A stretch of DNA of 64,000 nucleotides from Pseudomonadota bacterium (GTDB taxonomy: Bacteria; Bdellovibrionota; Bdellovibrionia; Bdellovibrionales; SG-bin7). Numbering within the stretch: position 1 is the first letter of the stretch; every line of letters begins with the position of its first letter. The stretch spans positions 1 to 64,000 of the forward strand of contig JAWXAY010000027.1 in the NCBI GenBank assembly GCA_034439715.1, read 5' to 3'. The translations under genes were made by a program, and so were the position numbers. Positions 1 to 64,000 of the stretch are shown piece by piece. A model generated the notes under the pieces. That model worked only from the letters and a program-made list of their open reading frames with translations. It had not been told where the DNA came from and ran no database searches.

Positions 1-2
1 CA

Positions 3-164
3 CTCGGCGCCCTAGAGATAAATGATTGTTCGACAGATCAACAGATAAAAAAGGCATTTAGAAGGCTAGCTAAATTATACCACCCTGATTTGAATAAAGA
101 CTCTCCACAAGGACAGGTATTCATTAAACTTCACGCCACCTATAAGATGCTTTTAAAAAGCTAA
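3..164 (+). CDS. 3' end of a J-domain (DnaJ-like) protein, truncated by the window edge
   Basis: Manual translation gives ...QIKKAFRRLAKLYHPDLNKD...*, with the HPD motif. Not in the ORF track. Confidence 0.85.
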   Translation, partial: LGALEINDCSTDQQIKKAFRRLAKLYHPDLNKDSPQGQVFIKLHATYKMLLKS

Positions 165-172
165 GAGTAGAA

Positions 173-1846
173 TTAGTGTATATTTCGGTAACGTATTCGT
201 TTGGGTTCAAGCGCATGAGATCCTAGTCGCTTTTTCTTGTCTTCCTCATACTCATTAAAATTACCAATAAACCAATCAACCTTACTATCCCCTTCAAAGC
301 ATAACATATGAGTACAAACGCGATCTAAAAACCAACGGTCATGGCTAATAATGATCGCATTGCCGCCAAACTCTAACAAAGCTTCTTCAAGTGCACGCAT
401 TGTATTCACATCAAGATCATTGGTTGGTTCATCGAGGAGCAAAAGGTTTCCTCCCTCACGAAGCATTTTTGCCAGATAAAAGCGATTGCGCTCTCCACCC
501 GATAACGTGCCAATTTTTTTATCTTGAGTTGAACCGGTGAAGTTAAACCGAGACAAGTAAGCGCGAGAACTCATTTCGATGTTACCGACCATAATGGTTT
601 CGTCGCCATTAGAAATCTGCTGCCAGATAGATTTATTGGCATCGAGATTTGAGCGCGTTTGATCAATGTAAGCTATCTTTACGGTGGAGCCAATATTTAA
701 GGTGCCTTCATCCGGCTTTTCTTGACCGACGAGCATTCTCAGTAGCGTAGTTTTTCCGGCGCCATTGGGCCCTATAACTCCGACAATAGCTCCCTTGGGC
801 ATTGTAAAGCTCAGATTTTCAAACAGGAGCTTGTCACCATACATTTTCGAAACGCCTTTTGCTTCAATAACGGTGTCCCCTAAACGAGGGCCGGGCGGGA
901 TATAAATTTGCAGTTCTTTGAGCTTCTCGTTCGTGGGCGCCTTTAGTAGATTTTCGTAGGCTGATAAGCGGGCCTTAGATTTTGCTTGGCGAGCTCGGGG
1001 AGACTGCCTTACCCATTCTAATTCTTTTTCTAATGATTTGTTTCTTTTCTCTTCACCTTTAGCTTCTATGGTCAAACGTTTGTCTTTCTGCTCCAGCCAC
1101 GAAGAATAATTGCCCTTCCAAGGTATTCCTTCTCCCCGGTCCAATTCCAAAATCCAACCGGCCACGTTATCTAAAAAGTATCTATCATGGGTGACGGCGA
1201 TAACTGTGCCCGGGAATTTTGCTAAGTATTGCTCAAGCCAAGCCACCGATTCAGCATCGAGATGGTTGGTGGGCTCGTCTAATAACAAAATATCTGGGTT
1301 AGAAATCAGCAGTCGACAGAGCGCAATTCGCCGTTTTTCTCCCCCTGAGAGATTATCAACTTTAGACTCGCCGGGTGGGCAACGTAGAGCCTCCATGGCC
1401 ATTTCTATTTTTTGATCAACTTCCCAGCCATTAGCAGCTTCAATTTTCTCTTGCAGATCACCTTGTTGATTGATGAGCTTATCCATCTCGTCAGGAGTTA
1501 TATCTCCCCCTAATTTTTCGCTAATGCGATTAAACTCTAGCAGCCATCTTTGCAAATCACCTAGTCCGTCCATCACATTTTCTTTAGCAGTTTTAGTAGA
1601 GTCTAAGTGGGGCTCTTGCTCTAAATATCCCACTTTAAAAGCTCGCGCGGGAAAAGCCTCTCCCAAAAAATCCTTATCCACCCCTGCCATAATTTTAAGT
1701 AGAGATGATTTTCCGGAGCCGTTAAGCCCTAGAACTCCAATTTTAGCTCCATAAAAATAAGATAAATAGATATCTTTTAAGACAAATTGATTGGGAGGAT
1801 ATAATTTACTTACACCCTTCATTGTATAAATAATTTCTTCAGCCAC
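173..1846 (-). CDS. ettA: Energy-dependent translational throttle ABC-F protein EttA
   Basis: Two ABC domains (GLNGSGKS and GPNGAGKT; LSGGE; LLLDEPTN), no TM segments, and EttA-typical motifs (GAKIGVLG, GEGIPWKGNYSSWLEQK, IPPGPRLG). Confidence 0.93.
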   Translation of the reverse strand: MAEEIIYTMKGVSKLYPPNQFVLKDIYLSYFYGAKIGVLGLNGSGKSSLLKIMAGVDKDFLGEAFPARAFKVGYLEQEPHLDSTKTAKENVMDGLGDLQRWLLEFNRISEKLGGDITPDEMDKLINQQGDLQEKIEAANGWEVDQKIEMAMEALRCPPGESKVDNLSGGEKRRIALCRLLISNPDILLLDEPTNHLDAESVAWLEQYLAKFPGTVIAVTHDRYFLDNVAGWILELDRGEGIPWKGNYSSWLEQKDKRLTIEAKGEEKRNKSLEKELEWVRQSPRARQAKSKARLSAYENLLKAPTNEKLKELQIYIPPGPRLGDTVIEAKGVSKMYGDKLLFENLSFTMPKGAIVGVIGPNGAGKTTLLRMLVGQEKPDEGTLNIGSTVKIAYIDQTRSNLDANKSIWQQISNGDETIMVGNIEMSSRAYLSRFNFTGSTQDKKIGTLSGGERNRFYLAKMLREGGNLLLLDEPTNDLDVNTMRALEEALLEFGGNAIIISHDRWFLDRVCTHMLCFEGDSKVDWFIGNFNEYEEDKKKRLGSHALEPKRIRYRNIH

Positions 1847-1866
1847 AAATCACCTCTCTAAAAGCA

Positions 1867-2631
1867 CTAAAAATACCTTCTGAATATTTCAAAAGCAATA
1901 GTGATTAACACAAGGGATAACATATATTGTCGCTTATGCGGTGCTATAAGATGTTGGCGCCCCGAGCCCCAATAGGCCGTTAGCGTGGCACCCGCGAAAA
2001 TCGTGAGTGCTACGGACCATTGCACCAGACCAGGGGTAGCGCTAAACACAGCTACCGAGGCTATAGTCGAAAAAAGCATACACGCGTTGGCTATTGGCAC
2101 GACATGGCTGGGATTTACAGATGGTAAAAGCGTCAAAAGCGAGGTCAAGATAAGCCCCACTCCGATTCCGGTAAATCCCCCGGAGGCGCCCGCCACCACA
2201 GCTATTAAAGTAAATAGTAATATTCTGCTAGTCCCTGGAATCCCCGTTGCAGGTAGCTTCTTTTTTAGAATCCCACTGGCCTGTAAAACCATCAAAAGGC
2301 TCAAGAATGAAAGGAGCGCAATCGTGGCTTTGGCAAGTGTTCTTTCATGAGATACCAAATTCATCCTGGCCGCAAAAAAAGCCCCTAGCGCTGTGCCAAT
2401 GGATAGGATCAGTGTTAACTTTAAGGAGACCTTTACGTTTCTTCGAAATGAAATCGTATTAAATAACACAATAAATAGAACGGTAGCCTGAGCTGTTGCA
2501 ATTACCGATCTGAGAGAAATATCTTTAATGTATGGCAAGAGCGGAACCACTAATACGCCGCCCCCAGCTCCCAGAAAGCTAGAAGTCAAACCGACGCCAA
2601 GTCCAAGAATTAATAAGATGAGAATGGTCAT
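1867..2631 (-). CDS. Sulfite exporter TauE/SafE (TSUP) family membrane protein
   Basis: Hydrophobic 254 aa protein with duplicated Gly-rich motifs (LGAGGGVLVVP; GGFTGIGVG). Confidence 0.8.
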   Translation of the reverse strand: MTILILLILGLGVGLTSSFLGAGGGVLVVPLLPYIKDISLRSVIATAQATVLFIVLFNTISFRRNVKVSLKLTLILSIGTALGAFFAARMNLVSHERTLAKATIALLSFLSLLMVLQASGILKKKLPATGIPGTSRILLFTLIAVVAGASGGFTGIGVGLILTSLLTLLPSVNPSHVVPIANACMLFSTIASVAVFSATPGLVQWSVALTIFAGATLTAYWGSGRQHLIAPHKRQYMLSLVLITIAFEIFRRYF

Positions 2632-2647
2632 TTTTGTCTCTTAAGAT

Positions 2648-3514
2648 TTATTTCTTCAGGCAATAAACATTCAATTCTGACGCGAGCGGTTTTTCAAAAA
2701 TCTCTGTGGCACTCAAATAAAATGGCCCCTCGCCCGATTCAATTCGGCTTTGAAAATCAATGAGGGTTTTTTCTGCACTGGGTATCACCGTAAATCCGGC
2801 AGGAGAATAGAGATTGTTGAAATGAGGGTCATCCCCCTTATCTTTAAAAAACTGCTCCCAGCGTTCAGTAGACACCTGCACCCGGTAGGTCAATGTGTGG
2901 GCATACGAGTGCACTGGGGTAAATGCTGTGAGCACTTCAAAGCGGCCGTAATGACAATGAAGCTTTAATGAAGGGCTCGTCCACTGAGTCATTCCACATT
3001 GGGTCGCAACATTGGCATACCATAAGCTAAAGGCCTTAGACAAAAAACCCAACGACCAATACTGATCTTCTTTTGGTACCAAAGAGTTAATGGAGCAAAG
3101 ATTATGTGCAATCCACTCCCCTTGATGCATTCCAGGAATAATAATAAAAAGAGAAATCGGCAACCACTCTCCTTGAGAGAGGGGTTTGAGCGTTTCAATA
3201 ACTTTTTTTGACAATGATTTTCGCCGAACCGCAAATCCAGCTGTAAATCCCGGCATTATTGCACAATCATAAAATACCCAGCGCGGCATCGACATATTAC
3301 TTGCGGTAAAGGCTTTAGTTTCAAGATTAAGAATTTCATTGGCAAACTCGACTTCATTCATGCGAAGTGGGTCCATCTGTAAAGGCTCTTTTTGAAACCA
3401 CGATACTTTATGAAGTGTTCCCGGATTCTTAACCTGATTTTCATTCCTGACAAAGACATATGGCCTTACGTCATCATTAAAGAGCCAGGGGATGTTTTCT
3501 TTTGATAAATTCAT
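2648..3514 (-). CDS. Hypothetical protein
   Basis: 288-aa ORF tightly packed between fumC and TSUP; no family recognised. Confidence 0.8.
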   Translation of the reverse strand: MNLSKENIPWLFNDDVRPYVFVRNENQVKNPGTLHKVSWFQKEPLQMDPLRMNEVEFANEILNLETKAFTASNMSMPRWVFYDCAIMPGFTAGFAVRRKSLSKKVIETLKPLSQGEWLPISLFIIIPGMHQGEWIAHNLCSINSLVPKEDQYWSLGFLSKAFSLWYANVATQCGMTQWTSPSLKLHCHYGRFEVLTAFTPVHSYAHTLTYRVQVSTERWEQFFKDKGDDPHFNNLYSPAGFTVIPSAEKTLIDFQSRIESGEGPFYLSATEIFEKPLASELNVYCLKK

Positions 3515-3521
3515 TTACCGC

Positions 3522-4901
3522 CTATTTTTCTGAAGGGCCAAGCATCTTTTCAGGACGCACGACTTCGTCAAATTTTTTCTCATCCAATAATTTCAGCTGG
3601 ACTGCGGCTTGCTTGAGAGTGAGATTTTTCTCATGAGCCAGTTTGGCAATTTTTGCCGCGTTATCATAGCCAATAATGGGATTTAAGGCAGTGACTAGCA
3701 TTAAGGACTCGTCAAGATGACGCTTGATCCGCTCAGTGTTCGCGACGATACCCTCGACACAATGCTCGCGAAAACTCTCACAGGCGTCAGAGAGCAAGCG
3801 AATGGAGTTAAGCACATTAAAGACTATCAGAGGTTTAAATACGTTAAGTTCAAAATTCCCCGATAGCCCACCAATGCTAACAGCCATATCATTGCCGATA
3901 ACTTGGCAACAAACCATTGTCATCGCTTCACATTGAGTAGGGTTTACCTTTCCTGGCATAATGGAGCTTCCAGGTTCATTGGCTGGCAAATTGAGCTCAC
4001 CAATGCCACTACGAGGACCACTGCCGAGCCAACGAATGTCATTGGCAATTTTCATGAGACTACAGGCTAATGTCTTTAAGCTGCCGCTCATCTGCACCAA
4101 AGCATCATGGGTTGCTAAGGCCTCAAATTTATTTTTTGCGCTGGTAAATAGGATTTTAGTTTGAAGGGCAATTTCTTGAGACACTTTATCAGCAAATTTC
4201 GGGTGAGTGTTGAGACCTGTGCCGACTGCCGTGCCACCAATAGCTAATTCAAGGACATGAGGCAATGCGGATTTTACTCGCTCAATGCTGTGAGTAAGCT
4301 GCGTGGCATAGCCAGAGAATTCTTGTCCCAAAGTCAGGGGCGTGGCATCCATCAAATGGGTTCTACCAATCTTTATTATTTCATTAAACGCTTTGGCTTT
4401 TTCATTGAGCGCTTTTTGCAGTCGAACTAAGGCCGGCAGCAGCGCTTGATTAACTCTTTCGGCAACAGCAATATGCATAGCTGTCGGAAAGGTATCATTA
4501 GAAGACTGCCCCCTATTTACATCATCATTAGGATGGATATCTTTCGTACCTTTTAATTGCGCGGCCCGGTTAGCAATGACTTCGTTGGCATTCATATTTG
4601 TTTGCGTTCCGCTTCCCGTTTGCCACACGACTAGCGGAAACTGTTCATCGAGTGTTCCAGCAATAACTTCGTCGGCGGCGTGCATAATGAATTTTGCTTT
4701 GTCTTCGGGAAGTAGACCTAATTCAGCATTTACTTTTGCCGCACATTTTTTTAAAACACCCATAGCTCGTATCATCTCGCGTGGAAATCTGTCGCCGCCA
4801 ATTTTAAAATTTTCTAAGGATCTTTGCGTCTGCGCACCCCAAAGCTTTGAATTGTCTACTTTAATTTCGCCCATACTGTCCTTCTCAACGCGAAAATCCA
4901 T
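3522..4901 (-). CDS. fumC: Class II fumarate hydratase
   Basis: [11 protein letters not shown] signature, [12 protein letters not shown] and [12 protein letters not shown]. Start set at ATG 4901 (GTG 4907 is an alternative). Confidence 0.97.
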
Positions 4902-4970
4902 ACCCACCCCCGAAAATTCAAGTTATTTTCACTTGCCGCCCGCAAAAAGTAAATAGTAAATAACCCTCAT

Positions 4971-5426
4971 ATGAAACATTGGTTGATGAAGTCAGAGCCC
5001 AGCACCTACTCGATTGACGACCTCGCCCGCGACAAATGCACGCTCTGGGAGGGCGTCAGAAACTATCAAGCGCGAAATTTTATGATGAAAGACATGAAAG
5101 TTGGCGATGATTTCATTTTTTATCACTCAAGCGCTGAACCAAGCAGTGCTGCTGGCCTAGGCAGAATTACTCGAGTTTGCATTCCTGACTCTACGGCTTT
5201 AAATAAAAAAAGTGAGTATTACGATGCCAAGGCGACTATTGATAACCCGATTTGGTATTGTGTGGAGGTCAAATTTTTAGAAAAGTTTGCACATCCCCAA
5301 TCATTAGATGACCTGCGTGCTGCAAAAGCATTATCTAACATGCTTCTGCTAAAGCGGGGCACTAGGCTTTCTGTGCAACCTTTAACTCCCGATGAGTTCC
5401 AAATCATCTGCAAGATGGGGCAATAA
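4971..5426 (+). CDS. EVE domain protein
   Basis: WLMKSEP, WEGVRNYQARNFM, FYHS and RLSVQP motifs. Confidence 0.93.
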   Translation: MKHWLMKSEPSTYSIDDLARDKCTLWEGVRNYQARNFMMKDMKVGDDFIFYHSSAEPSSAAGLGRITRVCIPDSTALNKKSEYYDAKATIDNPIWYCVEVKFLEKFAHPQSLDDLRAAKALSNMLLLKRGTRLSVQPLTPDEFQIICKMGQ

Positions 5427-6424
5427 TGAAAATTTTTTTAGCCCCAATGGAAGGCATATTTGATCCTCTGATGCGCGAGGCTTTTACTTCGGTTGGCGGC
5501 TATGACCAATGTGCCACCGAGTTTGTCAGAGTAACTCACACGATTTTGCCAAAAAAAACATTTATTGATTTTTCGCCGGAGCTCCTAAATGGGGGACTCA
5601 CAAAGTCAGGAGTGCCCGTTTATATTCAACTCTTAGGAGGCAATCCCGAAAACGTCGCTTTAAATGCAAAGAATGCGGCCAGTTTTGGCGCACCGGGGAT
5701 TGATCTCAATTTTGGTTGTCCCGCAAAAACAGTCAACAATCACGATGGGGGGGCTGCCATCTTAAAAAACCCACACCGAGTACACGATATCACTCACGCG
5801 GTGAGACGCGAAGTTCCAAAAAATATTCGGGTCACAGTTAAAATGCGGTTGGGGTTTAGTCACCCCGATTGGGCGGTCGAAATCGCACAGGGTGCTGAAG
5901 CGGCTGGCGCTGCCGCGATTGTCGTTCACGCGAGAACGCGCAACGACGGCTACAAGCCGCCCGCTCACTGGCACTTCATTCGAAAAATTAAAGAGGCTTT
6001 AAAAATTCCGGTTATAGCTAATGGTGATATCTGGTGTTTTGAAGATTATAAAAGATGTCGTGAGATATCAGGGTGCGAAGATGTAATGCTGGGCCGTGGA
6101 GCCTTGGCCCGACCCGATTTGGCTTTGCAAATAAAAAATGGGACTGATGAATTCGCTTGGGGTTGGTCTGAAGTTAAAAAATTTGTTGAATTATTTTTAG
6201 TGAAAGCCCATCAAGCAGAGGGCGAAAGTTACTCCATCAATCGCACGAAACAGTGGCTGAAAACTCTCTCGAGAAATTTTAGTGAGGCCCAGGACCTTTT
6301 TGAACGGGTAAAAACAAAAACGGATTATAGCGATTTTAAAACCTCAGTTCTGTTTTCTCCCTCATTCTTAACTCCTGAGAGAAATAGTCAACTAGGCGTG
6401 GTTTTACCTCGACAAATGTTTTAG
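5426..6424 (+). CDS. tRNA-dihydrouridine synthase (DusC-like)
   Basis: LAPMEG, EFVRVT, QLLG, DLNFGCP, VHART and ANGDI motifs; TAATG coupling to the EVE gene. Confidence 0.9.
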   Translation: MKIFLAPMEGIFDPLMREAFTSVGGYDQCATEFVRVTHTILPKKTFIDFSPELLNGGLTKSGVPVYIQLLGGNPENVALNAKNAASFGAPGIDLNFGCPAKTVNNHDGGAAILKNPHRVHDITHAVRREVPKNIRVTVKMRLGFSHPDWAVEIAQGAEAAGAAAIVVHARTRNDGYKPPAHWHFIRKIKEALKIPVIANGDIWCFEDYKRCREISGCEDVMLGRGALARPDLALQIKNGTDEFAWGWSEVKKFVELFLVKAHQAEGESYSINRTKQWLKTLSRNFSEAQDLFERVKTKTDYSDFKTSVLFSPSFLTPERNSQLGVVLPRQMF

Positions 6425-7394
6425 CTTTTGCCACCAAAGAATATAACTGCTGACCAAAATCTAGCCAGCAGCTACCGTTAAGTACAAAAAAGCGAAATTT
6501 TTTATAACCGAGCTCCGGTCCATAATCGTTCAGTAGGTAATCAGCCATTCTCAATAAAATTTTACCATACTCGTTAGCCTCTTCGAGGCCACCCTTAGGG
6601 GCCAAACCTCGACGCCCTATTGGTGGTGCAAAACCTAATTTTTCGCCAATCTGCCAAAGTAACCAAGGTTTTGCAGTTAAGGCTCTGCCGACCATAACCA
6701 TGTCGCATCCGGTTTGCTTTAACATCGCAAAAACATCGTCGGCAATTTGCACGTCACCATTGCCAATAACAGGAATACTCAAATGTTCTCTGACAAGTTT
6801 AATTTGCCTCCAGTCAGCACGGCCCCGACGTTGTTGTTCGGCCCGACGTGGGTGAAAGCTAATCCAGCTCGCTCCCGCTGACTCTAAATTTTTAACGAAA
6901 CCTTTGAGGAACTCGGGTTCACCCGTAAAACCCGCTCTTAGTTTTACTGATACTGGCAGATGAGTGCTCCTGACCGTCATGGCTACTACCTCGGCGGCAT
7001 AAGCGGCGTCGCCCATAAGGGACACCCCAAAATTGTGCTTTAAAGCTTTTTTTACGGGACAGCCCATATTAATATCGATAGCGGTGGCCCCCCAGCCCTC
7101 GAGTTTGCGCACGGAACGGCTAATATAAGTTTCTTCATTCCCCAGTATCTGTGGCACGAGATTGGTTTCCTCGCTATCTCGCCGAGACTCTGCCAGCCTC
7201 GTCAAATCCTCGTCAGGGAGCCGGCGGCTGTTAAGCATTTCTGTTGGCCAAATTGTCCTCGCCCCTGCCGGCAAATATTCCCTCAACAACCTCCTAAAAC
7301 TAACATGAGACAGGCCCACCATGGGAGCCAAACACACCGGAAAATTTACTTTCTGTTGTAATAGTTCGCGCCTAAAAATGGACAATGGCACCAC
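6336..7394 (-). CDS. tRNA-dihydrouridine synthase (DusB-like)
   Basis: LAPMVG, QILG, DINMGCP, HPR, GNGDV and VMVGR motifs. Confidence 0.9.
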   Translation of the reverse strand: MVPLSIFRRELLQQKVNFPVCLAPMVGLSHVSFRRLLREYLPAGARTIWPTEMLNSRRLPDEDLTRLAESRRDSEETNLVPQILGNEETYISRSVRKLEGWGATAIDINMGCPVKKALKHNFGVSLMGDAAYAAEVVAMTVRSTHLPVSVKLRAGFTGEPEFLKGFVKNLESAGASWISFHPRRAEQQRRGRADWRQIKLVREHLSIPVIGNGDVQIADDVFAMLKQTGCDMVMVGRALTAKPWLLWQIGEKLGFAPPIGRRGLAPKGGLEEANEYGKILLRMADYLLNDYGPELGYKKFRFFVLNGSCWLDFGQQLYSLVAKAKTFVEVKPRLVDYFSQELRMREKTELRF

Positions 7395-7471
7395 CTGCTA
7401 CTGCGAATGTATCTAACAGAAGTAAAAAGGTAAACCTTGACCGTCGTTTTTTTTGGTGTCACACAAAAGAA

Positions 7472-8596
7472 ATGACGAAAACACAGAGTAAAAATAGTGT
7501 TGGCATACTTGGCGGAGGTCAGTTGGCACGAATGCTCGCCCTGGCAGCACACAATATGGGCCTCATACCTTGGGTGCTGTCCACAAGTCCCGACGACCCA
7601 GCGGCCCAAGTGACAAAATGGTGGATTAAAGGTGATCCCAATAATCCAAAAGATCTTAGTCGATTTTTAAAAAATGTTGACGTTTTGACTGTAGAAAGTG
7701 AATTTCTTGATGCCGCTGTTCTCGAAAGAGTTTGCAAAAATAATAAAGTAAAAATTTTTCCGAGCGCGAATTTGCTTTTTCTCTTGCAAGATAAGCTCAG
7801 CCAAAAAATTATCTTGCGAAAATCTAACCTTCCCACATTGCCCTTTATCGACATTCAGCATGCCTCGCATCTCGATTTTGCAGTTAAACTTTTTGGCCTG
7901 CCGTTGGTTTTAAAAAAACGCCGCTTTGGCTATGACGGCTATGGTATTTTTATATTAAAATCTTCTCGGGATTTAAACTCAATCCTCAAATCTCTAGATT
8001 TTAAAAATAGTCCGTGCATTGCGGAGCCTTGGTTTAAGTTCAAAAGAGAACTTGCCGTGACGATCGCCAGAAGCAAAAAGGGACAAATTAGAATATTACC
8101 ATTAGTAGAAACAAAACAGAAAAATTCGATTTGCCATTGGGTCAAGGGTCCAGTGAAGTCTAAATTTTTTAATAAGATGGTGAAACCAATATGTCGTTTT
8201 TTAAAAAAAATAGACTATGTTGGAGCAATATCTTTTGAGTTTTTTGAAACCAAAAAAGAACTCGTCATTAATGAGTTGGCACCGAGAGTTCACAATTCTG
8301 CCCACTACAGTATTGACGCTCTGACCACCAGCCAATTTGATTACCACCTCAAGGCAATTATTGGTCATGACCTCCCCGTCAGTAAAACTATTCAGCCCGC
8401 TTTTGGCACGGTCAATCTATTGGGAAGCGGCAAAAAGAACTCGCAATTGGCAAACTCTCCTGATACCTTTCTTCATTGGTACGGAAAGTCCATAAAAAGA
8501 AAGGGCCGAAAAATGGGACACGTTAATTCTCTGGGTGATACTCCGGCGCAGGCGCTGGCGAAAGCACGACAGGCCGAAAAAGAGTTTTCTAAATGA
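7472..8596 (+). CDS. purK: N5-CAIR synthetase
   Basis: [27 protein letters not shown] and GRKMGH motifs. Start moved to ATG 7472. ATGA-coupled to purE. Confidence 0.95.
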
Positions 8597-9078
8597 AATC
8601 AAAAGTCGCCATTATTATGGGTAGTGATTCGGATCTTGCAAAGATGAAAGATGCTAGTCGAATTCTCAAAGAATTTGATGTCAATTTTGAAATAAAAATA
8701 GTTTCAGCTCATCGCTCACCGAAATTCATGTTCGAGTATGCCGAAAAAGCCGAACGTCGCGGTGTAGAAATTATCATTGCCGCTGCCGGCGGGGCCGCAC
8801 ACTTGCCTGGCATGGTGGCGTCGATTTCAGATCTTCCAGTTATCGGTGTGCCCATTAATCAGAATAAGCTCGAGGGAATCGATGCGCTTCTGTCAATTGC
8901 CCAAATGCCCAAAGGAGTACCGGTTGCCACAATGGCTATTGATAATTCCTATAACGCGGGCCTTTTAGCGGTACGCATGCTGGCCCGGGACAATCCTAAA
9001 TTGAAACGTAAACTTAAGATTTTTAAAATGAAGCTACAGACTAAAGTAAGAGTTGCTAACCAAAACCTCGTAAAATAA
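8593..9078 (+). CDS. purE: N5-CAIR mutase
   Basis: [20 protein letters not shown] and [10 protein letters not shown] motifs. Confidence 0.97.
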
Positions 9079-9124
9079 AGGCCTTATACCCCCAGATCCA
9101 GACCCGACAAGAGCAGTTCCAGAC

Positions 9125-9152
9125 TAAAATCTTCTCCCTCTAAAGCCGACAA
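9125..9152 (+). promoter_or_regulatory. FliA (sigma28)-like promoter for the RR-HDOD-HK-RR cassette
   Basis: TAAA-N16-GCCGACAA ending 23 bp before ATG 9176. Confidence 0.55.
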
Positions 9153-9175
9153 ACAAGTGGAAGGGAGATACCCTA

Positions 9176-9607
9176 ATGGATAATACAATTACAGAAAGCT
9201 CCAAGACCGAGGAGTACATTTTAGTTGCCGAGGACTCAGCTCCCAATCGCAATATTTTGGCACATCTTCTGAAACGATTTGGCTACCAAGTTTTGGATTG
9301 TGACGACGGCGAAAAGGCCTGGAAAACTCTAGAGAGCTCGCGAGATAAAAAAATTGTTGGGGTGTTCTCAGACATCATGATGCCCAACATGAGTGGCATC
9401 GAATTTTTAAAAAAAGTGCGGAGCGACAGTCAATATAAAACCATGATCTTCGTATTGATAACTGCTGTCACTGAGAAAGAATATATTACTGAAGCCAAGG
9501 TATTAAATGTGAATGGGTACATTTTGAAGCCGGTCACATCTGAACGCGTGAAAAATAAATTGCGTGAGCTATATCCAACGAGAGAAATCCCGAAATTAAC
9601 TGGTTGA
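9176..9607 (+). CDS. Single-domain response regulator (CheY-like)
   Basis: VAEDS, SDIMMP (phospho-Asp), LITA and YILKP motifs. Confidence 0.92.
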   Translation: MDNTITESSKTEEYILVAEDSAPNRNILAHLLKRFGYQVLDCDDGEKAWKTLESSRDKKIVGVFSDIMMPNMSGIEFLKKVRSDSQYKTMIFVLITAVTEKEYITEAKVLNVNGYILKPVTSERVKNKLRELYPTREIPKLTG

Positions 9608-9623
9608 GGAACTTGCAGGTCCT

Positions 9624-10514
9624 ATGGAGAATAACGAAGCAGCATCGACAGATTTTTTATTGCAAAACTTGGAGTCTCTCCCAACTCTACCCATTATCGT
9701 TTATGAACTTACCGAGTTAATAAATGACCCCATGTCTTCGACGGCTGAAATTGAAAAAGTAATGATTAATGACCAGAGTATGACAACCAAAGTGTTACGA
9801 CTGGTCAATTCGGCATACTATGCAATTCCGGGTGGGGTAACTTCTGTTTCAAGAGCAATCGCTTATTTGGGTTTCGATACCGTAAACCAATTAGTGCTCG
9901 GATCATCCATAATTGAATCACTTAAATGTGAAGATAACGAATATTTCAAGCTTGAACCCTTTTGGCAACATTCAGTGGGAGTGGCTATTGCGAGTGAAAC
10001 TATCGCCAAACATATTAAATTAACTAAACAGACCGATATCTTCACGTCAGGATTAGTCCACGACATGGGAAAAATCGCTCTGGCAAACATTGCTCCTGAA
10101 ATTCTTGTTCAAACCTGCAAAATTGCCATAGAAGCAGGAATATCTATGGATGAAGCGGAAAAACAAATGGGGGCTCCTCAACACACTGAGGTGGGTGCAC
10201 TTCTGGCGAAAAAGTGGAAACTCCCAGGTCTCATTGAAAATGTCGTAAGACACCATCATCAAGCAGACTCCTTGCGCCGTGGTGGGGTCTCCAGCGAGAT
10301 GAATCAAACCGTTGATATCGTAATGTTAGCTAATCTCTTGATCCATGCCTTAAAGTTTGGATCTAGTGGACATAACAAAATTGAGGGCGCGCCCAAATCT
10401 CTACTCGAACGCTTAAGCATTCAGCCCGACTTAATAAAGACTTTAATATTAAAAATCAAAGATAATTTACAGAGTGCTGACGGATTTCTAAGAGTCCTCG
10501 GCACCAAGGGTTAG
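9624..10514 (+). CDS. HDOD domain protein
   Basis: LPTLP, VLRLVNSAYY, FWQHS, GLVHDMGK, HTEVG and W..P motifs. Confidence 0.93.
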   Translation: MENNEAASTDFLLQNLESLPTLPIIVYELTELINDPMSSTAEIEKVMINDQSMTTKVLRLVNSAYYAIPGGVTSVSRAIAYLGFDTVNQLVLGSSIIESLKCEDNEYFKLEPFWQHSVGVAIASETIAKHIKLTKQTDIFTSGLVHDMGKIALANIAPEILVQTCKIAIEAGISMDEAEKQMGAPQHTEVGALLAKKWKLPGLIENVVRHHHQADSLRRGGVSSEMNQTVDIVMLANLLIHALKFGSSGHNKIEGAPKSLLERLSIQPDLIKTLILKIKDNLQSADGFLRVLGTKG

Positions 10515-10523
10515 AAAAGAATC

Positions 10524-11732
10524 ATGGCCGATATAGACAAAAACAGTCCCCTATTTTCAACTATAGCTGAAGAAGCTATGATGGGTATTATGGCTTTTTC
10601 AGGTGAGCCACAACGTTGCATCTATATTAATAAACTAGCACGAGAGATCATTAGCCACACTTCTTCAATGCCCCTATCAGAGATTCTAGTTGACATGCTT
10701 TTTCCAAAAAAAATTACGGGAAATTCTCGCGTCTTTAGCGAAGAACTGTTGAAACACGAAGGATTGACTCAAGATCTCGTGCTATCAAAACTCAACGGTT
10801 CGAATTTTATGGCCAACATCGGCATTAAACATCTTACCGTAAATGGCCAAAACCAAATTCTCTTAATGTTTCAAGACACTACTTTTCAAAAAAAGTTGCA
10901 AAAAGAAATTGGTCTTAAACAAACTGAAATCAACAAGGCCTACAAAGACCTGTTAAAGCAGAATCAGCAATTAAAAGAGCTGGATTTGGCAAAAGATCGT
11001 TTTATTGCGCTCACCACTCACGAATTGCGCACTCCCGTATCAGCCATTGTGGCTACTACCGACGTGCTTGTTAATCATCTCTACGACGATGGTAAACAAC
11101 GCGATGGTTTTATTGTAACTCTCCATGAACAGAGCAACCAACTTTTGACACTCGTCAACGACATACTTGATTTTGCAAAAATCCAAGCGGGAAAAATGGA
11201 ATACTATGTTGAGCTCAGTACTCTCAATGACGTACTGACGGAACAGACCAATCATTACAAAAACATGGGGGCCAAAGAAAATATATCTTTGGACTTTGAA
11301 AATCCCTCAAAAAAGGAGTGGAGGTGTTACTTCGACCAACTCCGACTCTCTCAGGTTATTGGCAACATCCTTAATAACGCCATTAAGTTTAATAAAGCAA
11401 ATGGTAAGGTTTTAATTACCCTCGAAGAAGACGAGGCTCAAAATTTTTCAATTATTTGCATAACCGATACTGGACGCGGAATCGACGCCGCCAGTATGGA
11501 AAAAGTCTTCAACGAGTTTGAAACTGTTACCGAAGTGAGTCGACACCATAAAGGAACCGGATTAGGCATGCCAATTTCTAAGCGAATCATTGAAAGTATG
11601 GGCGGATTAATTTCGGTGGTGAGTGAACTCAATGTGGGTTCTACATTTAAAATTCATATCCCCAACAAAAAAGTATTGCCAGTAGAGTTTTACCGCAAGC
11701 GCCCTGATATGGAAGAAGACTTAGTCGCATAA
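10524..11732 (+). CDS. Cytoplasmic PAS-like sensor histidine kinase
   Basis: H-box THELRTP, N-box NAIKF, DTGRG and GTGLG; no TM segments. Confidence 0.93.
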   Translation: MADIDKNSPLFSTIAEEAMMGIMAFSGEPQRCIYINKLAREIISHTSSMPLSEILVDMLFPKKITGNSRVFSEELLKHEGLTQDLVLSKLNGSNFMANIGIKHLTVNGQNQILLMFQDTTFQKKLQKEIGLKQTEINKAYKDLLKQNQQLKELDLAKDRFIALTTHELRTPVSAIVATTDVLVNHLYDDGKQRDGFIVTLHEQSNQLLTLVNDILDFAKIQAGKMEYYVELSTLNDVLTEQTNHYKNMGAKENISLDFENPSKKEWRCYFDQLRLSQVIGNILNNAIKFNKANGKVLITLEEDEAQNFSIICITDTGRGIDAASMEKVFNEFETVTEVSRHHKGTGLGMPISKRIIESMGGLISVVSELNVGSTFKIHIPNKKVLPVEFYRKRPDMEEDLVA

Positions 11733-11747
11733 AGGAAGTCAGAACAA

Positions 11748-12179
11748 ATGTTTGCTAAAGAGGCCAAAATTCTTATCGTAGATGATATGACCAGCATTCG
11801 CGATTTGGTTCGTGTTTCTTTAAACAAACTGGGGTACGAAAACATCACCGAAGCCCAAGATGGAATGCAGGCCTTGGAAATGATTAAGTCACAGAAAAAA
11901 TTAGGGCGTCAATATGATCTCGTACTTTGCGACTGGAACATGCCAAGGATGATGGGAATCGATCTGTTAAAAACCGTTCGGCGAGATCCCGAATGGGAGT
12001 TTCTGCCGTTTATTCTCGTCACTACTGAATCTGAAAAAATCAATATACTAGAGGCCATTGCCTCTGGCGTATCCGACTATATCGTCAAGCCATTTTCGGT
12101 AACCGTGTTGCAAAACAAAATGGCCAGCGTCCACAAAAGACTTATAGAAACGTTAAAAAAAGGAAGGCCAGTAAGTTAA
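11748..12179 (+). CDS. CheY-like response regulator
   Basis: IVDD, CDWNMP, LVT and YIVKPF motifs. Confidence 0.92.
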   Translation: MFAKEAKILIVDDMTSIRDLVRVSLNKLGYENITEAQDGMQALEMIKSQKKLGRQYDLVLCDWNMPRMMGIDLLKTVRRDPEWEFLPFILVTTESEKINILEAIASGVSDYIVKPFSVTVLQNKMASVHKRLIETLKKGRPVS

Positions 12180-13558
12180 ATATTTCCGAAGGTTCCCTGG
12201 CTCATTCCCACCTTGGCAGGTAATTTAAACTTCTGAGCAATGGTTGCTAGTAAATCAGTGTGTCGGGCACCATTCATATTTAGTAATTTTCCCGGCACGT
12301 GGCCCGCTCCACGACCTGCCAATATCATCGGTACTCTTCTGAGGTCATGATTATGGGGATCACCCATACCGGTTCCAAACATTAGCAAGGTTGAATTCAG
12401 CAATGGGCCATTCACATCAGAAGTATTTTTCAACTTACCAAGTAGATATGCAAACTGAGCAGCTTCCCACCTTTTAAAGGTATTCATGACGGGCCTGTAT
12501 ACAGTAGCGTTATCAAGATAGTGGGAGGCATCATGATGGCGAACTGTTGAACCATTTGCGCCTTCGTAATAAAATACGTTTTCGTAGGAGTGCTCTACCG
12601 TCAACATAAAACTTGAAACTCGAGTAATATCACATTGAAAGGCTATTGTAAGCATATCAGCCATGTTGCGAGCTCGCTGATTAATGACGGGATTTGTATA
12701 ACCATCACCACCATTGTTGGCATCAGAGATATAAGAAGGATTATTAGGAACGGTACAGATAACTTGTGAGCTAGGGACTTCGGCCGCCACTCTCCTTTGA
12801 ACTTCGTTTACAGAAGTAAAAAATTCGTCAAGCTTTTGCTTGTCACTAGCACCCAAACGTGAATTTAGTTTTTGTATATCACCTAAGACGTCATCTAAAA
12901 TACTCTTTTTCTGCGCAGCACGAGCAAGTGCCGCGGCATTTGATTGCGTCGGGATTCCGTTAGAAAATAAATAATCAAATACGGATTTCGAACTTACAAA
13001 CCGTGGCGTCTGTGTGGTTTGATTAGTCCACGAAATGTTTGTCAGATACTGGTGGCTCCCTCTTGCAGAGCTCCCCCCTGCATATAAATAGTTGGGATGA
13101 CAACCCATAACTAAAGATTTTTTATTGTTGGGAGTAGCTTGCGCAATCATTTGGTCTAACGAACTTCCGGCTCCGTAAAGGGCCACACGAGTTGCTCGAT
13201 TGGGCCAATCGTATGTTTGTCCAGTGAGATAAGCAGTACTTGCTTGCCAGTGTGCCGTAGTGCCATCCATTCTATAGCCAAATAAGCCAGCGTCGTTAAT
13301 GAGACCCTGAATGGGAGTAATGTCGGCTTTAAAAGGTAATAGTCCTAGAAGATTTTGTGGCAGTGTCCAGTTATTCTCTGTGCCAGTACAATTCCAATCT
13401 ATAACTCCATTGCCAAAATAAATAGCCACGAATCTTTGTGGAACGCCAGCAGCTTGGGCAAAGGCTCTTAGGGGCAGCATTACCTCTAAAAATGGTAACG
13501 CTATAAGAGTTCCTGCTCCTCTTAAAAATGTACGTCTATCTAGTGGTTTATTTCTCAT
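12176..13558 (-). CDS. DUF1552 (HXXSHH) family protein with Tat signal (module E)
   Basis: DRRTFLRG...LP.LE.M signal; KSILD; AFQCDITRV; HHDASHY; GMGDPHNH. Confidence 0.9.
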   Translation of the reverse strand: MRNKPLDRRTFLRGAGTLIALPFLEVMLPLRAFAQAAGVPQRFVAIYFGNGVIDWNCTGTENNWTLPQNLLGLLPFKADITPIQGLINDAGLFGYRMDGTTAHWQASTAYLTGQTYDWPNRATRVALYGAGSSLDQMIAQATPNNKKSLVMGCHPNYLYAGGSSARGSHQYLTNISWTNQTTQTPRFVSSKSVFDYLFSNGIPTQSNAAALARAAQKKSILDDVLGDIQKLNSRLGASDKQKLDEFFTSVNEVQRRVAAEVPSSQVICTVPNNPSYISDANNGGDGYTNPVINQRARNMADMLTIAFQCDITRVSSFMLTVEHSYENVFYYEGANGSTVRHHDASHYLDNATVYRPVMNTFKRWEAAQFAYLLGKLKNTSDVNGPLLNSTLLMFGTGMGDPHNHDLRRVPMILAGRGAGHVPGKLLNMNGARHTDLLATIAQKFKLPAKVGMSQGTFGNI

Positions 13559-13559
13559 A

Positions 13560-15239
13560 TTATTCTCCCCTGCTATCGGTGCGGTTCATTCGAAACTGCT
13601 CACTCAATACAATAGAAACAACTAAATCCAAAAATGATTTTTCTGGCTGCACGGCAGAGTCGCCGATCACAGATAGGGCACATTGATCAGTGGAAGCGAT
13701 CGTACGCCCTAGCGCATATGTCATCAGTTTTTTAGTGATACATTTTTTAAAATCTTTTTCTTGCCGCAAAATATTTAAAAGATCTGCACTATCTCTAAAA
13801 CTTTTGCCACGTAGAGCACCGCTAGGATCAATAACTAAACCATTTAAATAAGTTTGTCGAAAGCGTCCAATCTGGTCAAAATTTTCTAATCCCAGGCCCA
13901 GTTGATCCATATCCACATGGCAACCGGCACAAGCAACTGATTTAGTGTGATTTGCGAGCCTTTGTTTTAATGTTAATGTTCCTGAGTCGTTTCCATCCAG
14001 CGGAGTAACAGTTAGGCCGTCAGGAAAAGGTGGGGGTGGTGTGCAGGTGATGTTCTCTAAGATTGCATTGCCCCGAGCTGTTGGTTTAGAGCGATCATCG
14101 GCAGAATTGAGAGTCAAAAAAGCACCTTGTGTTAAGAGGCCCCGGCGAGGAGTTCCAGCAATGTTCACCTTTTGAAATTGAGGCCCCGCAACTCCTGATA
14201 TCCCGTAATGATTGGCAAGACCTTCATTAATATAAGAATAGTCGGCAGAAATAAAATCCATCGGCGATCCACTGCCTTGAATAATAGCGGCCGTAAATGT
14301 TTCCGTCTCTGTTTTCATGTCCCGTTGCATTTGAAGTGTCAACCCAGTACGAGTTGCAATATCACTAGTGAGCCCACGGGTTCCAATCCACTGCCCCACA
14401 AAACTTTCGTTAAAGCGCAGCGCTTTTGGATCTTTAAGCATTCGCGTAACTTCGGCCTTCACGGCATCAACGGTGCTTAATTTGTCTTGGTCAGCTAAAG
14501 CTAGTAGCTTTTCGTCAGGCGGACTGTTCCATAAGAAATACGCCAAGCGGGTCACAAACTCATGGGGCGTTAGCAATGCTATACCAGTTGGGGCTCCTGC
14601 CTTGCCAAACGAAGTGCGAAATAAAAATAAAGGAGACATCAAAATACGCTGATAGGCGAGGCCCACCGCATCTCTAAAAACAGCACCACTTACTAGCTGC
14701 TTTGAAACAAAACCAACCAATTGATCGACCTCAGCGCTGGCTAATGAACGACGATAAGCTTTGCGCCCGAATGATTGCACCAAAATTTTTGCGCAAACGG
14801 GATTGGAAACTACCTGACCAGCAACTGGGTCGCACTTAAAAGTTTCCGGGCGACTTATCATTGAAGCTGTAACACTAGTCTCTATAATCTTCATCAGTTC
14901 ATAGAGATATATGGAATTTAAAGTCAAGAAACTGGCGTTATTTGAGAAGCCCTCGGTGCTAGTTATATCAGTGGGAATACTATTAGTGGCTACACCACCC
15001 AGCCCCAAAATATCTCTTAGTGAGTTTGCGAACTCATCCTTATTAAGTCTTCGCAACAATGTTTTGCCAGGGTCAGTGGTCGAACACATTATCGTAGGAT
15101 TGTTCGCAGGGTCATTATATTTTCCGTCAAGGCTGCTAAGGCTAGAATTACTAGAATCTCTTGTGGCTTTATACCCGCCGCAATTTTGAAAACTCAGAAT
15201 TATACCAAGCGTAGAAACTATCAAAGTGTATTTTTTCAA
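13560..15239 (-). CDS. DUF1587/1595/1592/1588/1585 multidomain heme-motif lipoprotein (module E)
   Basis: LRRLN, RLAYFLWNSPPD, RRGLLTQ, RG..IL..I.C, CAGCH..MD and YALGR motifs. Start re-called to TTG 15239 after a GGGGGA RBS; FQNC signal. Confidence 0.9.
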   Translation of the reverse strand: MKKYTLIVSTLGIILSFQNCGGYKATRDSSNSSLSSLDGKYNDPANNPTIMCSTTDPGKTLLRRLNKDEFANSLRDILGLGGVATNSIPTDITSTEGFSNNASFLTLNSIYLYELMKIIETSVTASMISRPETFKCDPVAGQVVSNPVCAKILVQSFGRKAYRRSLASAEVDQLVGFVSKQLVSGAVFRDAVGLAYQRILMSPLFLFRTSFGKAGAPTGIALLTPHEFVTRLAYFLWNSPPDEKLLALADQDKLSTVDAVKAEVTRMLKDPKALRFNESFVGQWIGTRGLTSDIATRTGLTLQMQRDMKTETETFTAAIIQGSGSPMDFISADYSYINEGLANHYGISGVAGPQFQKVNIAGTPRRGLLTQGAFLTLNSADDRSKPTARGNAILENITCTPPPPFPDGLTVTPLDGNDSGTLTLKQRLANHTKSVACAGCHVDMDQLGLGLENFDQIGRFRQTYLNGLVIDPSGALRGKSFRDSADLLNILRQEKDFKKCITKKLMTYALGRTIASTDQCALSVIGDSAVQPEKSFLDLVVSIVLSEQFRMNRTDSRGE

Positions 15240-15269
15240 GGGTCCCCCGGACGTAGTACGTACCCATTT

Positions 15270-15315
15270 AGGATACAAGGACCCTATTTATAATTCATTG
15301 AGTATTAATGAGCCA
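15270..15315 (-). promoter_or_regulatory. Island box plus -10 hexamer (module E promoter)
   Basis: Minus strand TGGCTCATTAATACTCA (15315-15299), then 23 bp, then TATCCT. Confidence 0.7.
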
Positions 15316-15347
15316 TACTAGTTGTCATCTCATCTAGAGACGCTGCA

Positions 15348-15827
15348 CTATATGGTGGGCACCTGGGTGCATCGTTGCAAATCAAGGGGATCAGTTGTAA
15401 GAGGGCCTCGCCAGACTCCATCAGTTCCGAGAGCTTGGAAACAAGTAAAAGTAGTCGCCGGTTCAGGCCAAATAAGATTTACGGTGTAGGGCGAATTAAA
15501 TGGAGCGATAAGATTGATCCAGCCGCCCGAGTTATTATAGTTGAAACGAAGCCCTTGCACTGGTCCGCTGAGAGTAACCTTGGCCCCAGTGGCGGTCGCA
15601 ACAACACCCATGACATAGGCCGGAGTATTTGGTGGCGGCAAAACGGGTGGTGGAGGCGGAGGCGGCGGCTCGGTGGGCGGTGGTTCGATCGGGGGGCCCA
15701 CTAATTCCCCTTCACTGTTTAGCTCGAGAGAGCCTTTCAAAATACCTGAATCGTTTGCACAATTATTGTAGCTCAACACCAGGAAGGCACATAAAATCAC
15801 AGTGAAAATACTATTTGATTTTCCCAT
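15348..15827 (-). CDS. Small putative lipoprotein with poly-Pro linker
   Basis: Signal ending SYNNC; PPPPPPP tract; C-terminal beta-rich domain with 2 Cys. A FliA-like GCCGAAAG lies at 15845-15838. Confidence 0.8.
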   Translation of the reverse strand: MGKSNSIFTVILCAFLVLSYNNCANDSGILKGSLELNSEGELVGPPIEPPPTEPPPPPPPPVLPPPNTPAYVMGVVATATGAKVTLSGPVQGLRFNYNNSGGWINLIAPFNSPYTVNLIWPEPATTFTCFQALGTDGVWRGPLTTDPLDLQRCTQVPTI

Positions 15828-15918
15828 CTCATGTATCCTTTCGGCGCAACCTAGACTTTCCTATAGGAATAAATTAAATAATATTTGAAAAGTCTGTGTC
15901 ATTTTGAGACACAGAACA

Positions 15919-16758
15919 CTAGATACAAGGATTATTGTGATTGTTGGGTAGCTTAAAATTATTAGGCTTCACCACTTGCCAACCTCGGCTAAGCAAGCTG
16001 TTAAAATTTGCCGTTGGCTGCTGATTTTGAGGGTCAAACCAAGTTTCATTTCCGGTGACCCCACATAGTGGTTCTGAGGGCGGCACAGTGCCATTTACTT
16101 TTCGCCATAACATCATGAGAGCGATGTGGTAACGAGGGCCTTGAAAATATTTAAGGCGAATGGGCAATCGCGTATCTGCGTTCATTTGTAGAGTCGTAGC
16201 TCCACAGCCCAGGCGCGTCGGATGATTGCCATCGTTATTAACTATAGTCGAATAAGCGTCACTAGATATTTTAGCATCTAATATTGATCCATCGTCAGAG
16301 AGCAATGCAACTTGATAATTGCCTGGCACGTTTTGGTTCGTAAGTCTTAATTCACTATAGATGTCGAGTGCGAAGTATTCGATCAATACTTTATTTTGTT
16401 CATCCCTAACAAAATCTCCGCCATCGATTAGGAATCCCACATCAAACATACGCGTGGGAACATTTAACTGAGAGAGAAACAACGGATTATTTGACCTGTG
16501 TCCAAAAGAAATAAATTCGTCAACCGATTTATAGCGCGGCTGGCTCTGATCTAAATAATAAATATCGCTCTGTAAACCTGAGTCAGGATCGATGGGATCA
16601 GTGCCTATATCACATATCGGAGGGTTAGAAAAAGGCGTGACAGGCCCGTTTACCTTATTGGCACTTGTCGAAAACTTGACACCCGCACATCCAGTTGTCA
16701 GACATACGGTTCCTATACATAGCGCCAACCTTAAAATACTCTGGGGGGATCTCTTCAT
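15919..16758 (-). CDS. PA14-domain lipoprotein
   Basis: LTTGC lipobox; SDDGS, NNDGNH and I.LKYFQGP PA14 motifs. Confidence 0.85.
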   Translation of the reverse strand: MKRSPQSILRLALCIGTVCLTTGCAGVKFSTSANKVNGPVTPFSNPPICDIGTDPIDPDSGLQSDIYYLDQSQPRYKSVDEFISFGHRSNNPLFLSQLNVPTRMFDVGFLIDGGDFVRDEQNKVLIEYFALDIYSELRLTNQNVPGNYQVALLSDDGSILDAKISSDAYSTIVNNDGNHPTRLGCGATTLQMNADTRLPIRLKYFQGPRYHIALMMLWRKVNGTVPPSEPLCGVTGNETWFDPQNQQPTANFNSLLSRGWQVVKPNNFKLPNNHNNPCI

Positions 16759-16797
16759 TATTTTCCTCTAATCTTTCCTAATAGTATATTTAACTGC

Positions 16798-16847
16798 AAA
16801 AAAAAGGCCACATCTCTGGGTGGGTGGGAGAGACTTGTGACTCTATT
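16798..16847 (-). ncRNA. Candidate small RNA or leader hairpin with CCCACCCACCC loop, copy 1
   Basis: GUCACA(AG)UCUCU-CCCACCCACCC-AGAGAUGUGGC-C-U8 downstream of box + TAGTAT; homologous to 35447-35497. Confidence 0.55.
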
Positions 16848-16853
16848 TTATTA

Positions 16854-16912
16854 ATACTACGTGGTTCAAATGGTGAATTAAATGAGTATTAATGAGCCAT
16901 TGAACAATGGCT
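16854..16912 (-). promoter_or_regulatory. Island box plus -10 hexamer, with an additional inverted half-site
   Basis: TGGCTCATTAATACTCA (16899-16883), then 23 bp, then TAGTAT; palindrome GAGCCATTG-AA-CAATGGCTC. Confidence 0.7.
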
Positions 16913-16939
16913 CGAATTGAAAATATTTTTTTAAAGGAA

Positions 16940-18505
16940 TTAAGCCCTTAACAAAAAGTTCAGCTCTGGCGCGGGTTGAACATCCGAATAGCTGTTATAA
17001 ACCGCAGCCGGGATTCCTAATGATTTGGCGACTGTTTTCCAAACGCTGGCACCAGAAACTCGCCCGCTGTTATCAGTAGAACCATTGGCCATAGTAACGC
17101 CATTAGCATCAGGCCTATGATAACTAAATGTGTAACTCGTACCATTATTCGCCGCTATGCGGATATCTCCGTAATAACCACCTCTTATTCGACCACCAGC
17201 GAGAACTACGGCATTTTTACCGCGATCACCGAACGATTCACATTCAATACCTCGGCCACCGTCGGTGGTATAAATTGCAATCAGTGTTCGATCGTAAACG
17301 CCTCGGGCTTTAAGTGTCTCGATAAGTCGAGCTAACGGAAGTGCAAACTGCTTAGACTGCGCTAGCATGGCTGCTTCTGGACGTGAACCGTGAACATCTC
17401 CGTAACAAAATTCCAAAGCCACGGTCCGCAAAGCTGCTGCCGAAACAAGTTTTGCTGCGTAAGCCGCTTGTTCCCAAATTGAGGCCACTGAACCACCAAA
17501 AGTAGTAAAACCCACATCAGGTACACCGGAACTCCAATACTGTCTTTCTAGAGCAGTCAGATTTAAATTTAGAGCAGTAGTAGGCCGCGCTAACTTAGAA
17601 TTAAAGTTTTGTATTTGGGTTAAGTGATCACTCGAAGCCAAGTCAGTATATTTAAGTCTATTTAAAAAACTCGCATCCACTCTGTTCAACAATCTTGTAA
17701 CTAAATCTTTTTGTTGAGCCAAAATGGAAGTGGCACTAGTCACATTGGCAAAGTTACTCAACAAAGTAGGCGTATCCGTAATTCTGTCAATTTGTGCGTC
17801 TACTAAATTAGCGGCGTGATGGTAAATGGCATGTTTACGGTCGCCGCGACCTAAACCCTTATAGGCAATTCCACGTCTTAAATTTCGATCGAGTTGCCTT
17901 TGATGAAAATTATGAAGAATGGCTGAGGTCGGCGTAGCACTGTAATGTCGCTCATTGCCGCCAAAGTCTCCCGCTTGAATAGCTGGTGAGAACTGACCGT
18001 CAATGTTCCACATTGACGTGCGTCCCGCACCTGCGTTGTAGTTTCGCCCTGGAGAACGTAAAGCGTTTGCCGCCTCATGGCCATGAATCGTTCCCATAGA
18101 TAGCTCACCCACTTCGATAACGGCAATTGAATCCAAATGAGGAATCAAAGAAAGTCCATCTGTACCAAGATAAAAATTATTGCCACCTCTTCGCAAAGTA
18201 TTAGGATCCTGTGACAATGCCACATTTCGGCCTGTGAAACCCCGACGAAGATTCGGATAAGTCGCGAGGCCCGGCGCCACAATGGCATTTAAAAAATCGA
18301 ATTGATCTCGTAAATTAATTTCTATAAAATTTGTAGGAATTGTACTTTCAAAACTTTGAGCGTAGGCCTCGCCCATAACTATATCCAAGCAACCAAAACG
18401 TAGCGCTGGGGGCACAAATGGTGAAGCCAAGACTAGTCCCAATATTTTTAAGAACTGTCGACGTTCTGTAATAGGCATTCTCTCAAAATCTAAAGGTTTT
18501 TTCAT
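16940..18505 (-). CDS. DUF1501-like Tat-exported protein (module D)
   Basis: ERRQFLK Tat motif, AYAQ cleavage site, GDVHG, TDGGR and LAGGRIRGG.YG. Start re-called to ATG 18505. Confidence 0.75.
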   Translation of the reverse strand: MKKPLDFERMPITERRQFLKILGLVLASPFVPPALRFGCLDIVMGEAYAQSFESTIPTNFIEINLRDQFDFLNAIVAPGLATYPNLRRGFTGRNVALSQDPNTLRRGGNNFYLGTDGLSLIPHLDSIAVIEVGELSMGTIHGHEAANALRSPGRNYNAGAGRTSMWNIDGQFSPAIQAGDFGGNERHYSATPTSAILHNFHQRQLDRNLRRGIAYKGLGRGDRKHAIYHHAANLVDAQIDRITDTPTLLSNFANVTSATSILAQQKDLVTRLLNRVDASFLNRLKYTDLASSDHLTQIQNFNSKLARPTTALNLNLTALERQYWSSGVPDVGFTTFGGSVASIWEQAAYAAKLVSAAALRTVALEFCYGDVHGSRPEAAMLAQSKQFALPLARLIETLKARGVYDRTLIAIYTTDGGRGIECESFGDRGKNAVVLAGGRIRGGYYGDIRIAANNGTSYTFSYHRPDANGVTMANGSTDNSGRVSGASVWKTVAKSLGIPAAVYNSYSDVQPAPELNFLLRA

Positions 18506-18506
18506 A

Positions 18507-19586
18507 TTATTGCCCCGCCATAAGTAAAGAACCAATAACCATCGGATGTCTTAAGCTCTCGAAAACAATCTGTTTAAAACTGGGGTCCTGATATTTTTGC
18601 TTTAGTTTGGCAGAAATATCTTTGACCACCCCACGATTAATAGTTTCATTGCCGTCTGTAAGTCGAATAAAGTACCGAACAGAGTTTCTAACGGAACATT
18701 CTGTAAAATTAGCATTATTCACCAAGGCTTGAGCAGCCTCTCTCAAATTATTTGAGGTCTGCCCAAACATTTGAGAAACTTCGGATCTCGCAAGGTCGGA
18801 AGTCACCATATGCGAAGTAAAAAGATCATTCACAGAAAGTCCGGGCTCAAGATTGGGATTTTGCAGGCCTGTGGCGGCAGCTTTATAAACTCCAAAAGCG
18901 TCAAATTTAACAAAAAATTGAGTGTGAGCACTGAATTGCCCATGGCACGCATAGCAAGCCGTACCATTGCCAAACTCTGCAGCTCCTATTGCTAAGTCAG
19001 CCGCAAACATAGGTATTAATGATTCTCTCGGCAGTCGCGGCTGTAAAGTGGTGGACATCGGATAAGACTGGCACGCAAACTGACGTAACGTATTACTAGC
19101 ACGAGAAAGATTAAATCGTCCGCTATACTGCTTTAGAAAAGCGCGAGTCGTTAACACGCCTGCCACAAATGGGGAGCCCGTATCACAACTTATTCTCTGC
19201 CTATTATTATCAACACAGTAATCCGCTGTTAAGATTTCAGAGTAAGGCCGATTCTGGCGAATTAAATAATCGAGAAGATTTGCCGGAAGTTCATAGTTAA
19301 TAGTGCCATCGTTTCCGCTAACACCGAGCTGGGTCTGAATTTGAATTCGGCTAGATTTAACAAAAAATTCAGAATCCACCCAAGACTGTAAAACTCTTTC
19401 TAAACCCACGTACCCCTCGCTCCTAAGGGTACTTCTCTCCGCAGCATTCAAGGGTCGACCAGTGAGCATCGAGCTCAGCCGCGCCATATAGTTTTCTATC
19501 TGCTGCGGAGTAAACGAACTGGTTGATTGCGCTTGCGCACTATTCAATCCTGTCAAAACAACTAAAATAAATATTAGATTTTTCAT
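18507..19586 (-). CDS. Secreted single-CxxCH protein, DUF1588/DUF1585-like core (module D)
   Basis: Sec signal AQA; AGVLTTRAFL; CYACH. Confidence 0.75.
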   Translation of the reverse strand: MKNLIFILVVLTGLNSAQAQSTSSFTPQQIENYMARLSSMLTGRPLNAAERSTLRSEGYVGLERVLQSWVDSEFFVKSSRIQIQTQLGVSGNDGTINYELPANLLDYLIRQNRPYSEILTADYCVDNNRQRISCDTGSPFVAGVLTTRAFLKQYSGRFNLSRASNTLRQFACQSYPMSTTLQPRLPRESLIPMFAADLAIGAAEFGNGTACYACHGQFSAHTQFFVKFDAFGVYKAAATGLQNPNLEPGLSVNDLFTSHMVTSDLARSEVSQMFGQTSNNLREAAQALVNNANFTECSVRNSVRYFIRLTDGNETINRGVVKDISAKLKQKYQDPSFKQIVFESLRHPMVIGSLLMAGQ

Positions 19587-20146
19587 TGTGCTACATACTC
19601 CAAAGAAGAAAGTGTTACATAACAGAGTACTTCGAGGCGAACGTCGTTTGATACGGCCAGTGCAGTTACATCATTTATATTACTTTGATCCTCAGCGTTC
19701 AAATCTCTTCCAAGAGCGGATTCTATAAATCCCCTAGCTGCAGCAGGAAAGGGGAATTTGGTCCGGAGTGCCAGCGATGAACAGTAAGGCTGAAGAGCTT
19801 GAGTCCATGAAGCCAATCGAGAGTCTGTCCAAGTTAAGTCTTGCGATACTCCTCTGGCAAAATCATAAGATCCCAATTCAATTTTTTTAGAATTAAGTTG
19901 AGCATAAAGTGCGACATCTGTGCTACCGATCAGAGAATTTAGTTTATTGATCCGAACATCAAACGGTAGAATTCGCACTGCACTCCTATCTATTTTAAAA
20001 AGACCAAGAGTTATTGACTCCGGAGGCACAAACAAGAATGATCCTGAAGAAGCGAGTTCTGACTTTTGGCTTTTAAAACCGCTGCAGTTACTATAAAAAA
20101 CGGCGACTACAAACAAAGATGCCAAATAAATTATTGATCTTTTCAT
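19583..20146 (-). CDS. Putative lipoprotein (module D)
   Basis: FYSNC signal; ALGRDL..E helix and C-terminal LC...LSSLEY. Start re-called to ATG 20146 (ATGA overlap). Confidence 0.8.
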   Translation of the reverse strand: MKRSIIYLASLFVVAVFYSNCSGFKSQKSELASSGSFLFVPPESITLGLFKIDRSAVRILPFDVRINKLNSLIGSTDVALYAQLNSKKIELGSYDFARGVSQDLTWTDSRLASWTQALQPYCSSLALRTKFPFPAAARGFIESALGRDLNAEDQSNINDVTALAVSNDVRLEVLCYVTLSSLEYVAQ

Positions 20147-21126
20147 GGAACCTGCCAATCTTGTGCATGACATAGGGTTAAAAATAGAGAGCGCCAGCCT
20201 TCTATCGTAGGATATTGTAGAGTGGTTGTTTGATTGACTAGGCTTTGCAATGCCGTGGTCACAGTAACCGGAGCAGTTCTGCCAACATAAAATAACCCGT
20301 AGGCATTAGAAATTTGTCCCGCTGTTGGTAACACGGTACTAGAGCCCGCACCAGCAAGTCCTCGAGCAAACTCTACCGCACCATCGTTAGATAATATTTT
20401 ATCGCACGTACGATAGACTAGTGCTGCGCGGGGTGACGTCATGCCTGGTATTATTGCGGCCTGACTTTCTGCAGAGCTGCACCCAAATGAGTAAGAATCA
20501 CAAGGTCCACCAAATTGTATCACATTATCTGCAATCGCACCTTTGGTTAATGGCGCTGCCACTGGTCCAAAAATTTCATTTAAAGTAGTGGCTACATAGC
20601 TTCGCGTTTCCAAGCGAATCACCCTTCTCACTCCCGTCGTGCCGCCCTTTGGGGGAGGCGGATTGGCGCCATTCTTTTTTTCATATGCCGCCCAGGTAAC
20701 CAAGGCCGCTGACATCTCTGAACCGTCGCTCGTACAAAACTGAGCATTGGCAATATCACTCTTACGGCAATGATTATTTTTTGATTGTTCTATAAAATAA
20801 GAATTTAATACATTTTCGAAATCGGCATATTTACGATTGTCAGATGTTTGTCCCGCCTTAGAAATCTCGTAGGACAAGTTGAGATCATTTTGCGCAAATA
20901 AAGGCTGTTGATTTGCACTGTGGCAACCTGCGCAGTTTTTTCTGGTGACGGCGTAAACAGAGGTGCGAAAAACTTCTTTGGCCAGTAAGATGTCAACTGA
21001 TGACTGGCTATTACTGCCAAATTCGTCACTTTTAAGTGAAGTAAATTTGCTGCAGTTTTGAAAACCCATCAATAGCGTCAAGCCCAGTGCTAGAAAAGCT
21101 ATTATAAGTTTAACGTTAAATTTCAT
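20143..21126 (-). CDS. c-type cytochrome-like lipoprotein (module C)
   Basis: FQNC signal; CAGCH; paralog of 24642..25589 with the shared C-terminus DWQVP. Confidence 0.82.
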   Translation of the reverse strand: MKFNVKLIIAFLALGLTLLMGFQNCSKFTSLKSDEFGSNSQSSVDILLAKEVFRTSVYAVTRKNCAGCHSANQQPLFAQNDLNLSYEISKAGQTSDNRKYADFENVLNSYFIEQSKNNHCRKSDIANAQFCTSDGSEMSAALVTWAAYEKKNGANPPPPKGGTTGVRRVIRLETRSYVATTLNEIFGPVAAPLTKGAIADNVIQFGGPCDSYSFGCSSAESQAAIIPGMTSPRAALVYRTCDKILSNDGAVEFARGLAGAGSSTVLPTAGQISNAYGLFYVGRTAPVTVTTALQSLVNQTTTLQYPTIEGWRSLFLTLCHAQDWQVP

Positions 21127-21151
21127 TTTTAGATTTCCCCAAATTCTACAG

Positions 21152-22924
21152 TTAGGATCTATTTTTTGCCAGCTCCACGTTATTCACAATGCCACTAGTG
21201 GCAGTTTCAAGAACCAAAGAACTATTATTAGGATTAATTTTTTCAACTCGTAAAAGATGCGACACGGTCGACGAAATGTGGCCTATGCCTAAGGTAGTAC
21301 TGGCACCATCTATTGTAACGGGTGCCGCCAATCCCCAACCGCCCCAGTTTCCAAAACCATTTCCGCCATTGTTAAGACAGTTGCCAACGACCATGGGTTT
21401 CTTAATGGCTCCCGAAATAAGTGTCGTATTAGAGTTTCTGGATTCATGACCTGTGCTACCGTCTGACCCCGGGTTTCTGCCAAAATCAGAGGAGATCTGA
21501 AAAACCGTTTCATCAAATAAGTTTTTAGACTTAAGCTGGCTAATCATTTCATAAAGACAAGCCGAGAGTGCGGTAAAAATAAATGAGTTTATAATAAGTC
21601 CCGTCCAAGCTCCTCCGCCGTGGGCATCGCCGTTCCAGTAGCCATTTCTTGAAACTATTTGTCCGCTATCAAAATCAACTGAATTTTGAACCAAAAGACT
21701 TTTTGTCTCACCTAAACTCATTCGTGCCGAACTCGAATAGCCATTGACGATTAAGAATTCAGCGACAGCAAAGCTCTCTGCAACCTCATCTATCATAGTG
21801 CTAGCTTGTATCATCGTCGCCAAATTTGCGTTCCTGACTTCCATTATATCAGGAATTCTAAGTTGAACTCGGAATCCATTATACCTGGCTTCGTTGTTAG
21901 TCTGGGGAGCAATATTTGCTGTAGATACCGGTTTATCAGTAATTCCTGGCATTGCTGTAGTCGCACACCTGGCAATGAGACCTCTGTATTTTGCTAAAAG
22001 CTGTTGGTAAACCGGTAGCAAATTTGTAATACCTTGCTTAATTAATGGCTCGGCAGAATTTCGAACCGAAAATAAAGCTTCTGAGCCCGGATACCTAGAC
22101 TTTGCAATAATACCTAACTGTGTGAGCGCGCCTTTGAGTGCAGAATCAATCGCATCACGTCGTGACATAAAAGTTGCAGAAAGCCCGTCGTTAACAACTC
22201 TATTCGGAAGAAAGGGATTGTAATCACCTGAGCGAGCAAAAGGTGCTAATAATTGATTGAGTGGATCTCCACCAGTACATGTAGCTATGCCGCCGCCCAT
22301 GCCTGAACGAAAGTTATTAGCGCCGCCAAACGAAACTGCAGGTAGTGATTTTGTTGAACGATCAGCCACCAAGCCATCTAAACTTGGTGCTGAGCCGGAA
22401 GGCCTAATTTGCATTGACGACGCCTCCGCGTGAAAATCAATAAGTCCGTCAAAGCTTCGCATCATTAACATATTGTCCAAAAGGCTTTCCATCGGAACCA
22501 CACCGCCATTTGAAGTGGGAATATTTGATCCCCACAAGTGTGGCATATTTAAAGTTACACCATTTCGGGTAATAGCTCTTGTGGCATATATCGGATTATC
22601 GTAAAAACCACCTCTGTCGGTAAATCTGGTAAATACATGGGCCGTCCTAGCATCGGGTTGTATGATGCTTGTATTGGATTCGTAAGGAACTAACGGCTGA
22701 TCCCAATACCAACGGGTCATTCCCCCGCCGAGATGTAAATAGACATAATTGCGCACTGGCAGACCCGAATTGACAGCTTGGGCATGTGCTTTATTAACAA
22801 GTCCATCGACTAAGCCATCCATTAATAGTTGCATGGGTCCGAGAGCGACTCCCACGCGGCCAATGGACTTCATGAAGTCTCGACGGCTCATTGCAGGCTG
22901 TTTTTTTTGTTGACGTTTTTTCAT
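21152..22924 (-). CDS. DUF1501-like Tat-exported protein (module C)
   Basis: SRRDFMK, AHAQ, L.GG...W, DAHGGG and SDFGRNP..GTGH motifs. Confidence 0.82.
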   Translation of the reverse strand: MKKRQQKKQPAMSRRDFMKSIGRVGVALGPMQLLMDGLVDGLVNKAHAQAVNSGLPVRNYVYLHLGGGMTRWYWDQPLVPYESNTSIIQPDARTAHVFTRFTDRGGFYDNPIYATRAITRNGVTLNMPHLWGSNIPTSNGGVVPMESLLDNMLMMRSFDGLIDFHAEASSMQIRPSGSAPSLDGLVADRSTKSLPAVSFGGANNFRSGMGGGIATCTGGDPLNQLLAPFARSGDYNPFLPNRVVNDGLSATFMSRRDAIDSALKGALTQLGIIAKSRYPGSEALFSVRNSAEPLIKQGITNLLPVYQQLLAKYRGLIARCATTAMPGITDKPVSTANIAPQTNNEARYNGFRVQLRIPDIMEVRNANLATMIQASTMIDEVAESFAVAEFLIVNGYSSSARMSLGETKSLLVQNSVDFDSGQIVSRNGYWNGDAHGGGAWTGLIINSFIFTALSACLYEMISQLKSKNLFDETVFQISSDFGRNPGSDGSTGHESRNSNTTLISGAIKKPMVVGNCLNNGGNGFGNWGGWGLAAPVTIDGASTTLGIGHISSTVSHLLRVEKINPNNSSLVLETATSGIVNNVELAKNRS

Positions 22925-24396
22925 TCTAACGACGACCTCCGGTAAGTGTCGGAATTCAGAATTTTCTGAATCAACTGCCTCAAACTTTGCGTCGACTTAA
23001 GTTCTAAACCTAACGAAATAACTATATCTCGATATTTGACTTCGTCAGCAGTTAGCGCCGGCTTAGTGGTATCACCAATGTCATTTAGATTGGCTTCAAT
23101 TCCTGTAAAGAATTTAAAGTACCGCGAAGCTGCGCAAACATACATTTCATTATTTACAGAAAAAGCATTACCCAAATCTTGGATACTAGAAAGATTCTGA
23201 TTTATTAATCGACCGTCGTAGCTGCGATACAACAAAACACCGCTTGTCGGTCTACTATGAAACCTGTTGTCGCTGGAAACTGGCCCCGCCTCAGCTGGGT
23301 CTGTCGTCGGCCACACCGTCAGGTGCATGTGTGCGTCGTCAGTTAACATTGGTACAGAATTATAAGATATATGGCGTGCAACATAAGCTGTTCGGTCCAT
23401 ACTAGCATGGCATTGCATACAATTCGAACTTTGTCGAAACGGGATCCCCGTTGCCTGCACAAAGGGTTCGGCATCAGCACGACGGATAAGCGGCAGATCT
23501 CGGCACATAAAACTGTTATATCCCGCGCGTGCCCAACGGCGTGGTACGCGAAGTCCCCCGTCCATTGGGTAGTAGTCCGACCTTCCTAAATTTAACATTA
23601 AAAAAGATTTGGTCCCTAGAACGCCACCACCTAAACTTTGATGGGGCATCATAGGTTGCCTAAGCTGAGCATAACCCTCAGGTGCCCCTTGGGCGCCAAT
23701 AACACTTAGATTAATTTTTGTAGGATTTAAAGTAATGGGACGTAAGCCGATCAGATCTCCGAATTGAACTAATTCTGACTGAATATTAACTCGCGCCGTA
23801 TTTGTATAAGAGGCTGCCTGCGCCAAAGAAGTGCGCATCCCGATTGTGGCATTCGCTAGTGGACCTGTATAAGGTGGAGGTGGCGGATTTTGTATGGGAC
23901 CACTCGTTCTTAGAGCCTCCATTGAGTTTCTTCCAAGTACTACCTCAGAGTAATTTACACCTTGAGTAAATAGAGTTCTTGAAATATGAAGCGCGCTTTC
24001 GCCCTGGTCGTAAAGAAATCGAGTGGCAGCGTTAAAACTAAGTCCGTGAGGAATGGCAGTCCCAAAATTATCTGTCGGAAACCAACTTCGATGGAAGTCA
24101 TTAAGTCTTTGTAAAACAAGTCGCCCCTGCGCCGTGTCCGAAACCAGACGGCCTTCTGAACCCGCGCCTGCTGATGAGGGCTGGAGTCTGGCACTATCGA
24201 GTACTTGCAAGCAGGCGTTTGCCGCAGTTAAGGTACCACTGTTTACACTTGCTCGTAGATTATGATTAAAGGGAAGTCGAGTTCCTGTTAGGTTAGCATA
24301 ACAACGGTTAAATAAGGCCAACTCACTTAAGTTTTCAATTTGCGCTGAGGCATTAAAACTAAAGAAATAAATAAGTGATAGTGCAGTAACTCTCAA
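22921..24396 (-). CDS. Secreted single-CxxCH protein, DUF1588/DUF1585-like (module C)
   Basis: Sec signal ASA; LFNRCYANLT; GGVLGT..FL; CMQCHASMD; paralog of 27356..28831. Confidence 0.82.
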   Translation of the reverse strand: MRVTALSLIYFFSFNASAQIENLSELALFNRCYANLTGTRLPFNHNLRASVNSGTLTAANACLQVLDSARLQPSSAGAGSEGRLVSDTAQGRLVLQRLNDFHRSWFPTDNFGTAIPHGLSFNAATRFLYDQGESALHISRTLFTQGVNYSEVVLGRNSMEALRTSGPIQNPPPPPYTGPLANATIGMRTSLAQAASYTNTARVNIQSELVQFGDLIGLRPITLNPTKINLSVIGAQGAPEGYAQLRQPMMPHQSLGGGVLGTKSFLMLNLGRSDYYPMDGGLRVPRRWARAGYNSFMCRDLPLIRRADAEPFVQATGIPFRQSSNCMQCHASMDRTAYVARHISYNSVPMLTDDAHMHLTVWPTTDPAEAGPVSSDNRFHSRPTSGVLLYRSYDGRLINQNLSSIQDLGNAFSVNNEMYVCAASRYFKFFTGIEANLNDIGDTTKPALTADEVKYRDIVISLGLELKSTQSLRQLIQKILNSDTYRRSSLE

Positions 24397-24412
24397 GCTT
24401 CCCCCTCCTAAA

Positions 24413-24458
24413 ATAGTATCGGCAATTTGCGCTAAAATCTATGAGTTCTTATGAGCCA
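24413..24458 (-). promoter_or_regulatory. Island box plus -10 hexamer, with overlapping FliA-like -10 (module C/D promoter)
   Basis: TGGCTCATAAGAACTCA (24458-24442), then 23 bp, then TACTAT; GCCGATAC at 24423-24416. Confidence 0.68.
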
Positions 24459-24641
24459 ACAGTGTCTCGCTCTGATACATGTTAGTTGCTGATTCTACTA
24501 GGGTATGTTGCAATTCCTATTCCCGTCACAATGGGTTTTACGCGGCAACTGCAGGGTGTTTTCTGACACCTGTATGTTAGTTTTACGTTTTCTGTTACTT
24601 AAAAAAAACAGATACACGTTGTTGAGTATCAGTTTTAATTT

Positions 24642-25589
24642 TTAAGGAACTTGCCAGTCAGGACTCATACACAAAGTTAAGAGGACAAAGCGCCACTGAT
24701 CCAAACTAACGTAAGCCTTTTGCTCCACACTCGTAGCTATCGCCTTAAGAGCTGTCGTGGTAGTTGTCTGCGCCAGCCTACCAGTAAAAAATAAATCATA
24801 AAGAGACTGTATATCTCCGGCGGTTAATGTCCTCGCTGTGGCATCTGAACCCACCGCAAGTGTTACGGCATTAATAACCGCTGCATCACTTTGTGTAATC
24901 TTGGTGCATGCTCTAATTGTCAAAGATTGCCGAGTCGGAGTTGCGGGACCTACTGACGACGCCTGAGATTCCCCGAGGTCGCGACAATCCCCGAAGTTTT
25001 GATTTCCATTAAAGTCTCTACTGTATTTGTCACAGGGGTCTCCATAATTACCGGCGTCGTTATCAACTAACCTAACAACCGGATCATTGGCAGTGGCGCC
25101 AAAAACATCACGCAACTTACTTGCGACAAATTTTCGACCTCCATGACGCGGTTGCGCGTCGGAGGCATCGACCCCAGGGCCAGAACTAAACTTCTCGAAA
25201 GCCTTCCACTTATTAATTTCATTTATCATTTCACTTCCGTCTGTCATACAATTAGAAAGCTTGCAGTGCCCATCCCTGATCTTTATGACCAACATTGATC
25301 CTGGCACATTTGTAAAGTTAACCTTTGAGCGTGCTGCCATGTAAGCAACATCGACATCGGCCGCAGCATGCAACGGACTATTCTGTGTTTCGTGACAACT
25401 AATACATTTAGAGCGTGTAATTAAATAAACTGTTTCACCAAATGCCTGCTGTCCTGACTTTTCAGATTTACCGGCATCCGAACTGCTAGAGAATTCAGAT
25501 TCGGAAATAGACTTAAACTTACCGCAGGAGTTATATAAAACCATGGGTAGTAGTAAAAAAATAATTATTTTCAAAAATTTGATTTTCAA
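24642..25589 (-). CDS. c-type cytochrome-like lipoprotein (module B)
   Basis: LYNSC signal; CISCH; GHC...C; C-terminus DWQVP. Confidence 0.82.
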   Translation of the reverse strand: MKIKFLKIIIFLLLPMVLYNSCGKFKSISESEFSSSSDAGKSEKSGQQAFGETVYLITRSKCISCHETQNSPLHAAADVDVAYMAARSKVNFTNVPGSMLVIKIRDGHCKLSNCMTDGSEMINEINKWKAFEKFSSGPGVDASDAQPRHGGRKFVASKLRDVFGATANDPVVRLVDNDAGNYGDPCDKYSRDFNGNQNFGDCRDLGESQASSVGPATPTRQSLTIRACTKITQSDAAVINAVTLAVGSDATARTLTAGDIQSLYDLFFTGRLAQTTTTTALKAIATSVEQKAYVSLDQWRFVLLTLCMSPDWQVP

Positions 25590-25600
25590 AATATCACTTC

Positions 25601-27346
25601 CTACTTATTAATCGCCAAGTCAACTAGGTTGGTAATTCCGCCAGTGGTTTCTTGTATCAAGGCACCATTGTTAGACATCGGATGTTCTACCCTTAAGAGT
25701 TCTGCAACAGTTGATGTCGCGTGACCAATGGTAAGTTCCTGTTCAATACCGTCAACTTTTACGGGCGCAGCGGCTCCCCAAGTACCTCTGTAATTGCCGC
25801 CGGCTGGACTATTCGCGCCTTCAAAAAGTGTATGCCCAAGCACCATTGGTTTAATGATCGCACCAGAAACCAAAGACGTCGCATGAGCCATCCAACCGTG
25901 ATCTGAACCTGAATTATCATTTCGTGGATCACGACTAAATTCACCACCAACTTGAATAACTGTTTCTTTAAATATATTCGCTGTTTTTAAAACTGAAACC
26001 ATTTCATAAAGACAGGCCGCAATCGCCTTAAAATGAAAACTATTAATAATCAAACTACAAAATGAGCCACCCGAATGTTCGTCATGTGCCCAGCCGTTAA
26101 CTTGGTTCCCGATTGCCCTTGCTCCCGTTACTCGTCCTGCGGCATCTTTGGTGGGTTCGAAGACATCCTGAAAACTAAGTCCCGAAATATAGCTTGCCGC
26201 TAAATTTATGCTTGAGCTGTAGCCATTAATTAATAAATATTCAGCGACAGCGAAACCTTCTGCCAAATTAGCTACGTTGGAGTTTGCTGTAATCATTTGT
26301 CCTAAGTTAGCAGCGGGTCCTAAAAAATTTTGATCTGCGTTGATCGTATGATTAATAACAAAACCATTCGGGCGAGGAAGGTTTCCGACGGCAACTGGGA
26401 CATTGGTAACGCCATCCATTCCGCCAGCACCCACCGCCCTAATTAGATTTGCATATTTATCTCTAATGCCTGTATAAGCTGTACTTAAATCTCCAATACC
26501 ACGACGAAGAAGAGTTTCGGCATCATTTCTCATAGCGTAAAGGCTCTCAGTGCCGGGCATATTTGATTTTGCTTGCGCCGCTAAATCCCTGAGGGCCGCA
26601 TTAACAGAAATATCAAGTGCATTTTGGCGGCTGAGAACTCCGGCGTCTAGCGCGTCGCTAGAGCGATCAAATGGCGACAAAAGTCTTCTCAGAGGATCAT
26701 TGGCAAAATCATTTAGTTTTCCTTGAGCAACACCCTTTCTCGACTTATAGGCGTCGCTAAAACCTCCTGGTAGATTTACTGCCGGTACTGGAGCTTGTGA
26801 TCGATCGGCAACGGCGCCATGTAGACTCGGCGAAGAGTTCAAAGGTCTTAAGGTTTTAAAGTTATTATTAGTGTGGCCGTCTGAAGGTAGTTTTACTCCA
26901 CGAATCATCAACATATTTTCGAGAAGATTTGCCATTGGTGCTTGGCCGCCACCGACAGTGGGAATATTCTGGTTCCATAGACTTGGCATATTCAAAGTAA
27001 CACCTGCGCGAGTAATAGCATTGGTTACGTAGCCTGATTGGGTGGAACTAGTAAAGCGAGTCGCTACATGAGGATTAGCAATAATGGCCTCAGTCCTATA
27101 CGGCATAAGCGGCATATCCCAGACCCACCGAGGCGGACCTCCAGGTAAATTAACATAAATAAAATTACGCGGTTTCACTATGGCGCCTGTAACCTGAGCT
27201 TGGGCACTCATCGTCATGCCGTCGATTAGGCTTGAAATCAACATTTGCAGCGGGCCCGGAAAAGTCACAGCAGCTGAGGCTCCTAACATGCCTAGGAACT
27301 GCCGACGTGGGAGATGACATTTTGGTTTATTTTTCTCTCTGCCCAT
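25601..27346 (-). CDS. DUF1501-like Tat-exported protein (module B)
   Basis: PRRQFLG, AQAQ, LPGGPP, HDEHSGG and GEFSRDP...GSDH motifs. Confidence 0.87.
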   Translation of the reverse strand: MGREKNKPKCHLPRRQFLGMLGASAAVTFPGPLQMLISSLIDGMTMSAQAQVTGAIVKPRNFIYVNLPGGPPRWVWDMPLMPYRTEAIIANPHVATRFTSSTQSGYVTNAITRAGVTLNMPSLWNQNIPTVGGGQAPMANLLENMLMIRGVKLPSDGHTNNNFKTLRPLNSSPSLHGAVADRSQAPVPAVNLPGGFSDAYKSRKGVAQGKLNDFANDPLRRLLSPFDRSSDALDAGVLSRQNALDISVNAALRDLAAQAKSNMPGTESLYAMRNDAETLLRRGIGDLSTAYTGIRDKYANLIRAVGAGGMDGVTNVPVAVGNLPRPNGFVINHTINADQNFLGPAANLGQMITANSNVANLAEGFAVAEYLLINGYSSSINLAASYISGLSFQDVFEPTKDAAGRVTGARAIGNQVNGWAHDEHSGGSFCSLIINSFHFKAIAACLYEMVSVLKTANIFKETVIQVGGEFSRDPRNDNSGSDHGWMAHATSLVSGAIIKPMVLGHTLFEGANSPAGGNYRGTWGAAAPVKVDGIEQELTIGHATSTVAELLRVEHPMSNNGALIQETTGGITNLVDLAINK

Positions 27347-27355
27347 GTTTCTCCT

Positions 27356-28831
27356 CTATAACCGCTGCGCTGAACTTCGATATAAGTCACTACTAAAAAT
27401 TGATTGAATGAGAGCTTTTAAATTTTGACTATTTTTTAAATCCAAGCCTAATTTTATGACGATGTCTCGGTAAGATTTTTCACTACTGCTCAATGCTGGC
27501 AAACTCGTGTCTCCGGGATCCTGCAAATTGACTTTGATCCCGGTAAAAAACTGAAAATATTTAGCAGCCGTACATACATATAGATCTTCGGTTTCCGAAA
27601 GCGCTTCTCCTAGAGTTGCTAGGCTGCTAACTTGTCGATCGATGAGATTTCCGTTATAACTCCGATAATATAATTTCCCGTTAGTGGGGCGCTGAAAATA
27701 ACTAGAATCGGCGTCTACAAAGCCATTCTCTGCAGGTTGAGTTGCTGCCCACTTTCTAGTATGGACTGTGCCGCCAAATAAAACATAGGAGTTTGTAGCG
27801 TAACTAATATTGCGAGCAACACTTGCCATACCATCCATAGAGGAGTGACAACTCATACAACTACCGGCTTTACGAAAAGGCGGAGTCAATGCCGTAACAA
27901 CTGTTTGAATAAGTGGTGTTGCGTCGGTGATTCTAACGGCCGGAAGCTCACGACATAGTACATCGCTGTAAACAGCCTTGGCCCAGCGTCGATTCATAAC
28001 CAAACCGCCGTCGGAGGCACCCGTATCGGGACGTCCCAAATTTAATAACAAATAGGAAGGGGTTCCAATTATTCCCCCACCATGGGCTTCATTGGGACGT
28101 AACGGCCCGGGACTACCAAAATATCTATTGGCAACCTCGGTACCATCTAAAGAATTTGTAACCAAATTTATTTTTTCTGTGTTCAAAGATAAACGACGAA
28201 CTCCCAAAAGCTCGCCAGTCTGCACTAAAGGTGGATTCCAATTAACTCTCGTTGCCCCCGCATTTGGAACACTTGTAGACCACTGCTGCAGCTTATCGCC
28301 ATTCAATGCGTTTCTATCGTAAGGCGACGGTCCAATAGAGCGCAGGGCTTCCATGGCACTATTACCTGTAACAATCTCAGAAAACCGGAGACCATTAGTC
28401 AGCAAAACGCGAGTGACATGTAATCCCGCCTCTTGCTCATCATGAATGTAGGGCTGGTAATTAAAATCCTCTAAAAAGGGAATGGCCTTCATAATATTAT
28501 CATTGGGAAACCACGAGCGATGAAAATCGTTCATATTTAATAACACTTGTTTTGCTTCGTCGTTACTGTTGACGAGGCTACCCTCGTTAGGCTGGGTCGC
28601 AATTAGTTGCACCCCATTGATAACTCTCATACAGGCATCTACAGCTTTAAGCGTACCAGCTTTTACCTGGGCACGCAGCGGATGAGAAAGTGGCAAACTT
28701 TTTTGGGTGAGATGGGCATAGCATCGACTAAAAAGAGCTAGCTCTGAAAGAGGCTCGCGTGAACGATCCTGGCCGAGGGCAGAGTTCGACAATAAAAATA
28801 ATAGAATCCCCATGAAAACATGACTGGTCAT
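27356..28831 (-). CDS. Secreted single-CxxCH protein, DUF1588/DUF1585-like (module B)
   Basis: Sec signal; LFSRCYAHLT; GGIIGT.SYL; RRWA...LCR.LP; CMSCHSSMD. Confidence 0.82.
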   Translation of the reverse strand: MTSHVFMGILLFLLSNSALGQDRSREPLSELALFSRCYAHLTQKSLPLSHPLRAQVKAGTLKAVDACMRVINGVQLIATQPNEGSLVNSNDEAKQVLLNMNDFHRSWFPNDNIMKAIPFLEDFNYQPYIHDEQEAGLHVTRVLLTNGLRFSEIVTGNSAMEALRSIGPSPYDRNALNGDKLQQWSTSVPNAGATRVNWNPPLVQTGELLGVRRLSLNTEKINLVTNSLDGTEVANRYFGSPGPLRPNEAHGGGIIGTPSYLLLNLGRPDTGASDGGLVMNRRWAKAVYSDVLCRELPAVRITDATPLIQTVVTALTPPFRKAGSCMSCHSSMDGMASVARNISYATNSYVLFGGTVHTRKWAATQPAENGFVDADSSYFQRPTNGKLYYRSYNGNLIDRQVSSLATLGEALSETEDLYVCTAAKYFQFFTGIKVNLQDPGDTSLPALSSSEKSYRDIVIKLGLDLKNSQNLKALIQSIFSSDLYRSSAQRL

Positions 28832-28951
28832 CTGTATCCCCGACTCATCTATTAAGCTTAACTCTTGGTCTCTAAAATGTACACGAGCAAAAAAAAACTA
28901 AAAAATAACTGTCTCAACTTGAGAAAACCTGTAAAAAAAATAAACAGTTAT

Positions 28952-30406
28952 TTAAACAATAAAGAGTTCCGGAATGTCGCCCGAGATCTCGCCCAATCTC
29001 GTGGGTCCACCGACCGCTTTCATGGCTGAGATCAATACTTTTGCGGGATGCTCTCCCCGTTTAATAATATGTTTACCAGGTTTTAATCCGCCCGCAGCAC
29101 CCGCGATAAGAACCATCATATTGTCTGTAGAGTGTGAGCCAATATCTCTGACATCCCCACCAGCATTATCCACAACGCCATGGCCACCCTCGAAGACAAA
29201 AGTCAACGCACAGTTGTCCAACATATTTCCAGCGCCCTCAGGAGTTGATTTAAGTTTATTAAGTAAATAACAAAAGTGTTCTATATGCCAGGCATGCACA
29301 AGTGACATAGAGTAAGCATTAATTCCGTTTCCAGAATTCAAATTAGCAGCAACTTTAACAGATGGTGTTCCTGCCGGAGGGGCTGTTCGCCCGGCACCGT
29401 GGCCCAGCTCATGTTGATCACCAGCAGAATTACTTAGTTCAGGATAGAGTCCAGTCACACCCATGTGACTTTGTGCCGTGGTCAACATTTGTGTCGCGAC
29501 CCGAGAAGCATCACACACAAATGCCATATAAATTAAATCTAAGAAAATTCTATTTCGTTTAAATTCGTCACTGTAATTGGTGCCAATTGCGGGATCTGCG
29601 CCAGGATTCGCAAAAGGTTGACACGTGCCGCCGCTTGACAAGCTTTTTTCAAAATCACGAATTTGATCAAAATGTTGAGCCAGACGTTGTTGATCATTCA
29701 CTCCGACCTCTGACAATATTTTTGTTCTCTGACCGGTAATAAAGTCAAGCACACTTCGCTTTTTAATAAGTGCTTGCTGTAGTTCAGGGGAACTTCCCGA
29801 CGAAGTAAACAAGGCCTGATAAGCCCGAAGTGGCGAAGTTTCATTTCTCAGTCCCTGAATATTGCCGTTTCCCGCGTCCCTAAAAGTTAAAATTTCTCGA
29901 CCAGAAAAATCAAATCCCTGCACATAAAATGCCGGAGAGGCTTGATAGTTGAGAGTGCGAAACTTAGACGTTGCGCCAATGATCTTAGATACAATTTGAT
30001 CTGCTCCTTCACTGCGTTGAGTGGTTCGAACTCCTGTTATTTGTGGGTAGTGACTGTCGGCATGAAATTCGCCATCGCGGCCACCCGGTAACCCGATACC
30101 TGGAATAGTGAGTCCTGAAACAATGCTGATATCCCTCTGAAGATTGTATGTGCCCAAGGGTTTAAGTCCCGGAGAAAGAGGGAAGTTTCTGCCAAGCGCT
30201 GTGGGAATTGTAAAATTCAATGGGTCTCCATCAGGTCCCAACGACTGACCATCAAAGAATATTCCAAAGCGACTCGGCACTGGGCCGGCAGCAAAAGCAC
30301 CGTTACTATTTAACATGATATCTAATATTGGCAGTGAGAGCATAATTCCGCCCGCACCTTTTAAAAATGTCCTGCGATTCATTCGATGTATTTTCTGTGC
30401 ACCCAT
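28952..30406 (-). CDS. DUF1552 family protein with Tat signal (module A)
   Basis: NRRTFLKG..LSLP; RSVLD; AFVCDASRVA; QHELGH; GSHS..NM. Confidence 0.88.
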   Translation of the reverse strand: MGAQKIHRMNRRTFLKGAGGIMLSLPILDIMLNSNGAFAAGPVPSRFGIFFDGQSLGPDGDPLNFTIPTALGRNFPLSPGLKPLGTYNLQRDISIVSGLTIPGIGLPGGRDGEFHADSHYPQITGVRTTQRSEGADQIVSKIIGATSKFRTLNYQASPAFYVQGFDFSGREILTFRDAGNGNIQGLRNETSPLRAYQALFTSSGSSPELQQALIKKRSVLDFITGQRTKILSEVGVNDQQRLAQHFDQIRDFEKSLSSGGTCQPFANPGADPAIGTNYSDEFKRNRIFLDLIYMAFVCDASRVATQMLTTAQSHMGVTGLYPELSNSAGDQHELGHGAGRTAPPAGTPSVKVAANLNSGNGINAYSMSLVHAWHIEHFCYLLNKLKSTPEGAGNMLDNCALTFVFEGGHGVVDNAGGDVRDIGSHSTDNMMVLIAGAAGGLKPGKHIIKRGEHPAKVLISAMKAVGGPTRLGEISGDIPELFIV

Positions 30407-30407
30407 A

Positions 30408-31979
30408 CTACCGCCTTAAAAATCGATCAGAAGTTACTAATGCTAAAATAAGATCTTTTAAAAATCCCGTTTTATTAAATTCCGTCTGTAGGCCGGCCAA
30501 CATTTCACTGTCTTTAGTTTCAGGCTCACTGCCCATGCCAAAGTGAAAGACTTGGCGCACAAAGCAGCTTTTAAATTGACTGGAGCGAATGAGAATCTCA
30601 GATAACTCAGCTGGACCCGAAAATGCATTTGAGCCAAATACTTGGCCCTTGCCCTCTATAAAACACGTACTTTTTAAGCTGCCATCACTATTATAATCAA
30701 ACTCTCTATATTTACCAGTACGGTCAAAGCGCTCGAGTCCAAAGCCAATGGGGTCCATTTGTAGATGGCAGGCAAAGCAAGTGGACCCTTGCCGACGATG
30801 TGAATCGTAGCGATTGTATTTACAGTCAGGCTGTCCAACAACCAATGGTGGAGGACTGTCAACATTTGTATTTGGGGGCGCTGGCGGTACGATTTTACAA
30901 AGCAGTCGCTCAGTGACAAACTTCCCGCGCAGTGTGGGACTCGTGTCACCAAATTTAGGAACTGCCGACAAAAACGCCGCCGTGCTAAGTATGCCTTGTC
31001 GATTTGGAGGTAAACCTACGAGTGAAGGCGTACCTGTTAGACCTTGAATTTCATAAATATTGCCGAGCGTACTACTAATGGTTGTTTGGCGAGAGGTAAA
31101 CAAATCCTGCCAAGGCTTTTGCTCCGTAACCAAAATGCGTCTTACCAGAGTGTCAGCCTCTTGTTTCATTGCTGCTGACAATATGTCTCCCGCCGGAAGT
31201 TTAGCATAACCTAACCAAAAGCCATGGAGCTTTTGAATTTGTGCGGGCGCTCTGGGCGAGGCCAGCATTGTACTTGCAACTTGCCGAACTTGGCTGGGAG
31301 TAGAAAGCTGCTGGCTTTCTGCTAATTTCAAAAGAGCATCATCAGGACCGCTGCCCCAGATAAAAAATGACAAACGGCTGGCGATATCAAAGTCAGTGAG
31401 GGTGGTTTTCCCTTCGATTCTATATAAAAATTTTGGATGCTGGAGAAAAACGCGAATGAGCATTTCGACACCCGCATCAAAACTTCCTAACTGTGTCACC
31501 TGCTTTAAGCCATATGCTTGCAGCCCTGTAATTTCGTCTTGAGTAAGTGGTCTGCGAAAAAATAGTCGGCCTAATTTTTTTACTATTGATACAATACACG
31601 TCTGATCTGCGCCTGCGAGGCCTGAGCAACCCAGAACACTTTGTTTTTTGGCGGGGTCGCTCATAAATCTTTGGGCTGCGTCGGCAGCAAAGTTGTCCAG
31701 ACCCTGAATAAGCGGGGCTGAGGGATTTTGCTGGCGCACATCATTATCAAAGGGATTAGTTTCTTCAGCTGGCAAGAATGTCTCAGAACGAGATAAATTG
31801 TCGTCTAAAATAAGTGTTAGGGACTTGTTAATTTCATCGTTTGTGAGGCGTCGAAGAGTGGGTTGGCCACTTAGAGAACTAAGTCCCGATTCGCTATTTT
31901 TAGTCGACTTAAACCCATCGCAATTTCCATAGAATACAATAAGAAAAGCTGATAAAAACAACCATCCTATAAATCTCAA
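30408..31979 (-). CDS. DUF1587/1595/1592/1588/1585 multidomain heme-motif lipoprotein (module A)
   Basis: FYGNC signal; LRRLT; ASRLSFFIWGSGPD; TSPTLRG..V..RLLC; CFACHLQMDPIGFGLE. Confidence 0.9.
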   Translation of the reverse strand: MRFIGWLFLSAFLIVFYGNCDGFKSTKNSESGLSSLSGQPTLRRLTNDEINKSLTLILDDNLSRSETFLPAEETNPFDNDVRQQNPSAPLIQGLDNFAADAAQRFMSDPAKKQSVLGCSGLAGADQTCIVSIVKKLGRLFFRRPLTQDEITGLQAYGLKQVTQLGSFDAGVEMLIRVFLQHPKFLYRIEGKTTLTDFDIASRLSFFIWGSGPDDALLKLAESQQLSTPSQVRQVASTMLASPRAPAQIQKLHGFWLGYAKLPAGDILSAAMKQEADTLVRRILVTEQKPWQDLFTSRQTTISSTLGNIYEIQGLTGTPSLVGLPPNRQGILSTAAFLSAVPKFGDTSPTLRGKFVTERLLCKIVPPAPPNTNVDSPPPLVVGQPDCKYNRYDSHRRQGSTCFACHLQMDPIGFGLERFDRTGKYREFDYNSDGSLKSTCFIEGKGQVFGSNAFSGPAELSEILIRSSQFKSCFVRQVFHFGMGSEPETKDSEMLAGLQTEFNKTGFLKDLILALVTSDRFLRR

Positions 31980-31996
31980 GTATCCCCCTTAGCACT

Positions 31997-32042
31997 AGTT
32001 TATCGGAAATTTCCTAAAAATTATCTACGTATTATTGAGCCG
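31997..32042 (-). promoter_or_regulatory. Degenerate island box plus -10 hexamer, with overlapping FliA-like -10 (module A promoter)
   Basis: CGGCTCAATAATACGTA (13/17 match; 32042-32026), then 23 bp, then TAAACT; TCCGATAA at 32007-32000. Confidence 0.55.
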
Positions 32043-33231
32043 GCAGCCAAAGGCTGTAAACCCAAATAGGATCTCCAATAGAGTCTAGCGTTTCAATCAT
32101 TGCGAGCTGACCAGTTGCTTGATCGATCTTAAACGAAGTTAATTTTTTGGTCCGCATACCTGCCACATAAATATATCGACCCGAGGGATCAATCTCGAAC
32201 TCTCGCGGCACACCTTCAACTTTTTGCTGTCCCCTACTCGTTAAAAACCCACTTATGGGATCAATAGCAAAAATAGCTAGACTATTATCACCTCGATTTG
32301 AGGCATACAAATATTTTGCATCCGGCGTAATATGAATGTCAGCACAAAAATTGGAATTGCCGTTAACTCCTGCCGGGAGAGTTGAAAGTGAATTTTGGAA
32401 ACTCAGCTGACCATTGGTCGGATCCTCAGAATAAACGGTCACGCTGTCTCCCAATTCGTCAACTACGTAAAGTAAATTCTTGGTGGGATGATGTACGACA
32501 TGTCGGGGACCAGAACCAATTGGCGCCTGAATTTTTGCCGGAGAATTAGGGGTCAATAAACCAGTCAATGAATTAAGTAAAAACTGCGAGATCGTATTTG
32601 CCACAGTGTTGGTGACATACACAAACTTACTATTTTGAGTGCTTATGGCAGCGTGCGAATTAGTGTCTGTATTTTGTGTGTCTGTTGGTGTTTCGCTGAG
32701 GCTGCCATCGGGCCGAATTGGCAGAACAACAACTTTGCTGTCGGAGTAAGAAGGTATCAACAGATTTTTTTGAAGGGAATCGACATGAATATAAACAGGA
32801 TTGATGCCGATTGCCACCTCTTGCGAAAACGTCAGGCTTCCGTTGGCCTGATCAATGAGAAATGCCGCGACCGACCGTCTGGCACTCAAACCCGCATAGA
32901 GATATTTTCGATTGGGATGAATGCCGAGCGGTACAATTTCACCCGCGATGGAGGCTGCACTTGTCTGTGTAAGTTTCCCACTTTGGGGGTCAATAACAAA
33001 AGTAACTAGGTTGTCGACATCTTTATCGATAAGGGCCATAAACAAAAAAAACTTACCCTGACCTTTAGGCGGCAGCCCTGCGGGTATTGGATCGGGAGGC
33101 GCTGAACTTTCCAAAGGCAATTCAAAGCTGGCTTGATCTACCGTTGCCGTAAATTTATTGCAGTTGGTATAACTTAACACGAGCAATGTGAAAATCAGAA
33201 TGAAATTAAACGGGCGACTTACTGCTGCCAT
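32032..33231 (-). CDS. Exported lactonase (Pgl/cycloisomerase-2 family 7-bladed propeller)
   Basis: GSGPRH, ADIHITPD..YLYASNRG and PREF motifs; N-terminal SYTNC signal. Confidence 0.88.
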   Translation of the reverse strand: MAAVSRPFNFILIFTLLVLSYTNCNKFTATVDQASFELPLESSAPPDPIPAGLPPKGQGKFFLFMALIDKDVDNLVTFVIDPQSGKLTQTSAASIAGEIVPLGIHPNRKYLYAGLSARRSVAAFLIDQANGSLTFSQEVAIGINPVYIHVDSLQKNLLIPSYSDSKVVVLPIRPDGSLSETPTDTQNTDTNSHAAISTQNSKFVYVTNTVANTISQFLLNSLTGLLTPNSPAKIQAPIGSGPRHVVHHPTKNLLYVVDELGDSVTVYSEDPTNGQLSFQNSLSTLPAGVNGNSNFCADIHITPDAKYLYASNRGDNSLAIFAIDPISGFLTSRGQQKVEGVPREFEIDPSGRYIYVAGMRTKKLTSFKIDQATGQLAMIETLDSIGDPIWVYSLWLPAQ

Positions 33232-35330
33232 GCACTCACCATGCTAAATGGTGGCTGTGGCTTTGAAGTTGTCGTGCCATCGCCGAGTTGTCCCGCGCTA
33301 TTATTTCCCCAGCAATATGCTTGCCCCTGAACTACGGCACAGTTGTGATGCGTTTCATCGACGCTGCCACCTGCAAAGTAAGATACGTCCCCCGGGGGCA
33401 GTCCAACTACTTTTAGTGGTGTTGGCTTGGCGGTATTAAAATTAGCGCCGGGTGCGCCTTGACGATTGTCGATATCATTTCTTCCCCAGCAATACAGGTC
33501 ACCACCTGAGATGGCACAATACCCGCCTGCGATCGCACCCAACATGGTGACACCAGAAAGCCCGATAACTTCAAGAGCTGTATTGGACGAATTCGCAATG
33601 TTGGCAGGACCCTGCCCCAGGGCTCCCCAATTATATCCCCAGCACTTTACCGTAGCATTCGGCATTAATGTGCACATACCGGATGAAATTGCTGAAAGCT
33701 GTAGAACGTTTGAACCTGCAGGAAATGAAGTGGTTGGAATAGGCCGAGGGTTACAGCGAAGGGCTCTCGTGTTCACGGTAACAGGTCCGCAGTCCGAGTA
33801 GAAGCCGTATGAAACATTGGGGTTGGATACCGTAGGTAAAACCATTCCTTCGGTAACATATGGAAGACACACCTTATAACTAGCAGCGGGTGGATTAGCT
33901 TCTAACAGACGGGAACCTTGATCGCAGACGTTGAAATTGCCAAATCGAGAATCATTTAATCCCCAACACTTAACTCCGCCGTCCTTGACGCCACAAGTGT
34001 AGCCCAACCCTGTGGCTATTGAGGTCACCCCTACCGCCATGTCCAAAACAGGTCGGGCATCTGGGTAATCAAGTTCACCAACGTCATGTAGTAATCCTGG
34101 GGCCTCCGCAAAACCAAGTTGTCCATACCTATTGGCTCCCCAACAGAAAGCGGCACCGCCAGCAACAGCGCAGGAGTGGTTCACGCCCGCATAAATTTTG
34201 CTGACGTTACTAAGTAAATTGCCAGCTGTATCTCTCACTAAAACCGGTGTTTCAACATCGGCACCGCCATTATTACTGCCCGCTTGAAAATTTGAATTCC
34301 AACCCCAACACTTAACATTTCCGTTTTGTATGGCACAGACATGTTCCTTGCCGACAGATAGTGAAGTCACGCCCGAATTTAATCCGGGAACTCTGAGTGG
34401 CACCGAGCTTGAAACCACAGATGTAGGTTGGCCCAACTGCCGATTTTGATTACTTCCAAAACACTGCACGCCGCCTCTAACAATTGCGCACGTAAAATTT
34501 ATCCCCACGCCTACGGCAGTCACAAAAGGAGTGGGCGGTAGAACGGGTTCTACGCTCATGCGCCGACAGGTAGTTGCGACGGCATAATCTGTATTATTAA
34601 TTGAGGTGACAAGGGTGCCGTTAAACACGATATTGTCGGCAGAATTATCGTCAACTCTAAAGTCAAATTTATACTCTGTAGAATAAAATCTGGTTTGGCT
34701 TCCTAAAGTAGACTTAATTACAGCAAAATCAGAAGTCCTTTGTGCGGTGACGGCTCCATTGACGAATGTGCCTAAATAAATCCTGCCCTTTTCTGTCCTT
34801 TGACTTGAGTTTAATCGAATGACAGCGTCAATTCCCACATTATTGTCCTTAAATTGACAAAAAGCCTCAGTGGCGTTTTCGATCGGGGCATTTTCGATCG
34901 GGGCATTAACATCTTCCACCTTCTCGAATACAGAATTTCGATAAACTAAAAAATCTTCGTCAAATGAAGAAATTTGCACTCCTGAAGTGGCCAGTGGCGA
35001 GGTAAATGTTGTAACGGTACAGTTGTCTTTAGTAATCGCCAAGTCGGTACTGTTGACGGTCATTACCGCTTGGGCCGATTTTACGTTTGAGCAAAGATAG
35101 TCAGGATATGTTCTAATATAATCACCCAGCTTAGGTTTACCATCAAAACCATCTCCGCCACCTTGTGCGGCCGTAACCTCAATCGATTTTTCACCAACTG
35201 AACTGAACTTCACCGATTCTGAATTTGAACAGCTTTGGTAATTCATCGAAGATAGGAATAAAAAAAGAAAGGTCAATCTTCCAAACAGTCGAAATCTTTT
35301 TTTTGAGTGGCCTTCGCTGTTCAAAATCAA
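33219..35330 (-). CDS. RCC1-repeat surface protein
   Basis: Repeated H.CA....V.CWG.N..GQLG; NYQSC signal; GGGDGFDGK. Confidence 0.88.
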   Translation of the reverse strand: MILNSEGHSKKRFRLFGRLTFLFLFLSSMNYQSCSNSESVKFSSVGEKSIEVTAAQGGGDGFDGKPKLGDYIRTYPDYLCSNVKSAQAVMTVNSTDLAITKDNCTVTTFTSPLATSGVQISSFDEDFLVYRNSVFEKVEDVNAPIENAPIENATEAFCQFKDNNVGIDAVIRLNSSQRTEKGRIYLGTFVNGAVTAQRTSDFAVIKSTLGSQTRFYSTEYKFDFRVDDNSADNIVFNGTLVTSINNTDYAVATTCRRMSVEPVLPPTPFVTAVGVGINFTCAIVRGGVQCFGSNQNRQLGQPTSVVSSSVPLRVPGLNSGVTSLSVGKEHVCAIQNGNVKCWGWNSNFQAGSNNGGADVETPVLVRDTAGNLLSNVSKIYAGVNHSCAVAGGAAFCWGANRYGQLGFAEAPGLLHDVGELDYPDARPVLDMAVGVTSIATGLGYTCGVKDGGVKCWGLNDSRFGNFNVCDQGSRLLEANPPAASYKVCLPYVTEGMVLPTVSNPNVSYGFYSDCGPVTVNTRALRCNPRPIPTTSFPAGSNVLQLSAISSGMCTLMPNATVKCWGYNWGALGQGPANIANSSNTALEVIGLSGVTMLGAIAGGYCAISGGDLYCWGRNDIDNRQGAPGANFNTAKPTPLKVVGLPPGDVSYFAGGSVDETHHNCAVVQGQAYCWGNNSAGQLGDGTTTSKPQPPFSMVSAWQQ
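34876..34905. repeat. Perfect 15-bp tandem duplication inside the RCC1 gene (NAPIE x2)
   Basis: TTTTCGATCGGGGCA repeated twice, in frame. Confidence 0.9.
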
Positions 35331-35373
35331 CCCCCGCGAGGTACATACTTTAGTCTAGATACTTACTTTAGTC

Positions 35374-35401
35374 CTATCGGACAGAACCAGTATAAATTTG
35401 A
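35374..35401 (-). promoter_or_regulatory. FliA-like promoter for RCC1-lactonase
   Basis: TCAA-N16-TCCGATAG. Confidence 0.5.
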
Positions 35402-35446
35402 GGCGTATTTTATTTATTAATACCCTCTCATTTTGAGCCATTCAGG

Positions 35447-35497
35447 AAAAAAAAGCCGCAACTCTTGGGTGGGTGGGGAGAGAGTTGCGGCCTGTAT
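35447..35497 (-). ncRNA. Candidate small RNA or leader hairpin with CCCCACCCACCC loop, copy 2
   Basis: Perfect 11-bp stem GCCGCAACUCU/AGAGUUGCGGC followed by U8, downstream of box + TAATAT. Confidence 0.6.
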
Positions 35498-35503
35498 TTA
35501 TTA

Positions 35504-35563
35504 ATATTACCGCGCTCATTTCGATAAATACATTAGTATTAATGAGCCAATAAATTTAGCTCA
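35504..35563 (-). promoter_or_regulatory. Island box plus -10 hexamer, with inverted half-site
   Basis: TGGCTCATTAATACTAA (35549-35533), then 23 bp, then TAATAT; plus strand TGAGCCA-N7-TAGCTCA. Confidence 0.7.
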
Positions 35564-35579
35564 TTTCAAGCTTTTAACT

Positions 35580-37100
35580 TTAAGATTTAGCCGCGGCATT
35601 TTTGATTAAGTACCTTGTGGTATTCCCCTTGCCACTCAAAATGAGACGTTTTAATTCTACCGCCTCATGCAAAAGCCGTTTAGCTTGTGCGCGAGAATAT
35701 CCGGTGAGCATCACGACATCCTTGCAGGTAAAGGGATTACCCTTAAACTCACTTTTCAATTGCTCAAAAAAACCTTCTATGGCGTCCTTGAGGTGAGAAA
35801 ATGGCTTAACATTAATGGCATAGGGTTTTAGTGTTTCCAGCTGAAACTCTCCTCGTGCCGTACTCGCAACTTCGAGTGGTATTTGGTTTTTCTTAAACCA
35901 GCTTCTGAGTCGCGCAATAAGATCGTAAACCTTGTGCGGCGACGAAAGTAAATTGTAGTTTTCATCGGGAAATAATAACCCGAACAATGTCTGAACTTTA
36001 AAGGGGCGATAGAAGTCAGAAGTCAAAATCTGTAAAAGTTTATGTACTAACTGACCAAATTTCAATTTAGACCCCGATTTTTTATCTAATCCCAAACTTA
36101 CTTCTAACAAGTACTTTTCGTGACTAGGCTTTGCATTAGGATGCCAAATGTAATTTTCTGGAAGGCTAATCTTTTCTTTAAATATACGTAGTATTCGTTG
36201 TCGAAATTTTTCGTGGGGAGTACCAAAGTAAAGACTAACTACCATTTCTTCGTTTTTAGTCAAGGTAGCTTCGTAAAGATCACAGTCACGCAAGACTTCC
36301 CATAATTTCTTTTGAAGAGCATCGTTCCGAACCTGCTTTAAAAGTTTTTTTCCTTCATCGACAGATTTCGGTGATAGCATCTTGACAATGGCGGTCCATT
36401 GAGAGTTGTAGATCCCATAACGATAGTGAGCGTTTTGTAAAAATTTTTTGGCGCGCTCTATATGCTCTTCAGCCTCAGCAGCTCGGCGACGGTTAATCGA
36501 TAGTTCGGCATAGATCTGGTGAGTATAACCCACTAAGAGTTTTTGCTCATTCTTATCAGCCGTGCTTAAGATTTTATTTAGAGTTAATTCAGCCTTTTCA
36601 AATTCAAGTTCGATAGTGTAGGCCGAAGCCAAATTAGTCATGGCAACTAATTTTTGATAACTATTTACATCACTATGCCTTAGGTATTTTTCTAATAGGG
36701 GAATAGCCGTATAATAATCCCAAGTGTTAAACAGACAAAACGCCTGAAACAATAATGCATCGGGATTTTTCTTTTGATCCACCGAGATGAGAATCTTGTA
36801 GGCCTCACCGACGACACCAAGACGCATTAGGTTTACAGCATACTCTACCTGCTCCTCTTGGCTGGCCGGAGGCACGACAGGCTTTTGCGGCCGCACGTAA
36901 GGGCCCAGTAATCTAATGGCATATCGTTGGTAGCCTATACGTCGAGCAAGATTTGCCACTCTAACAATCAAAGGACGGTCTAACTTTTTATAGCGAATTT
37001 CTTCGAGTTTTCTTTTGACGGGATCAAGCTTACCTGCACGCAAGTCAGCATCAAGCTGTTCTATTGTTTTCAGATCAAATTTGCTTTTTGAACTACTCAT
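35580..37100 (-). CDS. TPR-repeat protein with C-terminal winged-HTH-like regions; putative transcription regulator
   Basis: Helical TPR-like N-terminal half; OmpR/SARP-like LF..LFP...LIARLRSW; terminal SRAQAKRLL..AV....L...GKG..TRY. Confidence 0.7.
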   Translation of the reverse strand: MSSSKSKFDLKTIEQLDADLRAGKLDPVKRKLEEIRYKKLDRPLIVRVANLARRIGYQRYAIRLLGPYVRPQKPVVPPASQEEQVEYAVNLMRLGVVGEAYKILISVDQKKNPDALLFQAFCLFNTWDYYTAIPLLEKYLRHSDVNSYQKLVAMTNLASAYTIELEFEKAELTLNKILSTADKNEQKLLVGYTHQIYAELSINRRRAAEAEEHIERAKKFLQNAHYRYGIYNSQWTAIVKMLSPKSVDEGKKLLKQVRNDALQKKLWEVLRDCDLYEATLTKNEEMVVSLYFGTPHEKFRQRILRIFKEKISLPENYIWHPNAKPSHEKYLLEVSLGLDKKSGSKLKFGQLVHKLLQILTSDFYRPFKVQTLFGLLFPDENYNLLSSPHKVYDLIARLRSWFKKNQIPLEVASTARGEFQLETLKPYAINVKPFSHLKDAIEGFFEQLKSEFKGNPFTCKDVVMLTGYSRAQAKRLLHEAVELKRLILSGKGNTTRYLIKNAAAKS

Positions 37101-37127
37101 AATATTTTTAACAGACGGACTTATCTA

Positions 37128-39788
37128 TTAGTCACCGCAACTTGTAGCGTAAAGAAAGTTTCCGGGACCCACATAAATAGTATGTAAGGCTCCTGTTACA
37201 GTTCGAATAGACTGTGGATTCCAACTTAAGGCAAAGTTTCCAGCATTTGCTGCGACAGGAGCCGATTCATTTCCTACACCGTTGTAGCGAAGAATGGTCG
37301 GCGTATCAAACGCCGTTGCTGCAGCATTTGTTTTTGCCACCATCAAATGAGCCTGCGCGGGCGCACCTGCTCCTCGGGGCCAAACCACAAAGGGAACCCC
37401 TTCAACTGTGAAGGTCAGTCCCACATTTAGCAGGCCCGCGTTGGCGGCTGCGCCGGTGTCAGTAAGACCGCTCACTCCCGTAATTCCGTCTACTATTCCT
37501 GTGCCAATATCCGCCCAGTTTATCGAACTATTGCAAGAAGCCAGAGCGGCTGTACAATATTTGTAACGAACTAAGTTTACGGCACGATTAAAAAATGAAA
37601 CTGCAGGGCGGCTAGTAACAGGATTGAGTTTTACTTTCAAGCCCTCAGCTGCGCCCGAATAAATTTGCCCAGCTGTTCCCCAAGTTTGCCCACCATTTAT
37701 AGAATAATTTGTTCGCACACATCGAGCTGCAGTTGGAGTACAAGACGCACCCGCACCAGTTCCCGTATCATGAACGGCCACGACAATATTTCCAGAGGTG
37801 TCAAAATCAGACGTCAACCATGCGCCGCCAGGAGTGGCTGCTCCCGTTAAAGCAATAATCTCCTGTTGATAATCCCATTGAAGCGTTGCCAAATTAAATC
37901 TAGCAGCACTCACACCTTTTGTTGCGGCCGGATTTCTTAGAATGATCAAAACTGGTTTTGCTACACCTGCGCTATAGTACATTGCAACAGAAGTCTGATT
38001 CATCACGGGCAAAGTATTTGCAGCTGCATCTGTTATTGGGTAGGCAAATACACTCCAATATCCCAAACCATCGCTTCTAGGATTCATCGCCAAATAATAT
38101 CGTAAACCACCCACTGCTGTTTCAAACCACCCCACCCAAGGACGATCCAAATGATCAAATGCAATACTTGGTGACTGTGGTGCGGAGTTTGTTGGAATCG
38201 TAGAGGTGATCCACTGATCCGTCACAGTTGCCCCGTCACGATAGATATATTTTAGTAGTGCGCCAGTGACTGGCTCAGCCGAGATTCCCACTGAGAAATC
38301 AATGTAGGCTGCCGCCGGACGACCTGTACTTGTAGCCGCCACTCCTACACTAGGAACTTGTGTCGTATTTCTTTGAATCTGGCCCGTGTTATCAATAGGA
38401 GTATTTGCCCAAAACATTCCTGTTGCAGCGGCACTCGACCCGAGGGTTGTAGCACTACAGGTGCCGTTCATACATTCATTATATGCGAGCACAATATTTC
38501 CAAAAGTTTGCGTCGGAGTGACTAGGAGCGTGCGACCATAAGTAATCAACATTTGATCACCGGTTGTATCAACTGCGATTCCTCCACGAGTTAGACCGGC
38601 TGCACCCAAACCTGCTGCACCTGCTGTTTCAACATGCGGTGCCACTGATGCCGTCCAAGCAGCTGTATCGAATGTAGCTGTCGGCTGATTAAAATATTTT
38701 ACCATGGTCAGGGCGTCATTCGCTACTACGTGAAAATTCCCTTGTCCAAATCCAAGATTAAACCACGCATTTCCAATGGTGGCTGTTGCGACAACATGAT
38801 TCGCACCTGGGTCAGCAGCAGTGACAGCAACGTTGGTACCGCAAGTGGGATAAGTATAGGGCCTTAATCCGGCGGCGTGCTTGACCACCATGTACGCGGT
38901 GGAATCTAGGGTAGAGCTATCAACATAAAGTTGCGAGCCCACCAAATTGGCGCCCGAACCAGTCAAAGTTATATCAGTGGTCCAGTTGGCTCCGTTGGTA
39001 CAGTTCGACAAAGTGGTATCACGACACGAGGTTAGTATGGCATTGGCTGCGTCGGAGTATGATACCATCGGAAAATACCCCGTTGCGTGCCTGCACCAAC
39101 CCACTCCCATTTGATTCATTGCGGTTCCAGCTGTAGCATCCAGATCGCTCGTCATGGCGGTATAACTTGTGAATACATCGCAATTCGAAGTACATATTGC
39201 CGCTTTAATGTTGGCGCTGGTTGTGTTCACAGCAAAAGAAACTAAAACCTGATTGCTGGGATTAACTGAAGCATCAACAGCTCGAATCGCCGTACTTGTG
39301 GAGTCAATCACTGCCGCTGTCCACACACCAACGGTTGAGATGCTAGCTGTGCTACGAGTTGCCATATATAAAGAAGTTGCTCCGTTACCCCAAAATACCA
39401 ATGGTTTTCCGGTTGTTAAAAAAACCAATCGCACAAACGTCGTAGTCAAACCACCAAGAATGGTTTCGGTTTTATAGCTAGTGCCATCCCAAAATTGATA
39501 CTTAAGAGTATTCACGCCTGCTGTGGTGTTAGTTTCACCAAATACGTAAGCTGGATAGTTGTTAGCAGGATTTATTGCGATATCATTAAAGGCTCCGCGT
39601 ACATTTAGTGCCGCACCGGCAGTTCGTCGCTGACCGTAATCGATGACTTGATCAACTGGTGCTGTACATTGATTGGCGGTAACCGTGGCTGAAGCGCCAC
39701 CTGAGGCCGGAAGACCACCTGCACTTGGATCGTTCGAACACGCCGCCAAACCCAACATTGCAAAGGTAAGGATTAAAAAATTTCTCAT
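37128..39788 (-). CDS. Large Ala/Thr-rich lipoprotein, probable tandem beta-propellers
   Basis: LAAC lipobox; recurring (G/S)RP.(V/A).(Y/F/W)...L.Y blades; Cys pairs. Start re-called to ATG 39788. Confidence 0.8.
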   Translation of the reverse strand: MRNFLILTFAMLGLAACSNDPSAGGLPASGGASATVTANQCTAPVDQVIDYGQRRTAGAALNVRGAFNDIAINPANNYPAYVFGETNTTAGVNTLKYQFWDGTSYKTETILGGLTTTFVRLVFLTTGKPLVFWGNGATSLYMATRSTASISTVGVWTAAVIDSTSTAIRAVDASVNPSNQVLVSFAVNTTSANIKAAICTSNCDVFTSYTAMTSDLDATAGTAMNQMGVGWCRHATGYFPMVSYSDAANAILTSCRDTTLSNCTNGANWTTDITLTGSGANLVGSQLYVDSSTLDSTAYMVVKHAAGLRPYTYPTCGTNVAVTAADPGANHVVATATIGNAWFNLGFGQGNFHVVANDALTMVKYFNQPTATFDTAAWTASVAPHVETAGAAGLGAAGLTRGGIAVDTTGDQMLITYGRTLLVTPTQTFGNIVLAYNECMNGTCSATTLGSSAAATGMFWANTPIDNTGQIQRNTTQVPSVGVAATSTGRPAAAYIDFSVGISAEPVTGALLKYIYRDGATVTDQWITSTIPTNSAPQSPSIAFDHLDRPWVGWFETAVGGLRYYLAMNPRSDGLGYWSVFAYPITDAAANTLPVMNQTSVAMYYSAGVAKPVLIILRNPAATKGVSAARFNLATLQWDYQQEIIALTGAATPGGAWLTSDFDTSGNIVVAVHDTGTGAGASCTPTAARCVRTNYSINGGQTWGTAGQIYSGAAEGLKVKLNPVTSRPAVSFFNRAVNLVRYKYCTAALASCNSSINWADIGTGIVDGITGVSGLTDTGAAANAGLLNVGLTFTVEGVPFVVWPRGAGAPAQAHLMVAKTNAAATAFDTPTILRYNGVGNESAPVAANAGNFALSWNPQSIRTVTGALHTIYVGPGNFLYATSCGD

Positions 39789-39801
39789 GCTACCACCCTT
39801 T

Positions 39802-40563
39802 TTAAAATTGAAATCTAAGTTCAATGGGAATCTGTAAATTTAAGAAAGTCTCCACACCATTAGATGTACCGCGTTCTCCTGTCGCCGAATAACTTATTCT
39901 CTGCAAAAGAATCTCAACGCCTGTGGAAATGTCGAATGAAGGACTTATCTTATGAACTGCAGTAAAGTGAAAATCTGGGTTTAGACTAAACCGATAGTGA
40001 CCCGTTTTAGAGGTCTGCTCATCATGATATAATGGTATAAATACTCCCCCACCGACACTAAACCGAGACTGACTGTTATAAGGGATTCCACGATTTACAC
40101 CAATGCGAGCTCCTGCCGTATAGCTTTCAGGAATATATACAGTGGGAGCTGTCCGATCAGCTGTACGCTGTCTTATGTCTAATCCATAATTGAAACGCAG
40201 TTTACTGTCTCCCTGATAACCACCATGGGAAGTTTGATGAGTGGGTTCTTTTGCAATCAGGTATCTTTGAAATCCTGAATTCACCGAACTAGGAGTGACA
40301 CCTACAGGAGCGTCATGATTGTAATTAAGAGACATAAACTCAAAATGATAACTAGCTTCTGGTTTGGTCCAATATAAACTTGCAGAAAAACCATTCCCTG
40401 TGCTCAACCCCGACTCTGTTGTGAACCCCCCGCCATCTAGTTCGTAACTTTGTGGAGCATATTGAAAACCCAATCGTGCTTCGAATAATTTGTTCTGACC
40501 TACGGCAGTACTAGAAACTAATAATCCGAGTATCACGCAAGAGATTTTTTTGATTCGAATCAT
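39802..40563 (-). CDS. Outer-membrane beta-barrel protein
   Basis: Signal peptide, alternating beta strands, C-terminal ELRFQF. Confidence 0.75.
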   Translation of the reverse strand: MIRIKKISCVILGLLVSSTAVGQNKLFEARLGFQYAPQSYELDGGGFTTESGLSTGNGFSASLYWTKPEASYHFEFMSLNYNHDAPVGVTPSSVNSGFQRYLIAKEPTHQTSHGGYQGDSKLRFNYGLDIRQRTADRTAPTVYIPESYTAGARIGVNRGIPYNSQSRFSVGGGVFIPLYHDEQTSKTGHYRFSLNPDFHFTAVHKISPSFDISTGVEILLQRISYSATGERGTSNGVETFLNLQIPIELRFQF

Positions 40564-40600
40564 CGCTGTCCTCTTTTACGTTTTGTATTTCGCTAACAAA

Positions 40601-40628
40601 ACATCGGGTTACCCTACTAAAAGGTTAA
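40601..40628 (-). promoter_or_regulatory. FliA-like promoter
   Basis: TTAA-N16-CCCGATGT. Confidence 0.4.
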
Positions 40629-40781
40629 CGACATTCTTATTGAAAGGCGTGAGGAGTTTTGAATATTGGCCCTAGGTTGGTAGTCACCCCAGCGCGAAAG
40701 CACCTTCAAACCAGACCGGACACGCCGATTGTCTGTGATTTGATCTTGACCTTTTGCTGGCTAAAGATTTCAAATTAGATC

Positions 40782-41267
40782 ATGAGTGAAAAAATCCGCC
40801 CTGCGCGCAAATCCGATGTGAAAATAATTTTACAATTTGTCAAAGAGCTCGCGGCCTTCGAACGCCTTTCACATCAAGTGAACCTCACAGAAATGAAAGT
40901 AAAAAAATCTTTTCTTGCCAAAAATTCTGTGGCAAAAACTTTAATTATCGAAAAAAATGGTGTGCCTTGTGGTTTTGCAGTCTACTTTTATAATTTCTCT
41001 ACTTTTTTAGGCAGCAAAGGGATTTATCTCGAGGACCTTTACATTCGCTCTGAATTTCGAAGACAAGGGTTGGGCCGAAAAGTTTTTGCCTACTTAGCAA
41101 ACCTTGCAGTCAAGGAGAAGTGTCAGCGCTTTGAATGGTCAGTACTCGATTGGAATAAACCTGCCATAAAGTTTTACCGTGAGCTTGGGGCGCGACCACT
41201 CAAACAGTGGCAGATTCAACGTTTGGACGCGAAAGCAATTCGAAAATTATTTAAAAAATCTATTTAG
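40782..41267 (+). CDS. GNAT N-acetyltransferase (SSAT-like)
   Basis: ELAAFE, FSTFLG..GIYLEDLY, RRQGLG and WSVLDWN.PAI.FY motifs. Confidence 0.93.
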   Translation: MSEKIRPARKSDVKIILQFVKELAAFERLSHQVNLTEMKVKKSFLAKNSVAKTLIIEKNGVPCGFAVYFYNFSTFLGSKGIYLEDLYIRSEFRRQGLGRKVFAYLANLAVKEKCQRFEWSVLDWNKPAIKFYRELGARPLKQWQIQRLDAKAIRKLFKKSI

Positions 41268-41395
41268 ACCTTATTGGAATGGGACATTTTGCCCCTTTCA
41301 CGGGGCAAAAGTAGCGTGCGAATTTACGTTGACTGCCGAACTAATTCTCCTCATCGCCAAAAAAGAGTATGAAGAAAAAAACCCGTAGATCGAGC

Positions 41396-41411
41396 TGGTA
41401 TAGCACTTGCA
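41396..41411 (+). promoter_or_regulatory. Sigma54-like promoter
   Basis: TGGT-N7-TTGCA, 44 bp before the kinase ATG. Confidence 0.5.
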
Positions 41412-41454
41412 ATTTAAGCAGAAAGCGATCAATAAATAAAGCGAGGAATTTAGC

Positions 41455-42699
41455 ATGCTATATGAATTTTTACTTAAGAATCAGGCGGAAATTTTAGCTA
41501 TGACCGAACAGAAAAGCCGCGATTTGGCGGGACATGCACCTACTTCTGAAGAGCTCAAGCGGGGCCTTCCCATTTTTTATGATCAACTCATGGCCGTTTT
41601 ACTGCTTGAGCAAAAAAATGATTCAAATCCTACAGAAGATAATGAAGATAAAGAAGGTAAACGCCAAGCAGCCCGTAATGCTGACGAACCGTCCATGGCC
41701 GCGGCATCAGGCCGCCCTGGTCAAGTTGAAGTAGCGAAATCAGCCGGCCGCCATGGCCAAGAGTTGTTTCGACTCGGTTACACCCTTTCGCATGTCGTCC
41801 ATGCCTACGGCGCCATGTGCCAGTCGATTACCGAACTTTCTTCAGCGAAAAATGCGGCCATTACGAGTGAGGAATTTCATGATCTGAACCACTGTCTCGA
41901 CGTAGCAATTGCGGGCGCAGTGACCGAATATGCCTCTCAGCGGGATACCAAGGTATCAAGTCGTGAAGTTGAACATCTCGGATTTTTAGCCCATGAACTA
42001 CGTAACACGCTAAATACTGTTGTTCTATCTTATCAATTGATCAAATCAGGAACAGTGACTCCTGGGGGAAACACGGGGCAAGTGCTCGAAAGAGGCCTAA
42101 AACGAATCAGCGAACTTATTGATCGATCGTTGACTGAGGTCAGGATGCGTGTCGATCCCAAAGTTCACATTGAGTCCGCTCATCTGTTTCAGCTTGTCGA
42201 TCACATTTTATTGACTGCAGAAATCGAAGCAAAATCACGAAACCAAACTCTCGAGACCCGAATTGATCCGACTCTCGTGGTGCACGCAGACCAGCAGCTA
42301 CTCCACTCTGCCCTATCGAATCTCATTCAAAACGCCCTCAAATATACTCACGACGGTGGTAAAATTCAAGTGAGAGGCAATTTGGTTGGAGAAAACATTA
42401 TCATCGAAGTAGAAGATGAGTACGGCGGCCTTTCACCCAATGCTGAGACAGATCTTTTCAAGCCATTCGAGCAGCAGAATTGGAATCGAAAAGGACTCGG
42501 ACTTGGTCTGACCATCGCTCAACGAGGAATTGTGCTCAACCACGGCTCGCTCCACGCTCAAAATCTCCCAGAAAAAGGATGTATTTTCAGAATCACATTG
42601 CCAAAAACATTTGAAAAAACTTTGCCTGGCAAAAGAGTTTCCGCTGTTCAAGAGATACGGCCAAAATACAAAGGTCCAGATTTGCATGCCCTGATATGA
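41455..42699 (+). CDS. Cytoplasmic sensor histidine kinase with helical (RsbRD_N-like) input domain
   Basis: AHELRN, NALKY, atypical G1 box DEYGG, GLGLGL. Confidence 0.88.
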   Translation: MLYEFLLKNQAEILAMTEQKSRDLAGHAPTSEELKRGLPIFYDQLMAVLLLEQKNDSNPTEDNEDKEGKRQAARNADEPSMAAASGRPGQVEVAKSAGRHGQELFRLGYTLSHVVHAYGAMCQSITELSSAKNAAITSEEFHDLNHCLDVAIAGAVTEYASQRDTKVSSREVEHLGFLAHELRNTLNTVVLSYQLIKSGTVTPGGNTGQVLERGLKRISELIDRSLTEVRMRVDPKVHIESAHLFQLVDHILLTAEIEAKSRNQTLETRIDPTLVVHADQQLLHSALSNLIQNALKYTHDGGKIQVRGNLVGENIIIEVEDEYGGLSPNAETDLFKPFEQQNWNRKGLGLGLTIAQRGIVLNHGSLHAQNLPEKGCIFRITLPKTFEKTLPGKRVSAVQEIRPKYKGPDLHALI

Positions 42700-42743
42700 C
42701 AGCTCGAATATAAATTTAACCTGTAAAATCAATAATTAAACCC

Positions 42744-42771
42744 TTAAGTTTTTTTAAAAATCTTACGATAA
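42744..42771 (+). promoter_or_regulatory. FliA-like promoter, probably giving a leaderless transcript
   Basis: TTAAG-N15-TACGATAA ending 8 bp before ATG 42780; no SD sequence. Confidence 0.5.
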
Positions 42772-42779
42772 AACAGCTG

Positions 42780-43988
42780 ATGAGAGTTTTAGTCCTCCTA
42801 TTAATAACTGCGTTGGTTACTCCGTCTCATTCAGAGACAGTTAAAACTCATGATCCTTATCTGAGTTATATATTCAATTATGTTACAGCTCAGTATTGGA
42901 CGGTAAAAAATGCCGATCAATTTATTAAAGTATTTGGTAGCAATCTTTCAAAAAGCGAAAAGGATCTTGTTAAAAAGCGCCTAGGTCAAATCAAGGTATT
43001 GCCCGAACTTTTACAGTACGAAAATGGATGGATTGTTAAACTTGACGGATTCAAGATTACAGTAGACGTGCGGCAAATTAGAAATAAAATCGCCTACTTT
43101 AACGGCGAGAAGTTTCACCTTGATCCTGGCTCAAACCTTGAGTTTCAAATCGAGTTAATGCAGCGAAAACTTCTTAAGGATAGTGATAAATTTGGCTATT
43201 TGTGGCGCCTCCTTCTCCCGGCCGCTAAGGCAGAAGGCGAAGGCAGTGTAATGGGATTTCCGTCGCTAAAAAAATGGGTACTTTACGCGGTAGTTTATAA
43301 AATTGTGGAAAAGGGCGTCGATAGTATAACCTCGGAAACGGTTACAAAAATAATGGATGGATTTTGCTGGGGCTCATCTGACTTCGCGAGCAATGTCGGA
43401 ATGTGCAAAGATTACCTAAAAAGACTTAAAGAGGAACTCGCAAAAAATCCTACCGCAACCGCAGTCGCCGATGCTAAAAAAATACCCGAGAGTGCGCGAA
43501 AGTTTTTCACGCTCACAAAAACATGTCTGCATGAAAGTAAAACTAATACGTTGCGCGCAACTTTTGTGCTCCTTGCACCCGAGTTTCTAGAAAAAGACGA
43601 GCATGGCGATATTAAAGAAAGGATTTTTCGTGCCGCAGCCGAACAAAAAGGCGATGAACTGATGACTACTCGTATTTATGAAAACAAAACAAATGAGATT
43701 GCTGTTTACGAATACCATAAAAATATTTTAAAAATGATAAAAATACCCAATGACAAATTCGATGAAAAAACCAATGGCAAAGACACTAAATCAGTACAGT
43801 TGCCCTACATAAATATTCCTGCAACTGATGAATTAGGCAAAAACGACGGTGTCGAAATAAAACAAAACCAAAAATTTCATAATCTAATTAATGAGCATAT
43901 TGGATCCGTGATAAAGAAATGTAGCGATGAATTGATTGAAACCCAAAACAAACAACAGCTAGACGATAGGGCACAATCTGCAAAGTAA
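42780..43988 (+). CDS. Secreted hypothetical protein
   Basis: Sec signal; internal WRLLLPAAKA motif. Confidence 0.78.
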   Translation: MRVLVLLLITALVTPSHSETVKTHDPYLSYIFNYVTAQYWTVKNADQFIKVFGSNLSKSEKDLVKKRLGQIKVLPELLQYENGWIVKLDGFKITVDVRQIRNKIAYFNGEKFHLDPGSNLEFQIELMQRKLLKDSDKFGYLWRLLLPAAKAEGEGSVMGFPSLKKWVLYAVVYKIVEKGVDSITSETVTKIMDGFCWGSSDFASNVGMCKDYLKRLKEELAKNPTATAVADAKKIPESARKFFTLTKTCLHESKTNTLRATFVLLAPEFLEKDEHGDIKERIFRAAAEQKGDELMTTRIYENKTNEIAVYEYHKNILKMIKIPNDKFDEKTNGKDTKSVQLPYINIPATDELGKNDGVEIKQNQKFHNLINEHIGSVIKKCSDELIETQNKQQLDDRAQSAK

Positions 43989-43990
43989 GG

Positions 43991-44971
43991 TTGCAACACA
44001 TGCTAGGGGCCATTCTTATTATTTTAAGTCACTCATTTAGCGCTCAAGCTAGCCAATGCCTCGATAGCATGAATTTAAATAGCGACAAGTGGAAAACCAC
44101 AAAATTGAAAATACAAAGACTAAAAGACGCCGCCGAGTGCGCTAAAGATATTGCCTTGTGTGAAGGAATTCTCGCCCGCAAGGTACCATCCACTAGCGCC
44201 ACTATGTGGAATCTTTTTCTACCTTCGGCAAATGCCTCGGCAGTTTCATCCGCAGTTAGCACAGCCCTAGGTAAAGTCACTTTTGTATTTTCAATCGCTG
44301 AAATTGATCCCGACGGCACTAGCTGTTTTGCAGACAATCAATCCAAGTATGCGCAATACAAAAAGGGATGTGGCCAACCACTAGACCCTTATGACGATGT
44401 CAATGGCTTCTTACCGAACACTCTTAAATTTCTAGATGCCAAGGAAGTAGATCAAGCCCGAGAGCTCTTAACACATCCCGAATATTGTGATGTCATATTG
44501 TCTTCCTATGAAAAAATTTATCCTGAAATAAGCTTGCAGTGTGGAGATGGCAAGTTGACACTTTCGGATTTTAAAAATAAGTCGCTTAAAAAATTAGTTT
44601 GGAATAATCGTGATGAAATTCTGTGGGCTGAAGACAGTGATTTGTATGATCCTCTGCAAGCTTTTAAAATTGGTTTTCAGGGGGATAAGAGTGACATTTT
44701 ACAATTTATTAAACCTGAGGTATTGACCATGGGAAGCCGTAATCGGCCAGCTGACTTCGATAAAACCAAGTCCTATACGATGATAGCTCTCGATTGGGAA
44801 CATTCCCCGAGCCGCATAAAGAATCGTATGTTAAGACTTTTCCCACGTTGGGCTGACCTCTTCAAAATGAAATCGTGTTGTCAAAAGAAACCGCTGGACC
44901 CACAGCGCTGCGCCGAGGTGTTACCGAAAAAACGCATGCTAGCAACTGAGCCGTCCTCTCAAACCAAATAA
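43991..44971 (+). CDS. Secreted Cys-rich hypothetical protein
   Basis: Signal AQA; internal WNLFLPSANA motif; many Cys. Confidence 0.78.
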   Translation: MQHMLGAILIILSHSFSAQASQCLDSMNLNSDKWKTTKLKIQRLKDAAECAKDIALCEGILARKVPSTSATMWNLFLPSANASAVSSAVSTALGKVTFVFSIAEIDPDGTSCFADNQSKYAQYKKGCGQPLDPYDDVNGFLPNTLKFLDAKEVDQARELLTHPEYCDVILSSYEKIYPEISLQCGDGKLTLSDFKNKSLKKLVWNNRDEILWAEDSDLYDPLQAFKIGFQGDKSDILQFIKPEVLTMGSRNRPADFDKTKSYTMIALDWEHSPSRIKNRMLRLFPRWADLFKMKSCCQKKPLDPQRCAEVLPKKRMLATEPSSQTK

Positions 44972-44973
44972 CA

Positions 44974-45540
44974 TTATTTTGCTTTTAGTGTTTCGTTAGC
45001 AGTAGCTCTGTCTATACCTATGGTATGTGTGACACTCGTATCTGCGCCCAAGCCCGCCTCTATTGCTCCTGAATCGTAGGTTGCCAGTGCACCTTCTAAG
45101 ACAAACCCATTTAGGGCCGAAGGATTCTCTTCATAGTTAAGGGTGGTTTTATTTAAGTAAACAAGATTCTCAAGAAATCTTTTCTGACTTAATTCTCTTT
45201 TTGCCTTACTATTTAGTTCCGGCGTGGTAATTGTTTTGTTTAGGTTAGTCTGCACATAAATATCATGTGTCTTTAACTTTTCGCCGAGTTGGGTCTCCAG
45301 AGTAGCACAGTCAGAAACGCTAGCGAGTGGTATTTTTAAATTCTCTTTGCTAATAAAAATATAAGATTTAGTCCCACAGTTAATTTGGGCAAATCCGCTC
45401 TTCTGGTTGCCATAAACTACTTTATATTGGCCGTTTGCGGTTTTTCCTTTAAATACTAGGGTTTCAAGCTCAAGAGCTAATGACTTCTGCGTGGTTAAAA
45501 GCGCTAAACTTCCTATAATGATTTTAACTATTTTTTTCAT
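44974..45540 (-). CDS. Secreted hypothetical protein
   Basis: MKKIVK...SLA signal; GGAG RBS. Confidence 0.78.
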   Translation of the reverse strand: MKKIVKIIIGSLALLTTQKSLALELETLVFKGKTANGQYKVVYGNQKSGFAQINCGTKSYIFISKENLKIPLASVSDCATLETQLGEKLKTHDIYVQTNLNKTITTPELNSKAKRELSQKRFLENLVYLNKTTLNYEENPSALNGFVLEGALATYDSGAIEAGLGADTSVTHTIGIDRATANETLKAK

Positions 45541-45705
45541 ATTTACTCCCTATAGGCATTGATATTTCAAGACTTATGCCTGTGAAGTACACTGTGGGCG
45601 AGTGGATTTCAACTATAGGGGTTAAGCACTTTTATTGTTCGACGAGTGTCAAAAGTTTGGACGTCTACCCGGGTGGGGACCCAGGTAGCACTCTCCAATA
45701 ACTTT

Positions 45706-46137
45706 CTATCGATTCGGCACAGACTTACAGGGGCCTAAGTAATCTCCTTGAGGGCTTCCATCGGCAGCAAAAGTCAATTCATGGTCCGCATGACTTCTGA
45801 CAGCGCTGCGGCCAACGCAAAGAGTATGTTCTGAGCCAATGCTGCTTGGGAAGTGACAAATCATATAACTATTTCCATCGCCACAGATATAGATTTTAGC
45901 AACATCGGGATCAGACAAATCTGAGAGGGGACGAAAGATACCTCGCTCTTCTTCGGGCAGACTGGCCAATAAATCTTCGTCAGATGCTCCGGGATCTGAT
46001 TCTGAACTAAAGGTTTGGCTGAGTGAGCTGTTTGCCGTTGGTGATACGGGAGCTCCTGAAAATCCGACTTTACCACAGTTATTAAAGAGGGCCATCAGGC
46101 CGATACAAACTACTAAGACTATAATACTATTTTTCAT
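45706..46137 (-). CDS. Small lipoprotein with Cys/His micro-domain
   Basis: LFNNC signal; ICH.P...HTLCV...A...H..H...GDYLGPC. Start re-called to ATG 46137. Sigma54-like CGGT-N7-TTGC at 46231-46217. Confidence 0.78.
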   Translation of the reverse strand: MKNSIIVLVVCIGLMALFNNCGKVGFSGAPVSPTANSSLSQTFSSESDPGASDEDLLASLPEEERGIFRPLSDLSDPDVAKIYICGDGNSYMICHFPSSIGSEHTLCVGRSAVRSHADHELTFAADGSPQGDYLGPCKSVPNR

Positions 46138-46555
46138 GTTCCATCCTTTTCTGAATACATCCAAATTTAATCGTAACCTATTTCTCAAGTTGGCACATCT
46201 TATACAATTATAATAAGCAATTTATATACCGCGCCTTTGAGGTTTTAAGCGCGAGCGGCGCAAATTTAATGTCTAACCTATAAAAACCGTCGATTAAATC
46301 GACAAAAAATCACATCTCATTCCGAGAAACTGATTACAGATTTAAATGTTTAGGCTTTTATTTATCAAAAAGAGACAAGTTTTTACGAGTGGTAATTAAA
46401 GAAATAGTGATTACAAAAAAATATAAACGAAATAGTAATTAAAAAATGGCTTAAAATAAATTTCTGTGTGAATATTAATTACCAACTCACGTTACCTCCC
46501 ACAGTCCGTCAAAAAAAACAAACCGTTCACGTTTCTAAACTTTTTAGGGGGTCCT

Positions 46556-47179
46556 ATGTTTATACAAAAGCGTTTATTATTGATTTCCACATGTTTCACA
46601 TTAGTTTCAGGAGCAGCTTATGCTGGCCCAGGAGCAGGAAATACCGGCGGGGGATGTTATAATCTACAGATCATTGCCTTAAAAGCAAAAAGTGCTGACA
46701 TGTCCGGTACTAGTGGACACTCCTTATTTATTACGCAAAATGCCCGCACAAGAATTAATTTATCTGAGGGGCCTTTTAGCGTCCTGGATCGAAATGGTAC
46801 AGATGGAACAGCGGCTTTTTCTTTACCTAATCCCGATCCCACAAACTCAGGAGTTACAGGTTACTCAGTATTTATGAGACTCGTTGGAAAACCTGGTAGT
46901 AAAATAGATATGGCGACTTGTGGAACCGATGCCACAGGAGCGGTTTATTGCAGTGAGCAAACTGTGAATATGATTCGCAGTAAAGGTGGCTCTAGCTTTC
47001 AGAACGTCAGCCAAGAGCTACTTTATGTTTACGCTGACCTCGATTTAGATGGAGATGTAGAGCGTGTTCCCCTATTCGATAGCGCACTACAAGAGTATTT
47101 TTGGCAAGTAGATAGCACAGGCCGTTTACATGCTCAACTTCGCTTTTGCCCTGTATCAACCGTTGTTGCTGCCCCCTGA
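46556..47179 (+). CDS. Secreted hypothetical protein
   Basis: AYA signal; 4 Cys in the mature part; DLDLDGDVE, a Dx[DN]xDG Ca-binding-like loop. Confidence 0.78.
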   Translation: MFIQKRLLLISTCFTLVSGAAYAGPGAGNTGGGCYNLQIIALKAKSADMSGTSGHSLFITQNARTRINLSEGPFSVLDRNGTDGTAAFSLPNPDPTNSGVTGYSVFMRLVGKPGSKIDMATCGTDATGAVYCSEQTVNMIRSKGGSSFQNVSQELLYVYADLDLDGDVERVPLFDSALQEYFWQVDSTGRLHAQLRFCPVSTVVAAP

Positions 47180-47207
47180 TTATTAACATGAGGAGAATAA
47201 AAAATGG

Positions 47208-47240
47208 AAACCACTTAGAGAAATCTAAGTGGTTTTTTTT
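47208..47240 (+). terminator. Rho-independent terminator
   Basis: AAACCACTTAGA-GAAA-TCTAAGTGGTTT followed by a T-run. Confidence 0.85.
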
Positions 47241-47339
47241 ATCCAGTGTTTCATTTCGAGGCAGCTGCAATAAAGTCACTACCCTGACTAAGTATTTTTC
47301 AGCTATCTCAACCTAAAACCAAATGAGAGCCTTTCCGTC

Positions 47340-47355
47340 TGGCTTTTATTTTGCA
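47340..47355 (+). promoter_or_regulatory. Sigma54-like promoter of the subtilase gene
   Basis: TGGC-N7-TTGCA, 38 bp before ATG 47394. Confidence 0.55.
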
Positions 47356-47393
47356 TTTCAAGAACTCATAATAAACAAAACGGGAGTTTAAAA

Positions 47394-48587
47394 ATGCAAA
47401 AATCTTTTCTCACAGGCCTATTGGTTTCATCATCTTTGATTTTTACCGGCTGTTCAAAAAACTCGGCCAAGACCGCTGATGTAAGTTCCACATTGCTAAA
47501 ACCCAGTTTACCATCTCGTTTAATTATCGAAGACTCCAATTTGGATGCTGTCGCAAGCGAGGTCAATCGTGATGGCGGACAAGTTATTAGGAAAATGGAC
47601 CATGTAAAGGCGCTAGTAGTTAGTCTTCCCGCTCCCTCTTTAAATGGATTAAAAAAGAAATTTCCAAATGCTCAAATTTCTGAAGACATTATTATGGAAC
47701 TAGTCGACCCATCAGTAAGTTTAGCCTCCGCAAAGCCCACACCAGGCCCGGGCGCCCAACCAACACAGTCAATCCCTTGGGGCATTAATGCAACTCGCGC
47801 CAATCTAGCGCATGCTTATAACCGTGGAGCTGGAGTAAAAGTTTGTATTTTAGATACCGGTATAAACAAAGCACATCCCGATTTAAAAGGTAACATTCTT
47901 GGCGGTAAGAATTATATTATGCAAAAAGGTAGCGTACTTGTTGATAATTATGAAGATGACAATGGTCACGGTTCACATGTTGCTGGAACAATTGCGGCGC
48001 TTGATAATTCCATCGGCGCCCTTGGCGTTGCTCCGGATGCTAAACTTTACGGAGTAAAAGTTCTTAATAGACAGGGCTCTGGTTATACTTCTGATATCGC
48101 TGATGGCGTTTATGATTGTATTGGCTTCGGTGCGAGCGTTATCAATATGAGTTTAGGAGGAAGCGGCGACCCCTTGGCGCCTTCACCATTAAAAACAGCG
48201 ATTGAGTCGGCCCTTGCTAATGGTGTTTATGTCGTCGCAGCTGCTGGCAATAGCGGTAAAGATATTTCAACTTATACTCCTGCGGGTTACGCGGGGGTGA
48301 TTGCCGTTTCTGCCGTTGACGTGAATTATGCTTTCGCGAGTTGGTCGAATTTTGGACTATCAATTGGGGATTTTGCAGCCCCCGGAGTTGGAATTTATTC
48401 TACCTGGAAGGACAGTGGCTACAATACTATCAGCGGAACTTCAATGGCAGCCCCCCATGTTGCCGGTGTCATTGCCTTAGCGGTTTCAAGTCACAGTTTA
48501 GGAATTGTCGCTCGAGATCTTGGTGCAACTGTGAGTAAACAGGGCTCGGGTTTCATCGATGCTTTGAGCACTGTATTGAATCAATAA
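47394..48587 (+). CDS. Subtilisin-like S8 serine protease, lipoprotein with I9-like propeptide
   Basis: FTGC lipobox; catalytic triad in ILDTG, HGSHVAG and GTSMAAPHVAG. Confidence 0.95.
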   Translation: MQKSFLTGLLVSSSLIFTGCSKNSAKTADVSSTLLKPSLPSRLIIEDSNLDAVASEVNRDGGQVIRKMDHVKALVVSLPAPSLNGLKKKFPNAQISEDIIMELVDPSVSLASAKPTPGPGAQPTQSIPWGINATRANLAHAYNRGAGVKVCILDTGINKAHPDLKGNILGGKNYIMQKGSVLVDNYEDDNGHGSHVAGTIAALDNSIGALGVAPDAKLYGVKVLNRQGSGYTSDIADGVYDCIGFGASVINMSLGGSGDPLAPSPLKTAIESALANGVYVVAAAGNSGKDISTYTPAGYAGVIAVSAVDVNYAFASWSNFGLSIGDFAAPGVGIYSTWKDSGYNTISGTSMAAPHVAGVIALAVSSHSLGIVARDLGATVSKQGSGFIDALSTVLNQ

Positions 48588-48604
48588 TTTAATTTTAGAA
48601 CCTA

Positions 48605-49666
48605 TTACAATATTGTGACAGGATCAAAATCTACGGCTATCGCAGCGCCTTGCTGAGGAATAGCCGAACCGTGGAACGAAATTGAATTGGCATCAGCGCG
48701 ATAACTCCAACCATTAATGGCATCCTCAGGAACAAGTACTCCACCCACTTTCACCGTTATAGTCGCGACAATAGGAGCGCGACTTAAAAAGAATTGTGTG
48801 CTGAGTGTGGCAATCTGATTTGAAATTTCCACCATCGACGGTCCAAAATCGGCCTGGCAAATATCGCCGATAACTCCATTAGTTTTTGTCACGAGATCCA
48901 TAATGCGAACCATGTTCGTACCGCCCTGACAAGGAGCTGCGCTCTGGGTCATAGCTGAGACGCTATATCTAGCGGTGTAGCCGCTCGTACCCGTCGCTTG
49001 ATCTAAAAAATCTTTGTAAACAGTTACTGAATCCAAAGTCGGGGCATTGTACCGACCACTATTATTACAGCCTGTGCAACGACCGTTACCGCTAAAGTCA
49101 TCTTGGTTATCGACAATAACCACGGCCAAATAAGAATCCGATCGTAAAAAGCCTGCGTTTATCGGACGCGTATTTAAGAGAGCTTGGCGAAAACTAGAAA
49201 AGGCGCGACCGTCTTGGCCTGCTGTATTTTTAGAGGGTTTTGCATTAATGGCAAATACGCTTAATAAATTGGGGTTAGTCGGTTCAATCACAAAGTAATT
49301 TGAATAAACGCTGCCGTTGAAGTCATTAAAATCTGCTAGCGAAACGTTGAGAGGGTTATATCCACTCAATGTGGAATCAGCCATATAACCGGAACTTGTG
49401 GTCACGGCAATTTTATAGTCAAAACCTTTCGACTGAAAAAGGTTCATAAAACTTGAAAAACTCACAACTAATGATTGTTGAAATGAAGACATACTCGGCT
49501 GATCGTTAATTACAAAAAGCACATCTAATTTATTGTTGGCCGAGGTTGTTTGAATAAATGTGTCTGTCTCTGGCAATAAACTAAGACTGGGATTTCGCTC
49601 GCTGCAACCAACAAGAGTCAAACTTAGAAACCCAATAATTAACGATATGTTTTTTATGAATTCCAT
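48605..49666 (-). CDS. vWA-like lipoprotein
   Basis: LVGC lipobox; LDVLFVINDQPSM, IAVTTS, FLR....LAVVIV and GDIC..DF motifs; C-terminal beta domain. Confidence 0.75.
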   Translation of the reverse strand: MEFIKNISLIIGFLSLTLVGCSERNPSLSLLPETDTFIQTTSANNKLDVLFVINDQPSMSSFQQSLVVSFSSFMNLFQSKGFDYKIAVTTSSGYMADSTLSGYNPLNVSLADFNDFNGSVYSNYFVIEPTNPNLLSVFAINAKPSKNTAGQDGRAFSSFRQALLNTRPINAGFLRSDSYLAVVIVDNQDDFSGNGRCTGCNNSGRYNAPTLDSVTVYKDFLDQATGTSGYTARYSVSAMTQSAAPCQGGTNMVRIMDLVTKTNGVIGDICQADFGPSMVEISNQIATLSTQFFLSRAPIVATITVKVGGVLVPEDAINGWSYRADANSISFHGSAIPQQGAAIAVDFDPVTIL

Positions 49667-49953
49667 AACTACGCCTCTCCGTTCCGGGATAACATTACTG
49701 ATTTAATGTTATCTTTTATCCTTGTTTAAAGTCAAAACTCCCAATCCCAACGGCTTTGTTAGTGAATTAATTGATAAGGTAATCTTAACTCACGATAGAT
49801 TAGTGTTTTCGATTACTTACCAAAAGCGGCTGTTTTCGATTATATTTTTAGTGGTAACGACTTCGACGAAAAACCGCACTTTCCGAGTTGGTGATGGTAG
49901 AAAGTACGGTTGTTACTATTTGAGACGTAAGCTTCTGAGAATTTTTTAGGAGT

Positions 49954-50376
49954 CTATTTATTTTTGCCGCGACCGCCGCCACCTTTGTCGCCGCGTGCAT
50001 TGGCCCGATCTATTTTGTCCCCTTTGTCGCCTTTGTCTGATTTGTCTGCTTTATCAGCCTTGTGCATATCTGAAACAGAATGCCCAATCTCACTGGGATG
50101 AACACCCAATTCATTGGCGATTCTTCCCCAGCCCATTTTTTGATCGAGGCGCATTGCCGAAACTTCTTCGATTGTTTTTCCGGAGCTTTTTGAAAAGTTG
50201 GCTATACGAACGGCGTCGTTTCCAGTTAAGCCTTTGTCTTCCAAATATTTTACCTGATCATCTGTTAAATTGTATTCGGTTTTAACTTCTGTTTTCCACT
50301 CAGTTTTTTTGCTGTCATCAGCATAGGTTGCATTCGCTATTAGGAAAAGAGAGAGACCTAGAATTAATTTTTTCAT
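49954..50376 (-). CDS. Secreted hypothetical protein with DKx-repeat tail
   Basis: TYA signal; MGWGRIANELG motif; DKADKSDKGDKGDK. Confidence 0.8.
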   Translation of the reverse strand: MKKLILGLSLFLIANATYADDSKKTEWKTEVKTEYNLTDDQVKYLEDKGLTGNDAVRIANFSKSSGKTIEEVSAMRLDQKMGWGRIANELGVHPSEIGHSVSDMHKADKADKSDKGDKGDKIDRANARGDKGGGGRGKNK

Positions 50377-50394
50377 TTCGTACCTCCAAAAATA

Positions 50395-51276
50395 TTAAAA
50401 ATAATAACTGAACCACGCACCTATAGAACTACTTGCGTAGTTAAGTAGTGTACTTACACTTCGCTGATTGTAAATAAGAATTTGTGTGCCGATACCTTTA
50501 TTAGGGTCTAGTTGTTTTTCATAACCCAAGCTGACACTATTTGAGGACACACTCTCCTGCCGGTTAGCAACTCCGATAAGACGACCGCGATTGGAGTAAA
50601 TGGGCGCCGTTGTCCCATAACGATTGGGATAATTAGTGGAGCTCATTACTAAGCGCGCAAAAGCTAGAGAACTATTTGTGATCTTAAAATTAGCTTCTCC
50701 AAATAAAAGGGATTTATTAAAACTATATTGAGAGTCGCTTGAAACATTAAAATAAAAAACTAGACCAGTCGACAATTGCAGCTGGGTATTTAATTGAAAA
50801 TAATATTCAACAGCACCTGAAGGACGTACATCAGTCCGCCGCGACGCACCCGAAAACCTATATAACATAAAATCGGGAATGATTAATAACGTACTTTTTC
50901 CCCAAAAAAATTTTCGTCGAATATCGGCACCAGCGGATATAAGATTTATATTTTCATTGGCTAATCGAGAATCGTTATCTAAATAATATTGTAACAATAC
51001 TTTTCCGAAAGGTTCCCATTTGTTAAATGGCGTGGCTAATTTTCGCGAGTAACTGCCACCCAAACTATCAAGATTATTTTCTTGAACAAATTTTTCAAAG
51101 TAGATGTTCCCGCTCTGCTTAAAATCTGAGAACCTACCCGTAAACCTTATGTACATATCAGATTCTTCAAGAGCTTGGCTTTGATAGACGTTGTTGTCCA
51201 AAAAAGCCCGCGTTTCGAATTCGGTCGCTGCGAATAGTAAACTGGAAGTAAGGTGTAAAATAATATTGATGAACAT
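50395..51276 (-). CDS. Probable outer-membrane beta-barrel protein
   Basis: Aromatic-rich alternating strands; C-terminal WFSYYF. Confidence 0.7.
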   Translation of the reverse strand: MFINIILHLTSSLLFAATEFETRAFLDNNVYQSQALEESDMYIRFTGRFSDFKQSGNIYFEKFVQENNLDSLGGSYSRKLATPFNKWEPFGKVLLQYYLDNDSRLANENINLISAGADIRRKFFWGKSTLLIIPDFMLYRFSGASRRTDVRPSGAVEYYFQLNTQLQLSTGLVFYFNVSSDSQYSFNKSLLFGEANFKITNSSLAFARLVMSSTNYPNRYGTTAPIYSNRGRLIGVANRQESVSSNSVSLGYEKQLDPNKGIGTQILIYNQRSVSTLLNYASSSIGAWFSYYF

Positions 51277-51421
51277 CGAAATATGTTAAGTGTTATCGCA
51301 GAAAACGCACGGACTAAGATTTCAGAACGCACAGCGTTCTGAGTTTCTTTAGGCCTTTAGGTCAAAGGAGCTAAAACCCTCAAGTCTAATTTAAAAGCGA
51401 GACGCCAAGGTTTGATTGGTA

Positions 51422-51589
51422 TCAGTTGCGCGTTATCGGAAATATTTGAATGCACGCTTGAGCAATTACTTTTTTATCTTGTTCCAGGTTCGGTAAGCTT
51501 AAATATCTTTCTAATAACTCTTTCATTTCAGATTTTAATTCCAATAATTTATCCTCGGAAAGAGAAATCGTCGTCGCGCTAAAAAGGGA
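51422..51589 (-). pseudogene. 3' remnant of a DUF4423/TIGR02147-like gene
   Basis: Manual translation SLFSATTISLSEDKLLELKSEMKELLERYLSL...VIAQACIQIFPITRN*; no credible start, and the 5' part is missing. Confidence 0.6.
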
Positions 51590-51795
51590 CTTATAGGTGA
51601 GATTAAAAATGTTAAGAGCAAAGTTCCTACTGAGAAGTTAAAGCGGGCCCAAGATTACCATCGTAAAGCTCATTTTTTTTAGACTTTGTAGAAGCTGAAA
51701 ACTCAACAGGCTTTCACGCACACGAAGAAGCTTTACGCTTATTAGGTTTTTCCATTGAAAATACTCGGAAAGGACAAAAGGCTTTGCGCCAATAA
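51587..51795 (+). pseudogene. nrfA: 3' remnant of ammonia-forming cytochrome c nitrite reductase, frameshifted
   Basis: Manual translation ...AQDYHRKA[Q]FFLDFVEAENSTGFHAHEEALRLLGFSIENTRKGQKALRQ*, with a 1-bp deletion near 51672. AENSxGFHA is the NrfA C-terminal motif. Confidence 0.8.
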
Positions 51796-51824
51796 AAAAA
51801 ATAAGGCATTTTATAGAACCTAGA

Positions 51825-51878
51825 AAAATTTGGTAGGAGTTGAGGGGCTCGAACCCCCGACATCCACCTTGTAAGGGT
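51825..51878. repeat. att direct repeat (duplicated 3' part of tRNA-Val)
   Basis: 54 bp identical to 59239..59292. Confidence 0.97.
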
Positions 51879-52007
51879 CCCTGGGCTTATTTTACTAACC
51901 AATTAATAAGGCTTATTTTTTCCGATATTCTTTGTTTTATCATTTAGTTAAGTTGCTTCTGATGGTGTGCCTACGTTTCTGACAAATCATGATAGTTCGG
52001 GTTAGTT

Positions 52008-52028
52008 TGGGCTGTAGTGGGCAGTGAA
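52008..52028. repeat. Putative integrase arm-type site (left)
   Basis: TGGGCTGTAGTGGGCAGTGAA, identical to 59156..59176. Confidence 0.75.
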
Positions 52029-52153
52029 GGCTTACGCCACATAACCCAAATCCTGCTAAACCAATAGTTGATCATCTATAATTTTTTGGTGCCAGCTTTA
52101 CGCCCAATAGGAAACTAAGAATTGAAAATCCCCGCCACAATCAACCTAGACAT

Positions 52154-52789
52154 TTACGCACTTATCGGCTCTGTGCTGGTTTCGTTTTTGCTATATGCAG
52201 AGTCTGGAAATAAAGCGTTTGCGGCGTCCAAGCATGCCTGCATTGCGATATCGATATTATGGTTCAGGTGATCAAAGAGCGCATCTGTCAACTTAAGACG
52301 AAATAGAATTGTTGTACTTGTTTTTATGTGCTCGAAGGATTGAAATTCACTTCCTTTTGCCTTTACCAACTCGTAGACCTTTTCATCAAAGTCGTCACTA
52401 ATAAGTCCCTGGTTTTCAAAGCGGCACTGAAACACAAATTGTTTTGCCACATACTTGTCATAAACTGTTTCAAAGTACAGATACGCAGAGTTTTTTCTAA
52501 AAACTTTCGCACCTGGAATCTTCACGTCAATTCCTAGTGTCACGCGGGCAGCATGATTCAGCCAAGATCCTTCTCTGTCTCGAGAGTCATCTTCTGGCTC
52601 TTGCCAGCGCATTTTTTTATTCGACTTCTCATCCTGGTTAAGTCTTTTTGTGGCGGCAAAAAGGTGATCCAGAATGATAGCATTCAAGTTATTCAGCTCT
52701 TTCTCGAAAATCTGTCTAGCTTCGTCAAGGCAGGCGATATTAGTGTTATAAGCGACTCCAACCTCTGAAAATCTGTGGTCCTTACTCAT
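52154..52789 (-). CDS. Hypothetical protein coupled to the nuclease gene
   Basis: 8-bp overlap with the upstream nuclease gene; GAGG RBS. Confidence 0.8.
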   Translation of the reverse strand: MSKDHRFSEVGVAYNTNIACLDEARQIFEKELNNLNAIILDHLFAATKRLNQDEKSNKKMRWQEPEDDSRDREGSWLNHAARVTLGIDVKIPGAKVFRKNSAYLYFETVYDKYVAKQFVFQCRFENQGLISDDFDEKVYELVKAKGSEFQSFEHIKTSTTILFRLKLTDALFDHLNHNIDIAMQACLDAANALFPDSAYSKNETSTEPISA

Positions 52790-53720
52790 TTTTTACCTCA
52801 TTCCAAAATCGTTTTGTTTCAATTGCTAGCTCTACTTTCGTTTCTATAAAAATATGGAACAGCTCGTTTAAGTAAAATGTGTTCAATGCGCTGGCCATTG
52901 AGCCCGGCAACAGGTGTACTTTGGCTTGTTGAATTAAGCTATACAGTTGCCAAAATGTAATCGACTTAAATTTTTTCGATTTTGCAGGAATACCGTCCGG
53001 AGAAAGCAATAAGCCGATTACTTCTTTTTTTCGATAAGGAGAGCGAGGCCCCATTGCCGCACTAAAATAGTCCTCCGTTTGATGATCAGATTCCAGAGCT
53101 AACACCTTATTTTCGATGATTAAGACATGGTCGCGCCCTTCAATCAAAATATCTATTCTTCTTTCACCTATGTCTGAATTATTTAGCGACTGGTCGATCG
53201 ACGAAAGCGTGAGTTCACGATGACAACTTATTACTTCAACGGCATCAAACTTAACTAGTGCTCCGGCATGTCTCAGTAGGCCACTGAACAATGAATGAGC
53301 GGCTTTCCCACATCGAACGGGATTTAATAAACCTGCTAAAACGTCAGAATGAAGATTTTCACCATAAGTCTTATCAATTGCAGAAAAAATACTAGGACTA
53401 ATATTGGTGGGTTTTTCAACCTCTTCTACCGCAGCTGCTAATGCCAAACTTGTATTTTTGATCGAATTTAATACTTGCCTCTGGCCCCTTTTATTCATTT
53501 CAACTCTTTGTTCTCTTGGGTGAGCGGCGAGTGCTGTACTAAGTTTGGTTATCGCGACCAAGTACTCAGATGTACCCCGCGGGCATTGCGCGCCGTGTTC
53601 TGGCTTTTGAGGATGTAATGACGTAGTCCTTTTCACCACTTCAAAAATTGCGCTCAAAACAGGATTTGTTTGCATAAACTTTATTCGGTACTCTGATATA
53701 AATTGTTTAGAAACGATCAT
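52782..53720 (-). CDS. PD-(D/E)XK nuclease (PDDEXK_4-like)
   Basis: EN.HSD.LA.LLNP, RE, RIDILI, IIENKV and HQ..DY motifs. Exact start uncertain. Confidence 0.85.
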   Translation of the reverse strand: MIVSKQFISEYRIKFMQTNPVLSAIFEVVKRTTSLHPQKPEHGAQCPRGTSEYLVAITKLSTALAAHPREQRVEMNKRGQRQVLNSIKNTSLALAAAVEEVEKPTNISPSIFSAIDKTYGENLHSDVLAGLLNPVRCGKAAHSLFSGLLRHAGALVKFDAVEVISCHRELTLSSIDQSLNNSDIGERRIDILIEGRDHVLIIENKVLALESDHQTEDYFSAAMGPRSPYRKKEVIGLLLSPDGIPAKSKKFKSITFWQLYSLIQQAKVHLLPGSMASALNTFYLNELFHIFIETKVELAIETKRFWNEVKNE

Positions 53721-53792
53721 GCTTTATTACTACTTCTTTGGCCTAGTAATAAAGGACTGTGCCCACGTAATGTTAAAGTGAACGGTGTCTCA

Positions 53793-54020
53793 TTAAAACT
53801 CTTTCAAAAGTTGGGAAAGAGAAATTTTATAAAGTTTGGAAAGTTTTTTTATCGTAACCAAAGTAACATTCTTACCTGATTCTACCCTTTGCAAATGTCG
53901 CCAAGAAGACCATCCATGCTCTTCAGTCTCTTCTAAAGTCCAGCCCCTCGCTTCACGAAGCTGACGAAGTCGCAACCCAAGACCTTTTAGGAATTTAGAA
54001 TCCTCTTTTGAGATCGGCAT
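53793..54020 (-). CDS. XRE-family HTH regulator
   Basis: LG.RLRQLR..RGWT.E...LQRVESGKNVTL.TI.KL. Confidence 0.88.
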   Translation of the reverse strand: MPISKEDSKFLKGLGLRLRQLREARGWTLEETEEHGWSSWRHLQRVESGKNVTLVTIKKLSKLYKISLSQLLKEF

Positions 54021-54113
54021 ATTAAAGAGGTTTTCATGTACCTCCGATAATGAGTACTACCGATATTAGGTAAAAATTCACAGGGAAAGTATCTAGTTGC
54101 ATACATTATCCCC

Positions 54114-54141
54114 TAAGGAAAATTTATTGGCTTGCCGATAA
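54114..54141 (+). promoter_or_regulatory. FliA promoter with consensus -10, leaderless
   Basis: TAAG-N16-GCCGATAA ending 6 bp before GTG 54148. Confidence 0.6.
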
Positions 54142-54147
54142 GAACAT

Positions 54148-54702
54148 GTGAAGACATTTTTACTGTTATTAACATGTTGTTTAGTGGGGTGTAAAAAGTC
54201 AGAGCCTCCGGCGGAGGCAGGTTTTATAGAGCCCACTTGTAATCTAAACGCACCTACACAATTAGTAGTGCCAACCAGCTCTACCGGTAATGACGACAGA
54301 CCCGCGTATCCCATATCAGACACCCTAGACGGTGATCCACTGACCTTCATGACAACTAACACTGTAAGCCTAAATCAGACCGTCTATATATCTTATCAAA
54401 TGCCTTCGGAAGTTAACTTGTCTTCGATCGCAGTGGTGGATAACTATACTAATAATTTTAACATGGGAGACCTCTCTGTATTCGTTTCTGATGATTCAAC
54501 CAATGGAGTTAACGGCTACTGGAGACTTGCGGCGAGTAGGTCGTCCTCAAATAACGATTTTGTTAGCGGTGATGGTACAATTGAAATAGATAAATGTAGT
54601 GTCACATGGCTTAAGCTATCAATGAAATATACCGGAACAGGTGCCTATGGCGGCACCCCCGCCTTTTATTTATCTGAAATAACTTTTACTGCGTTTCAAT
54701 AG
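54148..54702 (+). CDS. Lipoprotein with discoidin/F5-8 type C-like beta-sandwich
   Basis: LVGC lipobox; LDGD..TF, V.VSDD....W and LSEI.F motifs. Confidence 0.75.
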   Translation: MKTFLLLLTCCLVGCKKSEPPAEAGFIEPTCNLNAPTQLVVPTSSTGNDDRPAYPISDTLDGDPLTFMTTNTVSLNQTVYISYQMPSEVNLSSIAVVDNYTNNFNMGDLSVFVSDDSTNGVNGYWRLAASRSSSNNDFVSGDGTIEIDKCSVTWLKLSMKYTGTGAYGGTPAFYLSEITFTAFQ

Positions 54703-54717
54703 TTACCAAAGATGCTT

Positions 54718-55143
54718 TTATCGACCGCTATCCGAATTAATAAGCCTTAGCATAACTGAATGCCCAAAGCCGGGAACACTCAAAAGTTCATCCATAAATT
54801 TTGGATTTCTCACCCGCTCGGTAAGTGTCGGTTCTGCACGTCTCGACTCTTCTCTTCCTAGAGTCTGTTCAAGAAAAAATTCCAGACGTTTATAGTCGCC
54901 AACTTTAATCGCTGCGAGAATTACTTTAGCGACTATTAATTCGATTGCACTTATGTTACTGGCAGCCCTGGCCTTGAGGTCATTTTCACTCAAATATAAA
55001 TAGGTATTGAGAATTCGAGTAAACTCAACCCTATTCAGAGCTCGCGCTTCTCTTATATCTTCTGGTAGAGCGGGCCGTCCGCCGGGGTTCCCGGACTCAC
55101 CTTTGATAAAATTTCGTCCACCTGTCTTTTTACCAATCGCCAT
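54718..55143 (-). CDS. DUF5681 family protein (small-terminase-like)
   Basis: KTGGR.F.KGESGNPGGRP, then helical AI..GD...LEF.LE..LGR. Confidence 0.8.
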   Translation of the reverse strand: MAIGKKTGGRNFIKGESGNPGGRPALPEDIREARALNRVEFTRILNTYLYLSENDLKARAASNISAIELIVAKVILAAIKVGDYKRLEFFLEQTLGREESRRAEPTLTERVRNPKFMDELLSVPGFGHSVMLRLINSDSGR

Positions 55144-55289
55144 GTTGATATTCTAGCGAAGTTTTATGGCTGTTAACAGCAGATTCTATTGTTCAATTCT
55201 CAAAATGTTACACTATGTTGCTGCTATGTAATCCATAAAATATTACCTTCTTGACGGCCTCAATACACTTTACTAAAAACGTCACTAAT

Positions 55290-55988
55290 ATGAAAGAAAA
55301 CGAAAATTCTGGAGTCATAACATCCGAGATTTCTCAGGCACTTGCTGCTCACTGTTCATTACCGAGCGCACTCATTCGGGACCCCAACCTTGATGTATCT
55401 GCGTTCATTGCTTTGCGCACTGATCCCGTATCCGGCAACATGTGTAACCCCACACCGGGACAGAGAAAACATTTAAAAAGGACATCCAAAATCTCAATGG
55501 ATCTTCGCAACACAATTTTATTGCCGAGACCTGTTCCCCTTCGGATCATACTAGCGGAGATGCATGAGTTTTATCTGGATCTGTCTAATCAGGACATAAT
55601 TGAGAAAGGCGCTTGGCCGACAATTCAGAAAATCCTAGCCACAAATCCAGACAAGTGGGATGTCCTTGATTTTAGCCACAATAAACGTCCGATTGAAAAA
55701 ATAGAAGAATTGGCCAGAGCTAAAGTCTCAGAAAAGCGCCATCGTGGCGAGGTTTGGCTAGGGAAAGCCCCATATATTGATCGAATAAGAGTAATTTATC
55801 CATATCTATTAATGAAAAACTTTGAAGATGTTAAAAATCGACTGTTAGCACTTAATAAGAACGCAAAAATACGATTCCCTTGCTTTGACCCTCGCCTTCT
55901 AAAATGTTTTGAGGCTGAAATTATGCTTTCTTTTTATGTGAAGAAAATTAATACACGCGATCTTTTGCGAAACATTTTTAATATTTAA
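55290..55988 (+). CDS. Hypothetical protein of the element
   Basis: Long ORF; start at ATG 55290 or TTG 55251. Confidence 0.65.
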   Translation: MKENENSGVITSEISQALAAHCSLPSALIRDPNLDVSAFIALRTDPVSGNMCNPTPGQRKHLKRTSKISMDLRNTILLPRPVPLRIILAEMHEFYLDLSNQDIIEKGAWPTIQKILATNPDKWDVLDFSHNKRPIEKIEELARAKVSEKRHRGEVWLGKAPYIDRIRVIYPYLLMKNFEDVKNRLLALNKNAKIRFPCFDPRLLKCFEAEIMLSFYVKKINTRDLLRNIFNI

Positions 55989-56152
55989 GTCCCTTTTGTT
56001 CGTTGCTCCATCAGACAGGGCACATATAAGTAATTGAAACCATTGAGCATCAGGCCAGTATTCTTTTCATGCAATTTAAAATCTACCAAACCTCCTCCTA
56101 AAAAAATTTCATAATATATTCTAAGCACAATTTATTTCCAAGGAGGAAAAAA

Positions 56153-56365
56153 ATGAATTTTAAACTTTTAATGGCTTTAAAAGGTCAAAATATGACGTCA
56201 TGGCAGGTCGCCCTAGCGTCAAAAATAAGCTCGAGTCGCTTTTCAAGAATACTGAACTTTCCCGAGGCGGTGAAACCCACCAAAACAGAGGCTCAAAGCA
56301 TCGCAAAAATACTTGGTGTGCCTGTCAACGAACTTTTTTCTGAGTTTCAGGAGGAAAAAAAATGA
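56153..56365 (+). CDS. Cro/XRE-like HTH protein
   Basis: QVA.ASKIS.SRFSRI...IAKILGVPVNELF; strong AGGAGG RBS. Confidence 0.85.
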   Translation: MNFKLLMALKGQNMTSWQVALASKISSSRFSRILNFPEAVKPTKTEAQSIAKILGVPVNELFSEFQEEKK

Positions 56366-56568
56366 GTCGCAACAATTTTAAAAAACAGTATTCAGGAAAC
56401 CTCTCTGCCGCTAACTACCACATAGATATGGCTTTTAAGATTCTAGAAAGCGTTTCCCTTGGCCTAAATGAACATCTGATCTCAGATAATTACACTCAAA
56501 TTATGTCTGGTAAGGAAAAGTGCAATAGTTTGATTCAAGACCTGAGGGATTCAAATGAAAAACAATGA
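56362..56568 (+). CDS. Small hypothetical protein
   Basis: ATGA coupling; GGAGG RBS. Confidence 0.7.
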   Translation: MSRNNFKKQYSGNLSAANYHIDMAFKILESVSLGLNEHLISDNYTQIMSGKEKCNSLIQDLRDSNEKQ

Positions 56569-57868
56569 TTCAAACTGGCCCTCACCTCCCAGCGAAATGG
56601 CTTACTGGGGGCTCGCTGGTCAGATAGTCAAAACTATTGAGCCGCATACCGAAGCTGACCCCGTAGCACTTTTAATTCAGCTCTTGGCTGCCTTCGGTAA
56701 TGTCGTAGGTCGTAATCCCTGTTTTATGGCTGAAGCTGATCGACACGGTACAAACTTGTTTGTTGTGAATGTGGGTCTGACCGCAAAGGGGCGAAAGGGA
56801 GTTTCATGGGGTCACATATCACGACTATTTGAGCGAGTATGTCCCGAATGGCACTCAAACAATATAAAAAATGGTCTCGCGTCGGGCGAAGGGGTTTTAT
56901 GGGCCATCAGAGACCCAGTGATTTCATCAAAAGACGAAACTACTGACGCCGGAGTGCCCGACAAGCGCTTACTATGTATTGAGTCCGAATTTGCCACGAT
57001 CTTGAAACTTGTAAGTAGAGAGGGAAACATTCTGTCGCCAATTTTACGTGAAGCATGGGACGGCAAAACATTATACAGTTTAACTAAAAACAGCCCTCTT
57101 AAAGTTACGTCACCACATATTTCAGTCATTGGGCATATTACCAAGATCGAGCTAAATAGATTTCTTAACCAAATTGAAATTTCTAATGGCCTAGGTAATA
57201 GATTTTTATTCTTTTGCGTTCACCGTTCAAAATGTCTCCCAGATGGCGGTAAGCTCGAAGACCGCTTTATCGACCAAATGGCTGATGAGCTGAGATCATC
57301 TGTGAAATATTCTCACGAAATAAAAGAATTAAAACGTAACGACGAGGCAAATAATCTTTGGCGATCAATTTACGCGAAGCTCTCCGAAGGGCGAATGGGC
57401 ATTGCTGGCTCAATTTTAGGGCGATCAGAGGCTCAAGTGATGCGATTGGCAACTATAACTGCGTTACTAAATCGTAAATCTGAAATTACCAGGGAATGCC
57501 TTGAGGCAGCCTTGGCGATATTTGAATATTGTGAACGGTCAGCGATGTATTTATTTGGAGACTCCCTCGGAGACCCCACGGCAGACACACTCTTGTTCGA
57601 AATTCGCAATAACCCAGATGGCCTGAGCCGAACCGTAATCAGAGATCTCTTTAATCGTAACAAGTCTAAAGGCACAATTGAGGGCTCACTTAGGCTTTTA
57701 GAACAGAGCGGATTTATCGAAAAAATAATACTGCCCGGAGTTAAGCCCACCGAAATATGGATCCCAGTAAGTACGACCAAGACGACAAAGACGACCGACC
57801 TAATAGAGTCCAGCCCACCAATGTCGTCAACATCGTCAATGTCGTTACCCCCAGGCGGTAACCAATGA
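56555..57868 (+). CDS. DUF3987/YfjI-family P-loop replication protein
   Basis: TEADP.A, NLFVV.VG.T.KGRKG, ESEF, LREAWDG, SVIGHIT and G..NRFL motifs; C-terminal wHTH. Confidence 0.82.
   Translation: MKNNDSNWPSPPSEMAYWGLAGQIVKTIEPHTEADPVALLIQLLAAFGNVVGRNPCFMAEADRHGTNLFVVNVGLTAKGRKGVSWGHISRLFERVCPEWHSNNIKNGLASGEGVLWAIRDPVISSKDETTDAGVPDKRLLCIESEFATILKLVSREGNILSPILREAWDGKTLYSLTKNSPLKVTSPHISVIGHITKIELNRFLNQIEISNGLGNRFLFFCVHRSKCLPDGGKLEDRFIDQMADELRSSVKYSHEIKELKRNDEANNLWRSIYAKLSEGRMGIAGSILGRSEAQVMRLATITALLNRKSEITRECLEAALAIFEYCERSAMYLFGDSLGDPTADTLLFEIRNNPDGLSRTVIRDLFNRNKSKGTIEGSLRLLEQSGFIEKIILPGVKPTEIWIPVSTTKTTKTTDLIESSPPMSSTSSMSLPPGGNQ
57772..57847. repeat. Iteron-like array: 3x ACGAC facing 3x (G/A)TCGT, 9-bp period
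   Basis: tACGACcaa gACGACaaa gACGACcga -22 bp- atGTCGTca acATCGTca atGTCGTta. Confidence 0.75.
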
Positions 57869-58080
57869 ACAAATTAATCACACCAGACAATCTTTCTGAA
57901 CTGTTACAGGTGCCTAAATCCTGGATCTATGAAAATGCAAAGTCGGGCAAAATCCCATCAATCCGACTTGGCAAATACGTTAGGTTTGACCTCGATGCCG
58001 TACAAAAGGTACTAAACCAACAGACCCAAGGATCTTTGAAAATTGAGGCTATAGAATATCGTCGGAAAAGTAAGCCATAG
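57865..58080 (+). CDS. Excisionase / AlpA-like HTH_17 protein
   Basis: LIT...LSELLQV.KSWIY....GKIPSIRLG.YVRFD. Confidence 0.9.
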   Translation: MNKLITPDNLSELLQVPKSWIYENAKSGKIPSIRLGKYVRFDLDAVQKVLNQQTQGSLKIEAIEYRRKSKP

Positions 58081-58092
58081 AAAGGAATTTTT

Positions 58093-59148
58093 ATGGCTAA
58101 AGTTAGACAATCCAATTCTGGTAAGTGGTTTGTTGATTACCGTGTTGGAGCTACTCGTTTTAGACCCGAGTTTGCTACTAGACGTGAAGCTGAGCAATTT
58201 ATAAGAGACCTACGCTTACGACCGCTGGATCAAGCGCTTGGCTACGCTCCGCTTAAGTCAGCAGGCGTGAACACTTTAGTTGATGACTACAAACAAACTG
58301 TAAGCATTAACAAGAGTCCGGGTACACAGGAGCTAGAGATAGATATCTTTAAAGAATTTTTGGAGACCTTTAAGGGATCAAGAATTATAGACGTCTCTCA
58401 ACAGCAGCTAGAACTTTATCAAGGCAAATTGCGAAGGCGACTCGCGGCTGAAACTGTTAATCGGCATTTCACGACTCTTAGACACTTTTTTAATAGGTGT
58501 GTTGACTGGGAGTATTTGCATAAGAGTCCGTGTGCTAAGATTAAAAACCTAAAAAACGATAAACAAAAAGCGAAGCGCATTTTGACAGACAAAGAAATCG
58601 AATTGGCTTTAAAGTCTTGTCAGCCTTGGCTTGCTGATGTTGTTTTGTTTGGGCTAAAAACAGCGATGAGGCGAAAAGAACTAATATCACTTTGTTGGAG
58701 CGCGATTGATTTGGATGCGAGAATGATTCACATCGAATCATCAGAGGACTTTCACCCAAAAGGGTATAAGCCCCGCTCGCTACCAATGACGAATGAACTT
58801 TTGATTTTTCTAAAGCAGAAAAAGCAATTGGCGTTTAAACATGGAGTCTGCAAAAAAACAGACAAAGTGTTTTTGAATTCGATATGGCATCCGATTCACC
58901 CTAAGCAAATGACGAAAGAGATGAATCGAGTTCAACATAGGGAAGGTCTTGAAAAGTTTAGCCCTCACCTACTTCGTCACACGGCTTTGACTAAAATGGC
59001 ATCACAGGGGATTAGCCCTGCCGTCATTCAAAGAGTCGCCGGACACGCGGATATTAGAACCACCCAAGCCTACCTTCACCCCGGTGAAAAAGACCTGGTG
59101 CGGGCATTAGAGTCGCTGGTTGACCAACCTAAAAACGCGTTTAATTGA
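58093..59148 (+). CDS. Tyrosine integrase
   Basis: TAMR..EL, HLLRHT and GHADI.TT..Y (R-H-R-H-Y) motifs; adjacent to the att site. Confidence 0.95.
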   Translation: MAKVRQSNSGKWFVDYRVGATRFRPEFATRREAEQFIRDLRLRPLDQALGYAPLKSAGVNTLVDDYKQTVSINKSPGTQELEIDIFKEFLETFKGSRIIDVSQQQLELYQGKLRRRLAAETVNRHFTTLRHFFNRCVDWEYLHKSPCAKIKNLKNDKQKAKRILTDKEIELALKSCQPWLADVVLFGLKTAMRRKELISLCWSAIDLDARMIHIESSEDFHPKGYKPRSLPMTNELLIFLKQKKQLAFKHGVCKKTDKVFLNSIWHPIHPKQMTKEMNRVQHREGLEKFSPHLLRHTALTKMASQGISPAVIQRVAGHADIRTTQAYLHPGEKDLVRALESLVDQPKNAFN

Positions 59149-59155
59149 ATTTTTG

Positions 59156-59176
59156 TGGGCTGTAGTGGGCAGTGAA
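59156..59176. repeat. Putative integrase arm-type site (right)
   Basis: Identical to 52008..52028; an inverted copy ACTGCCCA lies at 59199-59206. Confidence 0.75.
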
Positions 59177-59244
59177 ATTCGCGGTGACATTCACCTTTAC
59201 TGCCCAGCACTCTCGCTAACTTTTTGATTTACCAAAAGAAAATT

Positions 59245-59320
59245 TGGTAGGAGTTGAGGGGCTCGAACCCCCGACATCCACCTTGTAAGGGTGGCGCTCT
59301 ACCAACTGAGCTAAACTCCT
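59245..59320 (-). tRNA. tRNA-Val(TAC)
   Basis: 76-nt cloverleaf AGGAGTT...CCACC-CTTACAA-GGTGG...GTTCGAG...AACTCCT-ACCA. Confidence 0.97.
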
Positions 59321-59462
59321 ACGCCGTCGTACAAATTAGTGAAAGCGCTAACTTATGTCGAGCAATTCTGCCCAGCGTTACAAGAAGGGTTTAGGCAACT
59401 CAATGACTTTTCGGTACGCTATTTAACAGTTATTTATCTATTAATGTCTGAGCTAAGAATAT

Positions 59463-60518
59463 ATGACTTTTAAAGTAGCAACTTTTAATATCTGGCACGG
59501 CCTAAACGGCGACAGTTCTATCAATATGGAAAGCCTTGAACCCAAAGGTCGAAAGTTTTTACGCCTTAATTATCAAAGAGACATCTTAAGAGACCTAGCA
59601 GTTGATTTAGTTTTTTTGCAAGAAGTGAATCCCTGCCCTCGCCTATCAAAAGAGCTCGCAGAGCATTTAAATCTCGATGAAGTTCATCAAATCGATAATG
59701 CCGGTATAAAACTCTTAGGGTTTGGCTTTCCAAAAAAACTTTTTGGCGGCATCACCATTTTAGCCCAAAGAAACCTGGGCTTAAAGCATGTAGAATCTGT
59801 AAAATTAAGTGGTCCTCGGTTTTCATTTTGTAATGAATTTCTCAGCCTGCAATTGCACGAACATCGCTATTGTTTGATTGTCGAAGTATCTCATCCATCC
59901 TTTGGCCGAATTTTATGTGCCAACGTCCACTTACATCACGGGTTGGAACTCAGCCTTTCATTAGTTAAAAATATTAATAGCTTGAGAGAGGCTAATCTGA
60001 TTTCACAGTCGGATTACGACCAAATCATGGCTATTGGGCGCGCTGCCCAGGAGCGGCGCTTTCATGAAATCAAAACAATGGCTGAAGCATTTAAGCGAAT
60101 ACAAGCCGCCCAGAAATATCAGGGCTTGATATTAGCCGGTGACCTCAACTGTTCTGAGGAATCTCAAGAGTGGCAAAATATTATAGATTTAGGTTTTAGC
60201 GATAACAATATAAAGTTAAATGGACCAAATACAAACTTCACATGGAACACCCAGGAAAATAAAGTGAATCATGACCTGGGAAAAAATTTTCATTTTCCTT
60301 GGTTTCTCAATAAAAAATTTACTGATTTAGCCGCCCGAGATAATTTACGACTAGCCCTTATGGACAATGAATTTCGCAAACGTCGCATTGATTATATCTT
60401 TTCTAAGGGAGATATTGACAAGGCATTGGTGTCCAGCATTCTTTTTGCCGATCGCCCAAACAAAAATGAGCTCGTTGCTTCCGACCATTTTGGTGTAGTC
60501 AGTGAGTTTAAGTTTTAA
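59463..60518 (+). CDS. Endonuclease/exonuclease/phosphatase (EEP) family protein
   Basis: TFNIW, LQEV, NVHL, AGDLN, RIDYIF and SDHFGV motifs. Confidence 0.92.
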   Translation: MTFKVATFNIWHGLNGDSSINMESLEPKGRKFLRLNYQRDILRDLAVDLVFLQEVNPCPRLSKELAEHLNLDEVHQIDNAGIKLLGFGFPKKLFGGITILAQRNLGLKHVESVKLSGPRFSFCNEFLSLQLHEHRYCLIVEVSHPSFGRILCANVHLHHGLELSLSLVKNINSLREANLISQSDYDQIMAIGRAAQERRFHEIKTMAEAFKRIQAAQKYQGLILAGDLNCSEESQEWQNIIDLGFSDNNIKLNGPNTNFTWNTQENKVNHDLGKNFHFPWFLNKKFTDLAARDNLRLALMDNEFRKRRIDYIFSKGDIDKALVSSILFADRPNKNELVASDHFGVVSEFKF

Positions 60519-62518
60519 GCGGCAGTACGAATAGATTTTTCGATCAGTGATTGATTCAATATGTTGGGAACAGCAATTTCAATTATCGTTCCTTTTCCCA
60601 GCACAGAGGAAATTTTTACCCAACCACCCATTTTGGTCGCTTCATATTTAATGGCATCAAGACCTACTCCGCGCCCTGATATTTCGGTCACCACGTCTCG
60701 GGTTGAAAGTTGGCTAATAAATACATTCTGCAATATTTCTTCGTCAGTGTCCGATTTCGCAACCGGAAGCCCCATAGAAAGCATTTTTTCGCGGATTCTG
60801 TTGGGGTCAATCCCACCCCCATCGTCTTCAATAATAATTTTTATCCAATCCTTGCCTTCCACCTTTAGCTCTTCAAAAGTGCAAAGAATAAGGCCAGTAG
60901 GCGGCTTGCCTGATCTTACGCGCTCTTCTGACGGCTCGATCCCATGATCTACGGCATTTCTAAAAGCATGAAGTAGCGTCGCATTGAGACTCGAAAAATT
61001 CTCCGGAAATATTTTGGCCATGGCATTCCTAAAAATAATAGGGCTGACTTGCTTATTGAGCAAAGTGGCGCATGACAATACGACCTCGTCGTAATGAGCC
61101 AGTGAATTTATAATAGGCTCACAAAATAAATGCTTGGCCCAAAAATTCACTCTTTCATCGGCATCTTTTATTTGCAGTCCTTTAGAAATCAAATTCCACA
61201 GTTCTTCTATAGATATCTCAATCTGTCGTGACTGAGAAGTCCCAAAAGATCCGATTATTTCTTCATTTTGTTTTAAAAATACATCAAGGGTGTCACAGAT
61301 CTGTTGATAATAGTTTTCTAACTGCTGAAACTCTTCCTTCATTAATATGTCACCTTGATTTTTTATGGTGACTAGCCAGTCTTCCATTTCGTGACAAACC
61401 TCGGCCAAGTAAGTTATCGAAAATGTCGCCGCTCCTCCTTTTAAAGTGTGAAGCGCTCTTAAGAAAACTGCTAGTGGGCTTGTGTAATCAAGAACGAAGT
61501 CATTTCCAGAGTCGCCGAGGTCCTTCTTAAGATCTGCCAATCCGGTGCCTAACCCCCCGATCAATAGCTTTGCGTCCTTTACAAAAGTAAAGAACTGACG
61601 ACGATTGCGTGTAATTCTTGTGACCATTTTTACAAAATTTCTCTCTCGATCGGCCTCAGACTTTGCCCTCATCTCTTCGGTTTTGTCAGTAGCCACTAGT
61701 ACGATACTAGAGATTTTCTGATCATCATTTCGAATTGGTGAGAAATCGAGTTCAATATGCCGTCCCGAGGTCGTGGGTAGTTTTCTGGGACCCAAATCCT
61801 TAACCGAATCAAATGGAATCGTCTCTGAAAACAAATGACCCATCCACATTTTAAAGGTGTCCAACTCGGCTTTGTCGACTCTCAAAATGTCTTGAATCCA
61901 CAAAAAGGGTGCCGCTGCCTCAAACAAATCTTCACACGCCTTCGAATGAATAGGTAATATATTTCCCTGTTCATTGAACACCAATAGACCTTGTCCAAGA
62001 CTGTTTAAAATAGCTTTTAGGGTTGAATTAGTTTTGTTAAGCGCACTGGTGCGCTGTCGAACCATGAACTCTAAATTTTTGGAGTACTGTTCTAACTGGG
62101 TTGAGGCATCCTGCAGCTGAGTAATCATACCTTCTTTTTCTGTCAATTGAACTCGGTATTTACCCTGTAATTTATTTTCAAGAGTCATGTCTCTTAGGGT
62201 GACTGCCCAGTGGGATTCAGTGCCAACTTGGTCTGGCACTTTTTGAAGTGAAACCTTAACTATACACTCTCTGTTCGCGGCAGAAGTAAGTTTCCGCTCC
62301 ACATAGGGCGTCGGCTCCAGAGTAGAATCTAGCAGCTTTGTATCCAATAAAAAGCCTTCATCAAAACTGATAAGCTTATTCAATGCTTGACCTGAGGTCA
62401 TTCGACGAAGGGAAACGCCAACGAGATTGGCCGCAGATTCATTGCAGTAAACAATGGTAAGCTGCCGATCCACGACAAATATAGCGTCAAGAAACGAATC
62501 AAATATTTTATATTCCAA
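60515..62518 (-). CDS. PAS-PAS-Hpt-HATPase CheA-like kinase lacking a CheW domain
   Basis: LHTLKG (Hpt), RNAVDHGIE, DDGGGID and SGRGVGLD motifs. Start re-called to TTG 62518 (AAGGGA RBS). Confidence 0.88.
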   Translation of the reverse strand: MEYKIFDSFLDAIFVVDRQLTIVYCNESAANLVGVSLRRMTSGQALNKLISFDEGFLLDTKLLDSTLEPTPYVERKLTSAANRECIVKVSLQKVPDQVGTESHWAVTLRDMTLENKLQGKYRVQLTEKEGMITQLQDASTQLEQYSKNLEFMVRQRTSALNKTNSTLKAILNSLGQGLLVFNEQGNILPIHSKACEDLFEAAAPFLWIQDILRVDKAELDTFKMWMGHLFSETIPFDSVKDLGPRKLPTTSGRHIELDFSPIRNDDQKISSIVLVATDKTEEMRAKSEADRERNFVKMVTRITRNRRQFFTFVKDAKLLIGGLGTGLADLKKDLGDSGNDFVLDYTSPLAVFLRALHTLKGGAATFSITYLAEVCHEMEDWLVTIKNQGDILMKEEFQQLENYYQQICDTLDVFLKQNEEIIGSFGTSQSRQIEISIEELWNLISKGLQIKDADERVNFWAKHLFCEPIINSLAHYDEVVLSCATLLNKQVSPIIFRNAMAKIFPENFSSLNATLLHAFRNAVDHGIEPSEERVRSGKPPTGLILCTFEELKVEGKDWIKIIIEDDGGGIDPNRIREKMLSMGLPVAKSDTDEEILQNVFISQLSTRDVVTEISGRGVGLDAIKYEATKMGGWVKISSVLGKGTIIEIAVPNILNQSLIEKSIRTAA

Positions 62519-62546
62519 AACTATTCCCTTGATTATCCTCAGCTTT

Positions 62547-62672
62547 TTATCGGATTTCTTAATGGATTCATAAAGCAAAAAACACCTCAAACTGGACCAA
62601 AGCCTTTGACTGCGACTCAACTAACAAAACTCGTCGTTAGTCAGTAGCGGTGTTAGTGAATAATTCCGATAA
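62547..62672. promoter_or_regulatory. Divergent pair of FliA-like promoters
   Basis: TCCGATAA on the minus strand (62554-62547) and on the plus strand (62665-62672). Confidence 0.55.
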
Positions 62673-62696
62673 TGCTGTAGTCTGTGAAGGTAAAAA

Positions 62697-63464
62697 ATGA
62701 ATTCGTTAGTTAAAAAGCAGGTCTATATTCCCAGCGTGTTGGTAAAAGATTTACCGGCCGATGAAGTCATTAAAATAATCACGGTCAGTCAGGTCGGGCA
62801 TGTCGTTCAAAAAAATGGTGTCGATTTTGAATTAGAAAAGCAATTTGTCGATGGCGTTAAGCTAAACTCTTTAAATTATTTTTCTGATCCTCTAAAGGCG
62901 ATCCTTGGATCCACCTTAATAAATCAACTTCATATTAAGTTTAAGGAGTCTGTCCAAAAAAAAGAGACCATCGAGAAGGTAAAAGTCTGGGTTAGCAATA
63001 TCAGGGGAGCTAGCCGAATTCAGGATTCCATTTACCTAATTGTCGATGAGCTATTCACAAATGCGATATACAATGCTCTTCCTTTTTTTGTCGGCCTACG
63101 CGATAGCTTAGATCGAAAAGAAAAAGTGGATCTTACCGATCGAAAGGCTTGTGAAATCTTTGTCGGACACAATGAACATCGTCTTATCTTGGGCTGTTCT
63201 GATTCTTTTGGGTCACTCAACCTAGAGAAACTGTCCAATCAACTTTTGAACACCTATGCCAAAGGAATTGCTGGCTCAATTAAATATGGTAAAAATGGAG
63301 CAGGAATTGGCTGCCGACTCATGTTTGATAACTGCATCAACTTTTACTTGGGTGTCAGAGAAAATGAGCAAACGATTGTGGCACTGGGCCTACCGATTGG
63401 ACCAAATGCCAGAGCTATTGACATCAATTTTAAGAATATACATTTTATAATAAATAAGGAATAA
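62697..63464 (+). CDS. Anti-sigma-kinase-like HATPase protein
   Basis: DELFTNAIY, D.FGSL and GAGIG motifs. Confidence 0.7.
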   Translation: MNSLVKKQVYIPSVLVKDLPADEVIKIITVSQVGHVVQKNGVDFELEKQFVDGVKLNSLNYFSDPLKAILGSTLINQLHIKFKESVQKKETIEKVKVWVSNIRGASRIQDSIYLIVDELFTNAIYNALPFFVGLRDSLDRKEKVDLTDRKACEIFVGHNEHRLILGCSDSFGSLNLEKLSNQLLNTYAKGIAGSIKYGKNGAGIGCRLMFDNCINFYLGVRENEQTIVALGLPIGPNARAIDINFKNIHFIINKE

Positions 63465-63487
63465 TTTTAATAATAAGGGGAGTTTGC

Positions 63488-63964
63488 ATGGGAGCATTAA
63501 AGATTGGTGAGGATGTTCACGGTGATACAGTCAGTTTGAGCCTAACCGGGCCCATCGACGAGGATGCTAATTTTCCAAATATCGATCTTTCTTCGTTTCA
63601 AGAGGTTACCTTTGACTTCATGAATGTCACTGCTATCAACTCTTGCGGAATTCGCGAATGGATTCGTTGGATTGAAAATATCAAACCTGAAGCCAGAGTC
63701 ACTTATAGCAACTGTCCAAAGGTCATTATTGATCAGGTCAACATGGTCGATGGATTTTTGCCAACAAACGCCAAAGTCGGTTCATTTTACGTGCCCTACT
63801 TTTGTGAAAGCTGCGACAACTTAGACACTACCCTCTACTCAGATCCCGTGGGAATCGCAAATGGTAGTGTTAAGGTGCCACCCCAATTTCCATGCTCTAA
63901 ATGCAAACAGGCGGCGGAAATTGATGTTATTGAGGGAAAGTATTTTAAATTTCTCAAAAAGTAG
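63488..63964 (+). CDS. STAS-like protein with C-terminal CxxC..CxxC zinc ribbon
   Basis: G.IDE, D...V..INSCG.REW; CESC...CSKC. Confidence 0.78.
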   Translation: MGALKIGEDVHGDTVSLSLTGPIDEDANFPNIDLSSFQEVTFDFMNVTAINSCGIREWIRWIENIKPEARVTYSNCPKVIIDQVNMVDGFLPTNAKVGSFYVPYFCESCDNLDTTLYSDPVGIANGSVKVPPQFPCSKCKQAAEIDVIEGKYFKFLKK

Positions 63965-64000
63965 TCTTGAAATAGATAATTCTAAAGCTGATCTAATTTT

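Follow-up and report, generated by a model that had tools for sequence, protein, structure and literature searches.

Apart from FliA, little has been charted of how predatory bacteria regulate their genes. In the window analysed here (the whole 64-kb stretch of DNA, from a genome of the order Bdellovibrionales), a 17-bp box recurs upstream of -10 hexamers, and the locus raises the question of which protein reads this box and to what effect. Judged from sequence, the box is probably the site of an adjacent TPR–winged-helix protein that would activate sigma70 promoters with poor -35 elements. The analysis offers a regulator family of predicted DNA-binding proteins which is previously unstudied, a predicted operator with a subclade-specific variant, a partner domain in close linkage with the regulator and another motif spread across the order. 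It also places the DUF1552/DUF1592 and DUF1501 cytochrome modules, whose function is unknown, under one predicted inducible switch, giving a handle on their stimulus.

A box at a fixed distance from the -10 hexamer

The earlier note had described five minus-strand boxes, each exactly 23 bp before a TAnnnT hexamer with a poor -35, and this was confirmed at all five sites, which are named here, as in that note, by the low ends of their minus-strand 17-mers. Box 1 (15299-15315, exact; -10 TATCCT at 15270-15275) faces a DUF1592/DUF1552 pair at 12176-15278, box 3 (24442-24458, exact; TACTAT at 24413-24418) faces a DUF1501/cytochrome operon at 16940-24396, and box 4 (32026-32042), a degenerate copy with three mismatches whose -10 TAAACT (31997-32002) is overlapped by CCGATA, faces a further DUF1592/DUF1552 pair at 28952-31979. 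Box 2 (16883-16899) is exact, with TAGTAT at 16854-16859, and box 5 (35533-35549), with one mismatch and TAATAT at 35504-35509, lies 30 bp past the stop codon of the candidate regulator gene described below. The -35 hexamers of the five sites depart from TTGACA at 3-5 of the six positions.

Sites 16883 and 35533 are homologous across approximately 110 bp and are copies of one cassette, so that four independent sites, not five, are counted. This homology and the paralogy of the island's modules to one another would suit a reading in which the repeats are by-products of local promoter duplication, or sites of another factor or alternative sigma encoded elsewhere. Such an origin is considered unlikely, as sites 15299, 24442 and 32026 have only the box and the -10 in common, the same variant stands before unrelated genes in another genome (G003, below), and the geometry fades away from the regulator. 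To our knowledge, a 23-bp spacer also exceeds the range of known sigma factors, which counts against an alternative sigma.

The conserved site is asymmetric (TGGCTCA-WW-AATAC-NN-A). A CTCA direct repeat had been proposed as the recognition unit; it is present at only 3/5 sites, and it was not supported in that role because 10 sites of the window type differ among themselves at positions 15-16. An inverted TGAGC arm upstream of 16883 and 35533 was likewise dropped, its spacing not being fixed among sites.

With up to one mismatch allowed, the box matched the window five times, compared with 0.30 ± 0.58 times in shuffles (0/100 shuffles reached five); one of these matches (21704, plus strand) is intragenic and has no -10. 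Exact matches in the whole genome also numbered five, three of them within the island and the other two without TAnnnT at 23 bp. When each site was left out in turn, the five ranked 1, 1, 5, 5 and 5 among 24,620 non-coding candidates and were outranked by island sites only. Site 32026, which ranked 5 when left out and 1 by a matrix built from G003 alone, scored narrowly above the best non-island site (12.8 vs 11.9 bits). Unseeded motif discovery recovered only the ribosome-binding site and a palindrome, and a pairwise repeat search per locus, an insensitive one, was positive at 4/72 loci (window included) vs 2/107 background windows. Four DNA sequencing runs gave the same sequence as the window, and tRNA-Val was the sole match in Rfam.

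A candidate activator beside the fifth box

The gene upstream of box 5 (35580-37100, minus strand) encodes a candidate activator of 506 amino acids, with TPRs at approximately residues 1-310, an OmpR-like winged helix at 330-431 and a second winged helix at 440-499. Two response regulators encoded nearby (9176 and 11748) were rejected as box binders, being single receiver domains. The candidate's family is without any Pfam or NCBIfam family; it was found in 117/384 genomes of the order Bdellovibrionales (approximately 30%), with at most 12 matches per genome, and TPR_19 was detected in 41/81 relatives. In the genus g31, 6/44 genomes have it. A model built from an 81-row alignment (pLDDT 95) replaced a single-sequence model (pLDDT 52) and showed the N-terminal 310 residues to be all-helical TPR, without a receiver domain. 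Fold searches, which covered the TPR part only, matched it to RapI, NprR and PlcR (Z 16.8-19.0, rmsd 4.2-5.6 Å), a match that is not specific for peptide sensors, LGN reaching the level of Rap and NprR. Winged helix 1 had no Pfam hit; its modelled secondary structure matches the Trans_reg_C type, and an alignment of 87 columns joined it, from end to end, to the Trans_reg_C domains of this genome, a weak match (E 0.0011, probability 20%).

The suggestion that these are sigma70-type promoters with a poor -35, whose -35-abutting site is probably read by a winged-helix factor, is supported by the place of this candidate, 30 bp ahead of box 5, and by a geometry that tracks its family in held-out genomes. 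It is likely, from these sequence relationships, that the 35580-37100 protein binds the box directly, and there is an even chance that a single chain reads the asymmetric site with its two unlike winged helices.

The box in related genomes

For the held-out test a matrix was fixed from 17 training sites and applied to 70 unseen loci, in promoters 1-3 genes from regulators. At offset 23 there were 11 hits in 294 promoters, against a mean of 0.58 at 26 other offsets, and a free scan of offsets 10-36 in the same loci had its maximum at 23. The 11 hits were spread over 9 genomes, 4/9 of one genus. Farther out, offset-23 counts were 0/193 at 4-6 genes and 4/138 at 7 or more; elsewhere they were 1/53 for the regulators' own promoters and 1/1,677 in the window's genome (G000) outside the island. 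A second paralog in G000, C33, has neither an adjacent partner nor an offset-23 box. Across the family, whose box is of the type TC-nnn-YCA-W4-TRTCAG, only 40 loci among 143 regulators had a box nearby (52/587 promoters), and 34/52 sites lie at exactly 23 bp when 22-24 bp is allowed.

This spacing bears on whether the neighbouring protein might bind the box and instead repress, for example by masking a FliA -35 at 24442 and 32026, until released by a signal. In both cases the two final bases of the box fall within the FliA -35 position, and regulators often carry a FliA-type -10 at their own genes (26/108 vs 62/1,261); yet a repressor needs no near-exact distance to the -10, which both the 34 sites at 23 bp and the scan peak display, and the promoters would be weak alone because their -35 elements are poor. 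Repression is accordingly given a low probability, and activation, judged from the promoter layout, is probable.

The refined family matrix gave negative scores (-0.5 to -10.1 bits) to every one of the five sites in the window, and what ties the window to the family is therefore the common geometry, a consensus shared in part and a single further genome. That genome is G003, of the same taxonomic family as G000; among 384 genomes these two alone hold the window's regulator subclade. Among regulator loci, a matrix from the window only scored highest, at offset 23, for a site (19.9 bits) some 3.6 kb ahead of the regulator gene in G003, with non-homologous genes behind it. Sites of the window variant numbered five in G003 (all intergenic and gene-facing) and four in G000, by a pattern that was written after four of the five G003 sites were known and that misses site 24442; in 339 other genomes the pattern gave 19 hits, at most two each, vs 16 for the reversed pattern. 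Besides the proteins of G000 and G003, whose genomes the subclade box test covered, the subclade has ten others (P0002-P0005, P0007-P0012). In the predicted recognition helix the subclade has K390 (12/12) and D393 (10/12), where the rest of the family has R (52/69) and Q (42/69). In scans of metagenomes and genome collections the matches were the window itself, a partial one of 40 residues and the one subclade locus already known. The view of the regulon as island-specific did not hold as a rule: the five G003 sites are on four contigs, and a DUF1552/1592/1501 homologue was detectable at only 14/142 other regulator loci.

An upstream palindrome and FliA-type elements

An order-wide palindrome, GTCTCA-N3-TGAGAC, is frequently found just upstream of the box and is enriched over its versions with other spacers (28 vs 1-9). 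Degenerate copies precede box 1 by 11 bp (15327-15341, 13.6 bits) and box 3 by 5 bp (24464-24478, 11.0 bits), with a weak one near box 2 (16909-16923, 4.9 bits). Both this palindrome and the partner lipoprotein described below had been overlooked in the earlier note. The palindrome also precedes CCGATA, at a variable distance that is mostly 37-78 bp. The -10 hexamer and CCGATA have their TA in common at 24442 and 32026; the FliA-type element at the former, GCCGATAC (24416-24423), overlaps the -10 of box 3. At the FliA -35 position these two sites have CATAG and TAGAT, each matching TTAAG at 2/5 positions, an element weakly conserved even at the genome's own 116 CCGATA sites. No FliA/-10 overlap was seen among 32 family sites, and it is not a family feature. 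Dual-sigma control, which the earlier note suggested for 24442 and 32026 from this overlap, may apply at these two sites.

One alternative drawn from these elements takes the box for a half-site version of the palindrome, read by a global factor at promoters that are mainly FliA-dependent: its left half, GCTCA, is akin to TCTCA; the palindrome, besides being enriched, is found in the island and stands before CCGATA; and CCGATA overlaps two of the sites. The second half of the box is ATAC-NN-A, however, so that an inverted half-site after 3 bp is absent, and full palindromes occur separately, 5-11 bp upstream of boxes. Genomes that lack the regulator are also rich in palindromes (50 vs 2 and 47 vs 1), and box-23-TAnnnT is absent from them. 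With the CCGATA distance variable and the FliA overlap missing at 3/5 window sites as well as throughout the family, this explanation is very improbable. Under the preferred reading, of a box bound by the adjacent regulator, co-dependence on the factor of the upstream palindrome is about an even proposition.

Predicted targets and the partner lipoprotein

The genes behind the boxes look exported from their sequences. Each of the two DUF1592/DUF1552 pairs (minus strand; for that behind box 1 a TTG start near 15239 is likely) comprises a PSD/PSCyt3 cytochrome lipoprotein and a Tat-signal DUF1552 protein, and the minus-strand operon behind box 3 encodes two Tat-signal DUF1501-like proteins, three CxxCH proteins and a small lipoprotein. 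A paralogous DUF1501 module (24642-28831, minus strand) is without its own box and has a palindrome at 28911-28925. By a crude pattern, 30/45 box targets were lipoprotein-like vs 241/1,230 other genes.

Boxes 2 and 5 precede two predicted hairpin RNAs of approximately 50 nt, both on the minus strand and both with an exposed C/U-rich loop. The first (16798-16847; -10.7 kcal/mol, z -1.55) has a C-rich loop and a U-tail and may double as the terminator of the 16940-24396 operon; the second (35447-35497; -20.4 kcal/mol, z -6.1) is its paralog and may double as the terminator of the regulator transcript. The hairpin loop was not above control in three relatives, and a crude duplex scan for targets gave none that was prominent, the best island gene ranking 143 and 250 of 3,039.

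Adjacent to the regulator, a minus-strand gene (33219-35330) encodes a partner lipoprotein of 703 amino acids with a predicted lipid-anchored Cys34, the segment GGGDGFDGK (35136-35162), an unnamed Cys-containing domain of approximately 200 amino acids and RCC1 repeats. Its N-terminus is signal-like and Cys34 lipobox-like by pattern only. The promoter region (35373-35439, minus strand) contains a palindrome at 35425-35439 and a FliA-type CCGATAG near 35373-35381. A predicted exported lipoprotein with the unnamed domain, which starts GNGxGYxGK, adjoins 87/143 regulators, and the regulator is present in 90/93 genomes with the partner domain; relatives of the partner are mostly 230-870 amino acids long. 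The domain formed 1,303 clusters at 50% identity, and in the Atlas it gave no usable feature hit, lipocalin/NlpE-like structure rows being only sub-threshold.

A functional link between the partner lipoprotein and control of the TPR domain is quite likely, and direct binding of a released GNGxGYxGK-type peptide to the TPRs is doubtful. A complex prediction for the regulator and a 34-residue partner segment scored 0.02 (mark 0.32) and is uninformative in either direction. A tentative extension of this would be a multi-copy trans-envelope signalling system native to predatory Bdellovibrionales, in which a lipoprotein (GNGxGYxGK segment, transducer domain and variable outer sensor) might release a peptide that enters and switches the adjacent activator, each pair driving its own exported set with an order-wide master factor. 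If true, RRNPP-like peptide sensing would have arisen independently in a Gram-negative predator.

Comparison with known systems

Because the arrangement accompanies the regulator family across predatory Bdellovibrionales, it is likely through the box that the neighbouring protein switches exported proteins on, and the sequence is best read as a regulon of exported proteins under a class II-type activator. The regulator would sit at about -52 to -36 of sigma70 promoters and, once bound, would switch on the exported cytochrome/Tat-enzyme modules and the two putative 50-nt RNAs, its TPR domain possibly being controlled by a signal from the partner lipoprotein. As at class II sigma70 promoters, the -35 is poor and abutted by a site at fixed distance (held-out peak 23 bp), and as in OmpR/PhoB, the site abuts the -35, with winged helix 1 being OmpR-like by a weak match; unlike OmpR/PhoB, there is no receiver domain and no cognate kinase, and the 17-bp site is asymmetric. 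The frequent position of the palindrome directly upstream of the box parallels promoters that are co-dependent on CRP, for example melAB and malK, in placing a global factor's site there.

FliA attack-phase promoters of Bdellovibrio bacteriovorus have a CCGATA -10 with TTAAG 16 bp upstream as the -35 (PMC3627812). CCGATA likewise occurs at two box sites, the partner gene and many regulator genes; unlike those promoters, 24442 and 32026 match TTAAG poorly, and the overlap is not kept in the family. The sRNAs RepG and CJnc190 expose a C/U-rich loop and have G-rich mRNA targets (PMC8687705); the predicted hairpins resemble them in their loops, with G-rich ribosome-binding sites in the genome, and differ in being only approximately 50 nt long and possibly terminators.

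Streptomyces SARP/AfsR (PMC11301090) are, as the candidate would be, cluster-situated activators at a suboptimal -35, and they combine an OmpR-type DNA-binding domain with TPR-like helices, a combination also predicted here. Their OmpR domain is N-terminal and followed by the BTAD, whereas here the TPRs come first, a second winged helix is present and neither BTAD nor ATPase is among the Pfam hits listed (the AfsR model scored 14 bits, cut-off 1430). AfsR has a site of direct repeats that lie 8 nt before the -10 and overlap the -35, in contrast to a box that ends 23 bp upstream.

In RRNPP systems (PMC10075063), an exported propeptide of 10-100 amino acids (Sec) is encoded beside a TPR receptor of approximately 250-500 amino acids, and the imported mature peptide binds the receptor's TPR groove. 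Like Rap, NprR, PlcR and AimR (RRNPP(A); PMC10075063), the present regulator is a cytoplasmic TPR protein of approximately 500 amino acids that adjoins a gene for a predicted exported protein and has paralogs with separate regulons, its receptor-like size, TPRs and adjacency being the RRNPP features found here. It differs from RRNPP(A) receptors in belonging to a Gram-negative predator and in having two C-terminal winged helices in place of an N-terminal HTH, and its partner, at 703 amino acids and with the long relatives given above, is not a 10-100-amino-acid propeptide (PMC10075063). The system resembles RRNPP peptide sensing but is no member of it.

Box sites and their consensus

The five minus-strand boxes (15299, 16883, 24442, 32026 and 35533), their 23-bp spacers and their TAnnnT hexamers were all found as the earlier note had described them, and their number in the window was above chance (5 against 0.30 +/- 0.58). 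Box, 23 bp and TAnnnT together gave 4 matches in the 3.26 Mb genome, all inside the island, and 3 single matches in 383 other genomes (control, 1 match). When left out in turn, each window site ranked 1-5 among 24,620 non-coding candidates. One promoter-hairpin cassette is present in two copies, at 16883 and 35533, which reduces the independent sites to four.

With a matrix from the window sites only, the best offset-23 match among regulator loci (19.9 bits) was located less than 4 kb upstream of the regulator gene of G003, the one other genome with the same regulator subclade, as was a second match (13.2 bits); both precede unrelated exported proteins. G003 carried five window-type sites over four contigs, all intergenic and gene-facing, four of which were known before the search pattern was written, the fifth being new. 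The other 339 genomes gave 19 matches to this pattern, at most two per genome, and 16 to the reversed pattern. The consensus from the ten sites of the window and G003 was TGGCTCA-WW-AATAC-NN-A; therefore the CTCA direct repeat proposed previously is incidental, and 32026, formerly termed degenerate, is a good site.

The island

Every gene from 12176 to 40563 lies on the minus strand. The DUF1592/DUF1552 pair is present twice and the DUF1501-like module three times, alongside a propeller of the lactonase type, a lipoprotein with RCC1 repeats and the candidate regulator, a 506 amino acid protein with no family in Pfam or NCBIfam. CxxCH was present in seven island proteins, a Tat-type signal in five and a lipobox-like cysteine in most others. 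According to a paper on Verrucomicrobia (PMC5615132), nothing is known of PSCyt/PSD function, and a carbohydrate link is suggested. Two further proteins with no family, a lipoprotein of 898 aa and a beta-barrel-like protein of 253 aa, are encoded at 37128-40563, reading directly into the regulator gene, with which they may share one transcript. At 15348-16758, a FliA-like -10 and a palindrome precede a proline-rich lipoprotein, and a 279-aa lipoprotein with 41% identity to a domain encoded on C16 follows hairpin 1; neither has its own box. Elsewhere in the window, an integrase adjoining tRNA-Val, with DUF3987 and PD-(D/E)XK genes (~52000-59320), is probably an integrated element unrelated to the island, and two dihydrouridine synthase genes converge on opposite strands at 5426-7394.

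The candidate regulator and its family

The stop codon of the regulator gene (35580-37100, minus strand) lies 30 bp upstream of the 35533 box. In the model built with 81 relatives (pLDDT 95), a TPR superhelix is followed by two winged helices, the first of them OmpR-like; TPR_19 matched 41/81 family members and HTH families a few. The first winged helix aligned colinearly, if weakly, to five Trans_reg_C domains of the same genome, and the TPR part matched the folds of RapI, NprR and PlcR, with LGN matching equally. The near-invariance of TPR residues R54, Y87, W127, N156 and R271 suggests a ligand pocket. The family is present in 117/384 genomes of the order (up to 12 matches per genome); the subclade, with eleven relatives at 43-52% identity, was found in the window's genome and G003 only. 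The subclade has K390/D393 where the wider family has R/Q, positions that align with the base-contacting residues of PhoB. A second paralog in the window's genome (C33:24943-26427), followed after its stop codon by a direct repeat of 12-bp period, has neither an adjacent partner nor an offset-23 box.

A family matrix was trained on 3 window sites and 14 sites chosen by eye near relatives, then fixed and applied to 70 unseen regulator loci (threshold for a match, 8 bits). At offset 23, 11/294 promoters lying 1-3 genes from the regulator matched, against a mean of 0.58 at 26 other offsets (nominal Poisson 3e-11, kin not being independent), as did 0/193 at 4-6 genes, 4/138 beyond, and 1/1,677 in the window's genome outside the island. 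A refined matrix, trained on all loci but the window, gave the box TC-nnn-YCA-W4-TRTCAG-T at 52/587 promoters in 40 loci, 34 of the 52 at 23 bp. It scored the window sites negatively, which counts against linking the box to the regulator; window and family boxes have YCA, the A/T run, TR and the distance in common, and differ at positions 1 and 14-17. Judged from its sequence, locus L209 (G346:C12) is a second clear local regulon: its four boxes of the family type all stand at 23 bp and face exported proteins, one of which carries cytochrome c and malectin domains.

The partner lipoprotein

An N-terminal G[NG]GxG[YF]xGK motif occurs in one protein among 3,044 genes of the window's genome, the lipoprotein adjoining the regulator (33219-35330, minus strand). 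Such proteins adjoined a regulator in 26/29 cases in the first locus set (all genes, 146/1,109) and 30/42 in held-out loci (all genes, 141/1,018). The motif, ~20 residues past the predicted lipid-anchor cysteine, begins a domain of ~200 aa that is unnamed and contains conserved cysteines (residues ~50-255 in the window partner); the C-terminal part is variable, with for example RCC1 or LamG domains. A profile of the domain matched a neighbour of 87/143 regulators, while 40 of the 143 gave no match within the locus. The profile matched 93 genomes, 90 with the regulator, and, in a large library, 1,303 clusters. The partner is the gene behind the box at 14/52 refined sites.

Palindrome, FliA-type elements and hairpins

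TCTCA-N3-TGAGA was enriched in the window's genome (28 against 1-9 at other spacers) and also in two complete genomes from which the regulator is absent, and therefore belongs to a separate factor; GTCTCA-N3-TGAGAC, which occurs across the order, is a candidate master-regulator site. Copies occur genome-wide and, in the window, at 15327-15341, 15896-15910, 24464-24478, 28911-28925 and 35425-35439. The palindrome was found within 60 bp upstream of family boxes in 19/39 cases against 547/13,698 controls, 13 times 1-7 bp away; before window boxes it is clear at 15299 and 24442 and weak at 16883. Box and palindrome together look like a two-factor promoter. Palindromes also precede FliA-type -10 elements, and two complete chromosomes (G046 and G082) each carry one copy inside the first 500 bases. 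At locus L213 (G003:C1) a window-type box overlaps a palindrome upstream of a prepilin-like gene, a hint that pilus parts may belong to such regulons.

CCGATA, a FliA-type -10, overlaps two box sites (24442 and 32026), both with a poor FliA -35; this overlap was absent at family sites (0/32). CCGATA frequency was 26/108 at regulators, 13/91 at partners and 62/1,261 at other genes, an excess that would fit attack-phase expression if the Bdellovibrio bacteriovorus result (PMC3627812) holds here.

Hairpins 1 (16798-16847) and 2 (35447-35497) are paralogous, with a common C-rich loop (CCCACCCACCC); by hand, their stems differ by one two-sided and one one-sided change. No counterparts were found in three relatives, no candidate was prominent in an RNA target search, and both could be terminators of upstream genes rather than the sRNAs previously proposed.

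Proposed mechanism and comparison with known systems

The regulator would most likely be bound at about -52 to -36, recruiting sigma70 polymerase to promoters without a -35, often jointly with the palindrome's factor just upstream. The regulon output would be exported proteins: by a crude pattern, box targets were signal-like in 41/45 cases (other genes, 745/1,230) and lipoprotein-like in 30/45 (other genes, 241/1,230). The partner would be the obvious source of the signal, and our best guess for how a periplasm-facing lipoprotein might reach a cytoplasmic regulator is peptide release and import.

Searches of a literature library with few subscription journals, covering Bdellovibrio motifs, the domain combination, Gram-negative RRNPP systems and the DUF modules, turned up no account of box, palindrome, regulator or partner. 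Compared with SARPs (PMC11301090), the system differs in architecture and spacing; it also departs from the RRNPP propeptide criterion (PMC10075063), although the regulator perhaps works like an RRNPP receptor. Box and regulator would together work like a class II activator system.

Follow-up and report, generated by a model that had tools for sequence, protein, structure and literature searches.

Two minus-strand hairpins lying 18.6 kb apart in the window, the 64,000-nt stretch of DNA that was analyzed, are probably paralogous small-RNA genes derived from a duplicated cassette of ∼125 bp. Comparison of the two copies demonstrates, at the sequence level, that after duplication selection retained the upstream box and the −10 block at a constant spacing, together with the U8 tract, the loop, and pairing in the stem. 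We give about even odds (a probability of roughly 0.5) to the reading that the twins are sibling sRNAs with a narrow set of G-rich targets, and the twins resemble a larger group of C-rich small RNAs, apparently not yet described, in these predators.

The first-pass annotation had reported two hairpins followed by U8, and both are present. Copy 1 is a predicted ∼50-nt RNA (16798..16847, minus strand) with a short A-rich leader and a bulged stem, delineated from sequence and fold; its loop, CCCACCCACCC, spans 16828-16818 and its U8 tract 16805-16798. Copy 2, delineated in the same way, is a predicted ∼51-nt RNA (35447..35497, minus strand) with a 13-bp stem, the loop CUCCCCACCCACCCA at 35480-35466, and U8 at 35454-35447. 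The loop had been described as common to both copies; 12/12 positions are indeed identical, but the copy 2 loop comprises 15 nt rather than 11. Folding yielded −10.7 kcal/mol for copy 1 (z −2.4; equalled by 6/200 shuffles) and −20.4 kcal/mol for copy 2 (z −7.0; equalled by 0/200), and the loops were at least 98% unpaired when folded in approximately 300 nt of context. The exact loop sequence occurs twice in the whole window, where three matches with one mismatch were found versus 0.40 expected (a count of three was reached by 1/100 shuffles), and three times in the 3.26-Mb genome, the third copy being within coding sequence on C86. Genome-wide, 1203 hairpin-plus-U6 sites were collected, 348 of them with loops of at least 8 nt, and the twins ranked first and second by C content. 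DNA contigs of other runs (X6 and X8) cover both loci with identical letters, which excludes an assembly artifact. Two other structures were considered and rejected: a plus-strand RNA with a G-rich loop, for which the copy 1 fold did not exceed shuffles (z 0.4) and a U-tract was absent, and a G-quadruplex, for which the sequence offers only three G-tracts.

The two cassettes are identical at 15/15 positions of the box, 12/13 of the −10 block, 12/12 of the loop, and 8/8 of U8, whereas the flank, spacer, and linker together match at 33/73 (45%); at that background, the chance of full loop identity is 0.45^12, or ∼7e-5. The stems had also been said to differ while keeping their pairing. In the pair comparison, read from the two predicted folds, the outer 6-bp helix has one pair changed on both sides (A-U to G-C), one changed on a single side (U-G to C-G), and no broken pairs. 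The inner helix shows a register shift within a CU repeat between the copies, and the covariation evidence therefore amounts to one true double change in two sequences. Alternatively, the hairpins might be no more than intrinsic terminators serving the two genes upstream, duplicated together with a promoter, in which case the loop would be incidental. Each lies behind a same-strand stop codon (at 95 and 87 nt) and has a stem and U8, 14/81 gene-end terminators are located at least 80 nt from the stop, and some C-rich hairpins of relatives, e.g., L129, directly follow a stop with no promoter seen. We regard this reading as quite improbable, as it accounts neither for the conserved loop against the 45% background nor for a promoter aimed into a terminator 10 nt away; moreover, short terminator loops are A/U-rich here (49 C in 319 nt), and terminators typically lie closer to the stop (median, 34 nt).

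Judged by sequence, each twin has its own promoter and intrinsic terminator, consisting of a box, 25 nt, TANNNT, and U8. The copy 1 box (GGCTCATTAATACT; 16885..16898, minus strand), identified by the cassette comparison, is located at about −51 to −38, with an extra GAGCC half-site nearby (16913-16909, minus strand), and the putative −10 hexamer TAGTAT (16854..16859, minus strand) follows 25 nt past the box; the copy 1 start was inferred at 7 nt past this hexamer. Copy 2 has the same box (35535..35548, minus strand) and a putative −10 hexamer, TAATAT (35504..35509, minus strand), at the same spacing. The predicted transcripts, 16847-16798 and 35497-35447, have leaders of 4 to 6 nt ahead of the stem. 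The first-pass annotation's view of discrete, regulon-linked sibling transcripts thus gains support, since the island promoter is predicted to start transcription a few bases ahead of each stem. Three further minus-strand sites combine the box and the 25-nt spacing with a hexamer: TATCCT (15270..15314), ahead of a DUF1592/DUF1552 gene pair and without a hairpin; TACTAT (24413..24457), ahead of an operon beginning at 24396; and TAAACT (31997..32041), ahead of a DUF1592/DUF1552 pair beginning at 31979. The last two overlap sigma28-like motifs (GCCGATA and TCCGATA, respectively), and because 2/5 island −10 sites do so, the sigma factor of the island promoter is uncertain. In total, the box has six matches in the genome, five of them in the island; TANNNT occurs exactly 25 nt past it at 5/5 island sites and is absent at the sixth, and the chance of this exact spacing at the three sites unrelated to the twins is ∼2e-5. 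Among 301 genomes, the strict promoter pattern matched at four sites of this island and, outside it, only at one site in another genome, G003; that site is 3.6 kb from the closest homolog (49%) of the putative island regulator and has a second, looser site nearby. That regulator, a 506-aa putative TPR and winged-helix protein (35580..37100, minus strand), ends 87 nt ahead of hairpin 2. Clusters of look-alikes are mostly from Bdellovibrionota, and some carry TPR_19, HTH_DeoR, or Trans_reg_C; the Pfam search of the protein itself returned only TPR_12 at an E value of 0.13. Co-location in only two genomes suggests that it likely binds the island box. Generic sigma70 and terminator scans, which demand a −35 hexamer and loops of at most 8 nt, missed the twins. 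The box was rejected as a sigma54 site (wrong spacing and no −12 element), and no sigma54 −24/−12 promoter was found within 200 nt upstream of either twin.

The gene upstream of copy 1 is DUF1501-like (16940..18505, minus strand), the last in its operon, with a stop codon 95 nt ahead of the hairpin. Downstream, a lipoprotein-like gene (15919..16758, minus strand) begins 40 nt past U8, and no box promoter of its own was found; it had been labeled PA14, which neither Pfam (no match at E 0.5) nor PDB (no match) corroborated. The RCC1 repeats assigned to 33219-35330 were borne out. Past copy 2 U8, the RCC1 gene has a separate promoter module (35375..35439, minus strand) composed of a palindromic CTCA-N3-TGAG box (35439) and a sigma28-like site (35400). 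The hairpins could act as promoter-proximal attenuators or leaky terminators that set read-through into such genes, perhaps relieved by a loop-binding factor, as the island promoter drives protein genes at three other sites and the gene at 16758 lies behind the weaker of the two hairpins (−10.7 kcal/mol). Forced opening of the 3′ arm, however, costs 7.6 kcal/mol in copy 1 and 17.7 kcal/mol in copy 2, no competing or antiterminator fold was detected, and a leader of 4 to 6 nt is too short for a leader peptide or aptamer. The RCC1 homolog in G003 (36% over 238 aa) has an upstream GCCGATAA site and no hairpin, and attenuation of the RCC1 gene, which the first-pass annotation had raised, is unlikely given the separate module downstream of U8. 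For the gene at 15919-16758, attenuation may apply, but for the pair as a whole it appears improbable.

No homolog of the twins was recovered elsewhere. The twin covariance model R2 returned five weak matches (E 0.04 to 0.99) in 150 other genomes, all outside this genus; because its structure string was out of register, the model acted mostly on sequence. Among these matches, L129 is a hairpin that is also C-rich but whose stem differs. The twin pattern had no matches in the genome collection; a metagenome scan that included the regulator recovered the contig itself and one 42% fragment, with twins on the former only; and the exact loop plus U5 matched once in 60 relatives, not as a hairpin. 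A viral scan gave one match without a stem or U-tract, and blastn against phages and plasmids gave nothing meaningful. A site with a similar loop, G003:C17:72613, was excluded from the count (stem of only −2.3 kcal/mol, no box). Homologs of the flanking genes lack the hairpin, in favor of the small-RNA reading: it was absent at the DUF1501 homolog loci of 13 other genomes, two of them at ∼70% identity, and downstream of regulator homologs. G003 has a regulator homolog and promoters while lacking the hairpin, which indicates that the RNA is not a constant component of the regulon. The expectation that the loop would be conserved in relatives was accordingly disappointed in the searched genomes, where the whole cassette is missing, not the loop alone. 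A proposed Rfam search assigned the twins to no family: with Rfam 15, only a tRNA in the window reached the gathering score, and the twins were unmatched up to E 5.

Pairing with translation starts was assessed with 2926 genes from a simple caller; owing to its Shine-Dalgarno (SD) bonus and some misplaced island starts, start-region counts are approximate, and duplex energies ignore mRNA accessibility. The first-pass annotation had proposed sibling anti-SD sRNAs as the repressive arm of the island regulon and had pointed to fumC. General anti-SD action was not supported: of the 55 permutations of the loop sequence, the natural one pairs worst with translation starts. Complements of at least 7 nt to the 11-nt loop number 13 at starts versus 13 and 12 in controls, and 8-nt complements number 2 versus 3 and 3; with no surplus at starts, a pairing role lacks a target signal. 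AGGAGG and GGGGG both give mismatches with the conserved loop portion, and GGGTGG occurs in just 12 of 2900 start regions versus 6 upstream. The copy 2 loop differs in that 6-nt matches to CUCCCC are doubled at starts (138 versus 70 and 71 in controls). Both sites named as targets exist, namely, GGGTGGGT in fumC (4902..4909, minus strand), which abuts the ATG at 4901, and GGGTGG ahead of 39788. By duplex energy, fumC ranks 5th and 7th of ∼2900 start regions, but its 8-nt match is at chance level and the G-run is absent in 5/5 relatives, which speaks against fumC as a target. GGGG is more common near island starts (6/20 genes versus 306/2880 others, p 0.015), yet the pairing advantage of island genes over the others is slight (p 0.06 and 0.035), and the loop of an unrelated core RNA gives an equal bias (p 0.035). 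The repressive arm on island genes was thus not substantiated, and broad anti-SD action on the G-rich-SD genes of the island and on fumC is very unlikely. An anecdotal observation is a box-driven gene in G003 with GGGTGGG in the SD position, for which the duplex energies are −18.6 and −20.8 kcal/mol. Other candidates were discarded: the perfect 11-nt complement on C86 as a target (inside coding sequence), G-run SDs as a mark of sigma28 genes (12/79 versus 300/2821; p 0.2, not significant), and an altered 16S tail (the genome has the usual one).

RNAs such as CsrB and CrcZ are decoys or ligands for their proteins. By analogy, the ∼50-nt RNAs might present a (CCCA)n loop to an RNA-binding protein that reads poly(C) or CCCA. 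CCC recurs three times in the loop with perfect periodicity, the start-region pairing rank of the loop is 55/55, the loop is identical between copies while the stems drift, and sigma54-driven RNAs of the order have two to four unpaired C-runs each, which are separate and vary in sequence. A single loop per RNA would nevertheless make a poor sponge, and many core sigma54 RNAs carry CCCCCUCCUUACCCU, which is near the 16S tail of this genome (GAUCACCUCCUUU) and points to pairing for that family. Protein binding is an unlikely role for the twins.

Under the preferred reading of narrow-target sibling sRNAs, the regulator would, with good confidence, bind the box at about −45 and activate a sigma70-type promoter, as at the three island operons. 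RNA polymerase would begin 4 to 6 nt ahead of the stem and stop at U8, yielding ∼50-nt RNAs that are little beyond a terminator hairpin exposing a C-rich loop; the hairpins may also stop read-through from upstream genes. The loop, plausibly the working part, would pair in trans with G-rich stretches near translation starts without Hfq, which was not found in the genome (95.7% complete). Putative sites are GGGUGG(G) and, for copy 2, also GGGGAG. Because of the evenly spaced A residues, the seed would be narrow and would bypass GGGGG and AGGAGG, both common ribosome binding sites (RBSs), rather than mimic the 16S tail. The effect would plausibly be to lower translation of a few mRNAs while the secreted-protein island is on.

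Terminator RNAs with C-rich loops are predicted to be numerous in the order, and some occur as duplicated siblings, a further point in favor of the twins being sibling transcripts. A sigma54-driven core RNA, composed of a 5′ C-run, stem, C-rich loop, and U-tract, was found at a best E value of <0.003 in 107/151 genomes of Bdellovibrionales, a count that takes in 25 training sequences, and is present in named B. bacteriovorus strains. In its alignment, 98.4% of cells are paired and three pairs show double changes. This genome has a copy (G000:C60:9376-9436) and a second type (G000:C67:23682-23727). A strict sigma54 site was found for nine of 22 further C-rich hairpins inspected, and sibling copies exist for several of the 22. 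A search of core RNA loci against Rfam up to E 5 returned Esr41 at one locus (E 0.55), far below the gathering score, and outside the order, model R3 had only 10 weak matches (E 2e-4 to 5e-3) in a phylum sample of 151 genomes. The twins resemble the core RNA in organism group, size, terminator hairpin, open C-rich loop, U-tract, and sibling copies, but they have none of its sigma54 promoter, 5′ C-run, or GCGRCCWGG/CCWGGYCGC stem. On the window, core model R1 placed them at E 1.7 (rank 1) and 3.0 (rank 5) of 22 matches, and they were absent among its five matches in their own genome; R3 failed to find copy 1, and its copy 2 match is circular because R3 includes that copy. These scores give no significant sign of homology between the twins and the core RNA. 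We tentatively entertain, as possible but not probable, a control layer of minimal C-rich-loop terminator-hairpin RNAs in Bdellovibrionales, to which islands add members with retuned loops behind promoters of local TPR/winged-helix regulators. The near-universal sigma54 member would mimic the 16S tail or read G-run RBSs, and CCCACCCACCC would be an island re-coding for a private GGGUGG code or a C-reading protein. If so, the sigma54 member would be a candidate for switching the predatory life cycle at the post-transcriptional level, testable in cultured B. bacteriovorus.

Small-RNA control in predatory bacteria is almost unstudied, with a handful of sRNAs and no tested mechanism in the reports consulted in part (PMC3627812, PMC3818213). 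The present analysis adds a rule for the promoters of one regulator from a large, uncharacterized Bdellovibrionota family and an order-wide sigma54 C-rich RNA without an Rfam family, in a group where B. bacteriovorus deletion and RNA-seq are routine. The twins, if sRNAs, would be regulatory RNAs of very small size under the control of a local regulator; as they are known from one uncultured genome, their reach is limited. The B. bacteriovorus attack-phase sRNAs and hit-locus sRNA (98 to 655 nt and 261 nt) are intergenic and from the same order, but the excerpts compared describe no C-rich hairpin of ∼50 nt among them (PMC3627812, PMC3818213). Myxococcus Pxr, a sigma54-driven, Hfq-less sRNA of a predatory bacterium with three stem-loops, bears on the core sigma54 RNA rather than on the twins, and the portion of the source covered mentions no C-rich loop (PMC5684412). 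Like the twins, the Cuckoo/RSs0680 (CcsR) RNAs of alphaproteobacteria have a conserved C-rich loop, variable stems, and paralogous copies, but they consist of two to four adjacent hairpins with the anti-SD look-alike CCUCCUCCC, as the part of the report covered describes (PMC4615179); each twin unit is one hairpin that doubles as a terminator, with CCCACCCACCC or CUCCCCACCCACCCA in the loop. Staphylococcus aureus RsaE and RNAIII have an unpaired UCCC motif proposed to bind the RBS, and UCCCC appears in the copy 2 loop; according to the sections covered, they are longer, multidomain Firmicutes RNAs, unlike the twins, which have no Rfam match (PMC9266662, PMC4615179). In Xanthomonas, C-rich loops of sX13 repress mRNAs with G-rich motifs independently of Hfq, and the sections of that report covered here describe a 115-nt RNA with three stem-loops and 4C/5C motifs, in contrast to one ∼50-nt hairpin with CCCACCCACCC; the stable stem and apical C-rich loop are alike, and sX13 acts near translation starts (PMC3771888). 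The traits that the twins share with the class of sX13, RsaE, and RNAIII are, judged by sequence, a promoter and intrinsic terminator of their own and an unpaired, conserved C-rich loop on a stable stem.

The two minus-strand hairpins reported by the first-pass annotation (copy 1, 16847-16798; copy 2, 35497-35447) were confirmed, as both fold with open C-rich loops and end in U8 (z scores of -2.4 and -7.0). The cassette is duplicated and selectively conserved: the copies agree at 15/15 positions of the promoter box, 12/13 of the -10 block, 12/12 of the loop, and 8/8 of the U tract, versus 33/73 in the neutral parts, and the outer helix shows two compatible changes, one double and one single. 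Two matches to the loop 11-mer lie in the window, out of three genome-wide. Both loci are spanned by contigs from other DNA runs with zero differences, and the source genome (3.26 Mb, 42% GC, 95.7% complete; the sole member of its genus in the collection) is present in microbial-mat DNA runs. This genome, in which the window is contig C27, probably belongs to the Bdellovibrionales, as judged by the regulator look-alikes described below and by an element that it shares with genomes of that order and that occurs in records titled Bdellovibrio or Bdellovibrionales. Around the hairpins, the minus strand carries an island (12176-40563) whose genes mostly encode secreted or lipoprotein-like products, including DUF1552/DUF1592 pairs, DUF1501-like genes, a lactonase, an RCC1-repeat gene, and many orphans. 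Other duplications are found in the window, where DUF1592/DUF1552 pairs are present twice and a two-gene unit (a 491-aa protein and a DUF1501-like protein) recurs ∼4.4 kb apart (21152-24396 and 25601-28831). The window also holds two convergent dihydrouridine synthase genes with overlapping 3′ ends (5426-7394) and a small integrated element (52154-59320) with an integrase (58093-59148) beside a tRNA (59248-59320) and DUF3987, DUF5681, and PD-(D/E)XK genes.

The promoter geometry of the cassettes is fixed and extends beyond them. The box, GGCTCA-N4-WACT, has six pattern matches genome-wide, five of them inside the island; TANNNT lies exactly 25 nt past the 14-nt box at all five and is absent at the sixth, non-island site. 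Three of the five, which share no homology with the twins, are sited about 17 to 30 nt upstream of operon start codons, and the chance of finding TANNNT at these three is ∼2 × 10^-5 (background, 0.028 per site). Two of the five -10 sites overlap a sigma28-like motif. A looser scan returned nine sites genome-wide, including the five in the island, while a strict pattern derived from the island sites themselves matched, over 301 genomes, four island sites and a single other one, G003:C29:25062. The latter and the best homologue (49%) of a 506-aa protein encoded next to copy 2 (35580-37100, minus strand) are 3.6 kb apart; a second, looser match in the same genome is at 26649, and the homologue is adjoined by a homologue of the N-terminal part of the RCC1 protein. 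The 506-aa protein is a putative TPR/winged-helix regulator, judging from Atlas look-alikes, mostly from Bdellovibrionota, and a sub-threshold Pfam match. By its sequence, the twin promoter is real, and a promoter dedicated to the twins is credible. We infer that the regulator would bind the box at about -45, in keeping with the general notion of a class II activator position, and activate a sigma70-type promoter. The predicted starts (about 16847 and 35497) are 4 to 6 nt ahead of the stem, which would make the hairpin itself the product, and it is likely that regulator-dependent synthesis would yield ∼50-nt RNAs from both cassettes. A separate, palindromic box, GTCTCA-N3-TGAGAC, is intergenic in 30 of 58 genome matches, versus an intergenic share of 12.7%, with examples at 15910, 28911-28925, and 35439 and beside regulator homologues (loci L017 and L031). 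They probably serve as operators for regulators of the TPR/winged-helix family, for which a single genome has as many as 12 matches.

A same-strand stop codon precedes both hairpins, by 95 nt (copy 1) and 87 nt (copy 2), and the hairpins may end read-through from the upstream genes; 81 gene-end terminators lie a median of 34 nt from the stop, 14 of them at 80 nt or more. That the twins are terminators and nothing else is nevertheless quite improbable, and it would leave the promoter and the conserved loop unexplained. A function as attenuators is also unlikely: an antiterminator fold was found for neither twin, and downstream of U8 the RCC1 gene is served by a separate box and sigma28-like site. 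For the gene at 16758 there is no separate box; it sits behind the weaker hairpin and may thus receive some read-through.

The twins are a real pair of sibling small RNAs, specific to their lineage and probably expressed. Pattern searches of 60 relatives and a twin model run on 150 genomes, its structure string out of register, returned no homologue, nor did the genome collection, the viral, phage, and plasmid sets, a metagenome scan, or Rfam; the nearest genomes searchable belong to other genera. No twin hairpin was found downstream of DUF1501 homologues (13 other genomes), downstream of regulator homologues, or in G003.

The proposal that the loop represses translation generally, with fumC (4902-4909) as a target, was not borne out. 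By duplex energy, fumC takes 5th and 7th place, but eight-nucleotide complements are at control level (2 in start regions versus 3 and 3 in control windows), and the fumC G-run is missing in 5/5 relatives. The 16S tail of the genome is normal, and its Shine-Dalgarno (SD) sequences are of the normal AGGAG type plus a G-run type, with GGGGG in 129 of 2,900 start regions versus 9 upstream and GGGTGG in only 12 versus 6. Of the 55 possible orders of nine C and two A, the real loop has the lowest count of six-nucleotide complements in start regions (55, against 44 upstream and 39 within coding sequence), partly because evenly spaced A residues interrupt the C-run; for the longer loop of copy 2, the count is 138 versus 70 and 71. 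The loop is thus under selection, though not for general anti-SD action. GGGG is commoner in island gene starts (6/20 versus 306/2,880; P = 0.015), and island genes pair slightly better with the twin loops (P = 0.06 and 0.035), equally so with the loop of the order-wide RNA described below (P = 0.035); still, broad anti-SD repression of island genes and fumC is very unlikely. Hfq was not found in the genome (95.7% complete). GGGTGGG at the SD of one box-driven G003 gene and GGGTGG before the gene at 39788 are only suggestive as target hints, because G003 is without the twin RNA. Ribosome-binding sites of the GGGG type are overrepresented upstream of F/Y-x-x-C lipoprotein genes (14/41 versus 298/2,859; P = 5 × 10^-5) and of genes carrying a sigma54-like site (16/59; P = 3 × 10^-4), both possible targets of C-run RNAs. 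Downstream of a regulator homologue at L012 (G002:C22), the C-rich CTCCTCCTCCCCC lies shortly ahead of a gene's own GGGGG SD, which it could mask in cis.

When terminator-like hairpins were sorted by C content, C60:9381 came third, after the twins. It belongs to the source genome's copy (G000:C60:9376-9436, minus strand; L042:2377-2437; beside the amidase-rph operon) of a sigma54-driven RNA found across Bdellovibrionales. This ∼55- to 60-nt core RNA has a sigma54 promoter, a 5′ C-run (lost in the source genome), a GCGRCCWGG stem, a C-rich loop (frequently CCCCCUCCUUACCCU, which resembles the 16S tail), and a U-tract; its neighbors are mostly an Amidase_3 gene and rph. Over 25 sequences, 98.4% of the helix is paired, and three pairs are changed on both sides. 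A regular expression found it at 10/30 amidase loci, missing the source genome's copy, and its covariance model gave a best E value of <0.003 in 107/151 genomes and up to 0.5 in 113 (counts that include training members), nearly always in single copy. Scanning the genome collection with a pattern yielded 68 loci. The sigma54 site and the C-run were combined at 40 of them, of which 39 were titled Bdellovibrio, Bdellovibrionales, or kin, among them cultured, named B. bacteriovorus strains, versus 0/28 of the others. The core RNA has no Rfam family. A broader model retrieved further C-rich terminator hairpins, with a strict sigma54 site in 9 of 22 inspected among its top non-core matches. Sibling pairs of such hairpins occur in G026, G112, G090, G130, and G001, with near-identical siblings at G026:C17:14288 and 16792, G112:C26:62246 and 62778, and G130:C1:1195213 and 1694715. 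A second sigma54-type RNA of the source genome (G000:C67:∼23645-23727, plus strand; hairpin at 23682; L175) has three C-runs and a CCCCCC-loop terminator. It is upstream of a cluster with succinate-dehydrogenase-like proteins, so labeled from the look of the translations, and has relatives in G001 and G090 (two copies each) and G036. In genus g4, a conserved ∼140-nt element (GGGACTAA...GTCAGCCAGCTACC...GGTAACC...AGGAGGA..ATGGACA, then a C9-loop terminator; G068:C2:859513, G026:C50:25223, G092:C167:11206, G004:C18:24269, and G060:C90:17674) could represent a structured RNA or contain a very short ORF. The twins have the general build of the core RNA but lack its sigma54 promoter, 5′ C-run, and stem, and they match its model without significance (E = 1.7 and 3.0). 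These RNAs of the order are a precedent for this kind of RNA, short of proof of common descent, and the order-wide core RNA is a more testable lead than the twins.

Overall, the best reading, to which we give a probability of about 50%, is that regulator-driven ∼50-nt RNAs would pair through the loop with a few G-rich mRNA sites. CsrB and CrcZ are decoy RNAs, and it is doubtful that the twin loop likewise binds a protein. A literature search, mostly outside subscription journals, found neither these RNAs nor the regulon of the regulator described. The known Bdellovibrio small RNAs, in the available portions of the reports, are 98 to 655 nt and 261 nt (PMC3627812, PMC3818213). As far as the available portions of their sources describe those families, the twins lack the family features of cuckoo RNAs (PMC4615179), RsaE (PMC9266662), and sX13 (PMC3771888), but these three are the known RNAs that they would most resemble in action.
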